From: a virus | Lineage: Duplodnaviria > Caudoviricetes | Strand: one strand, 5' to 3' | IMG/VR virus record: IMGVR_UViG_3300006467_000454 | Location: 44,321 to 108,320 of that record | Length of the DNA: 64,000 bases | Program-made: the position numbers and the translations under genes | The notes under the pieces: model-generated | Database searches by the model: none | What the model was told of the DNA's origin: nothing | The model's input: the letters and a program-made list of their open reading frames with translations, nothing else | Part shown: positions 1 to 64,000 of the stretch, in pieces | Position numbering within the stretch: position 1 is the first letter of the stretch | How the letters are laid out: every line of letters begins with the position of its first letter

Positions 1-20
1 CAAGAATTCCAGCAGCCCAA

Positions 21-3000
21 ATGCCTTTGACCCCTACTTTTGACCAAATTACTTTAAATAACGCTGCCACTATGCCAAGTGGTGCTGTAAGGTTGGATCA
101 ATTGAATAGTGCAATCTTAGGGCAGCATTGGCAAACACCAGCGGATGATATTTTATCAACTCCACCAACTTCACCCGTTTTGGATTCAAGGTATATTATT
201 AATCCAACTGGGACTGGTGCTTGGGCTGGGCATGATAATGAAATCGCCCAATGGAATGGGGCAGATTGGGATTTTACAACACCACAAGAAGGTTGGACTC
301 TTTGGGTTAGGGATGTTGATACTAACTACAATTACAATGGTACAGCTTGGGTTGAGTTTGGGACGACTGTAACTCACAATAATTTAACGGGGCTACAAGG
401 GGGTCAAGCAGGTGAATATTATCACTTGACAGCAGCTCAGCACGCAGCAGCTATCACTACCCCTACCCTTCAAACTGTTACAGTTGCAGGGGCTACATCA
501 GATCAAGATTTAATACTTACAGGGGGGATATCTTCAACAGCAAGTGGAAGTAATTCTGAGAGATTTGGAGATGGAGCTTTGGCTAATGTTGTTGCTTTAG
601 ATGGTAATGGGTTTTACAATACTGCTTTTGGTAAAAATGCTCTGAATTCCCTTAACAATGGATTCAGGAATACAGCATTTGGGGAAGCAGCGTTGCAAAG
701 TGCTACGACAGCTTCGAGTTGTTCTGCTTTTGGTAGATTTGCGCTTGGTGGGGGTGTCCTCACAGGTTCGAATAATTCAGCATTCGGAATTTCTGCTTTA
801 GCGAGTGCAACATCAGGTGCAAATAATGACGCATTTGGGAATTCTGCTTTAGGTGCTACTACAACAGGAGAAAGTAATTGTGCTTTTGGTGGGACAACGA
901 TGAGTTCTAATACAACTGGATCTTTTAATTCTGCCTTTGGTAGATCAGCCCTCAGCCAAAATAGAGAGGGAACAAATAACACTGCAATTGGATTTGAAGC
1001 GTTAAGGAATTCAAGACCTACAAGTGGCACTATGGATAATTCTACAGCAGTAGGGTATCAAGCAGGGATAAATCAGCAAGGTGATAATAACTTATTCTTA
1101 GGTTATAGGGCAGGATATCACGCTTCAAATATCACAAGTTTCACTAATTCAGTTGCAATTGGTGCTAATTCAAATATAGATGCGAGTAACCAAATTGTAT
1201 TTGGGGATGCAAATGTTACTGAGATAAAAACTGCAGCCTCATTCAATAGTTCAAATGCTTCCCCAATAGGGTCGGCTCCTGGGGGAACAAATGTCCCTTC
1301 TGGATCTGTATTAAGGGCTGATGGGTCCGGAGGGTCTTCTTGGCAACAATCTTCTGGGTATGAAACTTTTGTAGTAGGCACTTATAACGAACTTACTTCT
1401 GCTCTTACTTCTGCACAGACAGCAGGGGCAGGGTTGATATTATTTTCTGCAGATATTGCGGTCCCTGCAACCACAGTTATGAATTACGATTATTCAGGTG
1501 TTACAATTGACCTTGGTGGGTTTGCATTAGATTTAGGTTCGAATGCTAGAATTTCTCACCAATCAAGTAATGATAGGAGTATGGTTCTATTCACTAATGG
1601 TGCCATACGGGGGGATGTAACATCAACAAGCAAGTTATTCTTCGAAACTGTAACAACTGGGTATTGTAGGGTTGTATTTGATGATATAAGTTTCGATAAC
1701 ATTGTTCAAAATGATGATGCATCTAGAACCAATAACCATATCCAATTAAGTTCTACAACAGGAAGGAGTACAAGAATTGAATTCTTAAGAAATATAATTT
1801 TCACTAATAATGAAGATATTTCCGCAGGGCAACTTGAAATTAGGAATGTTGCATCATTTGAGCTTCACGTTGTTACATTATTCAACAAATATGTAACTGA
1901 TACAGAAAGAACGAATAGGATTGCAATTGTAGGTTCTTCACCTGCACAATTAGCTGATTCTGACATATTAAATGATGGTAGTTGGGATGTAGTTTCTATA
2001 ACTGGGAGTTTGGCGATTTCAGAATTTAATCTCTATGATTTCACGTCAGGAACACCAACCTTACAGCAGGTTACAACTGCTGGTGCTTCTACAACAGATG
2101 GGATAACAATTGGGGATACATTGAATTTAGGGGCTGGAACTAATACTGTGAATAAAACTATATTCGCAAATAATGGGGATGCCAGTAAACCTGCGATTAG
2201 ATATAATGAAACTACCAATGCTTGGCAGTTTTCTGACGATGGATCAATATTCACAAATTTTGGTGGGGGTGCCGTTGCATCATTATCTCCTGAAGTTACT
2301 GATACTTATAGGGATTATACAGATCATTTGACTGTAACAGGAATAATCGGATCAGATGTGATGCAAGGCTTAACCTATTTCAATGGATTTTGGTATTGGG
2401 GTCAAAACTTAGGTGCTGGGGTTAATGGTAGGATTTATAAGATTAACGCAACAACTGGGGCTGTTGATTCTAACTTTGCAGGACCCCCTCACGCTGCTAC
2501 AGGTGATGTCAGGGAAGACCATAATACTATGATCTGGGGATCTGGTGGTGATGATGTACCTGCTGCTTGGGAAATAGATGGGAATGGGACTCTTATCAGG
2601 CAATGGACATTTACTGGGACTACTTACAACAGGGGTGGTGCGGTTGTTTATGTTAGTGAAAATAAAATTTTATTATATTCTTCATCGAATTGGAATTTTG
2701 ATTTACGAGAAGTTACAATTAATGATGATGGCACTTGGGTTTACGGATCAGTTGTCGCAACTGGAACTCGTAGTATGGGTAGACCTCAAGGATTTGATTA
2801 TAAAGATGGATTCCTTTACTACCTTTGTGATGAGTATAATATAGCTGCCGATTCCGCAGATGAAACTGTAAAAGTCATTTACAAGTTAAGGATGCCAGAT
2901 GCAAGTGGTCCTGTTGAAGTTGTGAATGCTTGGAAATATCAGACTGGTACAACATTTGATGAAGCGGAAGGATTAACTTTCGTTGGGGATGAACTATATT

Positions 3001-3488
3001 TTGGGGCACATGATTCTAAGAAAATTAGGCAAGCCCATTTCCCTACAACAAGCCGAAGTGTAACAACTAATTATTTACACATTGGGGAAGAGAGGTTAGC
3101 AGGGATTAGTTTAGCTGCATTGATTGAAGGTGATGTTACATCCACTGGGGTATTCAGGGGAGATAACATTTGGCCAGTAAATTACCGAACTTTGTCAGGG
3201 ACTTCAGTAAGTATGAATGCAAGCACTTCACTCAATGCGATAATTACCCTATCCGCTGCCACAACCACAATAAATATGAGTGGTTTAGTTAGTGGGATGA
3301 GTGGTAATATAATCGTGAATCAGGATGCTACTGGGGGGAGATTATTAGCTATAACCCCGACCCCTAAAGTAATCAATGGTGGAGGTGGAAATATTCCATT
3401 AACAAGCGCAGCTAATGCTAGGGATATTGTATCTTGGACTTATGATGGCACTAATTTGAATGTGAATGTAGGACCTAATTATACTTAA
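21..3488 (+). CDS. Tail fibre / receptor-binding protein (DUF2793-like N-terminus, NxAFG beta-roll repeats, propeller-like segment, C-terminal tip domain)
   Basis: N-terminal PPTSP..RYII..GTGAWAGHDNEIAQW..W.F..P.EGW matches the DUF2793 pattern; about 10 tandem 14-aa NTAFG..AL repeats; G/T/S/N-rich; C-terminal IIVNQDATGGR...LTSAANARDIVS. Confidence 0.8.
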   Translation: MPLTPTFDQITLNNAATMPSGAVRLDQLNSAILGQHWQTPADDILSTPPTSPVLDSRYIINPTGTGAWAGHDNEIAQWNGADWDFTTPQEGWTLWVRDVDTNYNYNGTAWVEFGTTVTHNNLTGLQGGQAGEYYHLTAAQHAAAITTPTLQTVTVAGATSDQDLILTGGISSTASGSNSERFGDGALANVVALDGNGFYNTAFGKNALNSLNNGFRNTAFGEAALQSATTASSCSAFGRFALGGGVLTGSNNSAFGISALASATSGANNDAFGNSALGATTTGESNCAFGGTTMSSNTTGSFNSAFGRSALSQNREGTNNTAIGFEALRNSRPTSGTMDNSTAVGYQAGINQQGDNNLFLGYRAGYHASNITSFTNSVAIGANSNIDASNQIVFGDANVTEIKTAASFNSSNASPIGSAPGGTNVPSGSVLRADGSGGSSWQQSSGYETFVVGTYNELTSALTSAQTAGAGLILFSADIAVPATTVMNYDYSGVTIDLGGFALDLGSNARISHQSSNDRSMVLFTNGAIRGDVTSTSKLFFETVTTGYCRVVFDDISFDNIVQNDDASRTNNHIQLSSTTGRSTRIEFLRNIIFTNNEDISAGQLEIRNVASFELHVVTLFNKYVTDTERTNRIAIVGSSPAQLADSDILNDGSWDVVSITGSLAISEFNLYDFTSGTPTLQQVTTAGASTTDGITIGDTLNLGAGTNTVNKTIFANNGDASKPAIRYNETTNAWQFSDDGSIFTNFGGGAVASLSPEVTDTYRDYTDHLTVTGIIGSDVMQGLTYFNGFWYWGQNLGAGVNGRIYKINATTGAVDSNFAGPPHAATGDVREDHNTMIWGSGGDDVPAAWEIDGNGTLIRQWTFTGTTYNRGGAVVYVSENKILLYSSSNWNFDLREVTINDDGTWVYGSVVATGTRSMGRPQGFDYKDGFLYYLCDEYNIAADSADETVKVIYKLRMPDASGPVEVVNAWKYQTGTTFDEAEGLTFVGDELYFGAHDSKKIRQAHFPTTSRSVTTNYLHIGEERLAGISLAALIEGDVTSTGVFRGDNIWPVNYRTLSGTSVSMNASTSLNAIITLSAATTTINMSGLVSGMSGNIIVNQDATGGRLLAITPTPKVINGGGGNIPLTSAANARDIVSWTYDGTNLNVNVGPNYT

Positions 3489-3489
3489 A

Positions 3490-4626
3490 ATGGGGAATAA
3501 TGTAATGTTTTTCGGGCACAACAGGGTGTTCGGTACAGGACCTGCCGAGAACCAAGCGAGGGTAACTATTCGTGCTGCTAGGAGAATTACTTCTACTAGC
3601 GTACGATTTAGTGTCCTCCTTACGATAGATCAACCATTATCTGTTGTTTCGGATATTAGGGTTAGCCTATCAAGACCAGGAGGGGGTATATTCACCCTGT
3701 TTTATAATATCCCAATTGGGGCGTATTCTGATACAGTAGATATATTGATGACGGATGCACCTACGGATAACACTTTTGTTGCAACTGCGGAAATAACAAC
3801 AATTAACACCGCTGGTGTTACAGGTTTAGGGAACACTGATACTATTTCTCCATCTGATATCCCTGATATTGCTTCCCCTACATTTGTTGTAGCAAGTAGT
3901 TCAGTTGGGGATTCATCCCCAAGGGGCATGGCTTTCAGTTTAGATGGGTCTAAGATGTTCGTGATGGGGGGAACAGCAGATAGCGTAAGGGAATTTAACT
4001 TGCCTACTCCATATTCTGTTTCAACGATATCGTTTACTAATGTCACCGTAAATGTTAATCCTCAAGACCAATTCCCAAGGGGCGTCAGATTTAACAATGA
4101 CGGTAGAAGAATGTATATTACAGGTAGTGACCTTGATACCGTGGCGCAATATAATTTATCAACCCCTTGGGTTTTGAATACTGCGGTTTTTAATAATCAA
4201 ATAGCTGTAACTGCCCAAGATGGAACTCCAAGATCTTTATTTTTCCGGAATGATGGGGAGAAAATGTGGGTTGTAGGCACTGATAATGATACTATTTTCG
4301 AATATGATTTATCAACCGCTTGGGAAATATCAACAGCAACTTATAACAATGTATCAATGGCTCTTAACACTGCTAACACAAATCCGGAAGGTGTGTCTAT
4401 TGATCCTTCGGGGTTAAGAATTTGGGCTACTGATGATACTAATGACAGGATATATCAATATGACCTAACTACGGCATTCGATATAACAACAATGGTTTAT
4501 AATAATGTTTCATTTTCCACAGCATCCCAAGCCAGCCAGCCAAGAGATGTTGTCTTCAGCTTAGATGGGTCTAAGATGTTTATAATGGATGGAAATTTAG
4601 ACAGGGTAAACGAGTATAATGTATAA
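3490..4626 (+). CDS. Beta-propeller virion protein (YncE-like repeats)
   Basis: About 5 repeats of P.G..F..DG.KM(F/Y)V.G...D.V.EY.L.T.W; next to the tail fibre gene. Confidence 0.65.
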   Translation: MGNNVMFFGHNRVFGTGPAENQARVTIRAARRITSTSVRFSVLLTIDQPLSVVSDIRVSLSRPGGGIFTLFYNIPIGAYSDTVDILMTDAPTDNTFVATAEITTINTAGVTGLGNTDTISPSDIPDIASPTFVVASSSVGDSSPRGMAFSLDGSKMFVMGGTADSVREFNLPTPYSVSTISFTNVTVNVNPQDQFPRGVRFNNDGRRMYITGSDLDTVAQYNLSTPWVLNTAVFNNQIAVTAQDGTPRSLFFRNDGEKMWVVGTDNDTIFEYDLSTAWEISTATYNNVSMALNTANTNPEGVSIDPSGLRIWATDDTNDRIYQYDLTTAFDITTMVYNNVSFSTASQASQPRDVVFSLDGSKMFIMDGNLDRVNEYNV

Positions 4627-4664
4627 TTATTAGTATATTTAAATAAATTTTAAATAATTGTAAA

Positions 4665-5135
4665 ATGAAGAATAAAGAATTGTATGAATTAGTTACCGTA
4701 ATTGGTAGGCTGAATAATTTTGAAAACCTTGACCTTGGGTGGAAATTTGCAGAAATGAATATGCAAATTGAAGAGAAGATTGAAAAGATTGATTTCTTGA
4801 AAAAATCCTTCAAGTACAATGACGAAGAAAATGAACTTGTACAGAAAATCCAAAAATTGGAAGGTAAGAAAGCTATGAGTACATCTAATATGGAACTCTA
4901 TAAGAAGCTTGATGAAGAGCTTGAGGCTTTATTGGAATCGGAAAAAGATCTTTTAGATTCAATGAAAAATAAAAGAGAAAAGGTTGCCGAGATTGATGAG
5001 TTAAGTGTTGACGAAGGTGAGGAATCAGGATTCAAACTTGTCCCTATCAAACTTTCCCAAGTGAAGAAAGAAGAAAAATTGATCAAGGCATTATCTACTT
5101 CGGATAAAAAATGGTTGCTAAAGGTCTGTAAATAA
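4665..5135 (+). CDS. Hypothetical coiled-coil protein
   Basis: 156 aa, E/K-rich; stop overlaps the next start (TAATG). Confidence 0.6.
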   Translation: MKNKELYELVTVIGRLNNFENLDLGWKFAEMNMQIEEKIEKIDFLKKSFKYNDEENELVQKIQKLEGKKAMSTSNMELYKKLDEELEALLESEKDLLDSMKNKREKVAEIDELSVDEGEESGFKLVPIKLSQVKKEEKLIKALSTSDKKWLLKVCK

Positions 5136-5638
5136 TGGGTGATTATAAAGAAGAAAAAGGTACAACTAGAGTTGGGGATTTCTTAAGGAGTCTTGGTAAC
5201 GTCGGGAAACCTATTTTAAAGGCAGCTGCTGGCTTAACAGGGCAAGAGTGGTTGAGTAACGTCGTTGATGGTATTAAAACCTCTAAGGAACTCTCTGAGG
5301 AGCAAAAAAATTACGCCCTTGAACTCCATACATTGGATGCTAAAGATAGGGCAAGTGCTCGTGAAATGAACATTGAAATTCAAAAGTCCGAACATTCTTC
5401 TTGGTTAGCAAAAAATACTGGTTATATTTTAGATATGGCCAGTATCTTGATAGTTGCTGGAATACTGGTTGCGATTTTCACCACAACCGTTCCGGAAGCG
5501 AACTCCGAGATTGCTTATTTGATTTTGGGGTATGTTATCAATGAATGTTTAAGCACTTGGAAATACCATAGGGGAAGCTCTGAAGGGAGTAAGTCTAAAA
5601 CTTTGGAAATGTTCAGGTCTTTAAGGGGGAAGAGGTAA
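5135..5638 (+). CDS. Holin-like membrane protein
   Basis: DRASAREM motif followed by two hydrophobic helices and a basic GSS.GS..K tail, as in small phage holins. Confidence 0.55.
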   Translation: MGDYKEEKGTTRVGDFLRSLGNVGKPILKAAAGLTGQEWLSNVVDGIKTSKELSEEQKNYALELHTLDAKDRASAREMNIEIQKSEHSSWLAKNTGYILDMASILIVAGILVAIFTTTVPEANSEIAYLILGYVINECLSTWKYHRGSSEGSKSKTLEMFRSLRGKR

Positions 5639-7198
5639 ATGGCGATTATAGAGAATAGATCTACTACAGAAGGGGATGTGTTAATTATACGGACTGAAGA
5701 GCCGATAGTTGGGCTTGTCTCCCTTCTTGGGTTTACTGACCAAACGGTTGGTGAAACCCCACAGGATTATTTTCGTAAAGAATTTAGATATTCTGTTAAT
5801 GGGGGGCTAACTTATACCCCATGGGTAGAATTGACTTCCGCTAATATTATGTCAGCTAATGTTAGCAAAAAAGATAATTTCATCATTGAATATAGGTATA
5901 TCCGAGTTGGTAATGTTGGAGAACTTGCATTTGAAAATATTTTATTGAATGGGCAATTTGAAGAATTAAATTACCCTATTTATGATAGGTTGCCATTTAG
6001 TGATTTCTTCCCAATAAAAGACCCAAATGTATTTGGGTGGGCTTTAAATGTTTTGGAGAAGCTTTACCAAAAAGGAATTCTTCCGGATTATGTTGAAAGG
6101 TTAGAAACAGGGGCTGTTGACGAAGATGAAGATTTTATCGCTTTCTGGAATTCAATTACAGAATTCTTTGCAATCCTTGTCTATTTTTCGAGACAATTCC
6201 AAAATTTGCATACTAATACAACCTTGTTAAGATTATTTGTAGAAACAAGAGGGTTGTTTACTTGTGATACTCAAGATTTAGAACAATTGAATTTCTTAGC
6301 TTCTAACCTTTACGATGAATATCGTAAGCGTGGGACTAGACAAATAAATTTACCAAAGTCTGGGGATGTTCCTGTTGATGGTGAATTATTGAGATTACTT
6401 TGTTGGGAAGCTAAAGATGAATTTATTTTTGCCCTTACTAAAAGGGGCGAGATGGGCTGGTGCCTTGGTAATTCATCCCCAATGTACACAGGGGCGGATG
6501 AGATTGTCAATATTAACAAATCTTATGAATTTACCCGTGAAGTTTTAGATCTCACCAAATATCCCCTAATAAACAGCAATGATATCACATTAGAACAGAA
6601 GAACGGAATTTCTATGATGAAATTAACTACTTCCGGAGCTGATGCTGGTATTGGGAATTCTACAGAAACGGATAAGTTAATCCCAATTGATAGTGGATTA
6701 GATTATATGTTGATGTTTAGGGTTATCGCTGAAGATTTAACGGCTGATTTAGATTTTGGTGTAGTAGTTTTCAATAAGGATAGGCAGATTATTGGCATAC
6801 AATCAATTGTGGATGGTTCCATTTCCAATATGTTCTTTGAAAATCAAGGGGTGAACCAAGCTGATGTAGAATATTGGGTTCGGGGTATTATTTTTAATTC
6901 GGGGAAAGCATTGAATTCTTCGGATTCCTTACCAATTGGATTTGGTAACAATCTAAGGTTCGTTGAAGGTGCAGAGTATATCCTACCCGTAATCAAATGT
7001 AGTAATTCTACAAAATTTATCAATAGTATTGATGTGAGACCTTTAGCATTACCAATTTCTAGGGGGGTGCTCACCCCAAAGAATTTTACCTTTGGATATT
7101 TTGAAAATAATGGCAGCTTGAATGACGATGATGCTAAACTCGAGATAAATTCCAAACTGATTTCTTATAATCAGTTTATAAAAATAAAATGGTTGTAA
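5639..7198 (+). CDS. Putative virion structural (baseplate/tail-associated) protein
   Basis: 519 aa acidic protein within the structural block; no recognised catalytic motif. Confidence 0.45.
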   Translation: MAIIENRSTTEGDVLIIRTEEPIVGLVSLLGFTDQTVGETPQDYFRKEFRYSVNGGLTYTPWVELTSANIMSANVSKKDNFIIEYRYIRVGNVGELAFENILLNGQFEELNYPIYDRLPFSDFFPIKDPNVFGWALNVLEKLYQKGILPDYVERLETGAVDEDEDFIAFWNSITEFFAILVYFSRQFQNLHTNTTLLRLFVETRGLFTCDTQDLEQLNFLASNLYDEYRKRGTRQINLPKSGDVPVDGELLRLLCWEAKDEFIFALTKRGEMGWCLGNSSPMYTGADEIVNINKSYEFTREVLDLTKYPLINSNDITLEQKNGISMMKLTTSGADAGIGNSTETDKLIPIDSGLDYMLMFRVIAEDLTADLDFGVVVFNKDRQIIGIQSIVDGSISNMFFENQGVNQADVEYWVRGIIFNSGKALNSSDSLPIGFGNNLRFVEGAEYILPVIKCSNSTKFINSIDVRPLALPISRGVLTPKNFTFGYFENNGSLNDDDAKLEINSKLISYNQFIKIKWL

Positions 7199-8691
7199 TG
7201 GATAAAAGTGGAAATTTAAATATATATAGAAATCTGTTTTTAGATGTAGAAGAATTGAATAGATTTTTTGATTTCAATGAAAACTCTGTTTCAAACCTAC
7301 TATTCACGATAAATGCTCAGAATTTTGGTGTGATAAATACAGCTCCGAATTTATCTGCGAATCAAAGTTTTTTGCTTTCATCTGGTAGTGTTCCTGGGAC
7401 TATTAGGTTGACGGATACTTCTTACGGTTTGGATAGTGGGGGACAATTCATTTTCCAAGAGCCTTTTGATAATTTACCTATTCAGGACACTAATGGCAAT
7501 GCTATACAGGATCAATGGGCTTGGGTTGTTATCCAACATAAGGAGGTGAAATATGAAGAGGGGATTGTTTCAATAGACGTTGATGGTAATCTCCGTGGAG
7601 TAAACACAGAATTCACAAGAGTTTTGAGGGGGCAAGGTAGTGGATTTTCTACATTTGTGAGGCTTTACACCCAAGGTGATGACCGTGAAATTACACTTTC
7701 TACGTTGAATAGCCAATTATATGAGGTTACAGATTTGGTAGATGATACCTCTGTTATTTTAAGTGGGGATTTCCAAGCTGAGAGTAATCTAAGGTATGTT
7801 GTTTTTGGGACATTTGCTTTGGGGCAAGATTCTTCAGCGATAGCAGCAGGTGGTATCTACAATTACAATGGGACTAGAATTACATTTATTCCGGAAGTCT
7901 TAACTGATTTCCCTCCTGTTGATTCAATAACCGCTGGGGAACAATTTTTTGTGGCAAGAGTATTTTGGAATACAACTACAAACATTGTTGAGGTTCAGGA
8001 TAAAAGGAGTTTTACAGCGGTGAACCCTTTGACTTCAGAATCTACCACATTCAATAATTATTACCAATTGAATTTTGGGGATATTATTGTGAACAATAAA
8101 GCTAATATTGATGCTTCAAATATCCCTACAGAATTTGCGGATGAATGGAGGGCAGCACTTTCTTTATTCTCTCAAGATGAAATAAATAATGCTTTAGGTA
8201 ATAAAGCCAATCGTGGGGGGGATAATCTCCAAAACGTAGCAACATGGAGGCAGAATTTGGAAGTCCCTTCTAATACTGAATTTGCGAATAAAGCGAATAA
8301 GGATGCCACGGGAATGAATACAGCCCAAATTAATGCTTGGAAGGCATTATTGGAGGTTCAAGCAGCACCAAGTGATACAGGCTGGATAGCTTGTGAGAAT
8401 CCAAGTGGGCTTTCAAGTTTCAGTATTAGGGCAAGGCAAATAGGAAAACATATTATCATTGCAGGGAGTGTTTCATTTACTGGTGGGAGTGATACAACCG
8501 TGTTTAGATTGCCAAGTGCAATACCAAACCCACCGTATGCAATGGGGTATTGTGCCCATACAGGAACTGGCGGAGAAAATAACAGGGCAGTCAACATAAG
8601 GATGCTAGCAAATGCGAACACTTGTGTTGCATACGATGCTGATGAAGACCTTGCTATCTACATCAATTTTTCTTACTTTACAAGTAATTAA
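7189..8691 (+). CDS. Putative tail/baseplate fibre protein
   Basis: KAN..A.N repeats (coiled fibre shaft) and a C-terminal SDTGW...R.IGK...F.LP domain typical of phage fibre tips. Confidence 0.55.
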   Translation: MVVMDKSGNLNIYRNLFLDVEELNRFFDFNENSVSNLLFTINAQNFGVINTAPNLSANQSFLLSSGSVPGTIRLTDTSYGLDSGGQFIFQEPFDNLPIQDTNGNAIQDQWAWVVIQHKEVKYEEGIVSIDVDGNLRGVNTEFTRVLRGQGSGFSTFVRLYTQGDDREITLSTLNSQLYEVTDLVDDTSVILSGDFQAESNLRYVVFGTFALGQDSSAIAAGGIYNYNGTRITFIPEVLTDFPPVDSITAGEQFFVARVFWNTTTNIVEVQDKRSFTAVNPLTSESTTFNNYYQLNFGDIIVNNKANIDASNIPTEFADEWRAALSLFSQDEINNALGNKANRGGDNLQNVATWRQNLEVPSNTEFANKANKDATGMNTAQINAWKALLEVQAAPSDTGWIACENPSGLSSFSIRARQIGKHIIIAGSVSFTGGSDTTVFRLPSAIPNPPYAMGYCAHTGTGGENNRAVNIRMLANANTCVAYDADEDLAIYINFSYFTSN

Positions 8692-8693
8692 TT

Positions 8694-9248
8694 ATGAGAT
8701 TATTCTATACAATAACAAGTGGGGTTGATCAAATTCAACCAAAGCCGAGTAATTCACTGGGGGGGTTCAGGTCTTCTTCACCTGTCCCAAATGGCACATT
8801 TAGTAATCTATTTGGGGAAATCAGTAAGTTAACTGTACAGCGTGGGGATAGACCTCAGTACATTGGGTTGATTTTAAGGAATGAAACAGGGGCAGCCGTA
8901 ACAAATGTTGAGATTTGGTTTGATTATCCTGAGGGGGCTTATTCTACATTTAGAATCGCTGCTGTTGCTTTGACAGCAAATGGGCAAATGGAAGATGTTC
9001 CGAATTCATATTCTAAACCCCTTAACGCAACATTCTTTGAAGCTAACGGATCAGCTAATCTAGTTGGGGTTGGTGATATTGCACAAGATGGGCAATTGGG
9101 GATATGGATTGAACGTACTTTGGACATTGATTTAATCAGGCAAACTCAAGCTAATATTTATGAGCCAACCGCCGAAGACCCTAGGAGATTCCAACCTATT
9201 GAATTAGATAAAGTGGAAGATATAAAAATTAATATTAAATGGGATTAA
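8694..9248 (+). CDS. Putative virion protein
   Basis: P..SLGG..SS...NLF.EIS motif and G.W.ERT; at the end of the structural block. Confidence 0.45.
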   Translation: MRLFYTITSGVDQIQPKPSNSLGGFRSSSPVPNGTFSNLFGEISKLTVQRGDRPQYIGLILRNETGAAVTNVEIWFDYPEGAYSTFRIAAVALTANGQMEDVPNSYSKPLNATFFEANGSANLVGVGDIAQDGQLGIWIERTLDIDLIRQTQANIYEPTAEDPRRFQPIELDKVEDIKINIKWD

Positions 9249-9281
9249 TTCCCGTTTAATATTTTTATTAACTTTACTTTT

Positions 9282-9803
9282 ATGAAGCAAAAAATCGTAA
9301 CATTGTACCAGATATTTGTTCGGTACACATCCGGAAACTTTCTCTATTATTTCTCCCCATCCAAAAGGGAAGAAACGATGATATTGAATTTCGTCACAAC
9401 CTTTGCAAAGGATTATGACGATGATTCATTATTTGATTATTTCACATTCCAATTTTTTAGGTATAATGATATTGAAACTAAGTTCGACAGGGTAATGTTG
9501 AATTGGGTTATTGGGAAGGCAGCAATTGAAAAATGGAATAAGAAAAGTGATAGCCATTTATTTAAGGCGAAAGAATTTGCTTATAAAAATGGGATTCAAA
9601 ACCCATTTAGGGATACTAAGATAAAAAAGAGTAAATCTGAGGGATTTACCTTAGGAGATACCCCCTTTTATAATCGTGAACGGAAAAGGTTCTACGGGAA
9701 GAAAAGGGGTTTGATACATTGTATAGAAATGGGGCTTTTTAATTCAGAATTGGATATTTGTAAAAAGTGCCCTAATTTTAAAGTTTGCGATGGTCAAGTA
9801 TGA
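9282..9803 (+). CDS. Hypothetical protein with C-terminal Cys cluster
   Basis: 173 aa; HC...C..C...C at the C-terminus. Confidence 0.55.
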   Translation: MKQKIVTLYQIFVRYTSGNFLYYFSPSKREETMILNFVTTFAKDYDDDSLFDYFTFQFFRYNDIETKFDRVMLNWVIGKAAIEKWNKKSDSHLFKAKEFAYKNGIQNPFRDTKIKKSKSEGFTLGDTPFYNRERKRFYGKKRGLIHCIEMGLFNSELDICKKCPNFKVCDGQV

Positions 9804-10284
9804 AGAAGAACCGTGTGCCTGTGGAAACCATTATATCCAAAACAGGACAAAGTGGCTTTGCTCAGATTGTGTTTATAAAAGGAACCATGGGGGGAAGGCC
9901 AGAAGAGAGGTAGCTCTAGAAAAGGAAAAAGAAAAACAGATTAATTTTAAAAATAAAAAGCGAAAGAAAAATAAGAAGAAATCATCAAAGAAAAAGAAGG
10001 AGCCTACGGGGGAATATGATTTGTTTTTGGTGATTTGGGGAGAGCGAGAGCATATTTGCCATAATTGTAAGATGAACCTAGATAGGTTTGTTGATACGGA
10101 GACTGGTAATCCCTCTGCTATGTTATTCATGCATATGGTTAGTAAAGGGGCAAATGGGAGATTGAGGTTGAAAAAGAAAAATATAAAATTGGGTTGCCCA
10201 GAATGCCATTATGCTCATGATCACCAAGGGAAGAAGGCATTTAAGAAACGCAAAAATCTGTATAAAAATGAACAAATATTTTAG
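9790..10284 (+). CDS. Zn-binding HNH-like nuclease
   Basis: CxxC ... F.H..SKG....RL...NI...CxxCH...D pattern; extra N-terminal Cys cluster. Confidence 0.55.
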   Translation: MVKYEEEPCACGNHYIQNRTKWLCSDCVYKRNHGGKARREVALEKEKEKQINFKNKKRKKNKKKSSKKKKEPTGEYDLFLVIWGEREHICHNCKMNLDRFVDTETGNPSAMLFMHMVSKGANGRLRLKKKNIKLGCPECHYAHDHQGKKAFKKRKNLYKNEQIF

Positions 10285-10813
10285 GAGCGCAGTAGATAGG
10301 TTTAATAAAAAGTTTAAGAAAGAATCTTTCATTAGCCCTATTTCTGAGAAGGATGTCAAAATTATTGAGTATATTAAAGTTGCATTGGAAGAATCTCCTG
10401 CATACGGGGGGTTGATTGCCATTTTAGATGAATGGAAAGGGATTGCAGATGAAGAAATACTTGGGAATGTTGAGAATTGGCTTGTAGAAACTTCTGGGGA
10501 TGATGAAGAAGAGGGAGAGGAAAAGGAAGAAAGTAAACTTGAAAAGATGCTCAAACGACCCCCAATTGTTGTTTTAAATGGGGAGCGTATCCAACTACAA
10601 CTTATCTACAGTTATGCTAAGTATGAACTTTATGATGATAATGGGGATTTTGATAGCTATTGTATAAAGCTAAATGAAACCCCAGAGGAAGTGAAAAGAA
10701 TTCCTCTCTTTGCCAACTATCTAGTTAAATTCTACGATGAAGATTTAAGGGATGAAACAATTGAAAAATTAGATAAATGGTTCAAAGAGTTTAATACTAA
10801 TATTTTAAAATAA
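10268..10813 (+). CDS. Hypothetical protein
   Basis: Start moved to the ATG at 10268, which overlaps the upstream gene end. Confidence 0.55.
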   Translation: MNKYFRSAVDRFNKKFKKESFISPISEKDVKIIEYIKVALEESPAYGGLIAILDEWKGIADEEILGNVENWLVETSGDDEEEGEEKEESKLEKMLKRPPIVVLNGERIQLQLIYSYAKYELYDDNGDFDSYCIKLNETPEEVKRIPLFANYLVKFYDEDLRDETIEKLDKWFKEFNTNILK

Positions 10814-10817
10814 TTTT

Positions 10818-11477
10818 ATGTATTCACCGTATCAAAATTTTGCTGTGGTCGATGTCGAAACGGGAGGGCTCCTGACTAAGGAGAAGAAAGCCGTGTATGA
10901 TATCGCTCTCACAGAGATCGCAATAGTTATTGTTGATAGCAATTTGGAAATAGTCCATAAGGATAGTTGGTTGATAAAGCCTTATAATGATGCTGAGTAT
11001 CAGCCAGGAGCGGAAAAGGTGTCCGGAATATCTAAAAAGATGTGTGAGGAAGATGGTGTCGATATTGAATTTGCTTGTAAAGAATTCATAAAGGTAGCCA
11101 AGAAATATAAGGTTCATTCCAAGCCACCTACTTTAGTTGGGCATAATTATATCAAGTTTGATAAGTTTTTTGTTGAGAATTTCTTAGCTTATTGTGGGGA
11201 AGATATCAACAAGTATTTCAATAAAGAACCTGAGGATACCATTAAATTTGCTAGGATGAAAAAGCCTGAGGCAAGTGGGTATAGCTTAGGGGAAAGTTGT
11301 GTTGGTGCAGAAATTAATTTGGTACAAGCCCACAGGGCATTGCCAGATACGATAGCAACAGCAGAGCTTTGGATTTCCTACCTAAAGGGATTAAGGGGGC
11401 TGAATTCTCCTAAAAAGTCCAAAAAAGGTAAAAAGGAAAAACCAGAAAAACGGTTTAGACAAAAATTTGAAATTTAA
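10818..11477 (+). CDS. DEDDh 3'-5' exonuclease (Pol III epsilon-like)
   Basis: VVDVETGG (ExoI), GHNYIKFD (ExoII), AHRALPD (ExoIII). Confidence 0.9.
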   Translation: MYSPYQNFAVVDVETGGLLTKEKKAVYDIALTEIAIVIVDSNLEIVHKDSWLIKPYNDAEYQPGAEKVSGISKKMCEEDGVDIEFACKEFIKVAKKYKVHSKPPTLVGHNYIKFDKFFVENFLAYCGEDINKYFNKEPEDTIKFARMKKPEASGYSLGESCVGAEINLVQAHRALPDTIATAELWISYLKGLRGLNSPKKSKKGKKEKPEKRFRQKFEI

Positions 11478-13144
11478 TGCTAATTCCCCCAACACTGTCT
11501 ACAGTTCAGTTACATAATTCTTTCAATTATGCGGAAGATATTGTAAAGAATTTGTCCGACAAAGCAATTACAGAATTGCTAGAGGGGTACGGCAATGACA
11601 TAGATAAACTATTAGATTCTATATTGGTTGAAACAAATAATATTATTAATTTTAACCACGAAAAAATAGAATCAAGCAATCTTCACTACCTATCACATTT
11701 AGAGCAATCTATGCATAGTGAGTTGAAGAGGGTTTGCTACAATTATTTTAAAACAACTTGCCTCCCAGAATTTGATCAAAACTGGAGAAATTTAGAATGG
11801 GGGAATATGGCTCAGCTTTATTCCCATTTAGGTTTATTGGCAAGCCGTTCTTCCGGAAAAAGTTATGAATTTAGTTTAGCTTATCCGATATGGAAAATGT
11901 ATAGGTATCGTCGCCCAAATATGGGTCGTGATACTTATGACAATAAAATGTCAAAGGAAGGGGTAATTGTAACAAATGCTTTGAATTTAGGTAGAAAGCT
12001 CTTATCTAAGATTAATGAGGAAATCATGGTAAATGATATTCTTCGTGAAGAATTAGTTGGGGTAAAAAGGTCAGAATCACAATTAGGTGCTGATAAAATT
12101 ATCACAAAGAAAGGCTCAATGGTTGAACTTAGGTCTTTCGGGAACTCTATTCGTGGTTTGCACCCAGGATGGATAGTCGTAGATGATTTCCTTGATAAAT
12201 CAGCTATCTATTCCCAGGAGCAAAGGGAAAAATTTAAAGAGGTTTTCACAGCGGAAATTATGCCCGCATTGGAACCTAAAGGGAATATAATCGTAGTAGG
12301 TACACCATTTCACCCAGAGGACTTGTATGGTCTTGTATTAAGGAAAGATGGTCGCTTCATGCTGTTTGAATATCCTTCAATTTTCCCTGATGGAAGATTA
12401 TTAGCACCTGACCGTTATGACTACGATAAGTTGATGCAAGAAAAGAATACTCTTGGGTCAATGGTTTTTGCTCGTGAGTATTTGATTACACCGATTTCAG
12501 ATACTTCTTCTATTTTCCCTTGGGAATTTCTTAAGAAGTCATTTATCGGGATGGAGAATATCAACTTTGCTGATAATATTTCATCATATCCAATAAAGCT
12601 GAAACGTGTTATCACGGCGTGTGACCTTGCAATTACTGGTAATGTAGGTGGTGACTATTGTGCTTTTATTACTTTAGGGGTTGATAATGATAATAATATC
12701 TATATCATTAACGTTTGGCATAAACACGGTGCTTCTTACGATGAGCAAATTAATCAAATTGCAAGCATCAATCAAAGGTTTAAGCCTAATAAAATTGTAA
12801 TAGAAAATAATGGCTTCCAAAGAGTAATCGCTGATTTAGCAAGGAATATGGGGTTAAAGAATATCTCAGAATTCCATCAAGGTACTTTGAAGAAAGATTT
12901 AAGAGAAGGATTTCCAGCATTGAGTGCAACGTTTGAGAGGGGTGCTATAAAAATCCCATATAAGGATGGGGCAACTCGCAACATGGCAAGTGTACTATGT
13001 AGGGAATTAAATTCGATAACTTTCCATGAGGATAGTGGTAAGCTAGAAGCAGCGTCAGGGCATGATGATTTAGCCCATGCACTTTATATTGGATTCCATG
13101 AATTAATTTTCAATAAACGGAATATTAATTTCCATTTAATTTAA
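11477..13144 (+). CDS. terL: Terminase large subunit
   Basis: Walker A ASRSSGKS, IRGLHP..IVVDD Walker B, VGTP, FAREY, nuclease motifs CDLA..GDY, IENNGFQ and GHDDLA. Confidence 0.88.
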   Translation: MLIPPTLSTVQLHNSFNYAEDIVKNLSDKAITELLEGYGNDIDKLLDSILVETNNIINFNHEKIESSNLHYLSHLEQSMHSELKRVCYNYFKTTCLPEFDQNWRNLEWGNMAQLYSHLGLLASRSSGKSYEFSLAYPIWKMYRYRRPNMGRDTYDNKMSKEGVIVTNALNLGRKLLSKINEEIMVNDILREELVGVKRSESQLGADKIITKKGSMVELRSFGNSIRGLHPGWIVVDDFLDKSAIYSQEQREKFKEVFTAEIMPALEPKGNIIVVGTPFHPEDLYGLVLRKDGRFMLFEYPSIFPDGRLLAPDRYDYDKLMQEKNTLGSMVFAREYLITPISDTSSIFPWEFLKKSFIGMENINFADNISSYPIKLKRVITACDLAITGNVGGDYCAFITLGVDNDNNIYIINVWHKHGASYDEQINQIASINQRFKPNKIVIENNGFQRVIADLARNMGLKNISEFHQGTLKKDLREGFPALSATFERGAIKIPYKDGATRNMASVLCRELNSITFHEDSGKLEAASGHDDLAHALYIGFHELIFNKRNINFHLI

Positions 13145-13153
13145 AATCGTAAT

Positions 13154-14533
13154 ATGAATTTAACGGATTCGTTTTTGGATGAGATTTTCAAATTGTGCTT
13201 TATAAAGAAGCCTATTATGGAAATTGTAAATTCTCAACTAGAATATGAGTACATCCCAGTAGAGCTAAAGGAATATAAATTCATTCTTAAATCCATTAAG
13301 AATTTTTATAGCCTGAATAATGCCCTACCTTCAATTGGGGTGGTTAGCCAACAATTCAGCACTAAGCCTGAAATCCAGAATGCCTTGAAAAAGATTCAAG
13401 ATGCCAAGGTTGCTGATGATTTTGCAATCCTTACACAATTGCAAAAATTTATCCAAGATAGCAAATTACAGTTATTGATAGAAGATGTTGTTGAAACATA
13501 TAATAATGATCAAACAGATTTAGCTTTTAGGAAATTATCGGATGGTGTTGAAAGTGTAAACAAAGTTGCAATAGGTGTCATGAAAGATCAGTTCATGAAA
13601 GTGTTTGCTGATTTTGACCATGATATGAAAGAAAATAGGGAGGAATCCGAAGAAGGTAATTATTATGAAGATAAAGTGCCTTTTGGGATTACTCCCTTAG
13701 ATATGCTTACAGATGGAGGGTTAGATAAAGAAGATATCGCCCTTTGGATTATGCGTTCTGGGGTTGGTAAATCAACGGCTTTAAAACATTCTGGAATGTA
13801 CGCTTGTAGATTAGGATATAATGTTTTACATATACAAGCAGAGGGCACTAAAAAAGAATGCAAAGTGAAATATAACCAAGTATGGTCTGGGCTTACATTT
13901 AGGCAAATTCAAACTGGTGATATTCCTGTTAAAAAATATAAGAAAATTCAGAAGGCTCTACAAAAATTAAAGGCTAAGAAAAGGGAATTATCCGTTTATG
14001 CCTTTGAGCAATTTGGGGAGCCGTCAATGCTTGATATCCGAGAAATTGTGTTTGATTATTTTAAGGTGAACGGCTTCTTTCCGGATTTATTAATTATCGA
14101 TTCCCTTGACCTTATCCATCCTGGAGATGGGTTGAAGTATGGTGTAGATACTCAGTCAATAAAAATGAAGCTTCAAAATACGGCTAAGAAAATGAAGAAC
14201 TTGGCTGTTGAGGTTGGGACTAGGGTGTTAACAGCCACACAAACAAGTGATATCGCTGAGCAAGTATGGAATGATAAGAATAAAGTGATTACCCGTTCAA
14301 ATACAATGGGGGACCGAAATCTTGTAAATCCATTTAGTTATGTATTCACAGGCAATCAGACTAGGGAAGAGAGGAAGAAGAAACAGATGAGGATCTACGT
14401 TGATAAGTTAAGGAATTATGATACTAAAGGTGCTATCTATCCTATTGTGACTAATTATGGCCAAGGTAGGTTCTTTAACGTCAAGAAATCTTTTGAATTA
14501 TTCCAAGAAGAGTATGAAGAAATTGCGGCTTGA
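13154..14533 (+). CDS. DnaB-like replicative helicase
   Basis: MRSGVGKS Walker A, IIDSLD Walker B, TATQ, YVDKLRN. Confidence 0.85.
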   Translation: MNLTDSFLDEIFKLCFIKKPIMEIVNSQLEYEYIPVELKEYKFILKSIKNFYSLNNALPSIGVVSQQFSTKPEIQNALKKIQDAKVADDFAILTQLQKFIQDSKLQLLIEDVVETYNNDQTDLAFRKLSDGVESVNKVAIGVMKDQFMKVFADFDHDMKENREESEEGNYYEDKVPFGITPLDMLTDGGLDKEDIALWIMRSGVGKSTALKHSGMYACRLGYNVLHIQAEGTKKECKVKYNQVWSGLTFRQIQTGDIPVKKYKKIQKALQKLKAKKRELSVYAFEQFGEPSMLDIREIVFDYFKVNGFFPDLLIIDSLDLIHPGDGLKYGVDTQSIKMKLQNTAKKMKNLAVEVGTRVLTATQTSDIAEQVWNDKNKVITRSNTMGDRNLVNPFSYVFTGNQTREERKKKQMRIYVDKLRNYDTKGAIYPIVTNYGQGRFFNVKKSFELFQEEYEEIAA

Positions 14534-15518
14534 GAAAATTAGGGAATTTTATGGCTTGAGGCTATTCGGCCAGAAGGGGTGGTTATATAATCCACACTTC
14601 AATTGTGTTAGCTGCGGTAAGCATGGTAAATTTGGATTCAAGATCAGTAAAAAGGGCGGTGTTGTGCATTGCTTTAAATGTGAATTCAAAACTTCTATAT
14701 TCAAGTTCTTAAAAGAACAGGGGAAAGAAGATTTTATCATTTATGATAGGGAAAGGTCATTAAAAGAAAAGCTACCTAACATAAATACGGAAACTCAGGT
14801 TGAAAGAAAAGAATTAAAAGAGGTTGATTTACCATTAGGGTTTAAACGGTTGAAACAAGATGATTACCTTGATAGTCGTGGATTTCAACCTTGGCAATAT
14901 AAGCAATTCAAAGTTGGGGAAACAGACTCTATTCTAGAAGAAAAATTGAATGATGGGTTGATATTCCAAATATTTCAAAAGGGGAAAAGGGTTGCTTGGC
15001 TATTCCGGAGTAGGAAAGATAAAGATTGGCATGAAGAAAATATTCAACGGGCTAAACTCGGGAATGAAAAATTGGTCCTAAGATATCGGAATAGTGATGA
15101 TACTGATTTTGATGGTATTTTAGGTGGTGTGGATGAAATCAAAAAGAAAACAAAAAGATTAATATTAGTTGAAGGGCTATTTGATAAAGCAAATGTGGAT
15201 AAACTCTTGAAGTTGAATGAGCGGAAAGATATGAAATGTTGTTTTACATTTGGGAACAAAGTATCAGATGAACAGATAAGATTAATAGAAGAAACCAACG
15301 TTGAGGAGATAATTTTGATGTATGATCCTGGGACAATAAAACAGATTAAAACTTATTCCTCAAGGCTTTCAAAAAAATTTAAGGTGTGGGTGGCTGAGAT
15401 TAAGGGAGATGACATAGATCCTGGAAATATTAGTTTAAAATACTTAGAAGAAATTATGAACAATCTAGTTGATTTTTTATATTTTTATAAAAATCGGATA
15501 GACTTAAAATTTAAGTGA
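14514..15518 (+). CDS. DNA primase (Zn finger + TOPRIM)
   Basis: CxxC...HCFKC zinc-binding domain; LVEGLFD and MYDP TOPRIM motifs; follows the helicase; ATG at 14514 preferred. Confidence 0.85.
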   Translation: MKKLRLEKIREFYGLRLFGQKGWLYNPHFNCVSCGKHGKFGFKISKKGGVVHCFKCEFKTSIFKFLKEQGKEDFIIYDRERSLKEKLPNINTETQVERKELKEVDLPLGFKRLKQDDYLDSRGFQPWQYKQFKVGETDSILEEKLNDGLIFQIFQKGKRVAWLFRSRKDKDWHEENIQRAKLGNEKLVLRYRNSDDTDFDGILGGVDEIKKKTKRLILVEGLFDKANVDKLLKLNERKDMKCCFTFGNKVSDEQIRLIEETNVEEIILMYDPGTIKQIKTYSSRLSKKFKVWVAEIKGDDIDPGNISLKYLEEIMNNLVDFLYFYKNRIDLKFK

Positions 15519-15520
15519 AT

Positions 15521-16015
15521 ATGGCAAACAAAAGTAGGCACATTCCTATTTCGGAATATTATTCTATTTTGCAATTAGAATATATATCGTTTAGGCTTCG
15601 TGAAGCTATTTATCAAAAGAAGTACTCAGAGAAGTACAAACCTTATTGTGAAGGTAAAAAAGAAAAGATTGAAAGTATTGCATTGCAAAATTGTTTACCT
15701 TCAATTTTTAATTCGGAAACCTCAAGAGAAAAATATTTGGGGAAGTTTTTCAATGAATTTGGATTGCCCAATTTTACCTATAAGAATGAAGATTCTAAGG
15801 AGAAAATGGGTAAGTGGGATAAGTATTATTATTTTTCTCCTGGGACTTCCGTTAAATTTAAGGTAGAAGATAGCAAGGATATCCAAATCGGGACTATCGT
15901 TTCTAATTTGATTGAGGAAGAATCAGTTGTTGTAAAAACAATTGAAAAAGAAGAATTCACGTTGGCATATAGCAAAGTTGCCCGTATGCTCGTGGAAAGT
16001 TTGTTTAATTTTTAA
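15521..16015 (+). CDS. Hypothetical protein
   Basis: ORF tightly packed between primase and dUTPase. Confidence 0.55.
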   Translation: MANKSRHIPISEYYSILQLEYISFRLREAIYQKKYSEKYKPYCEGKKEKIESIALQNCLPSIFNSETSREKYLGKFFNEFGLPNFTYKNEDSKEKMGKWDKYYYFSPGTSVKFKVEDSKDIQIGTIVSNLIEEESVVVKTIEKEEFTLAYSKVARMLVESLFNF

Positions 16016-16025
16016 TTTTTGGAAA

Positions 16026-16541
16026 ATGTTAAATGTAAAAATCAAGCCTGAAAGAATCAATTTTCAGAAACCAGTAAAAGGAAGTAAAGATGCAGCGTGT
16101 TGGGATGTTTATGCTTCCAAAATTGAAGAAAAGCCAGATGGGTTGGTGATTGTTTATTTAGGGTTCAGTACTGAAATCCCTGTTGGCTATAAGGGTGTTA
16201 TCGTAGCCCGTTCCAATATCACTAAATATGGCTGGTGTATTCCTAATGCTCCTGGACAAATTGATCCAGATTTCCGCAATGAGTGGCAAGTTAGATTCCG
16301 CAGATTGCCTATGTTCCGTGAAAAAGAATTAGTGGGGAATCCACGTTGTAAAAACGGGGAAGGGGAATTGTATTCCAAAACTCAAGATTTCTTAGAGATG
16401 CATTCGTTCCCTTATAAGCAAGGTGAAAGGGTTGCCCAAATCTACTTTGAAAAAGAAGAAGAAGTTGTTTGGCAAGAAGTTAAAGAAACCAATGATACCG
16501 AGCGTGGCTTGGGTGGCTTTGAAAGCACTGGGAGATCATAA
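16026..16541 (+). CDS. dut: Trimeric dUTPase
   Basis: All five motifs present: AACWDV, ARSN, GQIDPDFRNE, GERVAQ, RGLGGFESTG; ATG at 16026. Confidence 0.9.
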   Translation: MLNVKIKPERINFQKPVKGSKDAACWDVYASKIEEKPDGLVIVYLGFSTEIPVGYKGVIVARSNITKYGWCIPNAPGQIDPDFRNEWQVRFRRLPMFREKELVGNPRCKNGEGELYSKTQDFLEMHSFPYKQGERVAQIYFEKEEEVVWQEVKETNDTERGLGGFESTGRS

Positions 16542-16544
16542 TCT

Positions 16545-16628
16545 TATTTAAATTCATTATAAATAGGTGTTCTAGAGGGGGAAATCTCCCCTTTTATTTT
16601 GTAGATAAAAATCTAAAGATTAATTTTG
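16545..16628 (+). promoter_or_regulatory. 21-bp palindrome plus Bacteroidota-type promoter heading the modification/DnaE operon
   Basis: TATTTA-N9-TAAATA at 16545-16565; TTTG 16598-16601, N19, TAATTTTG 16621-16628. Confidence 0.75.
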
Positions 16629-16669
16629 AATCATCAAGAAGTCAAATTTTAATCTAAAAAATAGAAAAA

Positions 16670-17644
16670 ATGGGCGTAAGCGTAAAAGATGTATTGAAAA
16701 GAAAATACAAGAAACTGAAAGATGATGAGATCATCGATATGTTATCAACTGAGTTGAAAGAAGAAGAACGTGAAGTTCTTTTGGAACTTGCTAAGAAAAG
16801 GAAAATCATTAATGATATTCCGGAATCTACTGAGGAAGTTGAAGAAATTCCTTATGAAAAACCTGACGCTAAATTGGTGAAAAAGGCTGTGAAAATTTTT
16901 GATGATTTTGCCGAAAATCAGGAAACTGATCTTTACGGTAAGGCAGCGGAGATCATTAAAGATCGTGAAATTTCTGAACTTTCTAAGCATGAAGTTGAAG
17001 CGATTATTGCTTTGAAACCTGCTACAAAACGTAAAAAGGCTCCAGCAAAGGCAAAAACTGAAAAACCTGAAAAAGCGGAGAAAAGTGAAAAGGCTGCTAA
17101 ATCCGGAAAGGGAAAAGGCAAGGAGAAAGAAAAGGTTGAAGAGCCTAAAGCTGAAGAAAAAGTAGAAAAGCCTGAAAAAACGGAAAAGAAAGAAAAAGCT
17201 GTTTCGTTTAAAGCCTTTAAGGATCTTGCCATGAAAGCGGAAAACGTGAACGATTTTTATGAAGCCGTTAAGGAAATGAAAGATGTTCCTAAGAAAACTG
17301 TCGATAAGTTTTATAAGAAGTACGGTCAGGATGGTAAATTGGCGGAGTTTGAAGCCCTTAAAGTTTTCTATGATGAAACTATGGAAAAGAAAGAAAAGGC
17401 TAAAACAAGCAGCAAGCGTAAGCCATTTGTGGAGCTTGATGAATCTGCTGAGGTTAAAGGTTTGAAACTTGGTTCAAAAGTTTCTTTCAAAGCTCACCAC
17501 CTTTCTAAAAAAGCAGGTGAACAAATTAAGGGTAAAGTTACCCGTATCATCATTGCTAATCGTGATAGCAAGGAGTACATCAAAATTGAAACCAAAAATG
17601 ATGGTGAATTCCACAAGAGAGCGAATTCTGTAGAAATATTATAA
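16670..17644 (+). CDS. Lys/Glu-rich hypothetical protein, possibly nucleic-acid binding
   Basis: Central EKPEKAEK low-complexity tract; small beta-rich C-terminal domain. Confidence 0.55.
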   Translation: MGVSVKDVLKRKYKKLKDDEIIDMLSTELKEEEREVLLELAKKRKIINDIPESTEEVEEIPYEKPDAKLVKKAVKIFDDFAENQETDLYGKAAEIIKDREISELSKHEVEAIIALKPATKRKKAPAKAKTEKPEKAEKSEKAAKSGKGKGKEKEKVEEPKAEEKVEKPEKTEKKEKAVSFKAFKDLAMKAENVNDFYEAVKEMKDVPKKTVDKFYKKYGQDGKLAEFEALKVFYDETMEKKEKAKTSSKRKPFVELDESAEVKGLKLGSKVSFKAHHLSKKAGEQIKGKVTRIIIANRDSKEYIKIETKNDGEFHKRANSVEIL

Positions 17645-17653
17645 AAAGTTTCT

Positions 17654-18715
17654 ATGTATAATAATCGTATTGTCATTGATTTAGATGACACAATATCCGT
17701 TACATTTGATAGGGACTGGGAAAATTCAACCCCAGTCCTTCCTGTCATTGGAAAAATTAATCAACTGTATGATTTAGGTTGGGAGATTTGCATTGTTACT
17801 GCAAGGGGTCAATTAAGTTGTAAAGGAGATTCAAAAAAAGCCGATGATAAATACCGTACTCAAATTGAAACTTGGCTCAAGAAACACGGAGTCAAATACA
17901 CTTCTTTATCATTTGAGAAAGTATTAGCCACATATTATGTTGATGATAAATCATTGTCACCTGAGGATTTCACAAAATTGAATGTTGTGGGATTACAGGG
18001 GGGATTGTCTGGCGCCAAAATTGAAAAGGTGGGGGATAAGGTTTACAAGACACATAAAAACTCTCTTCAGGCTGTTAAATGGTATTCCATAATTGAAAAC
18101 TATGATATTCGTATTCCTAAAATACATAGTATTATTGGGGATACTATTTGCATGGAATATATAGAGGATTGCCCAATAAAGCAACCCCATTTCCCTAGCC
18201 TTACAAAAGCCATTGATATTTTTTCTGGGATTAAGGTGAAAGGGGTTCCGTTTGATAATTATATTGAGCGTATCCATAAGCATGCGGAATATCATGGTGA
18301 GTTTTCTGAGATAGTTGACGAATTGGTTTTACATTCAAAATTTTATGAGGAGTTTTCTTCATTTTGTCATGGGGATTTTTCTATTGATAACATTTTAATC
18401 GATAGGAAAGGTTCCCATTATTTGATTGACCCAATTTATGAAGAAGATTCATGGAGTTCATGGCTTTTGGATGTTTCTAAATTGGCTCATTCTTATAGAA
18501 GGTATGATAAAGTTGATACCCTTTGGAATATTTATGAGCATTATAGGCATAAGGTAGACTGGAATCATCTTAAACTATTAGAAATAACTCAATGGATCAG
18601 GGTGCTAAAATACCTTAAAGACCAGAGGGAGATAAACAGATTTAGAAACACAATAGACGTTATGATGTATGAATATTTTGGTAGAAATAGAAAACCTAAA
18701 ACTAAATGGTTCTAA
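17654..18715 (+). CDS. HAD phosphatase (capsule-biosynthesis type) fused to an APH/choline-kinase-like phosphotransferase
   Basis: HAD motifs IDLDDT, VTARG, K, YVDDK; kinase motifs GGLSGA..K, CHGDFSIDNIL, LIDP, DVSKL. Confidence 0.82.
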   Translation: MYNNRIVIDLDDTISVTFDRDWENSTPVLPVIGKINQLYDLGWEICIVTARGQLSCKGDSKKADDKYRTQIETWLKKHGVKYTSLSFEKVLATYYVDDKSLSPEDFTKLNVVGLQGGLSGAKIEKVGDKVYKTHKNSLQAVKWYSIIENYDIRIPKIHSIIGDTICMEYIEDCPIKQPHFPSLTKAIDIFSGIKVKGVPFDNYIERIHKHAEYHGEFSEIVDELVLHSKFYEEFSSFCHGDFSIDNILIDRKGSHYLIDPIYEEDSWSSWLLDVSKLAHSYRRYDKVDTLWNIYEHYRHKVDWNHLKLLEITQWIRVLKYLKDQREINRFRNTIDVMMYEYFGRNRKPKTKWF

Positions 18716-19106
18716 AATAGGCTTCACTGCAAGCTCTTTTGATTTGATGCATCCTGGACATATCGCAATGTTATCAGAAGCAAAATCAAAATGTGATTAC
18801 TTGATAGTGGGGTTGTTGACAGACCCAACAATTTCTAGGTACGGTTCAAAAAATAAGCCTGTCCAAACTACTTTTGAAAGGTTCATTCAGGCTCAAGCTT
18901 TAGGCTGTGTTGATTTCATAATCCCATTTGATACCGAAGAAGATTTGGAGCAAATGTTGAAATTGATAATGCCTGACATTCGGTTCGTTGGTGAGGAGTA
19001 TAAAGATAAAGATCACACGGGTAAAAATATCGATGGGATTGAAATCTTTTACAATAAGCGAAAGCATAATTATAGTTCTTCAGAATTAAGGGGGAGGTTA
19101 AAATGA
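18669..19106 (+). CDS. HxGH nucleotidyltransferase (TagD / HldE-C cytidylyltransferase family)
   Basis: SSFDLMHPGH, KP......ER and C-terminal RKHNYSSSELR. Confidence 0.88.
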   Translation: MNILVEIENLKLNGSKIGFTASSFDLMHPGHIAMLSEAKSKCDYLIVGLLTDPTISRYGSKNKPVQTTFERFIQAQALGCVDFIIPFDTEEDLEQMLKLIMPDIRFVGEEYKDKDHTGKNIDGIEIFYNKRKHNYSSSELRGRLK

Positions 19107-21616
19107 AAAGATATAAAATAGCATATATGGTGCATCGTGGGGATACCAATGGAGGATTCCCACAGCACACGGAAACTATTATCCATGCCTTAAAGGAATT
19201 AGGGCATCAGGTTAAATTCTTCTATCTGGATTATTGCGTTGGGGATAAAGCTTCTTTTATGGCTAAGAAAGTAGAACTTTTCCAGAATGGAGAGCTGATG
19301 CGTCAGGGTCATGAATTGCAAATCACCAAAGGGATAGGGACAGGGGAGTTTTACGATTCTGAAAAGGGTTGGTTTTGTCCAGTAACTCCATATAAAAATA
19401 TGGATGATAAAAAGAAGCTGAAAGCAGAGTTGGAAGAATACGACGCTGTATTTTGGCATACTCCATTTTGGTTCAAACAAAAGCCTACATTAATGGATAC
19501 GGATTGGCCAATGTTATTGGATTTGGAAAACCCAGTAAATATTGGAATGGTTCACGATGCTAATTTAAGGGCAAATGGGGCGTGGCAGTATTTTATAAGC
19601 AAATACTTTGACAAAATAATTACAGTCCATTTTGCTTCCTACAATTCAGCCTCAGTGCTACCTGTAAAACGTACCTTGATATTCAATCCTCAGGATTTAT
19701 CAAAAGTGGATGAATCCCATACTAATTTCAAGAATATCAAGAAAACGGGGAAGATATTCTCACTCCAGAATTGGAAGGGTAGCAAGCATGTTGATGATTT
19801 GATTCGTGCAGTACCTTACTTTTCAAAGAAGGTGAAAACAGTCGTTGCAGGGGATGGGATTGAAGCCCGTTATATGTTTGGCTCCAAGGAAAAGATGAAA
19901 CCTCAGTATTATTGTACTAAGGCTAAGGATCCGGATTTGCCTGAAAAATTAGAGGGTAAATTGACAATTGCTGAAAGGGCTCAGGAAACTGGACGATTTG
20001 AAAAATTGTTTTGGCTTGATTCAGATAATCGTGATAAACAAATGTCTGAAGCTGCTTTCTTTATTGATACAGCTTGGTATAGTGTGAATAAAGAATTGGG
20101 AAGCCACTTTTCTAGAACGTTAATTGAAGCCATGATGGCAGGTTGTGTACCTATCGCCAGAAACTTTGGATTAAGTGATAATGCGGAAGGGTTGGGTGAG
20201 TTATTTAAATCCAATATAAATTACATAATGATCCCCCATGATGCAACCCCTGCTGAATTCGCTGAAATTGTTAACAATGCGTTCAAAATGGACAAGAAAG
20301 AGTACAAGCGTATTGTAAAAAACAATTATAAACTCTTGGAAAATTTTTGTATGCTTAATGTAGCAAAGCAATATATCAAGTTAATAGAAGATAAAAAGAC
20401 TGGATTCTTTGATAAATATGAAGTTGGTGAACCGACTGAGGAGTTTATCAAAAAGGCTGAATTGCAATGGTTCGGTACTGGAGATAAAAGGACTTTTAAC
20501 TTCAAAAAAGAAGAAAGCATGGTTGAAGAAACCCCAGAGGATAAAAAGCCTAAAAAAGAAAAGGCTGAAAAACCTAAAAATGAAGAGGGCAAAAAGGAAA
20601 AGAAGTCAAAGTCCCCAAAACCAAAAGGGAAATGTGAGTTCACCCCTAATGAGAATTTCAAATATTATTTCTATTGGATTAGTGAGCGAATGAAAATATT
20701 CTGGGAACGGAATAAGGGTGAGGAAGCTCCTTGGACTGAGGATAAGATTTTGAATGATCATAAATTTACCAACGTTTATCGCTGCTTGGATCGTACAAGC
20801 CAATATTTGATAAAGCATATTATCAACGATACGAAGAAACGTTCCAAAGAAGAATTGTTTTGGAGAATATTATTATTCAAACATTTCAATTCTCCTGATA
20901 CTTGGATAGCCTTAGAAAAGAAATTCGGGGATATTACCTTAGAAACTAAGGTGAAGAAAATTATTAAGTTCCTTGAAAAGTACAAGAATGAAGGGAATAC
21001 CATTTACAGTAATGCTTATATGATGACAGCTTCCTTTATGAAGAAGCCAGAATTCATGAAAAAGTATAAAATGGGGGATTCAAGGAGTAAGCATGAAGCC
21101 TATCTTAAAATGCTTTGGAATGTCTTTATTGAGGAAGGGCTTGCAAAGAAAATTATTAAAAGTAAATCTTTGGAAGAGGTACAAGGTAAATTTAAGGAGG
21201 TTATTACTATTGGTGATTTCTTAGCGATGCAATATACCATTGATATCAATTACAGTAAGTTGATTGATTTTAGTGAAAACGATTTTATCGTTGCAGGTCC
21301 TGGGGCTATACGTGGAATTGACCGTACATTCGATATTGAGAGTGCTCCAGATTATCAAAAGATCATCAAGTGGGTTCACAAGAACTTTGATAAGCTGGCT
21401 AACGAATACGGGTATAAATTTAAGCCCCTCCCAAAACGTGCCTTGACTTTAATTGATTTGCAGAATTGCTTCTGTGAAACGGATAAATATTTGAGAGGGC
21501 GTGGTATCGATAATCCTAAAAAGGAAGTCGGTGGAAAACGCATCAAACAAGTATTCACTCAAAACACAGATAAAATTGAATATGTACTTCCCGAGAAGTG
21601 GGAAATAAAATTGTAA
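19103..21616 (+). CDS. GT-B glycosyltransferase fused to an aGPT-Pplase1 / 5-hmdU-DNA-kinase-helical domain
   Basis: N-part: GG.PQH, K..KHVDDLIRA, FSRTLIEAMMAGCVPI (GT-B). K-rich linker about 20510-20630. C-part: WISER...PWT.D.IL..HKFTNVYR.LDR, AGPGA.RG, QNCFCETDKY. Confidence 0.8.
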   Translation: MKRYKIAYMVHRGDTNGGFPQHTETIIHALKELGHQVKFFYLDYCVGDKASFMAKKVELFQNGELMRQGHELQITKGIGTGEFYDSEKGWFCPVTPYKNMDDKKKLKAELEEYDAVFWHTPFWFKQKPTLMDTDWPMLLDLENPVNIGMVHDANLRANGAWQYFISKYFDKIITVHFASYNSASVLPVKRTLIFNPQDLSKVDESHTNFKNIKKTGKIFSLQNWKGSKHVDDLIRAVPYFSKKVKTVVAGDGIEARYMFGSKEKMKPQYYCTKAKDPDLPEKLEGKLTIAERAQETGRFEKLFWLDSDNRDKQMSEAAFFIDTAWYSVNKELGSHFSRTLIEAMMAGCVPIARNFGLSDNAEGLGELFKSNINYIMIPHDATPAEFAEIVNNAFKMDKKEYKRIVKNNYKLLENFCMLNVAKQYIKLIEDKKTGFFDKYEVGEPTEEFIKKAELQWFGTGDKRTFNFKKEESMVEETPEDKKPKKEKAEKPKNEEGKKEKKSKSPKPKGKCEFTPNENFKYYFYWISERMKIFWERNKGEEAPWTEDKILNDHKFTNVYRCLDRTSQYLIKHIINDTKKRSKEELFWRILLFKHFNSPDTWIALEKKFGDITLETKVKKIIKFLEKYKNEGNTIYSNAYMMTASFMKKPEFMKKYKMGDSRSKHEAYLKMLWNVFIEEGLAKKIIKSKSLEEVQGKFKEVITIGDFLAMQYTIDINYSKLIDFSENDFIVAGPGAIRGIDRTFDIESAPDYQKIIKWVHKNFDKLANEYGYKFKPLPKRALTLIDLQNCFCETDKYLRGRGIDNPKKEVGGKRIKQVFTQNTDKIEYVLPEKWEIKL

Positions 21617-21620
21617 TTAT

Positions 21621-22646
21621 ATGTATATTTTTGAAAACTTGAATTCGGCTTTAGTTGGGATGTGTTCTAACTTACTGGAGTATGGGGAAACAAGGGAAAC
21701 AAGGGGGCATCATTGCGTTGAGATACCTTATCCCGTTTTAATCTGTATTAACAACCCGACTGACAGGTATGTGACTATCCCTGAAAGAAAATGGAATAAG
21801 GTCTTGCCGTTTGCGGAAAGCCTTTGGTTGGCGTTGGGGTTAAATGATTTGGATGAATTGCCAGGAAATTATGTGAAGAATTTGTATAATTTTTCAGATA
21901 ATGGTAGAACGTGGCGTGCAGGTTATGGTCCGAGAATGAGATACTTTAGTGGGCATGGTTCTGATTATGATATTAGTAAACGTGATGAGGCTAAAGTTTA
22001 CTCTGGGGATATTAACCATACTGACCAGTTGAAGTTTGTTATTGATACTTTAAATAGGGATATCAATAGCCGACAAGCTATCATTACAATCCATGACCCT
22101 GCAAAGGATGACTTTGATCGTGATGGTGGGCTAAAGGTTACAAAAGACCAACCTTGCACACGTAGCATCCATTTCCAAGTAAATACCAAGGGGGAATTGG
22201 ATTGCATCGTTGACATCCGTTCTAACGATGTTTTGTGGGGATTCTCAGCGGTTAACGTCATTAACTTTGCTATCATGCAAGAATACGTTGCTAATATTAT
22301 GGGGCTGCCTATTGGTAAATATTATCATTTTGCCCATAATTTCCATTATTATGAAGATTTTGAAAGTAGAGTAGTTGAGCTGAGAGATGTTGGGTTTTCT
22401 GACCCTAATTACCATAAAGAAAGTGTTAAGTTCCAATATAAGGATCCGATTGGGGACCTTGAGAACTTTGATTTCCTATTGGATTTATTGTTTGATTATG
22501 AGAAATCACTTCGTGAGGGATATTCGTTGCCTTGTGATTTAGGTAATGATATGTTCAATGACTGGGCTAAAGTGTTCTATAACTATTGGACTAAGCAGCC
22601 AGTGTATTTTGAAAATCCACATTTAAATAAATTGTTTAATATTTAA
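21621..22646 (+). CDS. Thymidylate-synthase-family enzyme, probable dUMP hydroxymethylase
   Basis: YGPR, SRQA, KDQPCT (catalytic Cys), RSNDVLWGFSAVN (Asn at the specificity position = uracil substrate), H.YE; context of aGPT-Pplase1 domain and dNMP kinase. Confidence 0.78.
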   Translation: MYIFENLNSALVGMCSNLLEYGETRETRGHHCVEIPYPVLICINNPTDRYVTIPERKWNKVLPFAESLWLALGLNDLDELPGNYVKNLYNFSDNGRTWRAGYGPRMRYFSGHGSDYDISKRDEAKVYSGDINHTDQLKFVIDTLNRDINSRQAIITIHDPAKDDFDRDGGLKVTKDQPCTRSIHFQVNTKGELDCIVDIRSNDVLWGFSAVNVINFAIMQEYVANIMGLPIGKYYHFAHNFHYYEDFESRVVELRDVGFSDPNYHKESVKFQYKDPIGDLENFDFLLDLLFDYEKSLREGYSLPCDLGNDMFNDWAKVFYNYWTKQPVYFENPHLNKLFNI

Positions 22647-22653
22647 TTCGTAA

Positions 22654-23325
22654 ATGGCATTAAATGACTATCGATATAAGTATATTTATGCAACATTTAA
22701 TTTAGTGAATGGTAAATTTTATGTCGGTAGCCATATGTCCAATAAAGATCCTAATTCTGATAAATACCTTGGCTCTGGTGTTAGGATTAAATACGCCATA
22801 AGGAAATATGGTAGGGTTAATTTCAAAAGGGAAATTATTGAATTTTACCACGGAGAAGATATTGAAGAATTTAGGGATTTAGAAACTTATTGGATAAATT
22901 CTTTAGAAGCCGTAACATTAGGGTATAATCTAAAAGAATCAGCTAATTCCCCTTATACTGAAGGTAAAAGTGTTGGGGATAAAATAGCAAAAACATTGAG
23001 GGGTGTCCCAAAATCAGAATCCCATAAACGGAACCTTAGTAAAAGTAAACAAGGTTCAAAGCCATGGAATTTAGGGGTCCCATGTAGGGAAGAAGTGAAA
23101 AAGAAGATACAAGCCACTTCTAAGAAAAGGGTCATCCCTAGGGAACATATTGAGAAAATGCATAAAGCTGTTACAGGTGTTCCGAAGAGTAAAAGGTTCA
23201 AGAAAATTATATCTGATTCTTGGAAGAATAGGGAGGAAATAAAATGCCCTCATTGTGGGTTAAAAAGTAAAAGTTTAGGTAACATGAATCGTTACCATTT
23301 TAATAATTGTAAATCAAAATCGTAA
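22654..23325 (+). mobile_element. Free-standing GIY-YIG homing endonuclease with NUMOD3-like repeats
   Basis: YIY...NLVNGKFYVG, YLGSG, KYG..NF.RE, E..WI, GYN; repeated G.PKSE.HK..LS modules. Confidence 0.85.
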
Positions 23326-23329
23326 AATT

Positions 23330-23845
23330 ATGCTAAGCATTGGTTATTATCGTAAAATGAAAAGGGTTAAAAGGCTCGGGCTATCATTCATCCATAGGGA
23401 GTATTCGCTATTGGAGCACCAATATATGGTAGGTATGTTGTTTAAGTATTTTGCATCAAAGGAAAATGTCCCTTATGATATTCACGTTTGGGATTTAGTT
23501 CTTCACCACGATGCATTGGAAGTCGAAACAACAGATTTAATTTCAACCGTGAAAAAACTTTCCAAGAAAACTCAAGAAGCTTGGGAAGTCATTGAGGAGG
23601 AAGTTATCAACAAACATTTCCAGTTAGAAAAATACAGTGATAAAAGATTTAAGGAAGGCATGACACCCCTCCAGCATAAGCTGTTTAAAGCTTGTGATTA
23701 TCTTGACTTGTGGATTTTTATCAAGGAAGAAGTAGCCATCGGAAACAAATCAAAAGATATTTTGGAAATCCTAGGGCGGTGTGACGAAATGATAGGCACG
23801 GATTTCCTACATATCCGTAAATTCATGGAGGGATTTAAATGCTAA
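23330..23845 (+). CDS. HD-domain nucleotide phosphohydrolase (YfbR-like)
   Basis: SLLEH, LHHDALE, KACDYLD. Confidence 0.8.
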   Translation: MLSIGYYRKMKRVKRLGLSFIHREYSLLEHQYMVGMLFKYFASKENVPYDIHVWDLVLHHDALEVETTDLISTVKKLSKKTQEAWEVIEEEVINKHFQLEKYSDKRFKEGMTPLQHKLFKACDYLDLWIFIKEEVAIGNKSKDILEILGRCDEMIGTDFLHIRKFMEGFKC

Positions 23846-24468
23846 ATGTATGGGTATATTTAGGAGTAAATGGGTCTGGAAAAGACTTTCAGGCTAAATT
23901 GAAATCTGAGGAGTTAAAGGTTTTACCTTTTGATTTTAGTGATGGAGTTCGGGAATACACGTTTGCTTTCCTGGGTTGGACTCCCCCCAATAAAGATGAT
24001 TATGAGGCTTGGAAATCAGGTCAATCAACTATGTTTATGCCAGAGGGGCTGAGTGCCTATTCCATAAAAATGCGCAAGGGGCGTGAGTTCTTAGATAATG
24101 TTGGCAAAAAGATGAGGGATTTTGACCCTGATTTTTGGGCAAAACATACCGTAAGTAAAGCCACTGAATATTATCAACAGGGGGTGGAGAATATTATCTT
24201 TTCTTCTTGTAGGTATATAAATGAAGCAAAAGCAATTTTAGATTTCGTTTATAGTGCAGGTGGGGATGATGCAAATGTTAATTTCATATTCTGTGATTAC
24301 CAATCAACGAAATATGATGACACTTACAGGGAATATCAAGAATTAGCCTTAATCCTTAGAGATATGGGGGCTGGTGACCTTGAGAAAGTTAACGAAAAAA
24401 TTTATTATTTAATTGCCAATTATGAAAAAGTTGCTCAAGTTTTTAGAAGCGAATCGGATAGAGCATAA
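23839..24468 (+). CDS. Deoxynucleoside monophosphate kinase
   Basis: GVNGSGKD P-loop, FSD.VRE, RE.L..VG..MR..DPDFW and CRY.NE, as in phage dNMP kinases. Confidence 0.75.
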   Translation: MLNVWVYLGVNGSGKDFQAKLKSEELKVLPFDFSDGVREYTFAFLGWTPPNKDDYEAWKSGQSTMFMPEGLSAYSIKMRKGREFLDNVGKKMRDFDPDFWAKHTVSKATEYYQQGVENIIFSSCRYINEAKAILDFVYSAGGDDANVNFIFCDYQSTKYDDTYREYQELALILRDMGAGDLEKVNEKIYYLIANYEKVAQVFRSESDRA

Positions 24469-27400
24469 ACAGCATAACAAGAAGATGGTGATTATCGGTG
24501 GGGAGAAATTTGAACTGATAAAACCAGACGATGATGGGAAGATTTTCACCCCTTCTTTTACACTGATGGCTGATTCAACTAAGGCTGAAAATTATGTGTT
24601 TTCATTTGGTGGCAATTACTACTTTACACCCGAAGGCACGGAAGATGACCCCAAGCTTAACAACCTACGCTATTACGGGAAATGTTCTGAAAAACAAAAG
24701 AATAAATCCTTCTTAGGTGTTAGGGGTGGATTTGAGATCCTTAACGGCTCAGGGCAATATAAAGATTGGGTTAAGAAAGCTAAATTTTTAGGTCTTGAAA
24801 CTTTAGGTATTTGTGAGAAAAATACTTTGGCAGGTGCCTTGAAGTTCCAGAGTGCCTGTAAAAGTGGTGGAATTGAATCTATTATTGGTGAAACTGTTAC
24901 TGTATTCCGGAAATCAGAAGATTTAAGGTATGATTTGAAATTATACGTTAAAAATGAAAAGGGGTATCGGAATCTCTTACTTATAAATAAAAAAATCAAT
25001 GTTGATGAATTGTCATTTATAAAGGAAGAGGATCTATTCAAAATGTTGGATGGGTTATACATTGTCCTTGACCCAAAATCATTGCCATATGAAAAGGTAT
25101 TCCCAATTGATCTTGATAATGATGTGTTTTACCAAATTGACCCTGTAATATGGGAAGACAATGAAGTTGATAAAACTTATTTGGAAAACCTAAAGCAATA
25201 TGTGCTTGAAAAAAGATTTAAGCCAATTGCAATTTGGGATGCTTTCTATTTAGAAAAGGATCATAATCACATCAAACAAATCCTAAACGGGATAGCGAAG
25301 AAATTCGAATATATTTCAAAGGATCAATGGTTCAAGACTTGGGGGGAATATGAAAGCGGTTGCTCAGATATTTTCTCTGAAGAGCGTATTGGGATACTGA
25401 AGAAAGCCAAGAAGAATTTGGAATTAGTTGCGAGCGTTTGCAAGAATTTTAATATACCTACTGGGGAACGTCATTTGCCTAAATACAAAATGACCAAAAA
25501 AGAGGCTAAAAAGTATAAAACAAATAAGGATCTTTTCTGGGGATTGGTTGAAGATGGGTTGAAGCGTAAAACCCCAAAAGGTAAAAAGAAAGAATACCTA
25601 AAGCGTGTTGAAATAGAATGGGATGTTATTGAATATGGGGATGTAATGGATTATTTCTTAATTCTATATGATATCATCAAGTGGTGCCGCAAAAAGAATA
25701 TACTCGTGGGTATTGGTCGTGGTTCTGCTGGAGGTTCTTTAGTATCTTATCTATTGGATATTACTCAGCTTGACCCAATTGAATACGGGTTACTTTTTGA
25801 GAGATTTTTGAATAAAGGTCGTATTGAAAAGTCACTACCCGATATTGATGTGGATTTCCCTGCTAAGAAACGTGGGCTGATTAAAGCCTATATTGAGAAA
25901 CGATACGGGCATGATCAGGTTTGTTCAGTAGGCACTTACACCGCATTACAGTTGAGGGCTGCCTTAAAGGATATTGCGAGGCAGTATTCAATCCCGTTTG
26001 ATGAAACAAATAGGGTTACTGCTTATCTTGAAGGTTGCAAATCACTGGAAGATATTTTCCGGAAATCAGCTTCGGATAAATTTGTTTACACTTTTGTTAG
26101 CAAATATCCGTATGTGATAAACGATATCCCATTAGTTTTAGGGCAACCAAAAGCTAAATCAATCCACGCTTGTGCCATGATGGTATTCCCGAAAGAGAAA
26201 ACCATGTACGAGTGGGCTCCTGTTAGGGAACAGGACGGACAAATAGTAAGTGAGTGGGAAGGTAATGAGTTGGATGAAGCAGGATTCCTTAAAGAGGATA
26301 TTTTGGGGGTTAAACAGTTAGATAAATATGAGGATATTTTGGAATCCATCAAAAAGGTGGAAGGCAAAGAAATTGACTTGTATTCATTAAAGCTTAATCA
26401 CGATAAATGCTATAAGTATTTCCAGAAGGGGTGGAATGGTGATGTATTCCACTTTGGTAGTCGGGGATTGACAGGGTACTGTAAGGAATTACTCCCTGAA
26501 GATATTAATGATTTGATTGCTGGAATCTCCCTTTATCGTCCTGGAGCGATGGAGAATAACTTCCATAACGAATATGTCCTACGTAAAAATGGGGATCGTG
26601 AGGTAGAATATTTTGTCGGTTCTGAGGAAATCCTTAAAGATACTTATGGGGTATTTGTTTATCAGGAGCAGATTATGAAGCTTTGTCAGGTTTTAGGTGG
26701 ATTATCCCTTGTAGAAGCGGATGATGTACGTAAAGCGATGGTAAAGAAAAAGTATGAAGCACTCCAGCAGTATAAAGTTAGATTTATCCCACATTATGTG
26801 AAAGAATTTGGGGTATCTAAACAATATGCCGAAGGAGTTTGGGAGGCTATTGATAAAGCTGCAACTTATCTGTTCAATAAATCCCATGCATCTGCTTATT
26901 CCATTACAGGATACTGGGGGCAATACCTCAAAGTATTTTACCCTGTACACTATTGGAAAACAGCTATTAATTATGCTGATGAAGATCAATTCCCTCATTA
27001 CATTAATGAAGTCCATAAAACAGGTGATATAGAAATCAAGCCACCTGATATAAATGAATCCGGAGAAGGGGTAACTGCTGATTTCAAAGCAAATAAAATT
27101 TACTGGTCAATAGGTGGTATCAAAAATGTTGGGGGAACAGCCCTTCATCAAATAATTGAAGACCGAAAAAAGAGCGGTGAATACTTTGATTTGAAGGAAT
27201 TCTATTCACGCCATAAGTTTACTGGGACTAAGGTAAACAAGCGTACAATCGAATGCTTAATTTTATCTGGTGCTTTTGATCAGGTTTGTGATATTGATTT
27301 ACCTAAAAGGAGATTTAAATTAATTGAAGAATTTAGGGAGATTGGTAAGATCAAAATTGATGATGAGAAAGATCTTTTCTCTGCCAATAAATCTATGTTA

Positions 27401-27811
27401 AAAGATAACCAATGGTGGGTATTCCAACAGAAGTTGTTATCCGGAATTGCTTATTTTGATTATAAGGATCTTTGTGGTAGGTTAGAAGTGGAAGGGTATA
27501 AATTCATGAACCCAGAAAAGTTCATGAGGGAAAACTCAGCTGGCAAAGATGCCAGAATTGGGGGGTACATTTCCGAAATTAAGCTACGTAAGAATCAGAA
27601 AGGGCAATGGGCTTCCATAGTTCTGGAAAGTAATTACGAATTCATTAGGGTTCAGATTTGGCCAGAGCAATTCTCTAGGTTAGAGGGTAGGATTCACTCT
27701 AAATCTAAGGCTGTTATTGTTTTAAATGGCAAAATTAAGTTTGATGAAAAGTATTCTAAGGAAAATAATCTACAAACCACCGAAGATACTGAATTCTTAG
27801 TTTTAGAATAG
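24422..27811 (+). CDS. dnaE: DNA polymerase III alpha subunit
   Basis: GRGSAGGSLV.YLL.IT, LFERFLN, PDIDVDF, K.DILG, YRPG, VYQEQIM, FNKSH, PPDIN.S; C-terminal OB fold. Confidence 0.95.
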   Translation: MKKLLKFLEANRIEHKQHNKKMVIIGGEKFELIKPDDDGKIFTPSFTLMADSTKAENYVFSFGGNYYFTPEGTEDDPKLNNLRYYGKCSEKQKNKSFLGVRGGFEILNGSGQYKDWVKKAKFLGLETLGICEKNTLAGALKFQSACKSGGIESIIGETVTVFRKSEDLRYDLKLYVKNEKGYRNLLLINKKINVDELSFIKEEDLFKMLDGLYIVLDPKSLPYEKVFPIDLDNDVFYQIDPVIWEDNEVDKTYLENLKQYVLEKRFKPIAIWDAFYLEKDHNHIKQILNGIAKKFEYISKDQWFKTWGEYESGCSDIFSEERIGILKKAKKNLELVASVCKNFNIPTGERHLPKYKMTKKEAKKYKTNKDLFWGLVEDGLKRKTPKGKKKEYLKRVEIEWDVIEYGDVMDYFLILYDIIKWCRKKNILVGIGRGSAGGSLVSYLLDITQLDPIEYGLLFERFLNKGRIEKSLPDIDVDFPAKKRGLIKAYIEKRYGHDQVCSVGTYTALQLRAALKDIARQYSIPFDETNRVTAYLEGCKSLEDIFRKSASDKFVYTFVSKYPYVINDIPLVLGQPKAKSIHACAMMVFPKEKTMYEWAPVREQDGQIVSEWEGNELDEAGFLKEDILGVKQLDKYEDILESIKKVEGKEIDLYSLKLNHDKCYKYFQKGWNGDVFHFGSRGLTGYCKELLPEDINDLIAGISLYRPGAMENNFHNEYVLRKNGDREVEYFVGSEEILKDTYGVFVYQEQIMKLCQVLGGLSLVEADDVRKAMVKKKYEALQQYKVRFIPHYVKEFGVSKQYAEGVWEAIDKAATYLFNKSHASAYSITGYWGQYLKVFYPVHYWKTAINYADEDQFPHYINEVHKTGDIEIKPPDINESGEGVTADFKANKIYWSIGGIKNVGGTALHQIIEDRKKSGEYFDLKEFYSRHKFTGTKVNKRTIECLILSGAFDQVCDIDLPKRRFKLIEEFREIGKIKIDDEKDLFSANKSMLKDNQWWVFQQKLLSGIAYFDYKDLCGRLEVEGYKFMNPEKFMRENSAGKDARIGGYISEIKLRKNQKGQWASIVLESNYEFIRVQIWPEQFSRLEGRIHSKSKAVIVLNGKIKFDEKYSKENNLQTTEDTEFLVLE

Positions 27812-27879
27812 TCTTATTTAAAATTGTTATAAATAAGGGTTAAAATGCCTTTTACGTTTAATTTTTAAGTAATTTTAAA

Positions 27880-28482
27880 ATGGCGAAAGATAAAGATAAG
27901 AAGAAGAATAAGAAGAATCGTGATGTAGATAATGACTCGAAGAATATTACAGTATTCATAAACGATAAACCAATTGTTTTAAGGTATAAAGAATTTCAAG
28001 ACGAAATTGATGTTGATGAGATTACCAAAATTCAATATGAGAATATCTATGGTGAAAGTGTTACGGTTGCAGTGTTGATGAATCAGGTTGGGGCTTTGAA
28101 AGCAGAAGCAGAACATGAGTATGGTTTGAAAAAGTTAGAATTTGAAATTTTCGAAGCCGACCTGAAAAAAAGATTCCGCAGGGAAGCAAGCCAAAACGCT
28201 GGTAAAATAAAGATGGAAGGGGAACTTGTAAAGTTAACTGAATCAGCTTTGATTGACGCTGTAACCCTTGATGAAGGGTGGCAGGTTAAAAAGAAGAATA
28301 AATACAGGGCTAAAAGGAACCTTGATGTTGTTGAATCTCTAATGTGGGCTGTAAATAGTAAGGATAAGAAATTGAATAACTTAGTAAAAGCAGTAACTCC
28401 GGAAGAATTCTATGATCAAATTGTTGAAGGTAGGGTGAACGGTATATTGATAAAGAAAAGAAAAAGTTTAACTGGAAAATAA
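27880..28482 (+). CDS. Hypothetical helical protein, possibly a UvsY-like recombination mediator
   Basis: Helical and charged; lies before the SSB/Mre11/RecA genes; function inferred from position only. Confidence 0.35.
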   Translation: MAKDKDKKKNKKNRDVDNDSKNITVFINDKPIVLRYKEFQDEIDVDEITKIQYENIYGESVTVAVLMNQVGALKAEAEHEYGLKKLEFEIFEADLKKRFRREASQNAGKIKMEGELVKLTESALIDAVTLDEGWQVKKKNKYRAKRNLDVVESLMWAVNSKDKKLNNLVKAVTPEEFYDQIVEGRVNGILIKKRKSLTGK

Positions 28483-28492
28483 TTTTAAAATT

Positions 28493-29617
28493 ATGGGAAA
28501 AGGTAAAGACAAAAAGGAAAAGAAAAAATTCCAAGGGGCTAAACGCTCTGCACAAAAAGCAGTTGTTGCTGATGCCGAAAGTAAGAATATCCACATTGGT
28601 GGAGGGGGAGGCTATGTTTCCTTCCATAGTGTTGATGAGGGTAAGAACATTTTTAGAATGGCACCGCCCCATAATCCTGACCACCCTAGTTATGAAGCTT
28701 GCCGAACCACTATGCTGGATTGTGAAGTTGAAGTTCGTGACAAGGAAGGTAATCCAACGGGGGAAAAGGAAATTAAGCGTAAAAAGATTTACGTTGCTAC
28801 TCAGCACTTAGATGGAGCCGAAATCGACCCAACTGAACTTTACATTAAGTATGTGAGCGAATATGCTAATGAAGCATACGATGATAAAGAAGAAAGGAAG
28901 AAATACTTGAAGCACATTACTGGGTATAAAGGTCCGGATAAGAAATGGGTTTGGGGTATTATCCCAGGAACTTCTTATGTTGGTTATGCTTGGAAAAAGG
29001 GGGTTCTTGGTAGAATTGACCTTTGGAAGAAATGGACTGACGAAATGGAGAAGGAAGCAGCCAATTTAGATAGTGATGATACTATCATTGTAGATCCATT
29101 CTCTGATCCAGAAGAAGGGTATCCATTAAGCATTGAAAAGGCTAAAAATGATAAGGGTAAATTTGAATACACTGTCAAGGCTGTAATTCCTGGAAAGAAA
29201 GAATCTTGGGAGGATTTCTTTGAAAGTAATGCACTTACTGATAAAATGTCAGAAGAATTGGCAGCGGTGGATTCATTGCATGATATGTACACCAATAATT
29301 ACACCATGCGTGATTTCGATTTAGCTTTGGATGGGTTGAAACGTTTTGATAAAAAGCATGGCTATGATGTCTTTAAAAATGAAGATTTCCTTGAAGAGCT
29401 TGCTGAATTCAAAAAGACCGTACCTGTGAAGGATGATTCTGAAAAGTCTGATTCTGAAAAGTCTGGTAAAAAAGACAAAAAAGAAAAGAAGGACAAAAAA
29501 GATAAATCTGAAAAAGAGGGGAAATCTGAGGAGTCTGAAAAGTCTGAAAAGAAAGACAAAAAGGGCAAAAAGGATAAAAAAGAAAAGAAAGACAAGAAGA
29601 ATAAGAAAGATAAATAA
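28493..29617 (+). CDS. Probable single-stranded DNA-binding protein (gp32-like) with K/D/E-rich tail
   Basis: G.N.FR..PP, DPFSDPEEGY.L.I.K, L..L..MY; position in the recombination block. Confidence 0.6.
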   Translation: MGKGKDKKEKKKFQGAKRSAQKAVVADAESKNIHIGGGGGYVSFHSVDEGKNIFRMAPPHNPDHPSYEACRTTMLDCEVEVRDKEGNPTGEKEIKRKKIYVATQHLDGAEIDPTELYIKYVSEYANEAYDDKEERKKYLKHITGYKGPDKKWVWGIIPGTSYVGYAWKKGVLGRIDLWKKWTDEMEKEAANLDSDDTIIVDPFSDPEEGYPLSIEKAKNDKGKFEYTVKAVIPGKKESWEDFFESNALTDKMSEELAAVDSLHDMYTNNYTMRDFDLALDGLKRFDKKHGYDVFKNEDFLEELAEFKKTVPVKDDSEKSDSEKSGKKDKKEKKDKKDKSEKEGKSEESEKSEKKDKKGKKDKKEKKDKKNKKDK

Positions 29618-29648
29618 TTCCTCTAGTTTTAATTTTGTTCCAATTCGT

Positions 29649-29677
29649 GAGGGGGGAGGGTGACCTCCCTCTATTTT
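29649..29677 (+). terminator. Intrinsic terminator
   Basis: GGGGGAGG-GTGA-CCTCCCTC hairpin followed by TATTTT. Confidence 0.6.
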
Positions 29678-29689
29678 AAATTGTAAAAT

Positions 29690-30727
29690 ATGTCAGCATT
29701 AACGATAATATCAACAGATTGGCATTTAAAACCCGAAAATCTAGAAGAGATTATAGATTTAGTCCGCCAAAAATGCAAGCTAGCAAAAAAGCTAGGGATT
29801 AAAGATATATTCTGTCTCGGTGATGTTTTTGATAGCCGTATTGCCCAAAGGCAATCTGTGTTGAAAGCATTTGAGCGTATCCTCGGGATAATTGAGGAAT
29901 ACGGGTTGGTATTCCATTTGATCCCAGGAAATCACGACAAAACGGTTTACCCTTCCATGGACTCATTTCTAGATGCGTTCAAAACATACCCTTGCCTAAG
30001 ATTATATCGCAAACACTCAATAGTGAAATTAGGTAAATTCAATTTCCATTTAATCCCATTCTTTGAAGAAAAAGTTTGGTTAGAAATATTCCACGGAATT
30101 GAAAAGGGTGGTAAAAATGATATCCTATTATCACACATGGCTGTAGAAGGCTCAAGGAACAATGATGGTTCTTTAGTTTCCTCAGGATTAACTCCTAAAA
30201 TGTTTGAAAATTGGCTCATGGTGCTGTTAGGGCATTATCATGATGAACAACAAATTGGAAAGAATATTTTCCATATCCCTTCCATAAAGCAAAATAATTA
30301 TGGGGAGGACGAAAACAAGGGATTTACTGTCCTAAATAGTGATGGGAGCTATGAAGTATTCAAAAGTAATTACAAAGCCTTTAAACGTCTTAAAATTAAC
30401 ATTGACGAAACTCCACAAAAGGAGCTTGAAAAATTAGTAAAAACTTATTCTAAAAATGAGGATAGAATTAGATTTGAATTTACAGGGGATTCCACTAAGC
30501 TGAAAGCCTTAGATAAATCTAAATTCAATAAACATGGTATTGAAATCAAGACAAAAGTAAAAGAAATTGAAGAATCCATTGTAGAATGTGAGAAGCAGGA
30601 TGTCAAAATCCATAACCAGTCTACAATTATGAGTGAATTCAAAAAGTATCATGAAATCAAATCTGATTTTAACTTAAAACTCGGGACTAAATATTTAAAA
30701 GAGCATTTCAATGGCGAAGAAAAATAA
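29690..30727 (+). CDS. Mre11/SbcD-like metallophosphoesterase nuclease
   Basis: TDWH, LGDVFD, GNHD, SH, GHYH. Confidence 0.88.
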
Positions 30728-31733
30728 GAAAAAAGATAAAGGTGGACAAAGTTATACCGAAGATTTAAAACGAGCCATCAGTGAGATCGATAAAAGATTC
30801 GGGGAAGGTTCTATTATGAATCTCCAAGAAGGGGCAGCAAATGTAGCCCGTGTGTCCAGTGGGTCAATTGCTTTGGATATAGCACTTGGTGGGGGATTCC
30901 CTAAAGGTAGAATTATTGAAATATACGGTCCGGAATCATCAGGGAAAACAACCCTAGCATTACACCTGACTAAAGAGGTGCAGAAAGCAGGGGGAGTAGC
31001 AGCATTGATTGATGTTGAAAATGCTTTTGACCCTGAATATGCTGAAGACGGAATTGGGGTGGATATTTCTCCAGATAAATTCTTGATATCTCAACCAGAA
31101 TGTGGTGAAGATGCTTTGGAAATTACTAATACTTTAATTGAATCAGGAGGGATTGATCTTGCCATTATTGACTCGGTAGCTGCATTGACCCCTAGGGCAG
31201 AATTAGATGGGGACTTTGGTGAATCCAAAATGGGGTTGCAAGCCCGTATGATGTCTCAGGCTATGCGTAAATTGGTAAGTAAAATTAAACAGTCAGAATG
31301 TACGGTTATTTTCATCAACCAATTACGTGATAAAATTGGGGTAATGTTTGGTAATCCGGAAACAACTACTGGTGGGAATGCTTTGAAATTCTATGCTTCT
31401 GTACGTTTAGATATTCGTAGGGTAGGGCAAATCAAAGATGGTGAAGAAGTTATTGGGAACCGTACCCGTGTAAAAGTTGTTAAAAATAAAGTTGCACCAC
31501 CTTTCCGGAAAGCTGAATTTGATATTCGATACGGGGAAGGGATTGATTATATTAAAGAGATAATGGATTTTGCGGTGGAATTTGATATAATCAAAAAGTC
31601 AGGCTCTTGGTTTTCATACGATGAAACTAAACTGGGGCAAGGTGAAGCAAACGTTCGTAATTTACTGGAAGATAATTTTGAGCTTCTAGAAGAGATTGAA
31701 AAGAAAGTTATCAAAAAATTGAATAAATCGTAA
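30711..31733 (+). CDS. recA: RecA recombinase
   Basis: [55 protein letters not shown]. Confidence 0.97.
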
Positions 31734-31734
31734 G

Positions 31735-33729
31735 ATGTTTATAGAATCGTTAATAGCAAGCAATTTTTTATCATTAGGGGGAGTTGATTATACTTTTAAG
31801 GATATCGCAACCCTGATACAAGGGGAGAACCTTGAGGATGATGATCAAGAAAGTAATGGGTCAGGCAAAAGTGCTTTCTTAGTCTTGTTAAAATATGCCA
31901 TTTACGGGATAACTCCTAAAGATAAACTTTTAAAAGAATTGATTAAATTCGGGGAGGAGTTAACTGAAACGAAAGTGATAATTAATTGCCCGATACGAAA
32001 GCAGAAATTGGTTATTTCAAGGGAAATAAGGTTAAAGGGTTCTGCCAAATTAACGATAGACTCAATAGGGGGTAAAAGTCCAGAATTCTCTACAGTTCCA
32101 GATGGGAACAAAGAAATCATAAAATGGATAGGGATATCCAAGGAGGATTTTGAGAATTTCTATGTTATCGATGGGGAATCCTATACTTCATTCATAACAG
32201 CTCCAAATGCGGAAAAGATTGATTTTATTAGCCGTTTCAGTAATAGCAAAATAATCCATGGGGTTTGGGATTTACCTAAAAAAGAAGCTTTGGAGCTTGA
32301 GGGGACTCTCAATACTGTAAACGAAGATAAAATTAAATCTGAATCTAGGCTTGAGGTTTATAAAGATCAATTAAGGGAAGAAAAATCTAGGGATATTGAT
32401 AAGGAGAAAGAAGAAGAAATCTCCAAGAAAAAAGTGGAGATTGCTGGACATAAGGCTGCAATAAAAATCCTTGAAGATGAAAAAGAAAGCTGGGGCGGTG
32501 ATGTTGAAAAATTAACTGATAAAGTCACCTCAGCAAAAGAAATATTCGATGAACTTTCCTTAAAACTTGATAATTTTAAATCCAGTGACCTTGGGGATAA
32601 AAAGAAGAAACTATTTGATAAGCAGCAAAAGGCTAATTCTAAAAAATCTAAAGCCTTTAGGAAGGAAATGGAATTAGGCAACGAAAAAAGTGCTTTATCA
32701 AATGAACTTGAGGAGATAAACAATATTCTTGCTGGATTAATTACCTGCCCTAAATGTAGCCATCAGTTTAAAATTGATGAGGATGTTGATGTTAAGGAGC
32801 TCAAGTCCAAGAAAAAGAAATTAAAGAAAAGTGTAGAGGGGAAGGAAAAGGAGATTGCAGATGCCATTGCTGATGTCGATACCTTAAAAGGTAAAGTTGA
32901 ATCCATAACTAGCAAAATTGATAAGATTGAAACTAAACAGGATAAGGATCGCAAAAAGAAAGATTCTATTCGTAGTAAAATGGAAAAGGCTAGTAGTAAG
33001 TTATCAGATTTAAAGCAGGAATTGGTAGAAGCTGAGGGGGAAATCACGGATTGTGATAACAAAATAAAATCCTCTAAAAAGGTGATTGGAAATTTAGAGG
33101 ATACTATCAAGTCGATTAAAGCTTCTAAACGTAGCAATCAAAAAGAAATTGATGCTATCGAAGCTAAAATTGAAAAGGAGAAAAAAGAATTCAAAAGGCT
33201 TAAAAAGGAAGCTAATAAAATTGAAAATAGTATATTTGAAGTAAAGGCTGTCGAGAATGAATTAAAGAAGTTTTATTCACATCTTGCAAATCAGTTCATT
33301 AAGGTGATTCAGGGTTATGTGAATAAAAATCTTAAGGATATGGGGAGTGATCTCCAAATATCATGGGAGGGCTACAAAGTAAACGGTGATGGCAACCTAA
33401 GTGAAAAAATTACCCCGTATATCACTCGTGGTGGAAGGGTAAGGTCTTGGGGCTCCTTTAGTAAGGGGGAACGTCAACGTATGCAGTATGCTAACATTCT
33501 CGCCAACCAAGAAATATTAAACTCTACTAATGAGTGGGGAGGGCTTAATTTCCTTTTCACTGATGAAGTAACCGAAGGGACTGATGCCAAGGGGATAGGC
33601 AAATTGATGAAATCATTAGCTCGCAAAAACTTCCCTATTTTTGTTACAACCCATGTAACGGATAGGAACGTCCATTCGAATATAATGGTGATCCAAAAGG
33701 ATCAATTTGGAACAAGTAAAATTTTATAA
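31735..33729 (+). CDS. Rad50/SbcC-like ATPase
   Basis: NGSGKS Walker A, long coiled coil with CPKC zinc hook, FSKGE signature, FTDE Walker B, TTH. Confidence 0.9.
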   Translation: MFIESLIASNFLSLGGVDYTFKDIATLIQGENLEDDDQESNGSGKSAFLVLLKYAIYGITPKDKLLKELIKFGEELTETKVIINCPIRKQKLVISREIRLKGSAKLTIDSIGGKSPEFSTVPDGNKEIIKWIGISKEDFENFYVIDGESYTSFITAPNAEKIDFISRFSNSKIIHGVWDLPKKEALELEGTLNTVNEDKIKSESRLEVYKDQLREEKSRDIDKEKEEEISKKKVEIAGHKAAIKILEDEKESWGGDVEKLTDKVTSAKEIFDELSLKLDNFKSSDLGDKKKKLFDKQQKANSKKSKAFRKEMELGNEKSALSNELEEINNILAGLITCPKCSHQFKIDEDVDVKELKSKKKKLKKSVEGKEKEIADAIADVDTLKGKVESITSKIDKIETKQDKDRKKKDSIRSKMEKASSKLSDLKQELVEAEGEITDCDNKIKSSKKVIGNLEDTIKSIKASKRSNQKEIDAIEAKIEKEKKEFKRLKKEANKIENSIFEVKAVENELKKFYSHLANQFIKVIQGYVNKNLKDMGSDLQISWEGYKVNGDGNLSEKITPYITRGGRVRSWGSFSKGERQRMQYANILANQEILNSTNEWGGLNFLFTDEVTEGTDAKGIGKLMKSLARKNFPIFVTTHVTDRNVHSNIMVIQKDQFGTSKIL

Positions 33730-33730
33730 C

Positions 33731-33961
33731 ATGGCTAAACCAAAACCAATAATTGCGATTACCATCCCCCACTATATGGCTCAGGAGGGTGTTGATAAGA
33801 TCTCAAAAAGTGTTAAAGAAACAGTGAAGGAAGAATATCATGTATTTATCATTACGAATAACAGTGATGAAATAAACTTCCAAGTCTTTTATGAAAAAGA
33901 CTTCAACGAGGTAAAGTACAAAGAGTTGAAAACAATAATTAAGGAATTATGCAAAAGGTAA
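33731..33961 (+). CDS. Hypothetical protein
   Basis: ATG directly after the SbcC stop. Confidence 0.5.
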   Translation: MAKPKPIIAITIPHYMAQEGVDKISKSVKETVKEEYHVFIITNNSDEINFQVFYEKDFNEVKYKELKTIIKELCKR

Positions 33962-34449
33962 AATTAGAAATTGAACAGCTTGATGATGCTGTTTATAAGG
34001 GCATATGCTTCCAATATGGGATGAATGTTACTATGGCTTCCCCTGAATTGCTTGTAGAACAATTGCAAAAGCATATTGAATACAAGGATAAAGATTACTC
34101 TGATATGGGGATTTCAGATCTTGGGTCCGGAATTGATTTTTCAGGTGATTGGGTAGAAATTTCTTTATTTGAAAGGAGATTTGGTTTTGTTAAAATTGCC
34201 ATTACTGGATTTAATAAAGCTTGTGTGGATTTAAGGAAGGTGTTATTTACTGAGGTGACCCCAATATTCATTAAAGAGGAATTAAACAACTTCATGAGAC
34301 CTGATCATGTAGTTTTAGGGCACTCCGAAAAATTCCGTATCGTAAAAACAGGGGAAAAGATTCCTTTTTATGAAGCAACCGTTCATTCAAAAGAAGATGG
34401 CACTCATACAATCGATTTTAAGGAAGTTCAAAGTTTAAATGGCAAGTAA
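33949..34449 (+). CDS. Hypothetical protein
   Basis: Overlaps both neighbouring genes. Confidence 0.55.
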   Translation: MQKVKLEIEQLDDAVYKGICFQYGMNVTMASPELLVEQLQKHIEYKDKDYSDMGISDLGSGIDFSGDWVEISLFERRFGFVKIAITGFNKACVDLRKVLFTEVTPIFIKEELNNFMRPDHVVLGHSEKFRIVKTGEKIPFYEATVHSKEDGTHTIDFKEVQSLNGK

Positions 34450-34987
34450 ATTAGTATATGGTGGAATTGATCCTGGGAAAGCAGGGGTTATTTGTTTGAT
34501 GTATGAATCAGGTAAGGTGGAACACCACCAAATCCCATTATTGAACAAAGATTACGATCAAGTGGCATTGGCTAACTTCTTCCGGAATTTAAAGGGGGTC
34601 TACAGCCGTAAGCGTATTCACTTTGTTCTTGAAGATGTAAATTGTGATCCTAACTGGGGAGCCAAGCAGAATTGGAGTATGGGTGGCTGTATCCATTTAT
34701 TCAAACAAATATTCGCTTGTTATAGGATTCCTTTCACCTTAGTACACGCTAAGACTTGGCAAAAAGAGATGCATCAGGGAGTGAAACCGATTTTTAAACC
34801 ACTGACAGCCGTTCAAAAGAAAGCAAATAGGGTTAACGGTGCTAAGGATGTAAAAGCAATGTCAATTGCCGCAGCAATGCGTTTGTTCCCTGATATAGAT
34901 TTTCGTAAAAGCACTAGATGCAAAAATCTCGATGACAATAAAGTAGATGCCACACTTTTGGCACTCTATGGTAAAAGGCATTTTTAA
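34439..34987 (+). CDS. RuvC-like Holliday junction resolvase
   Basis: GIDPGKAG, VLE, TWQK, DNKVDA.LLA.Y. Confidence 0.85.
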   Translation: MASKLVYGGIDPGKAGVICLMYESGKVEHHQIPLLNKDYDQVALANFFRNLKGVYSRKRIHFVLEDVNCDPNWGAKQNWSMGGCIHLFKQIFACYRIPFTLVHAKTWQKEMHQGVKPIFKPLTAVQKKANRVNGAKDVKAMSIAAAMRLFPDIDFRKSTRCKNLDDNKVDATLLALYGKRHF

Positions 34988-35316
34988 TGAATTTTTATTG
35001 TAAAAATGAAGAATGTAAGGAATTTAATAAACCTGTATTTGTAGAACCATCATTATTCGCCTATAACGTTGGGGAAGAAAGGGAGAAACTCATAACCTGT
35101 AAGGGATGCGGTGGCAAAATTGTAGCAGAAATTCCTGAAGATAATGGGGAGATAAATGCAAACTATGCTAAGTTTAAATCCCTATCTGATGCGGATAAAA
35201 AGAAAGTGATTGGCAAAAGGGCTGAAAAGCACTATCAAAAATTCGCCAAGGATGAAGTTGAATCCAAGAGAAAAGATACTGTTAACGAAATAAAGAAAAC
35301 ATTTTTAAGGGGGTGA
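34987..35316 (+). CDS. Zn-ribbon hypothetical protein
   Basis: C.NEEC and CKGC pairs. Confidence 0.5.
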   Translation: MNFYCKNEECKEFNKPVFVEPSLFAYNVGEEREKLITCKGCGGKIVAEIPEDNGEINANYAKFKSLSDADKKKVIGKRAEKHYQKFAKDEVESKRKDTVNEIKKTFLRG

Positions 35317-35319
35317 TAT

Positions 35320-35664
35320 ATGTTAAGTAAAAAAGCAACACAAGTAAGGGATATTGCCTTTGATAAGGCAAAAGAATATGCAGCGTTTATTCACCCTAGA
35401 AAGATAATTTGTATAACTGGGCTCCCTAACCAAGTAGAGGATGAATACCTATTTGCGGCTGTGGAGAGTTATACAAGTGCCAAACCAAATCAATACTTAT
35501 ACGATAGTGAATTCACTATCAGAATTATTGATAACCTGTTAAATGATTCAAGGGTATTAACAAAAGAAGGCTTTGAAACCTCTTTAGGGAAGATTGACCC
35601 TATCATGTTGACTATCCCTTTTGAATCAAAAATTAACTTCTTTATGATCAATTCTGTTATTTAA
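35320..35664 (+). CDS. Hypothetical protein
   Basis: Tight packing with neighbours. Confidence 0.5.
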   Translation: MLSKKATQVRDIAFDKAKEYAAFIHPRKIICITGLPNQVEDEYLFAAVESYTSAKPNQYLYDSEFTIRIIDNLLNDSRVLTKEGFETSLGKIDPIMLTIPFESKINFFMINSVI

Positions 35665-35720
35665 AATCATTATAAATAATGGGTTTTCTATTGTTTTGTA
35701 ATCTAAATGGGTTAATTTTG
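35658..35720 (+). promoter_or_regulatory. 21-bp palindrome plus promoter
   Basis: TATTTA-N9-TAAATA at 35658-35678; ATTG 35690-35693, N19, TAATTTTG 35713-35720. Confidence 0.65.
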
Positions 35721-35753
35721 TACAAAAATAAATTCATTTTAAAACAAATTTCT

Positions 35754-35969
35754 ATGGGAGCAGATTTTAAAATTTTGCTTATAGTTGTGTTATCTGTTGT
35801 TTTAATAGATTCTATAATTAGGGCAAGTCAAAAACGTAGGAAAGTCAAATTTCAGACTTTAGTGAACCCATATCATTATTCCTTACCTAAAGAAAAGGGA
35901 GTATTGGTATTTCATTATGTAGTGATAGCTATTTTAGCAGTATCAATAATAGTAACATTGTTAATATAA
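35754..35969 (+). CDS. Small two-TM membrane protein
   Basis: Two hydrophobic stretches; ATG 35754 lies downstream of the promoter. Confidence 0.55.
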   Translation: MGADFKILLIVVLSVVLIDSIIRASQKRRKVKFQTLVNPYHYSLPKEKGVLVFHYVVIAILAVSIIVTLLI

Positions 35970-35978
35970 AATCGTAAA

Positions 35979-36620
35979 ATGGAGCATTTTTCAACGCTTA
36001 AAGAGATAGTCTTGAAAAAGATTACCTTTCGGAATCAATTCAGGTTTAACGAAGTATTAAGGTTAAACACTGATATTCGGATAATAGAGGGTCAATTTGG
36101 ACATTTAGCAGATAGGCAATTATGCCAAATTGATATGCACATTTATGGGCAAGAGGATAAACAAGTTTATTCTACAACTTATACAGTCCCTGATGGGTGG
36201 TTCCAATGCTTTAAGGAAGAAGTATTGAAAGGTAAACGGGGGAGGCTGTTTAAATGGTTCCTCAAAAAGTACCCTATTCAGTATCGAGATCAAAAAAGGG
36301 AATTTGAATTCAGCCACAGAGCCTTATTTGATGAATTGATTACCAGTAATCCTACTCACCGCATTGTGATGCAATCTGAGCCAAACGTTACGGCTCATAA
36401 TTTAGTTTGCAAAACCCCAGCCAAATCAACAAATGAAGTGAAAAGGGATAGGAGATTCCTTAAACATAAATTTGCTACAGAACATGGGATCCATGATGCC
36501 CCATTTGTTTGGTGGGAAAGTATGGATCTAAAAGCCCAAGAAGAATTACTTCTTGAAAATGGGTTTGCTCCGGATACCACAGTGGATAGTGATATTATCA
36601 AGAAATTATTTAATGATTAA
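35979..36620 (+). CDS. Hypothetical protein
   Basis: 213-aa ORF with AATCG leader. Confidence 0.55.
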   Translation: MEHFSTLKEIVLKKITFRNQFRFNEVLRLNTDIRIIEGQFGHLADRQLCQIDMHIYGQEDKQVYSTTYTVPDGWFQCFKEEVLKGKRGRLFKWFLKKYPIQYRDQKREFEFSHRALFDELITSNPTHRIVMQSEPNVTAHNLVCKTPAKSTNEVKRDRRFLKHKFATEHGIHDAPFVWWESMDLKAQEELLLENGFAPDTTVDSDIIKKLFND

Positions 36621-36631
36621 AAATCGGGATA

Positions 36632-37141
36632 ATGGAAAATTATTTAATAGCAAATGGGAAAAGAATTGATTTAACTTCTGAAGAGGTTAGGCAATTAAAA
36701 GAGAAGTTGGGGCTCCCTCTCAGTTATGAGGATATCTGTATGGAAATGGATCCTGATAGGATTGCAGATTGGTTTGCGATAAATGAATTTGGGGATGTAG
36801 TCCCAATTGAAGAAATGACATTGCCAACTTCAAATATTGCTATGTCGGAAGCCCAATTAGAACAAATTTTAGCGTTGAATAAATTATTCACTATTGCTAA
36901 ATGTTTGAACAAAAATTGGGAGCCTAGATTAGATTCTCAACAATACAAGTACAAATTGACTTTCCAACCTAATAAAAAACAAAGGTCAGGGGAGAAATGG
37001 TACGGGGGATTACATGCCTCAAAGATTCTTACTCAATTTGAATCTACCCCTTATTTCCGGACTAAGCAATTAGCCTATCAGGCAGTTGATATATTAGGCA
37101 TTGAAGAGACTCTGAAAGCAATGGGGGTTAATAATGGTTGA
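36632..37141 (+). CDS. Hypothetical protein
   Basis: AL.KL..IAK.LN..W.P and YF.T...A..A..IL pattern, as I recall from Bacteroidota phage proteins. Confidence 0.55.
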   Translation: MENYLIANGKRIDLTSEEVRQLKEKLGLPLSYEDICMEMDPDRIADWFAINEFGDVVPIEEMTLPTSNIAMSEAQLEQILALNKLFTIAKCLNKNWEPRLDSQQYKYKLTFQPNKKQRSGEKWYGGLHASKILTQFESTPYFRTKQLAYQAVDILGIEETLKAMGVNNG

Positions 37142-39197
37142 TTTCAAAAAGCATATGAAGAAGAAACAGGAAGAGCTTCGGAATAAAATTCTGAAGGCGA
37201 ATAAGAAATATCGGAAAGGTAAGCCGATAATGAGTGATTCTGAATTTGATGAACTTCTTGAGGGGTATATCAAGAAATATCCTAATGATAAAAAACTGAA
37301 GAAAGTTCTCGGGTATAAAATATCCAGAAAAGAAGAATTATTCGAACAGATGATGTCATTAGATAAACTCAAAAGTTATGAGGCAGCGGTTAGTTGGCTT
37401 GAATCTAAAGGGGTTAAACTTTCTGATGCTATCGTAATTTCAGGAAAATTAGATGGAATTTCTTTATTGGTTAAAGAGTACCAGAGGGAAGCATGGACAA
37501 GGGGTGATGGATTAGTGGGGCAAAGGTCTCATGAACATTTCAGAGCTATGAATCATAAGGAATCAACGATAAATGATTTAAAGACTTATGGGGAAGCGAT
37601 AATCTCCCATAGCAATTGGAATAAGCATTTTAAAGGTAAAATTGACCCGATATCTAAAAAGCCTTATAAGGTTCCTCGTAATACGGTGGCAGGATTGTTC
37701 AACCGTAATGAACCAGGAGATATGCTCCAATACGTTGACTATGTTAGGTATGGGATAGTTGGCTCCAAAAATGGCAAGGCAATGATTCATTCAGAGCTTG
37801 AAGAATTAGGCTTGGATTTTGCACCAATTGAAATGATGCCATTTAGTGCGTTTAAATCATTTGAAGACCCCGTTGCAGAATTAGATGCAATCTATGAAAG
37901 GCTTGGGAGTAAATACCAAATAGATGGGCTTGTAATTGATATAAACTCTGTGGATACTAGGGAGAAACTAGGTAGAGAAGAAAACGGAAATCCTGCTTAT
38001 GCTAGGGCAATAAAATTACCCCATTGGTCGGAACAAGAAGATTCTGATACGGTAATCCGGAAACTACATTTAAAAGTTAGTAAGCAGGGTAAAATTAAGG
38101 GGAAAGTAGAATTTGATCCGCTTATTATAGATGGATCAGAAGTAAAACAGGCATCATTCTACAATGCTAAATTCCTAACCCAATTCGTGCTGAATAAAGG
38201 TAGGAAAATCAAGGTTAAGAAATCTGGTGATATTATCCCTAAGATAATCGAAGTTGAAGGGGTGAGGGTTCCTATGAAGGAAGACTACACGAAAGGTAAG
38301 GATTTCGAAAAGGCTTTAGAAGGAGCTCAAGAAAAAGTCCAAAAAATAGTTGGAATTGAAGAATTTGCTGAATTATCTGATAGCCTTACTGCTTGCCCTT
38401 GCTGTGGAACAGTTACCAAATGGGATTCAACCTTAACAGAATTACTTTGTACCAATAAAAAATGCCCTTCAATAAGGCTAATGAAAATAGTCAATTTCTT
38501 TGCTAAAATGGAGATTGAAGATTTTGGTGAGCAGGAAATATCTAAACTATATGAAAGGGGTTATGTAAGAATAGAAGATATTCTTAGGATGTCTCTTGAA
38601 GATTTCGTAGGTATTGAAGGTTGGGGCAAAAAATCTGCTAAGAAATTACTCAAGCAGTTTGCTGCAATGAGTAATTGCACTGTGCCGTTGGCTAGAATTC
38701 TGGATGCTTTAGATTTATTTAAAGGTAAGCTTGGGGAGAAAACTATTCAGTTAATATTGGATAATACCACTATTGAAGAGGAATATTCTATTGAAGATCT
38801 TTGTAAAATAAAAGGTGTATCCGATATAACAGCCAAATTGTTTATAAAGGGGATGGGCAAATACAATAAATTGTCAAAGAAATTCCTTAAAAAATGGGAA
38901 TGCTGTGAATTTTATTTGGATATTGTTCCTGCTTATATAGATACCCCTGCGAAAAAGGCAGCTTCTGATAATCTTGCTGGGGTGTGTGCTTGCTTTAGTG
39001 GGGTCAGGGATAAATCCCTTGAGGAAAAAATTAAAGACAATGGTGGCACCATAAGCACAGGAGTAAGCAAGAAAACTACTCATTTAATAGTAAAAGATTT
39101 GAGTGAAAAAGTTTTAGCTTCCGCAAAATGTATGAAGGCTAAAGAATTGAATATCCCGATAATCCCAATTGATGGGGCTTGGGATAAGCTTGAATAA
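37134..39197 (+). CDS. ligA: NAD-dependent DNA ligase
   Basis: Y..GKPIMSD.EFD, M.SLDK, KLDG, TRGDG..G, PRN.VAG, IDGLVI, SGDIIP, Cys4 zinc finger, HhH, C-terminal BRCT (GVSKKTTHLI). Confidence 0.93.
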   Translation: MVDFKKHMKKKQEELRNKILKANKKYRKGKPIMSDSEFDELLEGYIKKYPNDKKLKKVLGYKISRKEELFEQMMSLDKLKSYEAAVSWLESKGVKLSDAIVISGKLDGISLLVKEYQREAWTRGDGLVGQRSHEHFRAMNHKESTINDLKTYGEAIISHSNWNKHFKGKIDPISKKPYKVPRNTVAGLFNRNEPGDMLQYVDYVRYGIVGSKNGKAMIHSELEELGLDFAPIEMMPFSAFKSFEDPVAELDAIYERLGSKYQIDGLVIDINSVDTREKLGREENGNPAYARAIKLPHWSEQEDSDTVIRKLHLKVSKQGKIKGKVEFDPLIIDGSEVKQASFYNAKFLTQFVLNKGRKIKVKKSGDIIPKIIEVEGVRVPMKEDYTKGKDFEKALEGAQEKVQKIVGIEEFAELSDSLTACPCCGTVTKWDSTLTELLCTNKKCPSIRLMKIVNFFAKMEIEDFGEQEISKLYERGYVRIEDILRMSLEDFVGIEGWGKKSAKKLLKQFAAMSNCTVPLARILDALDLFKGKLGEKTIQLILDNTTIEEEYSIEDLCKIKGVSDITAKLFIKGMGKYNKLSKKFLKKWECCEFYLDIVPAYIDTPAKKAASDNLAGVCACFSGVRDKSLEEKIKDNGGTISTGVSKKTTHLIVKDLSEKVLASAKCMKAKELNIPIIPIDGAWDKLE

Positions 39198-39206
39198 TAT
39201 TGATAT

Positions 39207-39291
39207 TATCTATAATCAATTTAAATAAGGAGGTCTAAATAAAATTAGATCTCCTTTTATTTTGTAGATAATTTTATCCGCATTATATTTG
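39207..39291 (+). promoter_or_regulatory. 21-bp palindrome, hairpin and promoter
   Basis: TATCTA-N9-TAAATA at 39207-39227; AGGAGGTCTAA/TTAGATCTCCT hairpin; TTTG 39261-39264, N19, TATATTTG 39284-39291. Confidence 0.75.
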
Positions 39292-39327
39292 AAGTATAAA
39301 TTAATAATCATTCAAAAAACAAAAATC

Positions 39328-39603
39328 ATGGAATTTAATCCTTACGTTATCGAATTAAAAACTCTAAATAGATTAGAAAACCTTATCAAAAAAGCTGCAA
39401 ATTTTGTTTTTGAAAGAAACGGAATGAGGGCGGTAAGAACTAAAGATGGAACTCTAGATACTAGGACCCATAATATTGACCTTAATTTAGAAGAAATGAC
39501 TGTCTCTTACGAGGGCGGTGCTAGTAAATGGTATTACCATAAATTTGAAACCCCTGAGGCTGCCCAAAAATGGTGGAATACTCATATTATTAACGCTAAA
39601 TAA
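39328..39603 (+). CDS. Hypothetical protein
   Basis: ATG 39328 downstream of the promoter. Confidence 0.55.
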   Translation: MEFNPYVIELKTLNRLENLIKKAANFVFERNGMRAVRTKDGTLDTRTHNIDLNLEEMTVSYEGGASKWYYHKFETPEAAQKWWNTHIINAK

Positions 39604-39611
39604 TCGGAACA

Positions 39612-41591
39612 ATGGCTAATATAGAATTTAAACCGAATCATAATACGCCTGAACATATGGCGAAGGTATTGGAAGTCATCCAAGAAGGTACACCCGAAGC
39701 GGTCGGGATAAGGATCGGTCAGGTATATGTGGATAAAAGTTCCAGTGCATACAGCGGATTCATTGATTTAGTTAAGGACATAACTATTGAAACTCGCAAC
39801 AAGTTTCGTTCTGAAGAAACATACGAACACGTTTTGGTACATATTTATTCGTATGACCATATTGAAGATGCAGGGAAAACTCCAGAAAATTCTAAGCATT
39901 ATGCTAAAGAAAGTAAATCAAGCATCCATGATTTCTATTACTACCATATGAGGAATCATTTTAAATTTGAATCAGTAAAAGAAATGAAAGATTATTTTCA
40001 GGTAATTGATTCAGATTCATTTGATATCACTCAATATGAAGTGCATACGGTTCAGGAAAATGCCCTAGTACACATTGGGTCGGCAGACCATTTAAAAGCC
40101 ATGAAAGAGGGCATGGATACCAAAAAAGATGCACTAGATAAATTCATCGGGGCAATACAGGTTAAGGCAACACAACAAAGGCTTGTACTGGAAAAATTCA
40201 AAAGCCAATTAGAAGCCCGTATGGCTAAATTCCAAGATGAAATCAGGAGAGTTGAATCAGTCCTTTGGACAATTGAGCTTTACTTAGGTATTGAGGAAAC
40301 GGTTGTACAAATACAAGAGGGAACCCCTGCGTCGGCTGAGGAGCCATTACACTTATTCCAAACACCATCGTTTATGGATGAAGAAGTTGGTGATCCGTGG
40401 GATGGGGGATTAGATTTTAAAAACGTGAGGGATTTTGATGATTGGCTGGTACGCAAGAATCATAAGGGGGTGCGTAATTATGAAGAGATTCTTTACCCTC
40501 GTTCAGTAATGTTATTCCGAGTACGTAGGCATGAAAAAGATTACGGTGATATAAATCCTTATTTAAAATTAGAATTGGATACCAAAAATCAAAAGACTTA
40601 TATTTTGATTCGTAATGGTGATCAAATTTACCGTATTTGGGCAGATATCAATATTCGTAAGTTCTTCCCTGATCAAGATGAATTCCAAAAAATGAAGGAA
40701 GATCGTTGGTACAATAATGATCCTGAAAAAATGGAGAATAGGCTTAAAGATGCTTTCTTAAAGTACCAACGCCATATGATCCTCCTGCAAGGTTTAATTG
40801 ACCGTACTGAAGTATTTAGCCCTATGCCTAAAATAAGGCTACAAGATCTCCCAGAACAAGTAAAATACCTATACACAGGTCGCATGATGCTGCCTACTGA
40901 ACGTCCAATGTTTAAAGATTGGGTAAAATCTATCAATGAAAAATTAACTGACGGATGTAGAATCGTTTGGCCAAACTGGAGTGACATGGGTTATAGATCA
41001 AACGGAAGGCATTCTGATTTAAAAGAACAGGATAGATTCAGTGAACAATATTACACTTGGAGAGGTGAAAATTATAATCTCCCAGACCCACCACTTCCTG
41101 GATTATATCAAGTTGAAGGGCTTGATAGCAGTAAATGGGATTACCCTTTTATCAAAATCAGGAACAAGAAAAGTTGGGAACGTGAAGAAGATTGTAAGGG
41201 ACGTCGTAAAATCCAATATCGTATTCATTTTGAAGAAGATTGCTTGATAAATTATGATCTTTGTACATTGGACGACGTGGAGTATTACCTAAATTCACGT
41301 GCAGACCGACCTCAATATCTGTACATGATGCCATTGCTATTTGAAATTAGGAAGTACTTATTAAAAGATAAGGAACGTGAGGAGAAGTTTGGTGAAATGG
41401 TGAAGGGGGTATTCCTTAAGGAAGGTGTCACTGTTGAAGATTGGGTTATAATCAAAAATATTGATTGGTGGAAAACCAAAAACAAGTGGAAGCGTTCATT
41501 AGAAATTGATGATTCCAAGGCTTTCCGTATGATCGTAAAGAAAATTTGTAGTGAACTTAAAATTAATTCTAAATCTATTTTAAAATTCTAG
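39612..41591 (+). CDS. Large hypothetical protein with coiled coil
   Basis: 659 aa; ELYLG..E, LIRNGD.IY and LQGLIDR motifs; function not recognised. Confidence 0.6.
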   Translation: MANIEFKPNHNTPEHMAKVLEVIQEGTPEAVGIRIGQVYVDKSSSAYSGFIDLVKDITIETRNKFRSEETYEHVLVHIYSYDHIEDAGKTPENSKHYAKESKSSIHDFYYYHMRNHFKFESVKEMKDYFQVIDSDSFDITQYEVHTVQENALVHIGSADHLKAMKEGMDTKKDALDKFIGAIQVKATQQRLVLEKFKSQLEARMAKFQDEIRRVESVLWTIELYLGIEETVVQIQEGTPASAEEPLHLFQTPSFMDEEVGDPWDGGLDFKNVRDFDDWLVRKNHKGVRNYEEILYPRSVMLFRVRRHEKDYGDINPYLKLELDTKNQKTYILIRNGDQIYRIWADINIRKFFPDQDEFQKMKEDRWYNNDPEKMENRLKDAFLKYQRHMILLQGLIDRTEVFSPMPKIRLQDLPEQVKYLYTGRMMLPTERPMFKDWVKSINEKLTDGCRIVWPNWSDMGYRSNGRHSDLKEQDRFSEQYYTWRGENYNLPDPPLPGLYQVEGLDSSKWDYPFIKIRNKKSWEREEDCKGRRKIQYRIHFEEDCLINYDLCTLDDVEYYLNSRADRPQYLYMMPLLFEIRKYLLKDKEREEKFGEMVKGVFLKEGVTVEDWVIIKNIDWWKTKNKWKRSLEIDDSKAFRMIVKKICSELKINSKSILKF

Positions 41592-41593
41592 TT

Positions 41594-41860
41594 ATGGCAG
41601 CAGATTGTGAACAATGTGGGGCATTAGTCCACGCCAAAAATGGTAAAATGGTAATGCTCAAAGATGAGCTTTGGCTTTCAATAGCTAAGAAAGAAGAATT
41701 TATTTGTGATTGCTGTATTGAAAAACGTCTTGGGAGACCAATAACCGTTGAAGATTTCAAAGAACCCTCTGAGAAATACAAAAAGCATTATGGAATCAAT
41801 TTCATCCTAGTCAATTACCTATTCGCTATGGAGAAAGGGTTAAAATTCAATCCACTATGA
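41594..41860 (+). CDS. Small Zn-binding hypothetical protein
   Basis: CEQC and C.CC.EKRLGR..T..DF. Confidence 0.55.
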   Translation: MAADCEQCGALVHAKNGKMVMLKDELWLSIAKKEEFICDCCIEKRLGRPITVEDFKEPSEKYKKHYGINFILVNYLFAMEKGLKFNPL

Positions 41861-42189
41861 GCAAAGAATCCGAAGTAAAAGTGATGGGGCTTAACAGTAT
41901 GCACAAGAATACTACCCTCAAATTCAATGCAAACGGCATGGAAATAGCGGTGAGCCTAAATATTGAACCAAGTATGAAGCCATATTTATCACCAAATAAC
42001 GTTTTCAAGGGGGATAAGCACTTAGTTTATTCCCTCCGGAAACATATTCCATCAAGATATATTTGTGCTAATACCATCAATATGTGGCAGGAAACGCTGT
42101 TAAATAGGTGTATGATCCTATGCCGTGAAGCTAAAATAAAAGTAAAACAATCTGAAATCAAAAAACTAAAAAGCAATGAACAAAATTAG
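41857..42189 (+). CDS. Hypothetical protein
   Basis: Overlaps neighbours. Confidence 0.45.
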   Translation: MSKESEVKVMGLNSMHKNTTLKFNANGMEIAVSLNIEPSMKPYLSPNNVFKGDKHLVYSLRKHIPSRYICANTINMWQETLLNRCMILCREAKIKVKQSEIKKLKSNEQN

Positions 42190-42544
42190 AAGGTTTTTAA
42201 TCGGTTGGCTATTTAAGCCTGAAATGGAACAAATTGAAAACACCCTCAAAAAAATTGATGAGACTGCAGCTAAAATAGTTGAGTTGAAACATGAACATGA
42301 GGAATCCCTTAAATTATCCAAGAATCTATTTGAAAATATAGGGGTTGGGGTTGATGTTCACCAATATTCTCCAAGTTGGGCAGTGGTATGTATTCAAGGT
42401 AAGGGAACAGATTTTGTGAAATTTTGCCACCTTAGTCAACGGGATGCACATTCTATCAGGCAATTCATTTCACAATTTGACAGAACCCGAACCAATGTTG
42501 ACTTACCTATGGGTACAAGAAAGAGTCAATTTTTATCATTTTAA
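42176..42544 (+). CDS. Hypothetical protein
   Basis: Overlaps upstream gene. Confidence 0.5.
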   Translation: MNKIRRFLIGWLFKPEMEQIENTLKKIDETAAKIVELKHEHEESLKLSKNLFENIGVGVDVHQYSPSWAVVCIQGKGTDFVKFCHLSQRDAHSIRQFISQFDRTRTNVDLPMGTRKSQFLSF

Positions 42545-42562
42545 AAATAAATCTAATTTTAT

Positions 42563-42593
42563 TTTGTTTTTAAAATAATTTGACATACATTTG
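42563..42593 (+). promoter_or_regulatory. Bacteroidota-type promoter
   Basis: TTTG-N19-TACATTTG. Confidence 0.7.
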
Positions 42594-42641
42594 AATTATC
42601 AAATTAAAATTAAATCTATTTTTAAATAAAAAATCGAAATC

Positions 42642-43469
42642 ATGTTACAAGAACTTACATTTGAAGCAATTGAAGCCCCTATCTTTTATGACGTAAACGG
42701 GCAGAAAATTCAATCTCCAGAACATAAGGCGATTGTAAGAAGTGACGATAACTCGGCTTTATCTATTATGAAGAAAAGTTATCACCCTATGTTCAACAAG
42801 GATTTTATGAAATCTGTTGAACAAATGATGGCTATCAGTAATTTTGATTTCACTGGTTATAGTGAAATTAACGGTGGAAGAATAGTTATCGCTCACCTTA
42901 AAAATAACAAGGAGAATTTAGCTATTAACGGTCATGAAATCAAGGATTACTTGGTTATGGGTAATAGTTTTGATGGGAGTTCACCTTTCTTTATTGGTAC
43001 AACTACTGAATTATTGCGTTGCAAAAATCAATTCAGCCGTATCAATAGAATGGAAAGAGTTCGCCATACTAAATCATCTCCAAAGCGTAGAGATGAATTG
43101 TTCCGTGCCCTTGAAGTTTACTTCAAACAACGTGACCAAATGTATCAGAATTTCAATCAGCTTACTAAGGTTCAAGTTGATGAGGCTACTCGTAAATTGG
43201 CAGCGGATTATATTATGGGTATCAAGGAAGAAGATCGCCTTGCTGGATTAAGTACTCGTAAAGAAAATCAAGTGATTTTACTTGACAATCGCATGATTCA
43301 AGAAATGAACGATGTTGGGCAAACTGCTTGGGGATTACTTCAAGGTTCAACTTACTATACTACTCACGATATGAGTGAGAAATCAAGGGAAAGATCTGGT
43401 TTTGGTAGCCTATTTGGCAAACCTGCTGAAATCAACCAAAAAGCCCTTTCATTCTGCAATAATCTATAA
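42642..43469 (+). CDS. DUF932/DUF945-family phage/plasmid protein
   Basis: AIVRSD...L......Y.P..N, NSFDGS, R.C.NQ, RHT, TAWGL.QG.TYY.TH. Confidence 0.75.
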   Translation: MLQELTFEAIEAPIFYDVNGQKIQSPEHKAIVRSDDNSALSIMKKSYHPMFNKDFMKSVEQMMAISNFDFTGYSEINGGRIVIAHLKNNKENLAINGHEIKDYLVMGNSFDGSSPFFIGTTTELLRCKNQFSRINRMERVRHTKSSPKRRDELFRALEVYFKQRDQMYQNFNQLTKVQVDEATRKLAADYIMGIKEEDRLAGLSTRKENQVILLDNRMIQEMNDVGQTAWGLLQGSTYYTTHDMSEKSRERSGFGSLFGKPAEINQKALSFCNNL

Positions 43470-43471
43470 TT

Positions 43472-43675
43472 ATGGGAGAGGCTTTTCCTAAGTTAAACAG
43501 CAAAAGGGTTGAAGCTAATAAGCAAGTAAATGAAATTAAGGCAGAAATTTACAAAGCCGTTGACAGTAAATTCAAAGATCTGGATTACCATAATTTCAAC
43601 AAAGCCCTTATAGAAATTTTATCTGAAAATCAAACGAGAGTTTTAGACCACTATCACGGCAAATTAATCGATTGA
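43472..43675 (+). CDS. Hypothetical protein
   Basis: Short ORF followed by a GC hairpin at about 43685-43718. Confidence 0.45.
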   Translation: MGEAFPKLNSKRVEANKQVNEIKAEIYKAVDSKFKDLDYHNFNKALIEILSENQTRVLDHYHGKLID

Positions 43676-43734
43676 TATACAATACCCCCACTTTAAGCGT
43701 AAACGTTTCAGGTGGGGGATTAAATGTCTAAAAT

Positions 43735-44040
43735 ATGGGAAATAGGAATTTTAAACAACATAAAAAGAATGGGTACACCGTTGTGGATAACTCCATAATG
43801 ATGAACAAGAATATTTCTTTGAGGGCTAAAGGGTTGCTTATCGTAATGTTGAGCCTCCCACCTGATTGGAATTTTACTGAAACAGGATTAGTTTCAATAG
43901 GGATTGAAGGTCGGGATGCAATCAGGAGCACATTACAGGAGCTTGAAAAACACAAATACTTGAAGCGTACAAGGGAACGTGGTGATAATGGTAGGTTGAA
44001 AAAGATCTTCTATGATATCTATGAAGAGCCGTATGAATAA
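43735..44040 (+). CDS. Winged-HTH protein resembling the N-terminus of phage/plasmid replication initiators (possibly truncated)
   Basis: YTVVDN....KNISLRAKGLL..MLSLP.DW.F...GL.....EG.DAIRS.L.ELE...YL.R.R.R...G......Y.IYE.P. Confidence 0.7.
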   Translation: MGNRNFKQHKKNGYTVVDNSIMMNKNISLRAKGLLIVMLSLPPDWNFTETGLVSIGIEGRDAIRSTLQELEKHKYLKRTRERGDNGRLKKIFYDIYEEPYE

Positions 44041-44140
44041 TTCACCTAACGACGGGTTGCCCAACTTAGGTGAAAGCTATATAGGCAAAACCCCTACAAT
44101 AAAGTACTATATGTATAAAGTACTAATATTATAAAGTACT
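44041..44140. repeat. Inverted repeat plus three 16-bp-period direct repeats
   Basis: TTCACCTAA 44041-44049 / TTAGGTGAA 44066-44074; ATAAAGTACT at 44099, 44115 and 44131. Confidence 0.75.
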
Positions 44141-44254
44141 CTCCTTTTATTCATGATATTCATAAAAGGAGGAAAAAATCAGTTGATAATTTCGTGAATC
44201 TGACGATTCCCTCAAGATGTGAAGCTGCGCTTCCCCCTCTTTTATTTTTAAGTT

Positions 44255-45889
44255 ATGAAGAGAACCTTTTACATAGATCAAAATTTCATTCACTTTAAAT
44301 TTGAATACAACCCTGATATTAAGGAGTTGATCAAAAAGATTGAAGGTGCACATTGGAATCCTGAATTAAAGGAGTGGTATCTTGAGAGAACCCTACATAA
44401 CAGGCCTGATATTTCTAAAATCGTAAAGAAATACGAATTTCAGAATATCTCAGCGAAGAGGAAAAAGAAAAACGGCAAAAACGCTAAATTGCCCGTTCAG
44501 AAAATTAAAGTCCCCAAATCCTTTAAAAAGTCCCTTAAAAAGCTACCATTAAAATTGACCCCTCGTAAATACCAAGTCAAGGGGATTTATTACATGGTAG
44601 AGAATGAAAAGGTTATTAATGGGGACGATGTAGGTTTAGGGAAAACAGGGCAGAGTATTTGCTCAATAGAATTTAATAAATCATTCCCTTGTTTAGTCGT
44701 TCCACCTGCTTCCCTAAAATTCCAATGGGAAGATGAGTGGAATAAATGGATTGATGGAAGGGATATCTCTGTTATTGACGGAAGGGATAAGAATTTTGAT
44801 GCCGAAGTAATCATCATTAATTTCGATTTATTAAATAAATTTAAGAAAGAACTCCTTAGCCTAGATTTAAAGGGTTTAATTGTGGATGAGAGCCACTTTT
44901 GTAAAAACCCTAAAAGTTTACGCTCAAAAGTTCTGAAAGAAGTTGGGAAGGGCATTAGGTTTAAGTTCCTACTTACGGGAACTCTGATTAAAAATAGACC
45001 TTTGGAAATTGTGTCACAAATTGGAATTCTTGGAATATTCGAGGAATTGTTTGGGAATTTTAATAAATTTGTATATCGATTTTGTAATGCAAGGAGAACA
45101 AAGTATGGGCTTGATACTAAGGGTGCTAGCAAAACTTTAGAGTTGAACCAAATACTCAGAGAATATTGTTACATACGTAGGGAGAAGGGGGAAGTTAAAA
45201 AAGAATTGCCTCCTCATCAAGAAATTCCATTAAAAGTTAAGATTACAAATAAAACAATTTATAAGAAAGCCGAATCAGATTTGATTGGGTATATTCGTGA
45301 AAATATTGGGGAGATTGAAGCAGAGAATGCTCAGCGTGCTGAGGCTATTGTGAAAATCAATCTATTAAGGCAGTTAACAAGTAAGGGTAAAATCAAGACC
45401 GTTTTTGAAATGGTCGATAACTGGATAGAAGAAACTGATTATAAAATCTGTATCTTCGGTACGTATGTTGACACTTTAGAGGAAATTTCAGATTATTATA
45501 AATCCCCTTTAATTTACGGGGGTACAAGCCCAAAGAAAAAGAGGCAAATTGTTAAGGATTTCCAAGATAGTGAAGACAGGGTAATAGTAGGGAATATTGA
45601 GAGTATGGGGACTGGAACCGATGGTTTGCAGTATTGCTCATCTATCCTGCTGATAATTGATTTACCTGATTGCCCTACTGATATTGATCAGGTGATAGGT
45701 AGATTAGTGAGGGAAGGGCAGCTTGATTTTGTTAAAGCCTATATGTTGATAAGTCCAAAGACTATCGATGCTAGGATTTGGAAGGTGTTACAAGAAAAGA
45801 AAAAGATTACTGATGCAGTAAATAAGGGGATTGAGATTAATTCATTTGATAAGTCATTTTATGGCGAATTAATAAAAAGCTATACATGA
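44255..45889 (+). CDS. SNF2-family (HARP/SMARCAL1-like) helicase
   Basis: DDVGLGKT, VDESH, LTGT...NRP, IRR.K..V..ELP, Q..GRL.R.GQ. Confidence 0.88.
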   Translation: MKRTFYIDQNFIHFKFEYNPDIKELIKKIEGAHWNPELKEWYLERTLHNRPDISKIVKKYEFQNISAKRKKKNGKNAKLPVQKIKVPKSFKKSLKKLPLKLTPRKYQVKGIYYMVENEKVINGDDVGLGKTGQSICSIEFNKSFPCLVVPPASLKFQWEDEWNKWIDGRDISVIDGRDKNFDAEVIIINFDLLNKFKKELLSLDLKGLIVDESHFCKNPKSLRSKVLKEVGKGIRFKFLLTGTLIKNRPLEIVSQIGILGIFEELFGNFNKFVYRFCNARRTKYGLDTKGASKTLELNQILREYCYIRREKGEVKKELPPHQEIPLKVKITNKTIYKKAESDLIGYIRENIGEIEAENAQRAEAIVKINLLRQLTSKGKIKTVFEMVDNWIEETDYKICIFGTYVDTLEEISDYYKSPLIYGGTSPKKKRQIVKDFQDSEDRVIVGNIESMGTGTDGLQYCSSILLIIDLPDCPTDIDQVIGRLVREGQLDFVKAYMLISPKTIDARIWKVLQEKKKITDAVNKGIEINSFDKSFYGELIKSYT

Positions 45890-46368
45890 AAAAATATGTG
45901 ATTTTTACAGATGGGAGTTGTAACGCTAAAACTAAACAGGGTGGGAGTGGGGTTTTCATAGCGAAGCCAAAAGAAAAAAGAATTGGTATTGGGTATTGCC
46001 CGACAAGGACAGGGAGGACAGAAGTCAACGCCCTTTTGTTAGCTTTGAAGGAAATCCCCAAGGATAAGAAAACCAATGTCCTCATCTATTCTGATAGCCA
46101 ATACGTGGTGAAATCAATCATGGAGAATTGGGTTTACAATTGGGAAAAGATGGGGTGGATTGACCGTAAAAATGTAGACCTTTGGAAGAAGATTCTTAAG
46201 AGAATCAGAAATCGACCAAAAATGAAATTAAAATTAATCCATATCAAAGGGCACCAAAAGGATCTTTCAAATGAATTGATTGCTGGAAATAATGAGGCTG
46301 ACAAGTTAGCTTCATACAAAAATTTTAAAGAATTCGTAAAAACTGACCCAAGTACTTGGGATAAATAA
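45886..46368 (+). CDS. rnhA: Ribonuclease HI
   Basis: FTDGSC, R.E..A, SDSQYV, KNVDLW, HIKGH, GNNEADKLA. Confidence 0.92.
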   Translation: MKKYVIFTDGSCNAKTKQGGSGVFIAKPKEKRIGIGYCPTRTGRTEVNALLLALKEIPKDKKTNVLIYSDSQYVVKSIMENWVYNWEKMGWIDRKNVDLWKKILKRIRNRPKMKLKLIHIKGHQKDLSNELIAGNNEADKLASYKNFKEFVKTDPSTWDK

Positions 46369-46374
46369 ATCGAA

Positions 46375-47907
46375 ATGGCGCACAAACTATCTAAGTTTCA
46401 GAAAAAGATTATAAAAGTTTACAAGAAATTTAATTGTAACATCTTCATAAAGGCAGGTCCTGGGAGTGGTAAGACATTTATCATTACTCAATTGGTAAAG
46501 ATGACTCCTAGGTATAAAAAAGGCTTAATCACTGCATTCAATAAAGCCATTCAAGAGGATTTGAGCAAGAAAATAGTTCTCCCTAATATGAAAGTCTCAA
46601 CTTTGCATAGTCTAGGGCTCAGCATCCTGAGGTACAACAAACCAGATAAATACAAAATAACATCTTCAAAAATATGGATTCTATGTAAAATGAATCTAAA
46701 TTTACTTGTATTCAAAGATGAAGGGGAAAGGAATGCCCATTTAATCATTGTTTGCAAGTTGGTTGATTTATTTAGAATGAACTTAGGGTCTACCAAAGAG
46801 GATTTGGTTAATCTATCCGACCAGTATAACGTTATGGCATCTTCTGCCCAAATAAACGATGCGATGTACATTGTGGAGAAAATGGGGGAATACAATGAGG
46901 GGATGCATGAGGAATTTATGATTGACTTTGTAGATATGATTTATTTACCAGTCACAATGATCCGGAAAAGGCTTTTCCCTAAGTACGATGTTGTATTTAT
47001 TGATGAGGTTCAGGACTTGAACCCGTTACAGAAAAGGCTGGTGGATAACTGTATAAAACCTAAAGGGAGATTTATTGCAGTTGGTGATGAGAAGCAAGCC
47101 ATCTATTCATTTATGGGGAGTAACTTAGATTCGTTCAATGAATTTTCTGAGCGTGAGGATACTAAGATATTACCACTTTCAATCAGTTACCGTTGTTCAA
47201 AGAAAATAGTCGATGAGGCTAACAAAGTATTTCCTGGATTAAAGGCTCATGAAGAAGCACCTGATGGGGTAGTTAGGAATGGGGATTTAAGCGAAGCTCA
47301 GGATGGGGATTTCATTATTTGTAGGAATAATCTGCCATTGGTATCCGCATTCATTCAGCTCCTCAAACAGAACAAGAAATGTTATATCATGGGGAAAGAT
47401 TATGGCACAGGATTAGTGCTTGTTTTGAATAAGATCAAGAAGCACCCTACATTCGGTGTTGGGAGGAAAGCTGTACTTGATGAAGTAAAGGAAAAATTGA
47501 AGGAAAAAGGGGTCACAAACCCCCGAAGCCACCCTTCTTACCAAAAAGTCTTTGAACGTACAGAAATTTTAGCTATATTAATGACTGAGTTCCTGAGTAT
47601 CAATAAAGTAGAAGAAATAATAGAGGAATTATTCAGTGATGGTGAAGATGGTGGAATCCGTTTAAGTACTATACATAAGTCTAAAGGGTTAGAAGCCGAT
47701 AAAATATTCTTTTTGAATAGGGAGCTTATTCCTAGTGAATATGCTGTAACGGAATTAGAATTGTATCAAGAAAAGTGTTTGAAATTTGTCGCTGTGACTA
47801 GGGCGATAAGTGAACTCATTTATTGTAAAATAAAAGTACCGAAAAAGCCTAATAAAAGGGCTAAGAGAATTGAAACTAGGAGGAATCCAAATTTAAACAA
47901 TTTGTAA
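46375..47907 (+). CDS. UvrD/Rep-like superfamily 1 helicase
   Basis: AGPGSGKT, STLHS, IDEVQD, VGD.KQAIY.F, SYRC, STIHKSKGLE, VAVTRA. Confidence 0.9.
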   Translation: MAHKLSKFQKKIIKVYKKFNCNIFIKAGPGSGKTFIITQLVKMTPRYKKGLITAFNKAIQEDLSKKIVLPNMKVSTLHSLGLSILRYNKPDKYKITSSKIWILCKMNLNLLVFKDEGERNAHLIIVCKLVDLFRMNLGSTKEDLVNLSDQYNVMASSAQINDAMYIVEKMGEYNEGMHEEFMIDFVDMIYLPVTMIRKRLFPKYDVVFIDEVQDLNPLQKRLVDNCIKPKGRFIAVGDEKQAIYSFMGSNLDSFNEFSEREDTKILPLSISYRCSKKIVDEANKVFPGLKAHEEAPDGVVRNGDLSEAQDGDFIICRNNLPLVSAFIQLLKQNKKCYIMGKDYGTGLVLVLNKIKKHPTFGVGRKAVLDEVKEKLKEKGVTNPRSHPSYQKVFERTEILAILMTEFLSINKVEEIIEELFSDGEDGGIRLSTIHKSKGLEADKIFFLNRELIPSEYAVTELELYQEKCLKFVAVTRAISELIYCKIKVPKKPNKRAKRIETRRNPNLNNL

Positions 47908-47908
47908 A

Positions 47909-48238
47909 ATGAAAAAATTGAAAAACACAAAATTGTATGTGCCCTTGGGAATGCCTATGGGTGGAACTACCATGGTAAGGGTAGATAATATGGAAGAAGT
48001 CTCATCTAAATTACCCAGCGCAGAACAAATGAGGATGCATATGCTTAGCCAAGCATTGGCAATAAAGACTAACGGTTATGCAAAGCCGTATGTTGTTTTG
48101 GTTGAAAAGGAAGTGATGAAGGAGATTTTCCGGAAAATAGCAAGGAAGGTCGGGGGGAAGCCCTTTGACTTTAAGTTGCTGAATATTGTTTTGGACAGCC
48201 AAAGTGCTGCTGTCTTTCAATTTAAAATAAAAGAATAA
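47909..48238 (+). CDS. Hypothetical protein
   Basis: Tight packing with neighbours. Confidence 0.5.
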   Translation: MKKLKNTKLYVPLGMPMGGTTMVRVDNMEEVSSKLPSAEQMRMHMLSQALAIKTNGYAKPYVVLVEKEVMKEIFRKIARKVGGKPFDFKLLNIVLDSQSAAVFQFKIKE

Positions 48239-48240
48239 CT

Positions 48241-50790
48241 ATGTTGAATTTTGAAGACGTTTATCAATCAACACTTTCTTACTTTAATGGTGATGAGCTA
48301 AAAGCAAATGTCTGGATGGCAAAGTATTGCCTAAAAGATAGGAAGGGCAATCATCTGGAATTAAACCCAGACCTTATGTTCAGGAGAATAGCAAAAGAAA
48401 TTGCTAGGGCTGAAAAGAAGTATCCTAATCCAATGCTAGAAGGGGAATTGTATGAATTGATGAAAGATTTCGGATATATTATTCCAGGAGGTAGCCCGTT
48501 GGCTGGCATAGGGAATAATACACAAATAACATCTCTTTCAAATTGCTTCGTTATCGAAAGTGCGGAAGATTCCTATGGGGGGATTATGAAGACGGATGAG
48601 GAGCAAGTTCAGTTGATGAAAAGGAGAGGGGGTGTTGGCCACGATATTTCCACTTTACGTCCGGAAGGCTCCCAAGCTAATTTCTCTATTTTAAGGGGAA
48701 ATACAGGGACAATCCTTTATATGGATAGATTCTCTAATTCTACAAGGGAAGTAGCCCAAGATGGCAGAAGAGGGGCGTTGATGCTTTCAATAAGTGTTAA
48801 ACACCCAGATTCAGGGAAGTTTGTTGATGCTAAAATGGAACAAGGTAAGGTGACTGGGGCGAATATCTCTGTGAAGCTTACTGATGATTTCATGAGGGCG
48901 GTTATTGAGGATGATGATTTCATTCAGGTTTTCCCTATTGATACGCCAAATTCAGTAATAGCTTCTGTAAAAATCCCAGAGGAATACGATAAATTAGTGA
49001 ATATCGGTAGTACTGATTCCGGGCATGTGTACATCAAGAAGATTAAAGCTAAAGATTTATTCGAAAAGATCGTAAACAATGCGCATAAATCAGCAGAGCC
49101 AGGAGTTTTGTTCTGGGATAAGATTATAAGGGAATCACCTGCAGATCACTACGGTGAAGACTGGGAAACAAAATCCACAAATCCTTGTGGGGAAATTCCA
49201 CTTTGCCCGTATGATAGTTGCCGTTTATTAGCAATAAATCTGTTTAAATTTGTTGAGAATCCATTCACCCCTCAGGCTTATTTCAATTTTGATAAGTTTC
49301 GTAAGTATGCTCAAAAAGCCCAAAGGATTATGGACAGCATAGTAGATTTGGAAATTGAAAAACTGGAAAGGATACTTGCTAAAGTAATGGGTGACCCAGA
49401 ATCTGATAAGATTAAAAAGACTGAGATTGAATTGTGGATGAAAGTCATTGACAAAGCAGCTCGTGGGAGAAGAACTGGATTAGGAATTACTGCGGAAGGG
49501 GATATGCTTGCGGCATTAGGGATCACCTATGGCACAGTAGAGGCTACTCATTTCTCTGAAGAAGTCCACAGGGTATTGGCTGTTGAAAGCTACAAGGCAT
49601 CAATTGATATGGCTGTAGAACGTGGTGCATTTCCGGAATGGGATTACGAAATGGAATTTGATAACCCATTTGTAATGCGCATTATGTCAGAATTGGATAA
49701 AGAAGGTAGCAAAGAATACATTGAAAAGTACTTGATGAAAGGAAGGAGGAACATCTCCAACTTAACAATTGCCCCAACTGGAACTATAAGTCTGGAAGCA
49801 GGGGTGACATCAGGTATTGAACCTGTATTCTTGCCTGTTTATAAGAGGAGACGTAAAATTGATGACCCAACCAAAGCTGATTTTATTGATGAGGTTGGTG
49901 ATGCTTGGGAGGAGTACAATGTATTCCATGAAAACTTCAAACTTTGGTACGATATAAATTGGGGACATTTTATTCACGATGGTGAAGTTGAAAAGGTAGA
50001 TATTGAATATTTGAATGACGAGCAAATTGAAGAATTGGTATTCCATTCACCATACTATAAAGCAACGTCTAACGATGTTGATTGGGTTGAAAAGGTGAAA
50101 ATGCAGGGTGCTATCCAAAAGTGGGTGGATCATTCAATTAGTGTTACCGTAAATGTACCAAAGGAAGTCCCACCATCGTTAATAAAGGAGATTTATTTAA
50201 AAGCTTGGGAAGTAGGCTGCAAGGGTTGTACTGTATATCGTGATGGTTCTCGGTCAGGAGTTCTAATATCAAAAGGTGATGACTCATTCCCAGATAAGCG
50301 ACCAAAGGTTGTTGATTGTGATATCAATCACACTACTATCCAAGGTGTGAAGTGGGTTGTATTAGTTGGGGTAATAAAAGGTAAGCCGTATGAGGTGTTT
50401 GCTTTTGATTTGCCTGAGGAGGAGGCAAATAATCTTCCGAGAAAATACACCAAGGGTAAGTTGATTAAAAACAAAACAAAAGATTACAATCTAGAAATAG
50501 ATGGTGATGGCACGTTGCATAATTTGACTAGGGAATTCTCTAATCCAACGGAAGGGGCGTTGACTAGGATGATTAGTATGTGTATGAAGAAATATCCAAT
50601 TGAGGATGTTTATTTACAACTCCAAAAAGAGGGGAATGTGAGTGATTTCCACAAAGCGATAGCCCGTGTTTTTAAACGGTATCTAAAGGATAAAGATATT
50701 GGTGTAGAATGTCCGGAATGCTCTTCTACATTAAGAATTGAAGAAGGGTGTATTATCTGTCCAAACTGCGGATACTCAAAATGTGGTTGA
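48241..50790 (+). CDS. nrdJ: Class II (adenosylcobalamin-dependent) ribonucleotide reductase
   Basis: SLSNCFV, RRGALM, TNPCGEIPL, TIAPTGT, TSGIEP, GCKGCTVYRDGSR, C-terminal CPEC/CPNCGYSKC; no beta subunit nearby. Confidence 0.9.
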   Translation: MLNFEDVYQSTLSYFNGDELKANVWMAKYCLKDRKGNHLELNPDLMFRRIAKEIARAEKKYPNPMLEGELYELMKDFGYIIPGGSPLAGIGNNTQITSLSNCFVIESAEDSYGGIMKTDEEQVQLMKRRGGVGHDISTLRPEGSQANFSILRGNTGTILYMDRFSNSTREVAQDGRRGALMLSISVKHPDSGKFVDAKMEQGKVTGANISVKLTDDFMRAVIEDDDFIQVFPIDTPNSVIASVKIPEEYDKLVNIGSTDSGHVYIKKIKAKDLFEKIVNNAHKSAEPGVLFWDKIIRESPADHYGEDWETKSTNPCGEIPLCPYDSCRLLAINLFKFVENPFTPQAYFNFDKFRKYAQKAQRIMDSIVDLEIEKLERILAKVMGDPESDKIKKTEIELWMKVIDKAARGRRTGLGITAEGDMLAALGITYGTVEATHFSEEVHRVLAVESYKASIDMAVERGAFPEWDYEMEFDNPFVMRIMSELDKEGSKEYIEKYLMKGRRNISNLTIAPTGTISLEAGVTSGIEPVFLPVYKRRRKIDDPTKADFIDEVGDAWEEYNVFHENFKLWYDINWGHFIHDGEVEKVDIEYLNDEQIEELVFHSPYYKATSNDVDWVEKVKMQGAIQKWVDHSISVTVNVPKEVPPSLIKEIYLKAWEVGCKGCTVYRDGSRSGVLISKGDDSFPDKRPKVVDCDINHTTIQGVKWVVLVGVIKGKPYEVFAFDLPEEEANNLPRKYTKGKLIKNKTKDYNLEIDGDGTLHNLTREFSNPTEGALTRMISMCMKKYPIEDVYLQLQKEGNVSDFHKAIARVFKRYLKDKDIGVECPECSSTLRIEEGCIICPNCGYSKCG

Positions 50791-50796
50791 TTTGTA

Positions 50797-50828
50797 AAGG
50801 GCTATCTTAGTTGGTAGCCCTTTATTTA
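50797..50828 (+). terminator. Intrinsic terminator after nrdJ
   Basis: AAAGGGCTATC-loop-GGTAGCCCTTT followed by ATTT. Confidence 0.7.
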
Positions 50829-50911
50829 TATACATTTTAAATTAATAGAAAATTATTATAGGTTGCTGTTTTTTAGTTATTTTACTAAATCTTAAGGTTG
50901 AATTAAAATCA

Positions 50912-51109
50912 ATGATCATGAGAAAAGAGTGGAAATATTGGATACCATTATCAGGTGCTTTGTTGTTATTCTGGGATGGGTTGACGGTAAAAGAAGGGTT
51001 GGATGAATGGTTCCGCAAACATTCTAAGAAGTATGTATTTTTCTGTGCATTTTATCAAGCGATAAGTTGCGGATGTACAGCTAATTTAATAGGAAATTTG
51101 GTGACATGA
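50912..51109 (+). CDS. Small membrane-associated hypothetical protein
   Basis: Two hydrophobic segments. Confidence 0.45.
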   Translation: MIMRKEWKYWIPLSGALLLFWDGLTVKEGLDEWFRKHSKKYVFFCAFYQAISCGCTANLIGNLVT

Positions 51110-51345
51110 AAAAAGAAGGTGATAAGGTAGTTATAAGGGACGAGGAGTGGTTTAAAGGCCAAAAGAAGACAATGGGTGGCGTTGTAGAAATTGACCCCTA
51201 TACTGTCATGACAAAGAAAATGCAGCCATTTATGGGGATGGAAGCTACAATTGTAGAGGTAAACCCTATTGATGGTAAAACAGTCCATTATAAGCTAGAT
51301 GTAGACCAAGGGAATTGGAATTGGTCAGAAGGGATGTTTGTTTAA
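51106..51345 (+). CDS. Small SH3-like hypothetical protein
   Basis: K.GDKV.I ... G..ATI..V ... Y.LD.D...W.W.E.MF. Confidence 0.55.
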   Translation: MKKEGDKVVIRDEEWFKGQKKTMGGVVEIDPYTVMTKKMQPFMGMEATIVEVNPIDGKTVHYKLDVDQGNWNWSEGMFV

Positions 51346-51372
51346 AAGCAGATTAATTTATAACCGTAAAGA

Positions 51373-51549
51373 ATGAGCGAAATTAAAATTGGAATATTCA
51401 CTATCAAGCAAATTTTGGAAGTTGATGAGGATGGTGAAACTGAATCTACTATAATTGTAGAAAAAGAAATCGGTGGAGTTATAGTGAGTAGGGAAGTAGA
51501 GCCATATGAATTTTTACCCTTACTTTCTGGAATGATGGAGGGAATGTGA
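51373..51549 (+). CDS. Small hypothetical protein (58 aa, not in ORF track)
   Basis: ATG 51373 to TGA 51549 fills the gap; MSEIKIGIFTIKQ... Confidence 0.5.
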   Translation: MSEIKIGIFTIKQILEVDEDGETESTIIVEKEIGGVIVSREVEPYEFLPLLSGMMEGM

Positions 51550-51550
51550 T

Positions 51551-51721
51551 ATGCCTGAATTTAACATTAATGATAAAGTTATAGTTGTTGATACTCTTGA
51601 AGAAGGGTTTATCACGGATATAACTAGGTGTAGATTAACCAAGAAAATATCATATTGGGTACTCCTTCACCACAAAATGGAAAGTGATAAGTTTAAAGAA
51701 AGTGAAATCGAAAAAGCATAA
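51551..51721 (+). CDS. Small hypothetical protein (56 aa, not in ORF track)
   Basis: MPEFNINDKVIV...; starts 1 nt after the previous stop. Confidence 0.5.
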   Translation: MPEFNINDKVIVVDTLEEGFITDITRCRLTKKISYWVLLHHKMESDKFKESEIEKA

Positions 51722-51822
51722 ATTATGTCGGATTATTACGAAGCAGAAATAGAACCTCTATTTGGGACAGAAGAAGAATATGATGAAAATCCTTATGGTG
51801 AAGAACTTTAAATCGGAAAATT

Positions 51823-52344
51823 ATGGAATCTAAATTTTATCTAGTTAGTTGTAAGGACAAAGAAGGTGGTGTTGAACAGATAATTGAAACATCTGAACGC
51901 CCCCAACATTATGATGGGACTGAATTCTATTTCTCAATTTCCCCTGCTTATGAATCAGTGGAAGAGTTGAGGGAGAAATGCCATATCCATGATAAAAAAT
52001 GTAAAGAATGTGGTGGGTTAATAAAACTGCGTTGGGTAGACCCATTGCCGAAGCAATTAAAGGAAGAGTGTCTATGCCATAGTTGCCATATTTGGTCTTC
52101 AAGAATCCCATTATATAAGGGCAAAGATGTTGTGGTTGTAGAAGGAATGTATTACACTATAAGTAAAAATATCGGTAATCCTAATCGTGTTAATACAATG
52201 TTTGCAGGGCATGGCGGTAGATTGTTCAAGATAAAAAGATTCGGGTCGGAAGAAATAATTGAATGTAATAATCTTTGGTGTGGGGGAGATGTTCCTGAAA
52301 TATTTAAGGACAGATTAAAAGATAATGCTGAGTTTGTGAAATAA
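51823..52344 (+). CDS. Hypothetical protein with Cys motifs
   Basis: CKEC, CHSC, GHGGR.F.I, NNLWCGG.VP. Confidence 0.6.
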   Translation: MESKFYLVSCKDKEGGVEQIIETSERPQHYDGTEFYFSISPAYESVEELREKCHIHDKKCKECGGLIKLRWVDPLPKQLKEECLCHSCHIWSSRIPLYKGKDVVVVEGMYYTISKNIGNPNRVNTMFAGHGGRLFKIKRFGSEEIIECNNLWCGGDVPEIFKDRLKDNAEFVK

Positions 52345-52350
52345 AAAGCT

Positions 52351-52923
52351 ATGGAACAAGAACAATTAAGAAACGAAAAAGAGGAATTAAAGGTAAATCA
52401 ATCTTTAATGTTTAGGGCTAAGAAGTTGATGGATGAATTAGGTCCGGAACAATGCCATAGGCTAGTAGAATATCTTCAGAAAGAAATACAGGAAGATACA
52501 AGGCCAGTAATGATATTCCCACCAACTGATATAGCAGATGCAACGATTTATGGTATGGATATGATGGGGGCTGGTGTGCAAATAAGGGGCACCCATTTAC
52601 CTGTTATTGGTGTAGGTACTTATCAAGATGATAAATTATCAAGTGGGTATCTAGATAAATTAAAGGCAGCGGATAACTTCACAAGTGAATTCCTTTTATC
52701 ACCACAGCAGATTAATCCAGACCCAATAGATGTTATCAACATTTATCTAGAGAAAGAAGGCAAGGAGAGAAAAGATCTAATAGGTATAATTGGTGATAAA
52801 ACATTAGTATCAAGAATAATGAACAGGAAGAGAAAGCTAACACCAAAAATGATCCGGAATGTTAGCAGATACTTATCTATTCCTGTTGATAAATTGATAA
52901 AGGATTACAAATTGGGGGAATAA
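52351..52923 (+). CDS. Protein with C-terminal HigA-like XRE HTH domain
   Basis: PDPIDVI...LE..G..RKDL..IIG.K..VS.I.NRKRKLT..MIR.....L.IP...LI..Y. Confidence 0.75.
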   Translation: MEQEQLRNEKEELKVNQSLMFRAKKLMDELGPEQCHRLVEYLQKEIQEDTRPVMIFPPTDIADATIYGMDMMGAGVQIRGTHLPVIGVGTYQDDKLSSGYLDKLKAADNFTSEFLLSPQQINPDPIDVINIYLEKEGKERKDLIGIIGDKTLVSRIMNRKRKLTPKMIRNVSRYLSIPVDKLIKDYKLGE

Positions 52924-52965
52924 GTCATAGGAGGATATAAATCCATGTCATAGATAATAAAGAGG

Positions 52966-54129
52966 ATGAAAAAGAAAGCGATAAAGAAATTATTAAAGCG
53001 TAATAGGGAAGAGTTCCCAAAGCATATACAAAGTGCCAGTGCTAAGGTACAGGCAGAGTGGAGTATATGGAACGAGATGGGTAAATTAAATAAGAATCAT
53101 CCGGATAAGATTTATCAATTTGATGGTGGTGATAAAGTGGTTAGTGTTGATTGTGGAGGTGTATGGGGTAAGATAAGGGATAAGATTCTTAAGAATGGCG
53201 GGAAGCAGGAGGATGTTGATGAATGTAGAAGGCGGTTTGATCTACTGAAGAAAATGCACGCTGAAAAGATGAAACAGTATCGTATCTGGAGTAAACTGTT
53301 GAAGACTGAGAAGGGGATGAAACCCACAGCGGATATTTTGGAGATAGAGAAAGAGCGGATAATTGATCTATTCGGACAGTACTATACCCAAGGAGAAGTT
53401 TACAAGATCATGACTCAAGAGTGGATGGTATCAACGTCTCTAGTAAGGCTAGCAGAATTCCAGAGAAAGTATCAACTATTAATAGATAAAAAGAAAACGG
53501 AGTTCGTCCGGAAGAATAAAGATTTTAGATTAGCAACGGATACGGGGCGTCTTGAAGATTTATCCGGACTATTGTTCCACTGGAAGAATGCATTTAAAGG
53601 AAGGCAATCAATTGAAGTATCAAGAGAGATCCGTGCGATAATAGAACAAGCTCGTAAGGAAGTGAAGGGTGAGGAGATAAAACTTACAGTAGATGGTAAG
53701 ATTGATATTGAAGCCACACAGAACGCAAATATGACAATGGATCAAGTGTTCTCACATTTACCTATCAACTTGATGATTATCGGGATGGTATCTGCTAGGG
53801 CTAATATATCACCATTGGAGATAATGGCAAGTTTATCAAATAGCTATTATTCTAAGTTCAACGGATTCTCTAAACTGGAACTTGAAGAAGATATCCCAAG
53901 TATGCAAAGGTACGTGGAGAGATACAATCTAGAATCAATGAAATCAATAGCAGATAGCCAACCAAAGCCTATCACGATGGGTCAATTTGAAGATTCCGGA
54001 ACAAGCCCAACCATTCAAGAACAAGCGAAGTTATCAAGACAAGCAGTACTTGATAAAATAGCGGATCTCAAGAGCAACAGGAAAACAGTTGAAGATGTTG
54101 ATTGGGAAGAAGCAAGTGATGATGAATAA
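52966..54129 (+). CDS. Hypothetical protein, candidate terminase small subunit (DUF2280-like core)
   Basis: F.....D..LA....RL..L ... IIEQARKEV.G resembles the DUF2280 pattern; acidic DVDWEE tail. Confidence 0.45.
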   Translation: MKKKAIKKLLKRNREEFPKHIQSASAKVQAEWSIWNEMGKLNKNHPDKIYQFDGGDKVVSVDCGGVWGKIRDKILKNGGKQEDVDECRRRFDLLKKMHAEKMKQYRIWSKLLKTEKGMKPTADILEIEKERIIDLFGQYYTQGEVYKIMTQEWMVSTSLVRLAEFQRKYQLLIDKKKTEFVRKNKDFRLATDTGRLEDLSGLLFHWKNAFKGRQSIEVSREIRAIIEQARKEVKGEEIKLTVDGKIDIEATQNANMTMDQVFSHLPINLMIIGMVSARANISPLEIMASLSNSYYSKFNGFSKLELEEDIPSMQRYVERYNLESMKSIADSQPKPITMGQFEDSGTSPTIQEQAKLSRQAVLDKIADLKSNRKTVEDVDWEEASDDE

Positions 54130-54240
54130 AAACAATAATAGATATGGGAAACAAACAGAAAGTAAAGCGAATTAGATATTGCGTTGGGGTAGACGTTTTA
54201 AACTTCCCCATTTATGAATACCACTTTATTTATTATTAAT

Positions 54241-54693
54241 ATGAAGAAAGTATTACAGACAATTGCAGGGGGCATTACTTCCGAGGAAAGGGGTAACTGT
54301 ATGCAAGCAGTAGTTGCTTCCTTATTTGAGCTTGAGTTAAACGAGGTCCCAAACTTTATTGAATTGGGTGAGGAATGGTTCATGGAAATGTGGGATTTCT
54401 ATAGAGAAAGGGGCTATGGTTTAATGTGCTTTGATCCTAAAGGTGATATTGAACTAACCAAGAAAGTCCTGGCTCACGATGGTGGGGTAAACGGGTATTG
54501 GGATGCCTCAGTAAAGTCACAAACATTTGATGATGGTTCAACTCATGCGGTGGTAATTGATAAAGATATGAACATCGTTCATGATCCTAACCCAAATCAA
54601 CGGGCGTTGAAATTAAAGCCTGAGGATATATTGATGGTTTACACGGTAAAAGATGATTGGCACATTTTTAAAGGTGAGTTGATAATTGAGTAA
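54241..54693 (+). CDS. Hypothetical protein with possible Cys-His-Asp triad
   Basis: GNCMQA.VASL, THAVV, VHDP.P. Confidence 0.55.
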   Translation: MKKVLQTIAGGITSEERGNCMQAVVASLFELELNEVPNFIELGEEWFMEMWDFYRERGYGLMCFDPKGDIELTKKVLAHDGGVNGYWDASVKSQTFDDGSTHAVVIDKDMNIVHDPNPNQRALKLKPEDILMVYTVKDDWHIFKGELIIE

Positions 54694-54696
54694 TCT

Positions 54697-54759
54697 TGTT
54701 TATAATGAGTTCAAATAGGAGTGGTAATTTTGCCATTTAAGTAAATATTGGTAAATTTG
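54697..54759 (+). promoter_or_regulatory. Degenerate palindrome plus promoter upstream of the candidate ncRNA
   Basis: TGTTTA-N9-CAAATA at 54697-54717; TTTG 54729-54732, N19, TAAATTTG 54752-54759. Confidence 0.65.
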
Positions 54760-54772
54760 CTACAATATTTAA

Positions 54773-54993
54773 TGGTGAATATAACAATGCGATAATACCA
54801 GACAGCCCGAGGCTATATAGTTAACGGGATATAACAAGTGAGGAGAAACACAAACAATAGATTGACTGGTTGGAATAAGCCAACTGTTAGGCAAAAGATA
54901 CAGGATCAATCTAGGGGTTAAAAGCCGATGGGGGTATTATTTAAGGGTCAGGACGAAGTACAGTACCCCAAGGATCGTTTGTTATATTTGCCA
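54773..54993 (+). ncRNA. Candidate structured non-coding RNA (about 220 nt)
   Basis: 15-bp closing stem 54773-54787/54979-54993; nested stems 54792-54799/54933-54940, 54858-54865/54906-54913 and 54869-54873/54880-54884; no ORF of 60 aa or more; own promoter. Confidence 0.5.
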
Positions 54994-55063
54994 TTTTATC
55001 TATAATGATTATAAATAAGAGGTAACTCTTTGCAGATTAAATAAGAACTGATAAGTTTACTGT

Positions 55064-55273
55064 ATGAAATTCAAGAAGTATAGATTACTGAGTTATAAAA
55101 TAGAAGGTGGGTTCTTTGCTTTAAATGCAACGGGGCACAACTACATACTCACGGTTGAGCAATGGACATTTTGGGGACTCATCAAGCGAATAGTAAAAGT
55201 CAAGGAGGAATTGCCGTTTGGAATGAGTACTTCCTTTTGGGACAAGCAATTAAATGTATGGCAATATAAATAA
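55064..55273 (+). CDS. Hypothetical protein
   Basis: Follows the palindrome/promoter at 54997-55059. Confidence 0.5.
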   Translation: MKFKKYRLLSYKIEGGFFALNATGHNYILTVEQWTFWGLIKRIVKVKEELPFGMSTSFWDKQLNVWQYK

Positions 55274-55279
55274 AAAGCT

Positions 55280-55627
55280 ATGGGAATCAAAATGAAAAGC
55301 TCAGGGGACATATTAGATATGTTCCTCTTAGAAAAGTTCCAAAAGGAACTGGAAGAAGGTAACGTGGTAGCAAGTGACCAAGTACAATATTACACTAGTG
55401 ATTCAGCATTATTTGAACAATTGTATCACAAATGGCTCGTAAAGAAGGGGTATGCCGTTAAAGAAAAGGGGGTTCCGGAAAAGGAAACGATTGAAACGGA
55501 TGATGTGATTTATGCGTGGTTCATGAAGAAATACGATGTACCAAGTGATCGTATGGGTGTTGTTGAACACGAAGGGCATGATGTTATTAGATTTATAAAA
55601 TCATATCTAGAAGATAGGTCAATTTAA
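55280..55627 (+). CDS. Hypothetical protein
   Basis: Compact ORF; hairpin downstream at about 55665-55709. Confidence 0.5.
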   Translation: MGIKMKSSGDILDMFLLEKFQKELEEGNVVASDQVQYYTSDSALFEQLYHKWLVKKGYAVKEKGVPEKETIETDDVIYAWFMKKYDVPSDRMGVVEHEGHDVIRFIKSYLEDRSI

Positions 55628-55707
55628 ATAAGGAATAAAAGTGAGCGATAATTTGCCATTGCTGTAAGGGTTGAGGAGTTAGTTTTGGAGGACGACTTCT
55701 TGACCCT

Positions 55708-55791
55708 TATCTTTACACGTTATAAATAGTAGATAAATTTAAAAATAAATCTATTTTTATTTTGTTGATAAAATTAAACGCATTACATTTG
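55708..55791 (+). promoter_or_regulatory. Palindrome plus promoter
   Basis: TATCTT-N9-TAAATA at 55708-55728; TTTG 55761-55764, N19, TACATTTG 55784-55791. Confidence 0.72.
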
Positions 55792-55821
55792 TAGTAGATT
55801 AATAACTCAAAAAGCAATAAG

Positions 55822-56256
55822 ATGAAAACTCAAAAATTACAATTCAGCGATATCAAAAAAGGTGATAAAGTAAGAGATAACTTTAATGAAGGCGTTGTCG
55901 TTTGGGTAAACGAAGGTGATATGGGTGTTAAGTGTAGCGATGGCGAGATTTGGGAAATGACTTCTCTAAAGAATATTTCTTTAGTTGATCAGTTCAAGGC
56001 AAATGATTACGTTGGTGTAGCAATGGATCGTAGTAATAAGGAAGACTTCAAAGCTATGTTAGTTAAGCGTCGCACAGACCTTGAGGAAGCTTGGGCTCAA
56101 CCAAACGTTGACGTAGAAGTTTGGGAGGCATTAGAAACCACCAATGGGGCACCAAACCGTATCGTGGTAAGCCGTAACTTTGAAGGGCAAACCCGTATCA
56201 ATGCTGATTTCAGTGTAGAAATAGATTGGGATGAAAACTTTTTTGAAACTAAATAA
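55822..56256 (+). CDS. Hypothetical early protein
   Basis: First gene after the promoter; SH3-like N-terminus. Confidence 0.55.
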   Translation: MKTQKLQFSDIKKGDKVRDNFNEGVVVWVNEGDMGVKCSDGEIWEMTSLKNISLVDQFKANDYVGVAMDRSNKEDFKAMLVKRRTDLEEAWAQPNVDVEVWEALETTNGAPNRIVVSRNFEGQTRINADFSVEIDWDENFFETK

Positions 56257-56264
56257 TAATTGTC

Positions 56265-56498
56265 ATGAATAATAATCGTAGGAAAGCAATCAGGGAAGTT
56301 ATTGATAATATCAATGGACAACTAGAAATCCTCCAAGGATTACAAGAAGAAGAACAAGAATTCTTTGATAATATGCCTGAAAATCTTCAGGGATCAGAAA
56401 GGGGTGAAGCTGCTGAGATGTGTGCGGATGCTATTCAGGACGTAATCAGTGAAGTGGAAACCCAAATGGAAACTTTAAATGAATCTCTAGATCAATAA
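56265..56498 (+). CDS. Small acidic helical phage protein
   Basis: MN..RRK.I ... EEQE.FDNMPENLQ.SERGE pattern. Confidence 0.6.
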   Translation: MNNNRRKAIREVIDNINGQLEILQGLQEEEQEFFDNMPENLQGSERGEAAEMCADAIQDVISEVETQMETLNESLDQ

Positions 56499-56559
56499 TC
56501 TATAATCATTTTAAATAGCGGATAATCCTTTGTAGATAAAATTATCCGTTTTATATTTG
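56497..56559 (+). promoter_or_regulatory. Palindrome plus promoter
   Basis: AATCTA-N9-TAAATA at 56497-56517; TTTG 56529-56532, N19, TATATTTG 56552-56559. Confidence 0.72.
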
Positions 56560-56582
56560 AACCAAATAAAAAGCCAAATAAG

Positions 56583-57233
56583 ATGAAAGAAGGAGAAACC
56601 AAAAAGCATGAAAGCTATGGGATGATTTCCATAGGCAAATTCAATAGCAATGGGACTGAGTTCTTCGGTTCCGATATACTACAATCAGGTGGTATCACTA
56701 TCCAGATATCAAAGGCAAGCGTAAAAAGAGATTTACATAGGGAATGGTACCATGCGGAAGAAGATATAATTGAGATTCAAATGTCTGCTAACCAATATGT
56801 AGATGCTATCACTAGCGGAATGAATACTTCCGGAGTTCCTTGTACCATAAAAGCAATCAACGGTAAATACACCGAGAAAATACCTTATATCATTGATAAA
56901 AAGGAGCAGTTTTCAGGTGAGATGGCTAATACTCAAAACAAGTACCTAAAGCGTATTGACGATATCATGGAAATGTTACTGGAAGGGAATGTTGGTAAAA
57001 GGAAAAAAGAGGAGATTTGCCAGGAATTAAAAGTTTTACGTAACCATTTAAAGGCAAATACTAATTTCGTTCTTAAAAGCTTCAACGAAGCCATGGAGGA
57101 GTCAGTATTGGAAGCCAAGCAAAGTATCGGCAATTATATTGACCATAAAGTGCATACTTTGGGGATTGAGGGCTTACGTGAACAATTGAAAGTATCATTA
57201 GAAAGTAATCAAGATAAAGAATTGGAGGAATAA
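56583..57233 (+). CDS. Hypothetical phage protein
   Basis: H.SYG.I, FGS.I, IEI.MS..Q....I...N..GVPCTI. Confidence 0.6.
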   Translation: MKEGETKKHESYGMISIGKFNSNGTEFFGSDILQSGGITIQISKASVKRDLHREWYHAEEDIIEIQMSANQYVDAITSGMNTSGVPCTIKAINGKYTEKIPYIIDKKEQFSGEMANTQNKYLKRIDDIMEMLLEGNVGKRKKEEICQELKVLRNHLKANTNFVLKSFNEAMEESVLEAKQSIGNYIDHKVHTLGIEGLREQLKVSLESNQDKELEE

Positions 57234-57235
57234 TC

Positions 57236-57508
57236 ATGGCAGTAAAGTTCAACACAACCAAGGGAGAAGACCTTTTGATAGATGAAATATTAAATAGGTT
57301 TGGAATTAGTAAAGATAGGAAGCTATCAGCGTTTATGGATTTATCCGCATGCCATTGCAACGGATGCCCTTTAGATTTCAAGAAATTACTTGAATCAAGT
57401 GATGGGGATTTATTTCATGATGTGCATGGGATTTCCCTTCACATTAATCGGGATACGGGTGAATTAGAAGATGAGTTTTTACCAAGGTGTGCTAAAAAGG
57501 AGGGGTAA
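57236..57508 (+). CDS. Small phage protein (DUF6874-like)
   Basis: MDL.ACH.NGCPLD...LL...D....HDV.GI..HINR.TG.L...FLPR. Confidence 0.55.
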   Translation: MAVKFNTTKGEDLLIDEILNRFGISKDRKLSAFMDLSACHCNGCPLDFKKLLESSDGDLFHDVHGISLHINRDTGELEDEFLPRCAKKEG

Positions 57509-57510
57509 TC

Positions 57511-57699
57511 ATGAAGAAACGTAAGGCAACGGATGAAGATCTTTCAATGTTGAGGTATTTCTGGGAAGAAAAGGGGGACATTGAATGCTATTGTGATTTT
57601 GGAGAAATCAAAGAAGATCTTAAGAAGAACCACCCTCATATCTGGAAAGCGTGGAAGAAACATAAAGAATCAATTAAGGTATTAAATAAAATATTGTAA
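57511..57699 (+). CDS. Hypothetical protein
   Basis: Tight packing with upstream gene. Confidence 0.45.
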   Translation: MKKRKATDEDLSMLRYFWEEKGDIECYCDFGEIKEDLKKNHPHIWKAWKKHKESIKVLNKIL

Positions 57700-57757
57700 T
57701 CATGAAATTAACGTTGATTAATTTGATAATTAACCTACTTGCTATAATAAGGGCACT

Positions 57758-57841
57758 TATCTAAATTGAATATAAATAGTAGATCTAAGTAAAATTAGAT
57801 CTATTTTTATTTTGTAGATAAAAATATCCGGAGTATATTTG
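57758..57841 (+). promoter_or_regulatory. Palindrome, hairpin and promoter
   Basis: TATCTA-N9-TAAATA at 57758-57778; AGATCTAA/TTAGATCT; TTTG 57811-57814, N19, TATATTTG 57834-57841. Confidence 0.75.
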
Positions 57842-57878
57842 TAGTAGATAAATTAATAATGAACCAAAATATCGTATC

Positions 57879-58142
57879 ATGAAAACATTATTTAAGTTTT
57901 TAGCAAGTCTATTTTCAAAGGATGAAAATAAGGAATTAGTGAAAGCAGTTCTTGGAGTGTTCCATAAAAACCCTCACGCTTCAGCAGAGTGCCTTTGTAC
58001 ATACGCTTCATGGCAATGTGATATCGAGAAAGATAATCTGGAGTTGATTAGAATGGCAGGATATTATAAGCATCAAGATAAAGATAGTTTACCCCTTGAG
58101 TTTTATGTTACTAATTTTGATTTAATTAAATTCCAGAAATAG
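57879..58142 (+). CDS. Hypothetical protein
   Basis: First gene after the promoter. Confidence 0.5.
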   Translation: MKTLFKFLASLFSKDENKELVKAVLGVFHKNPHASAECLCTYASWQCDIEKDNLELIRMAGYYKHQDKDSLPLEFYVTNFDLIKFQK

Positions 58143-58143
58143 C

Positions 58144-58608
58144 ATGACTAGAATCAACGTAGGTATTAAAGTCAGTACGCTGACAGATCAGCACCTTTTG
58201 GCGGAGCACAGGGAGATCAAACGAACTCCATATAGGTTTAGTGTCAGGCTGAAGAAAAAAGACTTCAGTGGCATCCCAGAGAAATTCAAGCTTGGGGGTG
58301 GGCATGAGCTATTCTTTGCCGATAAAGGTGCATACACCCTGAAAAGATACAGGGAGATTCATGAAGAATGTAAACGTCGTGGATTTGATGTTACTGATTT
58401 CAGTTCATCATGGGATGTTTACGAAGGGCATGGCCAATACTTTAATGATTGGGAGCCTACCATTCACGCTAAGAAGATAATATCTGAGCGGATTATAGAA
58501 CGGATAAAAGGGCAGGAAGACCCTTGTAGATATGAAAGCATCAAGATAACCAAGATTGATGCTATTGTTAAAATAAAATCTAATTTTGTAAGTGATGGTA
58601 ATGAATAG
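58144..58608 (+). CDS. denV: Pyrimidine dimer DNA glycosylase (endonuclease V)
   Basis: MTRIN......LTDQHLLAEHREI.R, IP..F.LG.GH..FF.DK, RY..I..E...RG. Confidence 0.92.
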   Translation: MTRINVGIKVSTLTDQHLLAEHREIKRTPYRFSVRLKKKDFSGIPEKFKLGGGHELFFADKGAYTLKRYREIHEECKRRGFDVTDFSSSWDVYEGHGQYFNDWEPTIHAKKIISERIIERIKGQEDPCRYESIKITKIDAIVKIKSNFVSDGNE

Positions 58609-58855
58609 TAGGCATAGAGGGTTGCTATACATGGCTTCAATGATGGCCATGATGGCTGATAGTAACAGTAGAAAAATGTTCGGGGAAAGGGTAGTTGATA
58701 TCCATGGGACTTCGGAAAGAAAGCCTCCGGAAAAGAAGATATTCACCATACACGGGGTGGAAGTAGAAGCAACCTCTTATAAATCAGCTTTGCAAAAGGC
58801 GAAGCGTAAACGTGGTAAAAATAAATCTAAAAATAAAAGGAGGAAGAAGCGATGA
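58601..58855 (+). CDS. Small basic hypothetical protein
   Basis: K/R-rich C-terminus. Confidence 0.45.
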   Translation: MNSRHRGLLYMASMMAMMADSNSRKMFGERVVDIHGTSERKPPEKKIFTIHGVEVEATSYKSALQKAKRKRGKNKSKNKRRKKR

Positions 58856-59196
58856 TCACAGCATTGATTAGTTCAACATTTAGGTACGGGATATGGGAAT
58901 TATCATTCAAGAAGACTGTCCAGTTGCCATTCACCCCTACATACGGGATAATGTTAGTTGATTGTGAAAATACCCAGGAGATTAATCTTAATTTACTTGG
59001 GGATAAGTGTAAAATATACCACACTATCGGGGAGAACCATATAAATGTGGATATAAGGGAAAGGGTTACAGAAAATACTTATGAAGAGTATCTTGATGAA
59101 GTTCTGGAAATGTACACTAAAGCAGGGTGGGAGCGAGTTGATTATACTAACATTGAAGCATTTAAAGCTTTATTAAAAAGAAATTCAAAAAATTAG
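58852..59196 (+). CDS. Hypothetical protein
   Basis: ATGA overlap with the upstream gene. Confidence 0.5.
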   Translation: MITALISSTFRYGIWELSFKKTVQLPFTPTYGIMLVDCENTQEINLNLLGDKCKIYHTIGENHINVDIRERVTENTYEEYLDEVLEMYTKAGWERVDYTNIEAFKALLKRNSKN

Positions 59197-59323
59197 CGTA
59201 TATTAGTAGTCGCAATGAATAAAAGATTAGTAATAAAGTGAATTTTATCTAGAAAGGAGCTTATGGGAAGATTACTTGAAGAAGATTGGGGATAGACTCC
59301 CAGTGATTAGTGTGTGTATAGTG

Positions 59324-59357
59324 AACCGTATCAGTTTAGAATTGATACGGTTTTTTT
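59324..59357 (+). terminator. Intrinsic terminator
   Basis: AACCGTATCA-loop-TGATACGGTT followed by a T run. Confidence 0.7.
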
Positions 59358-59364
59358 GTGGAGT

Positions 59365-59448
59365 TATCTAAACTGGATATAGATAGCGGATAAAATTAAA
59401 AATAAATCTATTTTTATTTTGTAGATAAATTAATTCACATTACTTTTG
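59365..59448 (+). promoter_or_regulatory. Palindrome plus promoter
   Basis: TATCTA-N9-TAGATA at 59365-59385; TTTG 59418-59421, N19, TACTTTTG 59441-59448. Confidence 0.75.
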
Positions 59449-59487
59449 TAGTAGATAAATTATAAAAACAAACTAAAAATAAGAGAT

Positions 59488-60015
59488 ATGAAAACTTTAA
59501 CATTCAGAAACGAGATTCAAAAGGCATTATTCGAAGTTGAACTTCAAGGTCAGATTAGTGATGGTATGTGGGAAAATGCAAGACCATTTGATCACTGGAA
59601 AGTATGGGGGAATTGTGAAGTAACCGTTGGGGAAGATGTAGGTCGTGATTTTTACGCTATGAAAGATAACTATGCTTTTGATTCTAAAAACTTGTTAGAT
59701 TGTATTGGTGACCGTATGGTAGCTATTTGTAATATGGCTGAAAACGGGTATGATGCTAAAACTATCCGTAAGTTTTACGATTATTATGGTGTGCCTCGTA
59801 ATATCACGATGAATATCAAACCTGATATGACTCCGGATGAATTACTTGAGGCTTACAACAATAATTATTATATCCAGAAAGATATTGATATGAGTGACGC
59901 ATTTCAAGGTAGCTATGAAAATCTTCAAAAGGCACGTCAGGGTTCATACGATATCAAGAAGCTAAGAAAAGAGCTTAAAGATATGAAGGGTATCATCAAA
60001 ATGAGAAAGAGATAA
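59488..60015 (+). CDS. Hypothetical early protein
   Basis: EL.GQISDG.WENARP..HW; single-gene cassette. Confidence 0.6.
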   Translation: MKTLTFRNEIQKALFEVELQGQISDGMWENARPFDHWKVWGNCEVTVGEDVGRDFYAMKDNYAFDSKNLLDCIGDRMVAICNMAENGYDAKTIRKFYDYYGVPRNITMNIKPDMTPDELLEAYNNNYYIQKDIDMSDAFQGSYENLQKARQGSYDIKKLRKELKDMKGIIKMRKR

Positions 60016-60016
60016 T

Positions 60017-60079
60017 TATCTAAATCCATTATAAATAACAGGGGTTCCTTTTCAGGAGCCCTTTTTTACGTTATATTTG
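60017..60079 (+). promoter_or_regulatory. Palindrome, terminator-like hairpin and -7 box
   Basis: TATCTA-N9-TAAATA at 60017-60037; GGGTTCCT/AGGAGCCC plus T run; TATATTTG 60072-60079. Confidence 0.6.
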
Positions 60080-60102
60080 AAATGAATTTAAAATTGTAAC
60101 AA

Positions 60103-60654
60103 ATGAAAAAAGGAAGAATTGCAGGTTGGAAAATCGACCGTGTAGCAAATGGGCTTACTTCTGGGATTGAAGACAAGAGACAAGCCTTATACGATAAAAT
60201 GGAAAAGCAATTAGCAGATTACTTTTTAGGGTTTATCCCGAAGGAAGTAGTTGATTTCTGGCAAAAGTATCCAGAAAGAGTTGTAACAATGGATTCTTAT
60301 TGGCTAAAAGCAGGAAATAATAACACGGGGCTCTCTTTGTATTGTGATATCCCTGATTTACCAAAGGGTATGAAGCGTGAAGAAGTGTTGAATAAAAATC
60401 CCCAGTTGAAAGCCGAATTAATTACCCTAGCTTTAAAGCGAAAGGAACTGGAAAAGGAGCGACGAGTGCTCATTAATAAGATTAAGTGTACAATAAGTTC
60501 ATTGGGGACTTATAAACAGCTTGAAAACGAATTCCCTGAGGCGTTTAAGTATTTGGTTAAGGAAGTAGACAAAGAAGAGATTGTTGAAGCTAGACCAGAA
60601 AATCGTTGTGATAGTGTAGAAGAATTACGTGCGGAACTTTCTAAAAAAGCGTAA
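60103..60654 (+). CDS. Hypothetical helical protein
   Basis: T.K.L...FPEA motif near the C-terminus. Confidence 0.55.
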   Translation: MKKGRIAGWKIDRVANGLTSGIEDKRQALYDKMEKQLADYFLGFIPKEVVDFWQKYPERVVTMDSYWLKAGNNNTGLSLYCDIPDLPKGMKREEVLNKNPQLKAELITLALKRKELEKERRVLINKIKCTISSLGTYKQLENEFPEAFKYLVKEVDKEEIVEARPENRCDSVEELRAELSKKA

Positions 60655-60655
60655 A

Positions 60656-61090
60656 ATGGAAGAAAATATTCAAAAAGCAAAAGACCATTACGCCTTACTT
60701 AGTGAAGATGGCCAATTAGACCTCCAATTAGAATTTGGTAATGAAGGCATCCAGGACAGGGAAGTGAAGTTCTTTAAATGGTTAGCAGATAAATTATACC
60801 CTTCTGATAATGATGGCACCCACTTGATAGGGGGTTCATTTTTCAGGAGGGGTGATTACATAGCTGATTTTAAGGTTAGGTTAGAATTGGATTTCTCTTT
60901 AGGTATTGATCATGCTGATGAATTAATAGGTAAGCTGTCTAAAAATATAGAGGGGGTTGTTAAATTCGAATCTATAGAAGAATTGCTCCCTATATTGAGG
61001 GATGGGATAGAAGGTATTGTGAAGAGTATATCAGTTACAGGTGGGGGTTATAACAAAAATGAAATAATAATTGTAATAAAGCCAAAATGA
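60656..61090 (+). CDS. Hypothetical protein
   Basis: ATG 1 nt after the upstream stop. Confidence 0.5.
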   Translation: MEENIQKAKDHYALLSEDGQLDLQLEFGNEGIQDREVKFFKWLADKLYPSDNDGTHLIGGSFFRRGDYIADFKVRLELDFSLGIDHADELIGKLSKNIEGVVKFESIEELLPILRDGIEGIVKSISVTGGGYNKNEIIIVIKPK

Positions 61091-61251
61091 AAGCAATTAA
61101 GAAGTATCTAGCAGCACAACTGTGGTGCTTTTGTGAAGATTGGGAAATCCCTTTAGGTAAATGGGCACCAATAGTGTTTGGGTGGGCTATCGGCTGTAAA
61201 GGGGTGAAGATTGAAAAAGTTGATGAAGTAGAAGATGAATCTACTATCTAA
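61087..61251 (+). CDS. Small hypothetical protein (54 aa, not in ORF track)
   Basis: ATGA overlap; MKAIKKYLAAQLW... Confidence 0.45.
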   Translation: MKAIKKYLAAQLWCFCEDWEIPLGKWAPIVFGWAIGCKGVKIEKVDEVEDESTI

Positions 61252-61328
61252 ATTGATTTTAAATAACGGATAAGTTGATAAATTTATCCGCTATTATTTT
61301 GTTGATAAAAATATCCGGAGTATATTTG
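61245..61328 (+). promoter_or_regulatory. Palindrome, hairpin and promoter
   Basis: TATCTA-N9-TAAATA at 61245-61265; CGGATAA/TTATCCG; TTTG 61298-61301, N19, TATATTTG 61321-61328. Confidence 0.75.
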
Positions 61329-61360
61329 TATTAGAATTAAAACTAAAACAATCTATAATC

Positions 61361-61600
61361 ATGGAACAAAATCGTAGATTACAACTACACGTTAAATGCA
61401 TAGCAACTGCGGTTTTAGATTTTAACCTAAGTTCAAAGCGAGAAAACGATGGGTTGTCAGCTCATTTATGTATGACTAATTTATCTGCTAACATTAGTAT
61501 CCATAAAGAAAGGGAAGCGATAGATGGTATCGTGATAGCTATTGAAGATATCAATCAAGATTCAATAGGTGAATTTTTATCAATATTAACTAATCATTAA
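61361..61600 (+). CDS. Hypothetical protein
   Basis: First gene after the promoter. Confidence 0.45.
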   Translation: MEQNRRLQLHVKCIATAVLDFNLSSKRENDGLSAHLCMTNLSANISIHKEREAIDGIVIAIEDINQDSIGEFLSILTNH

Positions 61601-61601
61601 A

Positions 61602-61787
61602 ATGAAAACAGTAAGCAAAAAGCGTAAGTACACGAAAGCGGAATTTGACGCTATTATTGAGAAGCAAAGTGAAGCGGCTAAGAGATTCGCTAAACAAATA
61701 CAAAGACAATACGGTGATTGTAAATCCGATCTAGGTTGGGCAATCCGTCTTGAACATATTGCAAATCATCATCATTTTGAATATTAA
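61602..61787 (+). CDS. Hypothetical protein
   Basis: Tight packing with upstream gene. Confidence 0.45.
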   Translation: MKTVSKKRKYTKAEFDAIIEKQSEAAKRFAKQIQRQYGDCKSDLGWAIRLEHIANHHHFEY

Positions 61788-61805
61788 TATAAAATCGGAA
61801 CAAAA

Positions 61806-62243
61806 ATGGACAATTTAAGGATGAATGTTGGAAACCCTTTTGAAAAGGGTCACAAAGAAAGAATTGAACTTACGGATACTTTACCTGATATCTTGATGAA
61901 AATGTCAGAAGGTAATCCAGGAGCTGTTAACACAATGATGGCTATGATTACAGAAGGTAAAAGGATCGATCCTGATTCTGCTTTAGGTGAATTTAGTGGA
62001 CTGCTTTCTTTAGATTCTATAGGAATTTATGGTTCGGATATTTATATCCTTTGGAACGATATTTGTAAAAATGATATTGGGAAGACTTTAGCGATGCTAA
62101 GGGCGGTTCAGTTAGGATTTTTCAACGGGGAAATTTTAAAGGACGCTTGCCACAGGCAAGATCGATCTGGTGTGGAATTAGTTCCAGTTGATGAGTTGTA
62201 TGCTAAGGTAAAAGAAAAATTACCTGATTTTGATAAGAAATAA
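61806..62243 (+). CDS. Hypothetical phage protein
   Basis: MSEGNPGA and LD..GIYGS.IY.LW.D.C. Confidence 0.6.
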   Translation: MDNLRMNVGNPFEKGHKERIELTDTLPDILMKMSEGNPGAVNTMMAMITEGKRIDPDSALGEFSGLLSLDSIGIYGSDIYILWNDICKNDIGKTLAMLRAVQLGFFNGEILKDACHRQDRSGVELVPVDELYAKVKEKLPDFDKK

Positions 62244-62281
62244 GTGTTAACGGGGGCTTTGCCCCCATAATTCGGAACAAA

Positions 62282-62725
62282 ATGAAATTAACCAGAGTAT
62301 CAAAAGCATTAGCAATTTTGCTAAAGGGATTGGGATATAATATCCCAACTGCTTACCATTACCCAAAAGGTGTTTCTTGGGAAAATCAAAAAAATTGTTT
62401 GGAAACAGATTGGAATAATTTTACAGATATGGCTAGCAATAGTGATTATTGTTCCGCACCGACCCTTGAACTTGCCATGAAATGGTTCCGTGAAAAGTTC
62501 AACTTGTATATCGTGATATTTCCGGATAAAACTGAAGGGGTGGTGACTTATAATGCTAAGATTTGCCAAGATGATCCTACCTATGAATGGAACTTGATAA
62601 AACTTATTCCGGAAAATAAAGAACAACTCGATACAATAGTTGAAGTTGGTTCTTTTGAAGAAGCAGCAGAGAATGCTCTCCTACTAGCCTGTAAATTAAT
62701 CAATGTGAAATCTGAAACAAATTAA
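62282..62725 (+). CDS. Hypothetical phage protein
   Basis: VS..LA.LLK..GY, SAPT......WFREK...YI, SFEEA.E.AL. Confidence 0.6.
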   Translation: MKLTRVSKALAILLKGLGYNIPTAYHYPKGVSWENQKNCLETDWNNFTDMASNSDYCSAPTLELAMKWFREKFNLYIVIFPDKTEGVVTYNAKICQDDPTYEWNLIKLIPENKEQLDTIVEVGSFEEAAENALLLACKLINVKSETN

Positions 62726-62728
62726 CCT

Positions 62729-62878
62729 ATGAAGGAAAAGATGTTAGAAAAGCTATCTAGAAGGGAAATAGATAGTATCGCCAAAAATCTTGAGCTATCC
62801 GATAAGGGCTCAAGAGCCGTTGTAATCGGTAGGATTATGAAAGTACCTTATCAAGAAATAATCAAAGCCAGGAATTAA
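62729..62878 (+). CDS. 49-aa SAP/Rho-N-like mini-protein (not in ORF track)
   Basis: LEKLSRREIDSIAKNLELSDKGSRAVVIGRI fits the SAP helix-extension-helix spacing; fills the gap exactly. Confidence 0.45.
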   Translation: MKEKMLEKLSRREIDSIAKNLELSDKGSRAVVIGRIMKVPYQEIIKARN

Positions 62879-62879
62879 T

Positions 62880-63191
62880 ATGGAAAAGAAGAATATCATT
62901 CTAGAAGACATTGAAAATGCAATTATCAATTGTGAATTCAATAAAAAGGGTTTTGTGATGGAAAGCCGTCAAGGTGGCGTTCTACAAACTATCAAGTTCA
63001 GTGTTAAGCAATTTGAAGAGTTTATCAAGTTTGTAATTTTATCACCTGATAACAATACTATCGTGATTGGTAACGGAAATGATAAAATCACGGTAACTTG
63101 CAACGGAACATCTTTCTCTATTCATCAAGTCATTAGTTGGAAGAATTTCCATATCAAAGTAACCCGTGCCCAATTAAGGCAATTAATATAA
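62880..63191 (+). CDS. Hypothetical protein
   Basis: Tight packing with upstream gene. Confidence 0.5.
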   Translation: MEKKNIILEDIENAIINCEFNKKGFVMESRQGGVLQTIKFSVKQFEEFIKFVILSPDNNTIVIGNGNDKITVTCNGTSFSIHQVISWKNFHIKVTRAQLRQLI

Positions 63192-63255
63192 GGGGGAATT
63201 TGCTGTAGAATTTAAAAGTATTACCTTAGTGTCAAACTACTTAAATTCTACAGCA

Positions 63256-63402
63256 ATGATTTTGATATTACTTTTTATAAGTGTGATAGCTGTTGTGGAA
63301 ATCACATTAGAACCAAGAATTGATTATGCTCCTGATGGGAAAACTTACCTATGTTACGGTAAGGGTGATAAAAGGCGGTGTAAAGAAATCAAGATAAAAT
63401 GA
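63256..63402 (+). CDS. 48-aa protein with N-terminal hydrophobic helix (not in ORF track)
   Basis: MILILLFISVIAVVE...; ATGA overlap with the next gene. Confidence 0.45.
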   Translation: MILILLFISVIAVVEITLEPRIDYAPDGKTYLCYGKGDKRRCKEIKIK

Positions 63403-63629
63403 GTGATTTAAGGAAATACAATTTTGAGGAAACATTAAAAGCAGCGCAAGGATATTGTCCTTCCTTAGAAATTAGGCTGTGGGATGGTCATTATGAAGCG
63501 TATATTGGGGGAATACTCAATAATTCTTACGTCGGTCCAGACCCACATGGGGCTTGCATATCGTTTTTAATAGGTTTTCTATCTGGTTATAAGGTATGCC
63601 AGGAAAAATTTGCATCTCAATTGAATTAA
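63399..63629 (+). CDS. Hypothetical protein
   Basis: Tight packing with neighbours. Confidence 0.45.
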   Translation: MSDLRKYNFEETLKAAQGYCPSLEIRLWDGHYEAYIGGILNNSYVGPDPHGACISFLIGFLSGYKVCQEKFASQLN

Positions 63630-63630
63630 A

Positions 63631-63960
63631 ATGGCGAAATTGAAGAGAAATACAAGCCAATATAAATCCTTTTTAAATGATATTTTCGGCTCAGGTTCCA
63701 AAGAAATGAAGGAATTTGAAGAGATTTCATTCGAAAAAATGGTCAAAGACCTTATTGAAAACGGAATTTTAATCCGAATTAAGCGTAGAAAAGGGGGCTT
63801 TATGGCTTATTGCCCACAATTTAGCGACAATGGTGTTAAAGGGAAGAATATGGATACCCTGCTAGTTGTAGTGCGTGAAGAAATTGAAAAAGGGCTTCAA
63901 GAATTAAAGCAAAAGGGCTTTGGGGATATCCCAAGGAAATTTAGGGTTGAAAGAGAATAG
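63631..63960 (+). CDS. Protein with HicB-like antitoxin domain
   Basis: I.I.....GGFMAYCPQF......G...D......RE.I...L..L...G...IP fits the HicB N-terminal pattern. Confidence 0.5.
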   Translation: MAKLKRNTSQYKSFLNDIFGSGSKEMKEFEEISFEKMVKDLIENGILIRIKRRKGGFMAYCPQFSDNGVKGKNMDTLLVVVREEIEKGLQELKQKGFGDIPRKFRVERE

Positions 63961-64000
63961 CATAGTGTTTGTTCAACGGGAAAGGGGATTCGGCTTAGAA

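Follow-up and report, generated by a model that had tools for sequence, protein, structure and literature searches.

Two readings can be offered when a phage genome carries a short palindrome in nearly one form: the favoured form has been multiplied, or the other forms have been removed. This is the question raised by CCGG in the 64-kb stretch of DNA analysed here (the window), which is part of a phage genome of 108,320 bp with direct terminal repeats that is rated complete. A sequence-only reading had noticed that nearly every CCGG of the window lies in TCCGGA, with a single TCCGGG as the only other form. Exact counting gave the same result at exactly the coordinates then listed (49 of 50 CCGG; Table 1), and 80 of the 81 CCGG in the whole genome are TCCGGA, a share with a binomial P of 3e-57. 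The rough expectation of about 6 TCCGGA among about 55 CCGG that had accompanied the reading is close to what mononucleotide frequencies predict for the window (6.2 and 61).

When synonymous codons are shuffled within genes over the whole genome, 20.0 +/- 3.8 TCCGGA are expected against the 80 observed (z ~16), making this the top-enriched of the 4096 hexamers (runner-up, z 8.3). The earlier view that TCCGGA is favoured is therefore right statistically, and these k-mer counts exposed no crowd of missed CCGG in other contexts. The other contexts had been described as purged, and pooled they occur once where the shuffled genes predict about 85. The total of CCGG is not raised, with 81 sites against 106 under the codon-preserving null. 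Enrichment of TCCGGA is found in all three reading frames (25, 16 and 35 sites against 3.7, 1.9 and 10.2 expected). Four sites fall outside called ORFs, two of them within a repeated promoter-like element. The sites are not evenly spaced (CV 0.91 against 0.98, as random), and neither a consensus outside the six bases nor a positional bias within genes was found.

Table 1. Sequence features and genes of the window bearing on the TCCGGA pattern
Feature	Position	Strand	Description
TCCGGA set, 49 sites	1326..62613	.	Sole tolerated CCGG context; exact positions; 80 genome-wide
TCCGGG, lone exception	49018..49023	+	TCC GGG, Ser-Gly, within the ribonucleotide reductase large-subunit gene (48241-50790; PHROG 84)
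TCCGGA in spacer of repeated promoter-like element (TTTTGT...N...TATATTTG)	57827..57832; second copy 61314-61319	.	Intergenic contexts nearly identical
dUTPase	15942..16541	+	Pfam PF00692, E 1.4e-11; upstream edge of the thymine-modification cluster
Cytidylyltransferase-like enzyme	18669..19106	+	Pfam PF01467, E 5e-12; probable maker of a nucleotide-activated donor
GT-B glycosyltransferase (aa ~211-410) and HMUDK_hel (aa 518-798) fusion	19103..21616	+	PF00534, E 3e-7; PF18723, E 1e-85; 837-aa ORF
Thymidylate-synthase homologue	21621..22646	+	Pfam PF00303, E 1.7e-20
HD 5'-deoxynucleotidase (YfbR-like) and dNMP kinase	23330..24468	+	Pfam PF12917, E 3e-15; PHROG 139, E 4e-13

Flank dependence of G/C-only words

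The restriction of CCGG to one context is shared by other words. Observed and expected numbers below refer to the codon-preserving null, with sites classed by whether a T stands 5' of both half-sites, of one or of none. In this order, CCGG gives 80/19.6, 1/44 and 0/42. GGCC, reduced to 24 sites against 100 expected, gives 18/14.1, 5/43 and 1/41, 18 of its survivors being TGGCCA, and GCGC (20 against 68 in total) follows a gradient from both-T through one-T to no-T of 5/7.2, 13/30.6 and 2/30.7. All 60 CCWGG sites are TCCTGG/CCAGGA, VCCTGG/CCAGGB being absent where 51 were expected (P 2e-24). CGCG is missing altogether (0/47), with no rescue by a T flank (TCGCGA, 0 against 5.9 expected). A T on the 3' side provides no exemption (ACCGGT 0/9, AGGCCT 1/9.4), and TCGA is depleted 2.4-fold despite having TC on both strands. 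Short palindromes are thus depleted against a codon-preserving null in the way that defines restriction-site avoidance.

No close relatives for a site-by-site comparison are present in the collections, where DnaE finds at best a match of 56% identity, and three further contigs with the same DnaE offer no microdiversity, being 100% identical in DNA. One of the four TCCGGA sites in DnaE coincides with a CCGG of relatives, numbers too small to use. Genome-wide comparison is possible with G208, a complete relative of the same size and GC as this phage that has no HMUDK_hel domain. Its GGCC is purged (14/83) with no T gradient (both-T 2/9.4, one-T 5/39, no-T 7/35), its CCWGG follows no T rule (31 of 65 sites) and TCCGGA is absent (0/18.4). 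The share of TGGCCA among GGCC differs between the two phages (Fisher P 5e-4). In L041, a T-hypermodifying relative, four of four GGCC are TGGCCA, with 20 non-T-flanked sites expected; the T rule is accompanied by the HMUDK_hel cluster both there and in this phage.

Taken alone, the pattern defines just a 'not T' flank requirement, which would also arise if no modification existed and the nucleases were by nature incapable of cleaving behind a 5' T, their effective sites being VCCGG, VGGCC and the like. For type II enzymes, cleavage rates are known to depend on the flanks. Such an explanation is nevertheless very unlikely, as three or four unrelated specificities would have to share one 5'-T blind spot, G208 purges TGGCCA along with its other GGCC, and the rule goes with the HMUDK_hel cluster here and in L041.

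Among better known phages, SPO1, ViI and M6 were considered as positive controls for the T rule, and none gave it cleanly. The 50 kb of SPO1 measured showed GGCC at 1/45 and CGCG at 0/23 with no T exemption, the CCGG pattern of ViI is explained equally well by avoidance of RCCGGY and CCSGG, and M6 avoids TCCGGA itself. L151, a relative through the glycosyltransferase half of the fusion, has no palindrome purge and was hence uninformative. Restriction-resistant sites have been reported to be enriched in TG/TC in M6, ViI and phiW-14, and a flanking tG has been proposed as a protector of G/C-only sites (PMC6449724).

Thymine-modification genes and the proposed source of the purge

The genes listed in Table 1 offer a possible basis for the role of the flanking T. 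The glycosyltransferase-HMUDK_hel fusion is a candidate for the enzyme decorating 5-hmU in DNA, the thymidylate-synthase homologue is from its context a candidate dUMP hydroxymethylase, and the HD 5'-deoxynucleotidase and dNMP kinase would reshape the nucleotide pool. Two features that characterise 5-hmdU hypermodification are found among these genes, namely a thymidylate-synthase-family candidate with pool-shaping enzymes and a DNA-acting domain of the HMUDK_hel / aGPT-Pplase type. A third, the P-loop 5-hmdU DNA kinase domain, is lacking from the fusion ORF, where Pfam matched no kinase family and the N-terminal part matches glycosyltransferase group 1. Since HMUDK_hel is here joined to a glycosyltransferase in an ORF with no kinase match, a variant pathway is suggested, and judging by gene content the thymines are probably 5-hydroxymethyluracil bearing a sugar-type group. 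Six-frame searches of the complete genome gave no match to C5, N4/N6, N6 or Dam-type methyltransferases (PF00145, PF01555, PF02384, PF05869), to Vsr, or to RE_HpaII and EcoRII-C nucleases; Pfam and PHROG scans likewise found no methyltransferase, HpaII-type or EcoRII-type nuclease among 39 ORFs.

Statistically, the purge and its flank exemption are clear. From them we infer a cause that is probable, though well short of certain: G/C-only sites are removed under attack by 4-base cutters of the host, and a hypermodified T in TC or TG shields the sites that it adjoins. Nucleases cutting short G/C-only palindromes (CCGG, CCWGG, GGCC, GCGC, CGCG), in all likelihood several type II restriction enzymes of the host, would exert strong selection on the phage. 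Such words would be purged because thymine modification cannot protect them from inside, as they contain no T (one in the case of CCWGG). A site would be exempt when its CC or GG half-site is directly preceded by T on its own strand; TCCGGA would offer T-CC on both strands, TGGCCA T-GG on both, and TCCTGG T-CC and T-GG on one strand. The protective thymines would accordingly lie in TC or TG dinucleotides, the context reported as preferred for 5-hmdU-derived hypermodification (PMC6449724). The sugar-type group on 5-hydroxymethyluracil is probably added by the glycosyltransferase-HMUDK_hel fusion, and bulky major-groove groups on both sides may block the nuclease, so that only such sites would be tolerated. 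Among the causes put forward by the sequence-only reading, a CCGG-cutting host nuclease that is stopped only by a bulky modified T beside the site on both strands fits best, being backed by the same rule at CCWGG, GGCC and GCGC, by the HMUDK_hel/glycosyltransferase cluster, by the lack of the rule in G208 and by the published TG/TC preference, while the HIP1 analogy and the packaging or recombination site of that reading lack such support, as considered below.

Host-side data are in line with this pressure. Emticicia/Cytophagaceae loci found via the phage RecA are purged of CCGG, CGCG, GCGC and GATC, and in one case of GGCC too. One Emticicia MAG encodes a full-length RE_HpaII (E 3e-145) and has no CCGG in a sampled 11-kb locus, where nine were expected. 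Restriction by enzymes of such a candidate host clade is a plausible source of the selection; a DNA search of 201 genomes of this MAG's family returned a conserved chaperonin-like gene as its only match. The cutters could instead belong to the phage, destroying host DNA that lacks the modification wherever CCGG, GGCC or words of that type occur, with the purge and the T shield serving as self-protection. Several large ORFs without a family match (e.g., 39612-41591, 52966-54129 and 28493-29617) would allow for this, but RE_HpaII and EcoRII-C are lacking in all six frames and the purge of at least four different words would call for several nucleases. Host enzymes suffice, and bacteria near the RecA donor clade share the multi-palindrome purge, one of them with RE_HpaII. 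An origin in the phage's own nucleases is thus rather improbable.

Codon choice and the excess of TCCGGA

The flank rule reaches the coding of individual dipeptides. All 46 Pro-Gly dipeptides are coded CCA-GGA or T|CCT-GGN, with CCA-GGA in nine of nine cases after a residue without a T-ending codon, and the dipeptide is in turn rarer than expected (46 against 70). CCG accounts for 49% of Pro codons in T-CCG-GA, compared with 11-13% in neutral contexts and 0 of 243 in forbidden ones, and CGG has a share of 36% in the CCGG-forming safe context over a baseline of 4-5%; overall, CCGG-forming codons in the safe context lie 4-8x above baseline. Of the Pro-Asp/Glu contexts, 41% have a preceding codon ending in T, compared with 24% where the next codon is not G-initial. 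In related phages, CCGG-forming codons and codon pairs are preferred 1.3-5x in every frame, whatever the flanks, and in nine Bacteroidota loci from candidate host-clade bacteria CCGG stands at 1.39x over the null, weaker than in the phages. Because related phages share this preference, as do candidate host-clade bacteria to a lesser degree, the TCCGGA excess is taken for a habit of the lineage that has been sieved by the T filter, and not for a HIP1-like drive. A preference for CCGG-forming codon pairs can be expressed here in just one safe context, and a preceding third-position T has been recruited too.

In a HIP1-like drive, a TCCGGA (or CCGG) cytosine methyltransferase and very-short-patch-type repair would turn near-matches into TCCGGA. 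The rank of TCCGGA as the most over-represented hexamer would suit it, as would L041, where CTGG is depleted (24/68) while CCGG reaches 100/57; the CCGG-forming codon preference of relatives and host-clade bacteria can be set on either side. The proposal does not survive well, with neither methyltransferase nor Vsr in the phage, transition neighbours that are not depleted (TCTGGA 28/24, TCCAGA 35/36, TTCGGA 21/18.5, TCCGAA 13/21) and a CCGG total below expectation. It also leaves unexplained the 15 missing CCGG contexts and the T rule at CCWGG, GGCC and GCGC, and must be considered highly improbable.

TCCGGA might otherwise be a functional signal for a phage or host protein (a modifying enzyme site, nicking or priming, nucleoid or packaging), selected at about one per 1.35 kb. 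Enrichment in intergenic DNA as well as in every frame, co-recruitment of the flanking T, an enrichment exceeding most relatives and the two copies in the promoter-like element point in this direction. The random spacing, the lack of within-gene bias and of conserved bases beyond the hexamer, and relatives that lack or avoid TCCGGA make it an improbable choice; a candidate reader protein was not found, and the purges and T rule at other words are left unexplained. The packaging or recombination site suggested earlier gains no specific support, given random spacing, no extended motif and no strand logic. The enrichment in this phage does equal or exceed the highest values seen in relatives, so an extra positive force on TCCGGA is conceivable. 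TCCGGA (CCGG in related phages) could accordingly be a signal that is positively maintained throughout the genomes of this Bacteroidota phage lineage, read by a phage protein or made by an undescribed repair bias, with thymine hypermodification co-evolved to keep it in a CCGG-cutting host; this is unlikely, if less so than a functional signal of the simpler kind.

If host restriction shielded by hypermodified thymine is the true explanation, the genome sequence alone reveals what is normally learnt by chemistry and enzymology: a bulky group on phage thymines, a protective role for the thymines before C or G, and the sufficiency of one adduct per strand, directly 5' of the half-site, to stop CCGG, GGCC, GCGC and CCWGG cutters, though not CGCG cutters. 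The gradient from both-T to no-T at G/C-only palindromes constitutes a simple sequence test, which could flag thymine-hypermodified metagenomic phages and predict the restriction enzymes of their hosts. T-less sites would be the weak point of thymine modification, covered by selection that extends to how each Pro-Gly dipeptide is encoded. The CCGG preference across the phage lineage and the candidate host clade is a question separate from the flank rule.

Comparison with known systems

Restriction-site avoidance in phages, such as that of GGCC and CGCG in SPO1, resembles the present case in its strong, word-specific loss of 4-base palindromes. Unlike in SPO1, which has plain 5-hmU, and in G208, avoidance in this phage is flank-dependent, so that with a 5' T on both strands GGCC and GCGC are fully tolerated and CCGG is even preferred. 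It also departs from plain avoidance in handling the unavoidable CCNGG at Pro-Gly by flank choice. The literature searched held no relevant paper on a genome-wide flank rule, on flank-dependent avoidance or on TCCGGA in phages.

Thymidine hypermodification in ViI, M6, phiW-14, SP10 and PaMx11 proceeds through 5-hmdU, followed by 5-HMUDK and transferases (PMC5889632, PMC8989533, PMC6449724). A thymidylate-synthase homologue, a dUTPase, an HD nucleotidase and an HMUDK_hel domain beside a polymerase gene are shared with these phages. In contrast to them, the helical domain is fused here to a GT-B glycosyltransferase instead of a kinase, with a cytidylyltransferase alongside, and the product is therefore probably different, a sugar-type adduct as predicted from the genes.

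HIP1 (GCGATCGC) and other highly iterated palindromes of cyanobacteria are likewise short palindromes that exceed codon usage, in coding DNA and in all frames. TCCGGA differs from HIP1 in an excess of 4x over a codon-preserving null, with no cognate methyltransferase, no neighbour depletion and a total of CCGG below expectation, and its pattern is mainly that of a flank filter and not of amplification.

TCCGGA in the genome and the phage that carries it

An exact scan of the window has returned 50 CCGG; all 49 TCCGGA coordinates listed in the sequence-only reading are exact, and TCCGGG at 49018, its lone exception, is the only other CCGG present. The virus record is complete (108,320 bp with direct terminal repeats, the window being its right-hand 64 kb), and in the whole genome TCCGGA accounts for 80 of 81 CCGG. 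When synonymous codons were shuffled inside each of the 132 called ORFs (125 of them on the same strand; the genome is 94% coding), 20.0 +/- 3.8 TCCGGA and 105 CCGG were expected genome-wide. No hexamer is more enriched than TCCGGA (z ~16; runner-up z 8.3). The earlier claim that other CCGG contexts are purged is confirmed, with 1 NCCGGN other than TCCGGA against ~85 expected and each context at or near zero. Each of the three reading frames contains sites (25, 16 and 35 vs 3.7, 1.9 and 10.2 expected), as does non-coding DNA; site spacing is random (CV 0.91, null 0.98), and across the genome neither positional bias within genes nor conserved bases outside the hexamer were found. Neither a HIP1- or Vsr-type repair drive as the source of the excess nor the proposed analogy with HIP1 finds support: methyltransferases of four families and Vsr had no match in the phage, and the one-transition neighbours of TCCGGA stand at expectation.

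PHROG and tblastn matches, among them RecA, an SbcCD-like nuclease, NAD ligase and RNR, place this virus with phages of Bacteroidota. Its DnaE-type polymerase is 43% identical to that of Cellulophaga phage phiST; since the best DnaE match among 5.8 billion proteins is just 56% identical, the phage has no close relatives. A thymine-modification cluster lies upstream of its polymerase gene and comprises a dUTPase, a cytidylyltransferase, a thymidylate-synthase homologue, an HD 5'-deoxynucleotidase, a dNMP kinase and an 837-aa protein in which a GT-B glycosyltransferase is fused to the 5-hmdU DNA kinase helical domain (HMUDK_hel, PF18723, E 1e-85). In the closest relatives the corresponding position holds other versions of this cluster, featuring ADDT, HMUD2, GATase or acetyltransferase, and in one of them the glycosyltransferase and HMUDK_hel are separate genes. 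Cassettes found in the slot include ADDT, GATase, acetyltransferase and HMUDK_hel; HMUD2 and HMUDK_hel; ThyX and dGTP_diPhyd_N, with an N6_N4 methyltransferase nearby; and glycosyltransferase, Dam-like methylase and HMUDK_hel as separate genes.

Features of the phage genome, in window coordinates unless stated
Feature	Position	Description
Slot directly upstream of DnaE	16670-24468	DNA-modification cassette, different in each relative (L041, L042, L139, L140)
Promoter-like element	57780-57880	TCCGGA in spacer between TTTTGT box and TATATTTG
Promoter-like element	61270-61370	Nearly identical to the preceding element
Pyrimidine-dimer DNA glycosylase homologue	58144-58608	PF03013
Nmad5 protein	60103-60654	Nucleotide-modification-associated domain 5, PF18757
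543-aa ORF	L054:2647-4278 (genome 2647-4278; beyond the window)	Resembles a gene matched in 201/201 sampled genomes of the family to which the Emticicia MAG belongs (DNA identity 65-69% among the matches listed); possibly a chaperonin (GroEL-type), judged by length and universal conservation

The 5' thymine at other words

G/C-only tetramers were classed by the number of strands (0-2) with T immediately 5', and the flank rule extends beyond CCGG.

Observed/expected tetramers by number of strands with a 5' T
Word	Both	One	None
CCGG	80/19.6	1/44	0/42
GGCC	18/14.1	5/43	1/41
GCGC	5/7.2	13/30.6	2/30.7
CGCG (47 expected overall)	0 observed	0 observed	0 observed

All 60 CCWGG are TCCTGG/CCAGGA, sites lacking that T numbering 0 against 51 expected (P 2e-24). 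A 3' T confers no protection (ACCGGT 0/9, AGGCCT 1/9.4, observed/expected). In every tolerated site each CC:GG half is preceded by T on one strand: TCCGGA has two T-CC, TGGCCA has two T-GG, and TCCTGG has one of each. Protein coding is affected as well, Pro-Gly in every case creating CCNGG: the 46 Pro-Gly dipeptides (70 expected) are spelled CCA-GGA (23) or T|CCT-GGN (23) and in no other way, with CCA-GGA in 9/9 cases after a residue lacking a T-ending codon. Against simple T-shielding, CGCG is not rescued by T flanks (TCGCGA 0/5.9), and TCGA, despite its TC dinucleotides, is the most significantly depleted tetramer (2.4-fold, 129 vs 311).

Further departures from expectation have been recorded. 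Two T-containing words outside the G/C-only logic are absent, GTATAC (0 vs 17.5) and, on the coding strand, GGTTTC (0 vs 24). T-flanked G/C tetramers as a class stand at 1.5x over the codon null, and a 2.2x enrichment (49 vs 22) is seen for TGCGGA/TCCGCA, which differs from TCCGGA by a single transversion.

The complete relative G208, equal in size and G+C and without HMUDK_hel, also purges GGCC (14/83) with no T gradient (2/9.4, 5/39 and 7/35 for two, one and no T); the TGGCCA share differs between the two phages (Fisher P 5e-4), and the T rule is likewise absent from its CCWGG (31/65). In L041, a T-hypermodifying relative, 4/4 GGCC are TGGCCA, with 20 expected in other contexts. For CCGG, G208 (104 kb) is the mirror image of this phage: TCCGGA is missing (0/18.4) and other CCGG are kept (192, 139 expected), which suggests a TCCGGA-specific (BspEI/Kpn2I-type) enzyme in hosts of that sub-lineage. 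Its CTAG count is 3 vs 137.

Codon choice at CCGG

Codon choice exceeds mere tolerance, bearing out the claim that TCCGGA is favoured. Among Pro codons, CCG has a 49% share in T-CCG-GA, 11-13% where CCGG cannot form and 0/243 where CCGG would arise unprotected; CGG usage is 36% vs 4-5%, and TCC-GGA spells 25 of 184 Ser-Gly (~4 expected). The preceding T is recruited too, T-ending codons preceding 41% of Pro-Asp/Glu contexts vs 24% if the next codon is not G-initial. This preference is not special to TCCGGA: related phages favour CCGG-forming codon pairs 1.3-5x in all frames, irrespective of flanks, and nine Prolixibacteraceae/Bacteroidales loci have CCGG at 1.39x over the codon null. It is not seen in SPO1. 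TCCGGA density (0.74 per kb) is near the 0.60 per kb of L041, a genome with unrestricted CCGG. We conclude that a lineage-wide CCGG preference is expressed here solely in one safe context. Enrichment lies at the upper end of the relatives' range, so TCCGGA may have an added positive role.

Probable flank-dependent protection and known systems

Thymine modification cannot shield G/C-only words from within, which leaves a T-modified phage exposed at these words. TG/TC enrichment was observed at the restriction-resistant sites of M6, ViI and phiW-14; a DNA kinase preference for T before G or C has been inferred, and flanking tG suggested as a possible protector of G/C-only sites (Flodman et al., PMC6449724). 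Every protective thymine in this phage is a TC or TG thymine, from which we infer that, on both strands, a bulky adduct at the 5' flank would block cutters, copies without a protective T being lost through selection. A CCGG cutter blocked by modified T on both strands, the first cause offered by the sequence-only reading, is the best supported explanation, given the dose series, the rule at CCWGG, GGCC and GCGC, and the controls.

The cutters would most likely be host enzymes, since RE_HpaII and EcoRII-C have no match in the phage, at least four specificities are involved, and some of the bacteria retrieved through the phage RecA purge alike. Freshwater Cytophagales and Prolixibacteraceae are the candidate hosts. 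In these Emticicia/Cytophagaceae loci, which match in G+C and may not be the host's, CCGG, CGCG, GCGC and GATC are purged, and GGCC in one; one such genome, again possibly not the host's, carries a full-length HpaII-type nuclease (E 3e-145). On the chromosome segments themselves (L078, L084, L086) the first four words are almost wholly missing, as are CTAG from L084 and L086 and GGCC from L086, a purge unusually thorough for cellular genomes.

SPO1, a plain 5-hmU phage, purges GGCC and CGCG without the flank exemption seen here. ViI offers no clean parallel, its CCGG survivors being equally explained by RCCGGY and CCSGG avoidance, and neither does M6, which avoids TCCGGA and TCGCGA themselves. 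In M6 (L138, 1-50000; 64% G+C) these hexamers number 0 vs 16.5 and 0 vs 19.4, and hundreds of other CCGG/CGCG are kept. As read from sequence, the present pattern is a new variant of restriction-site avoidance that differs in its dependence on flanks, and it is probably tied to a predicted sugar-type thymine hypermodification that would itself be new.

Follow-up and report, generated by a model that had tools for sequence, protein, structure and literature searches.

Base J of kinetoplastids (beta-D-glucosyl-5hmU) is made post-replication by JBP dioxygenases and JGT, a GT-A enzyme, and affects a small fraction of T. The T4 alpha- and beta-glucosyltransferases are GT-B enzymes without an accessory domain that use host UDP-glucose and 5hmC as acceptor. 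In phages M6, ViI, phiW-14, and SP10, 5hmdU-based hypermodification combines a dUMP hydroxymethylase, 5-HMUDK, and an aGPT-Pplase/AADT; aGPT-Pplase activity has been demonstrated for clade 2 only, and PF18723, the clade 1 domain, occurs solely in 5hmU-DNA enzymes among known proteins (PMC5889632, PMC8989533). RB69, DLP3, and HY126 have an arabinosyl-5-hydroxycytosine system (PMC13326640), whereas SP-15, YerA41, and Carin-5 have hypermodified thymidines composed of a linker, phosphate, and sugars, with aGPT-Pplase genes reported in some of this group (PMC5977210, PMC12686479, PMC13697223).

We analyzed a window of 64,000 nucleotides from a 108-kb phage whose host is probably a member of the Bacteroidota. 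The window contains what we regard, at somewhat better than even probability, as a two-stage thymidine hypermodification operon, which would produce a 5hmU genome and then add a sugar on the DNA. The first stage, before replication, is argued largely from homology; the second, after replication, we infer. We found no characterized pathway in the literature that matches this gene set. The term "new pathway" used in the initial annotation is nevertheless an overstatement, because phage DNA hypermodification already offers an example of every enzyme class (PMC8989533, PMC13326640). The novelty lies in how the enzymes are combined and in the fusion of a glycosyltransferase (GT) to PF18723; the locus is a variant of thymidine-hypermodification and DNA-glycosylation systems.

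After the promoter, the genes run in the order K/E-rich protein, HAD-kinase fusion, nucleotidyltransferase, GT-PF18723 fusion, thymidylate synthase (TS) homolog, homing endonuclease, HD 5'-deoxynucleotidase, dNMP kinase, and DnaE:

15942-16541, + strand: dUTPase/dCTP-deaminase-family enzyme (PF00692 E 1.4e-11; phrog_135 E 1.5e-28; TIGR00576)
16573-16596, + strand: terminator-like hairpin ending the upstream unit (10-bp stem, then T run)
16598-16628, + strand: Bacteroidota-type promoter (TTTG-N19-TAnnTTTG) at the operon head, by pattern match
16670-17644, + strand: K/E-rich 324-aa protein, the operon's first gene (from translation; no family match)
17654-18715, + strand: fusion of HAD-IIIA phosphatase (residues 1-115) and APH/choline-kinase-like kinase (116-353), by profiles and model
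18669-19106, + strand: cytidylyltransferase-fold nucleotidyltransferase, HxGH motif HPGH (PF01467 E 5e-12)
19103-20512, + strand: GT-B domain, GT4-like and retaining-type, residues 1-470 of the 837-aa fusion (PF00534 E 3e-7)
20513-20653, + strand: Lys/Glu/Pro-rich interdomain linker, residues 471-517 (from translation)
20654-21616, + strand: PF18723 domain (aGPT-Pplase clade 1/HMUDK_hel), residues 518-837 (PF18723 E 1e-85)
21621-22646, + strand: predicted dUMP hydroxymethylase, a TS homolog (PF00303 E 2e-20)
22654-23325, + strand: GIY-YIG/NUMOD3 homing endonuclease (phrog_314 E 2e-30; NUMOD3 and GIY-YIG Pfam matches)
23330-23845, + strand: HD-domain YfbR-like 5'-deoxynucleotidase (PF12917 E 3e-15)
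23839-24468, + strand: P-loop dNMP-kinase-like protein (phrog_139 E 4e-13)
24413-27811, + strand: DnaE-type replicative DNA polymerase with PHP, alpha, finger, and HhH regions (PF07733 E 4e-64, PF17657, PF14579, PF02811)

Every gene named in the initial annotation is present on the + strand, in or close to its assigned position, including the dUTPase just upstream of the operon. Its gene list needs two corrections: the first ORF encodes the K/E-rich protein rather than the HAD-kinase, and the homing endonuclease that separates the TS homolog from the HD gene had been overlooked. The single promoter ahead of a tight gene run also holds, since gaps and overlaps between 17644 and 27811 are at most 9 nt, save two overlaps of 47 and 56 nt. 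This promoter (TTTG-N19-TAATTTTG) has the hairpin directly 5' of it, and its pattern occurs 11 times on the + strand of the window against 3.4 expected (maximum of 8 in 100 shuffles), with TTTGTAGATAAAA common to several copies. The K/E-rich protein has no match in Pfam, PHROG, or NCBIfam, Atlas scores that are all at most 0.77, a poor predicted model save for a small C-terminal beta domain, and no homolog in a scan of 11 IMG/VR loci with its sequence. The homing endonuclease is a selfish insertion outside the pathway; none of the related loci examined has it at this point, and in them the HD gene directly follows the TS homolog.

The nucleotide-supply genes resemble those of the M6, ViI, phiW-14, and SP10 group, with which this phage has in common a same-clade dUMP hydroxymethylase, a dNMP kinase, and a member of the aGPT-Pplase family whose Cys-Glu pair is conserved. 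The upstream dUTPase/DCD-family enzyme, whose homolog in related loci also matches PF22769 DCD, is the likely supplier of dUMP. A search for further TS homologs and for ThyX found neither, leaving this TS homolog as the sole one. Its closest phage matches are from 5hmU-type phages (SP8, ViI-like, M6-like), and in a tree it is nested in the 5hmU-phage hydroxymethylase clade, away from ThyA/td and T4 gp42. At the diagnostic positions used as criteria in PMC13326640 (L143, D169, N177), it has Asp at L143 (KDQPC), keeps D169, and has Asn at the E. coli N177 position, as the initial annotation had read it; it also lacks the C-terminal segment of true TS. It falls with the dUMP hydroxymethylases and has both a uracil-type Asn and a water-admitting Asp. 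The HD gene adjoins the TS homolog in every related locus, leaving aside the homing endonuclease here, and we propose that its product depletes the nucleotide pool of dTMP or other canonical nucleotides. The dNMP kinase, proposed to turn 5hmdUMP into 5hmdUDP, has its closest Atlas clusters among those bearing PF21448 DNMK and is unlike the kinase domain of PF18723-fused 5hmU DNA kinases.

A putative NDP-sugar supply line is added in this phage relative to the M6 group, and the evidence supports the earlier assignment of this role to the two enzymes upstream of the GT. The HAD domain matches TIGR01689 (E 4e-16), PDB 1xpj (E 3e-12), and the RB69 gp51/AfhF-type sugar-bisphosphate phosphatase (hhalign probability 99.2%). 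In the AF2 model of the fusion (pLDDT 91), the closest fold matches of the APH/RIO-like kinase domain are LicA, APH(2''), and fructosamine kinase; kinship to the AfhE kinase domain could not be demonstrated. Both the DxDxT motif and the HGDxxxxN...IDP motif are kept without change in 44 homologs, and we propose that the fusion converts a sugar phosphate to the 1,n-bisphosphate and then to the sugar 1-phosphate. The nucleotidyltransferase, proposed to turn a sugar 1-phosphate (or alcohol phosphate) into the NDP-activated donor, scores 84 bits with rfaE_dom_II versus 45 bits with g3p cytidylyltransferase (NCBIfam), and its PDB matches are ethanolamine-phosphate cytidylyltransferase (E 3e-16), 5x9q (E 5e-12), and TagD (E 2e-7). 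No sugar isomerase was found in the phage, so the starting sugar phosphate would be host-derived. RB69, DLP3, and HY126 likewise use a TS homolog to make a hydroxylated pyrimidine nucleotide and have a homologous 1xpj-like HAD phosphatase, an APH-like anomeric kinase, a nucleotidyltransferase, and GT4-like transferases for DNA, the last a predicted role here. Their modified base is C rather than U/T, however, and their TS homolog is a flavin hydroxylase (D169N) rather than the predicted hydroxymethylase. Their kinase forms a fusion with a MurU-like nucleotidyltransferase, whereas here its fusion partner is HAD and the nucleotidyltransferase has a cytidylyltransferase fold. They also have an arabinose-5-P isomerase and several GTs without PF18723, in contrast to one GT, PF18723, and no isomerase here.

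The GT and PF18723 domains form a single ORF (19103-21616, + strand), with a linker at the position where related phages have a stop codon and, in most, an extra gene. The GT domain (AF2 pLDDT 93.5) matches GT4 enzymes (VIA Z 26.5-24) and the HMU-DNA complex of T4 alpha-glucosyltransferase (Z 24.2 over 346 residues), one of its best fold matches, equally well at Z 24-26, and conserves GGxxxH, K225/K228, and E342. Pairwise sequence similarity to the T4 glucosyltransferases is marginal; a profile link (hhalign probability 91%) leads to an AGT-family GT that in T4-like jumbo contigs adjoins the same two genes, HAD-kinase and nucleotidyltransferase. As in T4, a GT-B enzyme is predicted to act on a hydroxymethyl pyrimidine in duplex DNA, here with a phage supply line and PF18723. 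The aGPT-Pplase1 family is now named HMUDK_hel in Pfam. Across 156 sequences of the family, C791 is present in 99% and E792 in 98%, and some 45 further positions hardly vary; the pair is retained by 12 of 13 GT-linked homologs, and one GT-adjacent homolog (L007) has Tyr for the Cys. This conservation argues that PF18723, which is predicted to be directed at 5hmU-DNA, is an enzyme and not a mere DNA-binding module, and simple direct O-glycosylation may therefore be incomplete. Its partner is a GT here and a kinase at the same position in SP10-type proteins. The PF18723 translation has no P-loop, and a search for a P-loop 5hmU DNA kinase found none, leaving the aGPT-Pplase reaction (phosphate displacement from 5-phosphomethyl-dU) without an obvious substrate here.

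Synteny with the TS homolog is conserved in related phages. The gene set recurs across many uncultured phages known from metagenomes. In 11 of 11 related IMG/VR loci, the genes for the GT, the HAD-kinase, and the nucleotidyltransferase lie side by side; these loci show at least three gene orders and GT identity down to 33%; PF18723 is present in 10 and the TS homolog in 8, and the loci lacking either are incomplete or, in one case, have no TS homolog within the flank. Among the related metagenomic loci examined, the fusion is found in this phage only, and a Logan contig of independent origin has the fused ORF again. In T-type loci the GT comes with PF18723, which is missing from T4-like loci with the same sugar-supply genes, and in jumbo phages the HAD-kinase and nucleotidyltransferase pair is found alongside AGT-family and other sugar transferases. 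Together, the PF18723 fusion, the T4-AGT-like fold, and the conserved neighborhood shared with the TS homolog indicate DNA as the glycosyl acceptor. The proposal of a 5hmU genome with sugar decoration is supported in part, by homology and synteny for the TS homolog (clade and residues), the NDP-sugar line, and the acceptor; for the activation step, no 5hmU DNA kinase was found.

In the mechanism we favor, the dUTPase/DCD-family enzyme would furnish dUMP, the TS homolog would convert it to 5-hydroxymethyl-dUMP, and the dNMP kinase and host kinases would raise this to the triphosphate, while the HD nucleotidase would drain the canonical competitor; DnaE would then incorporate 5hmU where T would stand. 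The HAD-phosphatase/anomeric-kinase fusion and then the nucleotidyltransferase would convert a host sugar phosphate to an NDP-sugar, in parallel with the phage UDP-arabinofuranose route (sugar-n-P to sugar-1,n-bisP to sugar-1-P to NDP-sugar). On DNA, as post-replication modification is expected in the M6 group, PF18723 of the 837-aa protein would engage 5hmU and the GT4/AGT-like domain would transfer the sugar. The product would most likely be O-glycosylated 5hmU, a base-J-like nucleotide, possibly with a pentofuranose. Like base J, it would be a 5hmU in DNA that carries an O-linked sugar, but here 5hmU would arise at the nucleotide level, the transferase is of the GT-B type, and T is probably replaced throughout the genome. 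In the main variant, PF18723 Cys-Glu chemistry would swap the hydroxyl for another nucleophile and the sugar would be placed on that group.

In one alternative, PF18723 would be the key transferase, attacking C6 of activated 5hmU to give an exocyclic methylene; a hydroxyl or amine nucleophile would be added and the GT would glycosylate the appended group, yielding a doubly processed thymidine, in outline as in SP-15, YerA41, and Carin-5. The near-invariant Cys-Glu pair and other positions, kept also in divergent GT-linked members, fit this reading, as do the restriction of PF18723 to T-type loci, the essential Cys and neighboring Glu of clade 2 (the domain here is clade 1), and the hydroxyl nucleophile used by ViI gp247 (PMC8989533). 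We consider it unlikely, given that no activating enzyme such as a 5hmU DNA kinase was found, that the operon lacks the PLP, radical-SAM, flavin, or other tailoring genes of the M6 group, and that homolog L007 has replaced the Cys. Alternatively, because the nucleotidyltransferase resembles heptose-1-P adenylyltransferase and CDP-alcohol enzymes (ECT, TagD) about equally, the donor could be an alcohol or polyol (ethanolamine, glycerol, or similar) in CDP- or ADP-activated form, which the choline-kinase-like domain and the nucleotidyltransferase would make Kennedy-style, and the GT-B domain would move a phospho-alcohol or alcohol onto 5hmU. The kinase fold is indeed closest to choline kinase LicA, then choline/ethanolamine kinases, and by sequence the nucleotidyltransferase has ethanolamine-phosphate cytidylyltransferase as its top PDB match. 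This seems improbable to us: the GT, with GGxxxH kept, resembles NDP-sugar GT4/AGT enzymes rather than TagF-type phosphotransferases, the fused HAD is homologous to a sugar-bisphosphate phosphatase, the top NCBIfam score is for heptose-1-P adenylyltransferase, and the enzyme pair travels with sugar transferases in jumbo phages.

A TS homolog that made dTMP, as an ordinary TS, or a 5-hydroxy pyrimidine, as in RB69, would change the acceptor base. Annotation pipelines label all these enzymes thymidylate synthase, and some phage-lineage homologs were recently shown to be hydroxylases (PMC13326640), but the retained Asp169 (D169N in hydroxylases), the hydroxymethylase-like Asp for Leu143, the uracil-type Asn177, the missing C-terminal segment, and a clade of enzymes from phages with 5hmU-derived bases in DNA make either product very improbable. 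It is also conceivable that the GT and sugar-activation genes act off DNA, on a phage protein or on host surface glycans for superinfection exclusion, and that the DNA carries 5hmU alone or an amino-acid-type modification. GT4 enzymes act chiefly in glycan synthesis. Host-capsule alteration has been proposed for glycosyltransferases of Bacteroides phages (PMC8008677). We give this reading very little credence, however, as the GT is covalently joined to a 5hmU-DNA-directed domain, is kin to DNA alpha-glucosyltransferases by profile and fold, and lies in related loci within a nucleotide-metabolism/replication module beside the dUMP hydroxymethylase; a search of the genome for further glycan-synthesis genes or another GT1 found neither.

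The glycosylated 5hmU that we favor would be a T-derived base like those of SP-15, YerA41, and Carin-5, which also have nucleotide-sugar enzymes and GTs near the polymerase. Those phages have large multi-GT clusters, a UDG-fused family-A polymerase, and DNA that resists ordinary sequencing, whereas this phage has one GT and DnaE and was assembled from ordinary metagenomes. Its genome shows a marked site context: TCCGGA accounts for 80 of 81 CCGG sites and TGGCCA for 18 of 24 GGCC sites, all 60 CCWGG sites are TCCTGG-type, and CGCG does not occur. No C5 or N4/N6 methyltransferase genes were found. The overall pattern is consistent with a bulky modification of T; against this, the CCGG footprint is specific to this genome and shared only in part by relatives. 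Under the proposed mechanism, the modification would shield the phage genome against host nucleases.

The source record is a complete 108,320-bp virus genome with direct terminal repeats, of which the window forms the right-hand 64 kb, and nearly all genes lie on the + strand. A spacer of 128 nt between the dUTPase gene and the ORF starting at 16670 holds a terminator-like hairpin and a promoter pattern, and the operon runs downstream of it.

Features of the operon and its upstream spacer (window coordinates, strand, description)
15942-16541, +, dUTPase/DCD-family protein
16573-16596, terminator-like hairpin inside the 128-nt spacer
16598-16628, +, promoter pattern TTTG-N19-TAATTTTG, 3' of the hairpin in the 128-nt spacer
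16670-17644, +, K/E-rich protein of 324 aa without family
17654-18715, +, fusion of HAD-IIIA phosphatase and APH/RIO-like kinase, 353 aa
18669-19106, +, cytidylyltransferase-fold nucleotidyltransferase, 145 aa, with HPGH motif (PF01467)
19103-21616, +, 837-aa protein with N-terminal Glycos_transf_1 and C-terminal PF18723 (E 1e-85)
21621-22646, +, thymidylate-synthase (TS) homolog
22654-23325, +, GIY-YIG/NUMOD3 homing endonuclease
23330-23845, +, HD YfbR-like 5'-deoxynucleotidase
23839-24468, +, P-loop kinase, 209 aa, matching a dNMP-kinase PHROG
24413-27811, +, DnaE

The gene run described in the initial annotation is present and in place, except that the ORF at 16670 encodes a protein of no recognized family rather than the HAD-kinase, and that the homing endonuclease had been overlooked. 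The product of this ORF is Lys/Glu-rich and mostly disordered, with a small C-terminal beta domain (approximately residues 255-324); it has no family match, and scanning the related loci with it gave no detection. Its low-complexity stretch is similar to the linker that joins glycosyltransferase (GT) and PF18723 in the fusion. The endonuclease gene is inserted between the predicted dUMP hydroxymethylase and HD genes, and similar endonucleases adjoin the HAD-kinase gene in two jumbo-phage contigs (L027 and L028). DnaE is split in some related loci (L002, L008-L011). Farther downstream, 28493-47907 encodes Metallophos (SbcD-like), RecA, NAD-dependent DNA ligase, DUF932, and SNF2 and UvrD helicase proteins, together with a 664-aa SbcC-like ORF without Pfam match; the module of DnaE, RecA, SbcCD-like proteins and SF1/SF2 helicases is similar to the one that PMC8008677 describes in 'Gratiaviridae' phages of Bacteroides. 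At the nucleotide level, a megablast search of 50,697 phage records with the operon as query returned no match.

On the + strand of the window, the TTTG-N19 pattern occurs in 11 copies against 3.4 expected, mostly preceding genes or in intergenic gaps, and several copies share a TTTGTAGATAAAA box. A promoter family of the form TTTG(T/A)(A/T)GATAAAA...TAnnTTTG is found on this strand at 16598, 39261, 42563, 55761, 56529, 57811, 59418 and 61298, two copies of which contain TCCGGA. A scan for sigma-70 promoters showed no enrichment (42 sites versus 44 expected). The TTTG-N19 pattern has the form of Bacteroidota promoters, which fits the window in place of sigma-70.

By tblastn against 50,697 phage records, the best matches of the TS homolog are in Bacillus phages SP8, Goe16 and CP-51, ViI-like Ackermannviridae, M6-like Pseudomonas phages and Brevibacterium phage LuckyBarnes, and true T4-type td genes match only at E ~1e-6. 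A maximum-likelihood tree places it with metagenomic relatives inside the SP8/ViI-like/M6-like group (branch support 86/88), on the opposite side from E. coli ThyA, phage td and T4 gp42. SP8 DNA contains 5hmdU in full place of T (PMC5889632), and ViI and M6 DNA contain 5hmdU-derived bases (PMC8989533). Among TS-family enzymes, N177D marks a cytosine substrate, L143D/E marks water access and hydroxymethylation, and D169N marks the new 5-hydroxycytosine synthases (PMC13326640). In our alignment, the window's enzyme has Asp where E. coli has Leu143 (KDQPC), keeps Asp169 (RSND), has Asn at the Asn177 position and does not have the ThyA-type C-terminus. The uracil-type Asn named in the initial annotation is therefore borne out, in an enzyme of a 5hmU-phage clade. 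By these diagnostic residues the TS homolog reads as a predicted dUMP hydroxymethylase, and clade and residues together point to the type found in the 5hmdU systems of M6, ViI, phiW-14 and SP10. It is the sole copy, as genome searches found neither a second TS nor ThyX. In all related loci the HD gene comes directly after that of the TS homolog, and we infer that this 5'-deoxynucleotidase removes the canonical competitor. The nearest clusters of the 209-aa kinase are DNMK (T4 gp1-type), and it has no match by sequence in the PDB or among cultured phages.

The C-terminal half of the fusion protein (residues 518-837) is the single PF18723 copy in the genome. This family is named 'HMUDK_hel' in Pfam and was formerly aGPT-Pplase clade 1, a name kept in one phage annotation of a matching gene; the fusion thus carries a clade 1 member of the aGPT-Pplase/amino-acid:DNA-transferase family of 5hmdU systems. 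Clade 1 includes phiW-14 gp72, the C-terminal half of SP10 gp186 and ViI gp160 (PMC5889632). PF18723 is mostly a stand-alone protein of ~330 aa (>1,200 matches in one database search); other fusions place it behind a thymidylate-kinase-like P-loop domain or, more rarely, with radical-SAM or MazG domains. Among proteins of 460-1465 aa, the only glycosyltransferase-PF18723 fusion found was the window's own, and the same fused ORF recurs in a Logan contig assembled independently (run SRR5579849). No GT module lies near PF18723 in the phages of Vibrio and Nodularia.

The window's PF18723 domain has no P-loop. Across 156 aligned family members, Cys791 (99%) and Glu792 (98%) are conserved along with ~45 other positions, and the Cys-Glu pair is kept in 12 of 13 GT-module-linked PF18723 proteins, very divergent ones included, the sole exception being the protein of related locus L007, with Tyr in place of Cys. 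In clade 2, a Cys and its neighboring Glu are essential; the mechanism there is a Michael addition at C6, after which 5-phosphomethyl-dU loses its phosphate and the exocyclic methylene is attacked by an amine or hydroxyl (PMC8989533). Because SP10 gp186 can phosphorylate DNA when its PF18723 half is missing, PF18723 is more than a part of the kinase. We therefore regard the domain as a module directed at 5hmU-DNA, probably with catalytic activity.

In known 5hmdU systems a P-loop 5hmU DNA kinase (5-HMUDK) is also present. An HMM built from the kinase domains of 34 kinase-PF18723 fusions gave a single match in the 108-kb genome, to RecA (E 0.002), and the sole small P-loop kinase encoded is DNMK-like. 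This 209-aa kinase is unrelated to the kinase domains of 5hmU DNA kinases. With no 5hmU DNA kinase found, the only known type of PF18723 substrate is missing; the genome may nevertheless encode a very divergent or non-P-loop 5hmU kinase.

The AlphaFold2 model of the GT domain, built with 21 homologs, has a pLDDT of 93.5 and a pTM of 0.92. Its fold is that of retaining GT4-type GT-B enzymes (BshA, HepE, PimA, TarM and MshA, Z 24-26.5; Foldseek, VIA-align), and T4 alpha-glucosyltransferase, in its structure with HMU-containing DNA, gives the longest aligned stretch (346 residues, Z 24.2). Conserved positions include the GT4 GGxxxH loop, the K225/K228 pair and Glu342. Profile-profile comparison (hhalign; 359 columns, probability 91%, E 9e-7) links the family to a 477-aa protein encoded on a T4-like jumbo contig, and this protein passes the Pfam threshold for the DNA alpha-glucosyltransferase family (AGT). 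The profile match was the only significant one among these comparisons; BLASTP of the domain gave marginal or no matches to the jumbo-contig AGT-like GTs and to a Maribacter phage 'beta glucosyl transferase'. From sequence and model, the domain is a GT-B enzyme with intact donor-binding motifs, akin to DNA glycosyltransferases. A TagF-like phosphotransferase was set aside as an assignment because all strong fold matches are GT4/AGT enzymes that use NDP-sugars. The genome has no second GT1 gene, and tblastn of the domain against cultured phages gave no match at E 1e-3; the family is so far metagenomic only.

The genes upstream of the fusion would supply its donor. In the HAD-kinase, the DxDxT and other HAD motifs and the kinase motif HGDxxxxN...IDP are intact. 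The HAD half matches the 'capsule biosynthesis phosphatase' family, PDB 1xpj and, by hhalign, IME08 orf42 (probability 99.2%, E 8e-20), which is annotated as similar to RB69 orf051c and located in an RB69-type cluster. It is thus a putative AfhF-type HAD phosphatase of the NDP-pentose route. AfhF, RB69 gp51 and DLP3 gp81 (1xpj-like) are phosphatases converting arabinofuranose 1,5-bisphosphate to the 1-phosphate, after C1 phosphorylation by an APH-like kinase and before a nucleotidyltransferase makes UDP-arabinofuranose, which then serves GT4-like DNA arabinosyltransferases (PMC13326640). The likeness does not extend to AfhE, the bifunctional kinase/MurU-like nucleotidyltransferase of RB69 and DLP3 type: the window's kinase is APH-like at the fold level only (hhalign probability 5.6% against the AfhE-like C-terminal domain, not significant), and its PF01467 nucleotidyltransferase differs in fold from that of AfhE. 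Folds related to the kinase half are LicA, APH(2''), fructosamine kinase and choline/ethanolamine kinases. For the nucleotidyltransferase, the best NCBIfam match is heptose-1-phosphate adenylyltransferase (84 bits versus 45 for TagD-type) and the best PDB match is ethanolamine-phosphate cytidylyltransferase. An SIS isomerase (arabinose-5-phosphate) had no match in the complete genome, and 14 of 14 control genomes did match. By analogy, we read the HAD-kinase/nucleotidyltransferase trio as a counterpart of phage UDP-arabinose/ADP-heptose logic that would start from a sugar phosphate of the host. A less probable alternative is that the donor is an activated alcohol instead of a sugar.

We then looked for the same genes in other phages. 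Eleven IMG/VR loci were retrieved by GT profile and scanned with custom HMMs. GT, HAD-kinase and nucleotidyltransferase are adjacent in all 11, PF18723 is present in 10, and a TS homolog in 8; the others end too early or, for L013, have none in the 10-kb flank covered by the scan. GT identity falls to 33%, and there are at least three gene orders. Because the TS homologs belong to two different dUMP-hydroxymethylase sub-clades, the decoration module has moved between backbones. Where the GT stands alone, the order is dUTPase, HAD-kinase, nucleotidyltransferase, GT, a 169-aa ORF, PF18723, a 149-aa ORF, TS homolog, HD, kinase and DnaE; the phage with this order occurs in many samples, in contigs of up to 96 kb. 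A 147-kb contig has the module genes in another order. L007 shows a step towards fusion, as its GT gene ends within the PF18723 gene.

PF18723 does not always accompany the HAD-kinase and nucleotidyltransferase pair: without it, the pair lies next to glycosyltransferases of the AGT family and others in T4-like jumbo contigs, and next to UDP-galactopyranose mutase in a contig with a TS homolog, which fits a general sugar-supply cassette for DNA glycosylation. Two of these T4-like jumbo contigs, L027 (388 kb) and L028 (316 kb), carry the pair together with a GT of the AGT family and a GT25 enzyme; L027 further encodes a GT10 fucosyltransferase, a sulfotransferase and a methyltransferase, and L028 a radical-SAM/SPASM enzyme; these gene sets suggest elaborate, possibly sulfated DNA glycans.

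Among cultured phages, gut phage AB434P2 of Agathobaculum (L032, 1314-8307) has consecutive genes for the HAD-kinase, the nucleotidyltransferase, a 328-aa unknown, a dUMP hydroxymethylase (annotated deoxyuridylate hydroxymethyltransferase), a 361-aa unknown and DnaE. Neither GT nor PF18723 was detectable in it by custom HMMs or Pfam, and AB434P2 DNA might bear a related modification that other transferases introduce. Maribacter phage Molly_3 (L026, 4180-8939) encodes a UDP-glucose/GDP-mannose dehydrogenase, an epimerase/dehydratase and a 473-aa 'beta glucosyl transferase', with a TS homolog of the dUMP-hydroxymethylase clade directly downstream; this cultured Bacteroidota phage is a further candidate for sugar-modified 5hmU.

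The whole genome carries an unusual restriction-site pattern. CCGG lies in the context TCCGGA at 80 of 81 sites (window examples at 1326, 4244, 16819, 19930 and 24906), the hexamer being 6.2-fold over-represented. Only 24 GGCC sites occur where 110-150 are expected, 18 of them within TGGCCA; CGCG is absent, as are GTATAC, GGGCCC, CCCGGG and ACCGGT, and each of the 60 CCWGG sites reads TCCTGG on one strand. Sites made up of G+C only cannot themselves hold a modified T, and here they persist almost only where a T flanks them on both strands. No C5 or N4/N6 methyltransferase was found in a search of the genome. Such a pattern would be expected if a bulky group on T shields neighboring sites from host restriction, and it suggests that T modification has shaped the sequence of the whole genome. 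Relatives display the pattern only partly.

Taken together, an operon for thymidine hypermodification that includes DNA glycosylation, rather than a chance arrangement, is well supported. In the proposed pathway, dUMP would be hydroxymethylated, phosphorylated and then incorporated by DnaE, giving 5hmU in place of T; the HAD-kinase and nucleotidyltransferase would make an NDP-sugar, and the fusion protein would place its sugar on 5hmU in DNA. Our first choice for this last step is direct O-glycosylation of 5hmU with PF18723 as a base-handling module, although the conservation of catalytic-looking PF18723 residues speaks against a mere handling role. Also in contention are a route in which PF18723 adds a nucleophile that the GT then glycosylates and one in which glycosylation, instead of phosphorylation, is the priming step. 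We consider it rather unlikely that the GT replaces the 5hmU DNA kinase ahead of PF18723, an undescribed chemistry that would yield a glycosylated, doubly processed thymidine replacing T genome-wide. Glycosylation would then prime C5-methylene chemistry, or PF18723 would use unphosphorylated 5hmU. The module occurs widely among uncultured phages, and part of it is found in cultured AB434P2.

Known phage thymidine hypermodifications attach amines or amino acids by a kinase-plus-transferase route, and the phage DNA glycosylations known to us are on cytosine derivatives. The base J system, with its JBP/TET dioxygenase and GT-A JGT, differs from the window, whose GT is GT-B and whose 5hmU is predicted from the TS homolog. 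SP-15-like phages have a UDG-fused family-A DNA polymerase, in contrast to the DnaE type of this operon; SP-15, YerA41 and Carin-5 carry sugars on a T-attached linker and have large multi-GT clusters and an unresolved pathway (PMC5977210, PMC12686479, PMC13697223). The literature searched contained no phage with this gene set and none with directly glycosylated 5hmU. The enzyme classes are all known from phage DNA modification; it is their combination, the fusion and the missing kinase that set the operon apart and make it a good experimental target. The module would be a compact, testable set of 5 or 6 genes for putting sugar on a 5hmU-derived base, with one fusion protein tying sugar transfer to a 5hmU-directed domain. 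If true, this would be the first function for the clade 1 aGPT-Pplase family, for which the literature searched reports no activity. Such modifications are a source of 5hmU-labelling enzymes, and they govern phage escape from restriction, CRISPR and glycosylase defenses.

Follow-up and report, generated by a model that had tools for sequence, protein, structure and literature searches.

A phage protein joining a GT-B glycosyltransferase to a PF18723 helical domain within a thymine-hypermodification gene cluster

A single open reading frame of a bacteriophage encodes a GT-B glycosyltransferase (GT) fused to a helical domain of the PF18723 family. The fusion is genuine and so far unique, being known from one phage, which probably infects Bacteroidota of the gut, and it lies within a thymine-hypermodification gene cluster. 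The reading favoured here, with moderate confidence, is that the GT domain glycosylates 5hmU replacing thymine in the phage DNA, and that the helical domain engages the same base. The window analysed is a stretch of 64,000 nucleotides from IMG/VR record IMGVR_UViG_3300006467_000454 (positions 44,321 to 108,320), and all features described below lie on its plus strand.

The fusion protein and its two halves

The fusion ORF (P0001, 19103-21616) runs without interruption from an ATG at 19103 to a stop codon ending at 21616. It encodes 837 amino acids and has no internal stops. An initial annotation had described it as one ORF, and all of the motifs quoted there are found in the intact frame: KHVDDLIRA (aa 228-236) and SRTLIEAMMAG (337-347) in the GT half, and FTNVYR (555-560), GPGA (732-735) and CETDKY (791-796) in the helical half.

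The protein consists of a GT4-like GT-B domain (aa 1-470; 20512 is its last nucleotide, 19103 its first), a linker (aa 471-512; 20513-20638) and a PF18723 domain, also called HMUDK_hel or aGPT-Pplase clade 1 (aa 513-837; 20639-21613). The linker includes the sequence SPKPK and is rich in lysine, glutamate and proline, with 15 Lys, 10 Glu and 5 Pro among its 42 residues. It is missing from stand-alone relatives. Its composition suggests that it may touch DNA.

The junction adjoins a run of six adenines (A6, 20504-20509). One more A at this place (A7) would separate two genes: the GT would end in ...KKRRKHG followed by a stop, and the in-frame ATG at 20519, 10 nt downstream of the run, would be a possible start of the helical gene. 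All relatives have two genes and the fusion is a singleton, so a sequencing artefact of this kind has to be weighed. It is nevertheless very unlikely. A Logan contig from a separate assembly (L007, run SRR5579849) matches the IMG/VR record with 100% identity over 3,152 nt spanning the junction, although both assemblies may rest on the same reads, and the linker frame is open throughout its 42 codons with a GC3 as in its surroundings. The identity of the two assemblies across the junction also answers the anticipated objection that the fusion is an assembly artefact.

Searches of 1.84 billion representatives, 50,697 phage records and 80 IMG/VR loci turned up no second protein that unites the two halves, which supports the earlier description of the fusion as unusual. 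Likewise, a megablast search of the ORF against the 50,697 phage records gave no match, an exact scan for the junction pattern with A5 to A7 allowed gave no further record among metagenome or viral contigs, and the whole fusion protein has only chance matches among PDB sequences.

Pfam, AlphaFold and Foldseek agree that the N-terminal half is a GT-B glycosyltransferase, as first proposed. The Pfam family Glycos_transf_1 matches aa 211-410 (E 3e-7) and passes marginally, scoring 30.5 bits where 26.4 are required. The half aligns end to end with stand-alone GTs of 466 aa (aa 5-470, 57% identity). AlphaFold predicts a GT-B fold, with its two Rossmann domains, at a pLDDT of 96.1, and Foldseek relates this model to GT4 enzymes with E 1e-13 and a probability of 1.00. 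The matches include HepE, BshA, PimA and MshA (E 1e-13 to 1e-12), as well as T4 alpha-glucosyltransferase with DNA (1y6f and 1y6g, E 1e-11), a structure of the enzyme bound to HMU-DNA. Residues G17, G18, K225, K228 and E342 are invariant across the 21 closest homologues. By general knowledge of GT4 enzymes, the G17/G18 loop, K225/K228 and E342 are putative donor-site positions. In the E-x7-E region, the first Glu is replaced by Ser334.

The assignment of the C-terminal half to PF18723 (formerly aGPT-Pplase1) also stands, since the family matches aa 518-798 with E 1e-85 and a score of 288 bits, far over the cut-off of 25, covering positions 3-273 of a profile of 281. This half aligns end to end with stand-alone proteins of 333 aa (aa 513-837, 46% identity). 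Its model has a pLDDT of 93.9. In VIA-align, the best structure is PaMx11 gp46 (8z2n), with an rmsd of 3.8 Å over 227 residues and a Z of 11.6, a value that unrelated helical proteins can also reach. The top 41 rows, from Z 11.6 down to 4.7, hold PaMx11 gp46, QNG1 and HhH glycosylases; the 40 rows after PaMx11 gp46 are HhH-fold proteins, mostly DNA glycosylases. These neighbours agree with the DNA-glycosylase-like fold attributed to the family from the start. Foldseek gave no match for the helical model at E <= 0.001.

All 14 of the invariant family residues are present (R529, F555, N557, R560, D563, N596, F706, D714, G734, G738, C791, E792, K795 and Y796). The Cys791-Glu792 pair (codons at 21473-21478) is nearly invariant in the family: the first position is Cys in 79 of 80 homologues and the second is Glu in all 80. 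The surrounding C-E-x-x-K-Y motif is kept in 79-80 of the 80, as far as 25% identity. Cys791 aligns with Cys247 of M6 gp51 in a weak hhalign match (E 0.095). In PaMx11 gp46, which is homologous to M6 gp51, Cys247 is the catalytic nucleophile (PMC11472151). The model points to a possible amino-acid:DNA transferase fold, in a domain that may engage the same base as the GT. The literature searched contains no demonstrated activity of a clade-1 aGPT-Pplase protein. The in vitro reaction of M6 lost nothing when the clade-1 proteins were omitted, and the SP10 kinase is active without its helical domain (PMC8989533).

The gene cluster and its relatives

Upstream of the fusion lies a gene for a dUTPase/dCTP-deaminase-like protein of 199 aa (15942-16541), the presumed supplier of dUMP. 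It matches Pfam dUTPase (E 1e-11) and NCBIfam dut (E 9e-19, under its cut-off), and a DCD/dUTPase is found at the same place in relatives. The gene for a 324-aa protein (16670-17644) is peculiar to this phage at this position. This protein has no match in Pfam, PHROG or NCBIfam and no homologue in related loci; in Atlas it matches just unnamed viral clusters, with scores of 0.77 or less.

Next to these are two genes that would serve the sugar donor. A 353-aa protein with an N-terminal HAD-type phosphatase and a C-terminal APH-like kinase (17654-18715) presumably processes a sugar phosphate. Residues 4-110 match the NCBIfam capsule biosynthesis phosphatase TIGR01689 (E 4e-16, under the curated cut-off), residues 212-259 give weak APH/RIO1 matches, and the gene is kept beside the GT in relatives. 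A nucleotidyltransferase of 145 aa (18669-19106) is the presumed maker of the NDP-sugar donor. It matches Pfam CTP_transf_like (E 5e-12) and PHROG 7878 (E 2e-34), and its top NCBIfam match is a heptose 1-phosphate adenylyltransferase domain (E 9e-24, under the cut-off).

Downstream of the fusion are a thymidylate-synthase-like (TS-like) protein of 341 aa (21621-22646; Pfam E 2e-20), a GIY-YIG/NUMOD3 homing endonuclease that interrupts the cluster (22654-23325; Pfam and PHROG), a YfbR-like HD-domain 5'-deoxynucleotidase (23330-23845; Pfam E 3e-15), a dNMP-kinase-like protein of 209 aa (23839-24468; PHROG 139, E 4e-13, with no Pfam match) and a DNA polymerase III alpha-type replicase (24413-27811; Pfam). 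The HD-domain protein is homologous to M6 gp59 and presumably removes dT nucleotides. The dNMP-kinase-like protein, whose gene has a conserved position in relatives, is the presumed 5hmdUMP kinase.

The TS-like protein is a predicted dUMP hydroxymethylase. Among phage proteins, its closest homologues belong to 5hmU phages (SP8, ViI-like and M6-like), and its catalytic Cys179 is invariant. One of its Asn residues aligns with the Asn of M6 gp58 and of the SP8 enzyme; in T4 gp42, a dCMP hydroxymethylase, an Asp lies one column earlier, at what may be the structurally equivalent position, the one that sets pyrimidine specificity. 5hmC was considered as the base and rejected, because the Asn pattern and the closest relatives point to a dUMP hydroxymethylase. 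Of 81 CCGG sites in the genome, 80 are TCCGGA, a bias that is consistent with a bulky modification of T.

Evidence for a functional coupling of GT and helical domain, as the initial annotation had supposed, is provided by shared neighbourhoods in diverged phages. Related GT loci were gathered with a tight GT alignment; a single-protein query gave 1 locus. A PF18723 gene lies within the examined flanks in 12 of the 16 contigs carrying a homologue of the GT, most of which also carry the HAD/APH, nucleotidyltransferase and TS-like genes. GT identity across these loci ranges from 33% to 64%, and the order of genes is variable. Homologous GTs thus do co-occur with hmU genes, and the objection that they never do so fails. 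In the relatives, the GT and the helical protein are separate genes of one cluster. In one of them (L016) the two genes abut, and the Cys of the helical protein is replaced by Tyr. Two contigs, L021 and L014, have the GT cassette with no PF18723 gene nearby, the latter with Tet_JBP alone, so the helical protein appears dispensable for some members of the GT family.

Syntenic sister phages carry genes for dUTPase, a 240-aa protein, HMUD2 kinase, the helical protein (HEL), TS, HD and dNK, and other sister phages carry a TAGT glycosyltransferase, HEL and TS; HMUD2 or TAGT thereby takes the place that the GT has here. The 80 IMG/VR loci include 27 with HMUD2 (5-hmdU DNA kinase), 11 with TAGT and 7 with a GT-B homologue; kinase and GT-B occur together in none. 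This exclusivity holds genome-wide, in genomes that are 97-100% complete and with positive controls. Among near-length homologues, 33 of 57 are kinase-helical fusions, and these and the IMG/VR loci confirm the claim that the helical family is usually paired with a 5hmU DNA kinase. SBSphiC, an SP10-like phage, has a kinase-HEL fusion upstream of a TS-like gene, and a clade-2 enzyme was not found in its genome. On the tree of helical domains, partner types are interleaved and the conserved residues are unchanged. Since the sister phages have separate genes, some with a DNA kinase in the GT slot, the phage with the fusion probably sugar-coats its modified thymines.

The usual context of PF18723, a 5hmU DNA kinase in the same genome, is absent here; this context is not a sequence criterion. 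Pfam searches with positive controls detected none of the 5hmU DNA kinase families PF18748, PF18747 and PF02223 in the complete genome. The clade-2 transferase family PF18724 gave no match across the complete genome at E up to 1, with a positive M6 control. BLASTP with the M6 kinase (gp54) and the M6 clade-2 protein (gp51) as queries gave nothing among the complete set of ORFs in the genome, and RecA is the only ORF with a Walker-A motif. An HMM built from the kinase halves of kinase-HEL fusions matched only RecA, weakly. It also missed M6 gp54 and is therefore not sensitive, so the Pfam family searches with controls were used instead.

The proposed pathway and its alternatives

In the proposed pathway, 5hmU would be made before replication. 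As the gene content suggests, the dUTPase-like enzyme would provide dUMP, which the TS-like enzyme would convert to 5hmdUMP. The dNMP-kinase-like protein would phosphorylate this product, the HD enzyme would clear dT nucleotides, and the PolIII-type replicase would synthesize 5hmU-DNA. By analogy with a tested cassette, the HAD/APH protein and the nucleotidyltransferase would produce an NDP-sugar, possibly of a heptose. After replication, the GT domain would transfer the sugar to the 5-hydroxymethyl of the 5hmU residues in DNA, and the PF18723 domain tethered to it would engage the same flipped-out base, with the GT standing in for the 5hmU DNA kinase of the sister phages. Base, sugar and acceptor are all predicted. 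A stable glycosyl-5hmU is the probable end product. That the helical domain performs a second chemical step is a substantial possibility, a little short of probable; that it merely presents the base to the GT is proposed more tentatively.

The tested cassette is found in the phage 'contig 53', whose HAD/APH, cytidylyltransferase and GT-B proteins yield mono- and di-heptosyl-5hmC in E. coli, all three genes being required to place one or two heptoses on the hydroxymethylpyrimidine (bioRxiv 10.1101/2023.12.21.572611). The three-gene architecture is common to both systems and is the basis on which they are likened. In 'contig 53', a methyltransferase acting with TET produces the 5hmC and a helical protein is lacking, whereas in this phage the base, predicted to be 5hmU, would be made before replication by the TS-like enzyme, and the GT is fused to PF18723. 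The APH-like domain was also considered as a DNA kinase and rejected, since the published cassette depends on it for attaching the sugar although that system has no helical protein.

For the role of the helical domain, two mechanisms had originally been offered: substitution followed by glycosylation, or a helical domain that finds and flips 5hmU for the GT. The former is weakened, because nothing known in the genome, neither a 5hmU DNA kinase nor a clade-2 transferase, would activate 5hmU for substitution.

The sugar may instead be a leaving group on the 5-hydroxymethyl oxygen. Cys791 would attack C6, the sugar would be expelled and another nucleophile installed, so that the final base is unglycosylated. 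Kinase and GT replace each other at the position directly upstream of the helical gene and never occur together, and each also exists as the N-terminal partner in a fusion with the helical domain (kinase-HEL and GT-HEL), which fits channeling from activation to substitution. The Cys-Glu pair is retained. HMUD2-type and SP10-like genomes are without a clade-2 enzyme, which leaves the helical protein as the sole transferase-like candidate in them. However, as a matter of general chemistry, phosphate leaves far more readily than the sugar of a glycoside, and a three-gene donor pathway is a costly route to base activation. Moreover, the cassette of like build yields stable heptosyl-5hmC in the absence of a helical protein (bioRxiv 10.1101/2023.12.21.572611), and L021 has the cassette with no helical gene nearby. 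Expulsion of the sugar is thus improbable. Equally doubtful is the wider view that PF18723 is a general 'second-step' enzyme of 5hmU hypermodification, fed by interchangeable kinase or NDP-sugar GT modules. If true, the phage would make a kind of thymine derivative that has yet to be described, and base activation by glycosylation would be a new principle.

At the other extreme, PF18723 could be a non-catalytic module that reads DNA and flips bases, targeting or speeding its partner, be it kinase or GT. In vitro, the kinase and clade-2 reactions proceed without it (PMC8989533), its partner types change across the tree while its conserved residues stay constant, and L016, the sole relative in which the GT abuts the helical gene, has Tyr for Cys. 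Such a role is unlikely all the same: the Cys-Glu-x-x-Lys-Tyr motif, with the invariant Arg, Asn and Asp, forms a pattern typical of a catalytic site, and the Cys aligns, if weakly, with the clade-2 nucleophile.

Returning to glycosylation of 5hmU in DNA, the fusion had been regarded as the strongest argument for DNA as the target of the GT. It is outweighed by other evidence: a homologue at 40% identity adjoins a Tet_JBP dioxygenase, the fold resembles T4 alpha-glucosyltransferase and the published cassette heptosylates DNA. Together these favour DNA as the probable acceptor. A target other than DNA, such as a host envelope glycan, teichoic acid or protein, would make the place of the GT in a nucleotide-metabolism cluster incidental. 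The nearest solved folds are indeed small-molecule and lipid GT4 enzymes, and the JGI label of the homologues reads 'involved in cell wall biosynthesis'. Yet in every relative the GT gene has replication genes on one side and the hydroxymethylase gene on the other, and here the GT is joined to a member of a family of DNA-base enzymes; with the Tet_JBP neighbour and the published precedent of such cassettes acting on DNA, a non-DNA target is highly improbable.

Comparison with known systems

An example of a related architecture can be found in the SP10 gp186-type fusions, in which an HMUDK_HMUD1 or thymidylate-kinase-like domain is joined to PF18723. They have the same C-terminal helical domain behind an N-terminal enzyme derivatising the 5hmU hydroxyl, and likewise adjoin a TS-like hydroxymethylase gene. 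In this phage, by contrast, a GT-B enzyme, served by dedicated genes for a predicted NDP-sugar donor, is the N-terminal partner, and the genome lacks any known 5hmU DNA kinase.

Clade 2 (PF18724; M6 gp51, ViI gp247 and PaMx11 gp46) provides the best structural match of the helical domain, and both belong to 5hmU pathways. The two are separate Pfam families, however, and their sequence match (hhalign E 0.095) is not significant. The substrate of clade 2 is 5-phosphomethyl-dU made by the kinase.

The T4 alpha- and beta-glucosyltransferases and the kinetoplastid base J glucosyltransferase (JGT) also place a sugar onto a 5-hydroxymethylpyrimidine in duplex DNA. They are single-domain enzymes that use host UDP-glucose, and JGT is a GT-A enzyme. 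We know of none that is fused or genomically paired with a PF18723 protein. Base J is glucosyl-5hmU; in the literature searched, glycosylated 5hmU is so far represented by kinetoplastid base J, with no example in a phage.

The fusion and the module swap tie PF18723 to the enzyme that derivatises the hydroxyl of 5hmU, whichever it may be, rather than to phosphorylation in particular, and thus leave fewer hypotheses for clade 1. The fusion also provides one polypeptide in which both activities could be assayed. The prediction is that phages of gut Bacteroidota contain a thymine carrying a sugar, which may be heptosyl-5hmU; such a base would be relevant to restriction evasion, to sequencing bias in the gut virome and to sources of DNA-labelling enzymes. 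Clade-1 aGPT-Pplases themselves are found in at least 529 IMG/VR loci and in 464 GenBank phage records.

One gene joining two proteins

The open reading frame at window positions 19103-21616 (+) runs uninterrupted through 837 codons. Pfam places Glycos_transf_1 at residues 211-410 (E 3e-7) and HMUDK_hel (PF18723, formerly aGPT-Pplase1) at residues 518-798. The latter match, at E 1e-85, bears out the initial annotation's assignment of the C-terminal half to the aGPT-Pplase1 family, and the sequence motifs it quoted all lie where it had placed them. Aligned to the separate genes of a relative, residues 5-470 span a complete 466-aa glycosyltransferase (GT; 57% identity) and residues 513-837 a complete 333-aa helical protein (46% identity). 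The 42-residue linker between the halves is rich in Lys, Glu and Pro and has no counterpart in relatives.

An A6 run adjoins the junction of the two halves. If the true sequence had A7 there, the GT would stop nine codons later, an in-frame ATG ten bases beyond could start a separate helical gene, and the fusion would be an artefact. Such an error is very improbable. A separately assembled contig of 3,152 nt, from the Logan assembly of run SRR5579849, agrees with the window at every base through the junction. Pattern scans of metagenome and viral contigs found no second record carrying this junction.

The architecture is unique among the proteins searched. An exhaustive phmmer search of 1.84 billion representative proteins gave 3,506 matches; among the best 150 of these, both halves are covered only by the fusion's own cluster, and all others cover residues 1-470 or 510-837 alone. 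A word-indexed search of 5.8 billion clusters likewise found no second GT-helical protein. None of 464 phage records matching the fusion covers more than its C-terminal part, and the helical ORF is joined to a GT in none of the best 80 IMG/VR loci. The helical domain is itself a common fusion partner, joined to thymidylate-kinase-like domains in 33 of 57 near-length matches and elsewhere to radical SAM or to MazG and MazG_C.

Gene neighbourhood and exchange of partners

The window is the final 64 kb of a 108,320-bp IMG/VR record with direct terminal repeats (CheckV completeness estimate 100%), whose terminase is most similar to those of Bacteroides phages and of a phage contig from human faeces. 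Around the fusion, the genes run in the order dUTPase-like, 324-aa protein of unknown function, HAD phosphatase/APH-like kinase, nucleotidyltransferase, fusion, TS-like protein (a predicted dUMP hydroxymethylase), GIY-YIG endonuclease, HD 5'-deoxynucleotidase, dNMP-kinase-like protein and PolIII alpha. The best match of the nucleotidyltransferase, heptose-1-phosphate adenylyltransferase, is below cut-off. The closest phage homologues of the TS-like protein come from the 5hmU phages SP8, SPO1-like, ViI-like and M6-like; its presumed specificity position is Asn, as in the M6 and SP8 enzymes, where T4 dCMP hydroxymethylase has Asp. Known phages use such a gene set to replace T by 5hmU before replication (PMC8989533), and this phage would do the same.

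The 324-aa ORF (16670-17644, between the dUTPase-like and HAD/APH genes) matches none of the families searched, nor do related loci encode a homologue; an additional enzyme of the sugar pathway is one possibility. The GIY-YIG/NUMOD3 homing endonuclease (22654-23325) lies as an insertion between the TS-like gene and the HD gene. Homing endonucleases sit at different points of the same cluster in relatives L009 and L050, and PolIII alpha is split in some others (L005, L017).

At 33-64% identity, homologues of the GT are unfused, about 466 aa long, and lie in a conserved neighbourhood. A PF18723 gene lies inside the fetched flanks in 12 of 16 contigs with a GT homologue, and most of these 12 also have genes for HAD/APH, the nucleotidyltransferase and a TS-like protein, whose order varies. 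Between GT and helical gene some relatives have a single gene, which encodes a 169-aa protein of unknown function or a Dam-type methylase; in locus L024 the helical gene is 5 kb upstream of the GT. Only in L016 do the two abut directly, in different frames. The exceptions are L021, with the cassette and TS-like gene and no helical gene in the fetched flanks; L014, whose GT adjoins a Tet_JBP dioxygenase; and L015 and L025 (short), also without a helical gene in the fetched flanks.

The best 80 IMG/VR loci with a helical-domain relative were scored for neighbours within 10 kb. A TS-like gene is present in 52, the 5hmU DNA kinase HMUD2 ('5-hmdU DNA kinase 2') in 27, a TAGT-type glycosyltransferase in 11, a GT-B of the family seen in the fusion in 7 and the HMUD1 kinase in 4; HMUD2 and GT-B occur together in none of the 80. 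This exclusivity extends to whole genomes, in searches whose positive controls were detected in both directions. Five HMUD2-type genomes (97-100% complete) have neither a GT of this GT-B family nor a clade-2 (ADDT, PF18724) amino-acid:DNA transferase, and five GT-type genomes and the fusion-bearing genome have no HMUD2.

The closest relatives of the fusion's helical domain (41-52% identity) are in syntenic sister phages with the order dUTPase, 240-aa protein, HMUD2, helical gene, TS, HD, dNMP kinase. Their HMUD2 slot holds HAD/APH, nucleotidyltransferase and GT in the fusion-bearing phage, and TAGT in other phages. The complete genome of the fusion-bearing phage has no matches to HMUDK_HMUD1, HMUD2, thymidylate-kinase-like or clade-2 families, and RecA is the one classical Walker-A ORF in it. 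Since it lacks a known 5hmU kinase, the GT occupies the kinase's place of other phages. In the helical-protein tree (FastTree, midpoint root, topology only), partner types are interleaved and the fusion nests among HMUD2-type members.

In HMUD2-type sister phages, a conserved 210-240-aa protein without a family match lies directly upstream of the kinase (L027:8526-9248, L042:8616-9248, L050:7768-8481). No clade-2 transferase is present in the complete genomes of this type, which makes the conserved protein and the helical protein the candidates for any step after phosphorylation. The TAGT-family (GT-A) enzymes, which form another GT family that is paired with PF18723 and is unrelated to the first, lie directly upstream of helical and TS-like genes (L008:5477-7993, L063:9105-10945); in L008 a Methyltransf_21 gene is in between and a UDG-fused family-A polymerase follows. 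Bacillus phage SBSphiC (LT960610.1; L107:1556-3466) encodes a 636-aa HMUDK_HMUD1 and HMUDK_hel fusion, then a TS-like gene. PF18724 has no match across its whole 144.6-kb genome, so the PF18723 (clade-1) domain is the sole transferase-like candidate in this SP10-like phage.

Structure and probable roles of the two domains

In Foldseek, the model of the GT (pLDDT 96.1) resembles GT-B enzymes of the retaining GT4 type (HepE, BshA, PimA, MshA; E ~1e-13) and also DNA-bound T4 alpha-glucosyltransferase, with an HMU-containing duplex among the complexes (E 1e-11). For the helical model (pLDDT 93.9), Foldseek finds nothing significant. The model's top VIA-align match is the clade-2 enzyme PaMx11 gp46 (Z 11.6, 227 residues, rmsd 3.8 A), followed by QNG1 and about 35 HhH DNA glycosylases.

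The motifs of the helical domain are intact: it keeps each of the 14 residues that do not vary among 22 diverse PF18723 members. In the Cys-Glu-x-x-Lys-Tyr motif, Cys is present in 79 of 80 homologues, Glu and Lys in all 80. Profile alignment, with a weak match (E 0.095), pairs Cys791 with Cys247 of M6 gp51; Cys247 of PaMx11 gp46, a homologue of M6 gp51, is the nucleophile attacking C6 (PMC11472151). The lone exception is the L016 protein (10744-12048; IMGVR_UViG_3300033146_002574), encoded next to its GT, which reads CFYETDKY with Tyr replacing Cys. Possibly this copy is decaying or the sequence is in error; it may also hint that a helical protein with a GT beside it can do without the Cys.

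In the clade-2 reaction, glycine, serine or polyamines take the place of the phosphate on 5-phosphomethyl-dU (PMC8989533, PMC13458397). The literature searched assigns no activity to clade 1. The M6 reaction ran without the clade-1 protein, gp55, with no loss, and the SP10 kinase is active without its helical domain (PMC8989533). A phage HAD/APH, cytidylyltransferase and GT-B add one or two heptoses to 5hmC in E. coli, a reaction that needed all three genes; the preprint on this cassette reports that its GT-B matches mostly accompany thymidylate-synthase homologues, and the helical family is absent from its text (bioRxiv 10.1101/2023.12.21.572611).

In the fusion-bearing phage, the corresponding cassette would produce an NDP-sugar with which the GT domain probably glycosylates 5hmU in DNA, the helical domain presumably acting on the same base. 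The helical protein is consistently paired with a hydroxyl-derivatising enzyme and is fused to either type, which argues for physical cooperation. Its invariant polar site argues for catalysis, as do the HMUD2-type and SP10-like genomes without a clade-2 enzyme. Alternatively, the sugar added by the GT may be a leaving group that the helical domain displaces. This is unlikely: action of the helical domain on what its partner has made sits poorly with conserved residues that are unchanged across partner types, and the precedent, heptosyl-5hmC, is stable. The same two points favour a stable glycosyl-5hmU as the probable end product; the helical domain would engage the base when it is flipped out.

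Flanks of G/C-only restriction sites

Genome-wide, all but one of the 81 CCGG sites read TCCGGA (80, where base composition predicts about 11 TCCGGA); 18 of 24 GGCC sites are flanked as TGGCCA, and CGCG does not occur. G/C-only restriction sites seem to be tolerated only when T-flanked. The pattern, absent from relatives, fits a bulky T modification that protects the sites next to it; TCCGGA may instead be a functional motif in its own right. Among the common forms of CCWGG in the whole genome, every site is preceded by T on one strand or on both.
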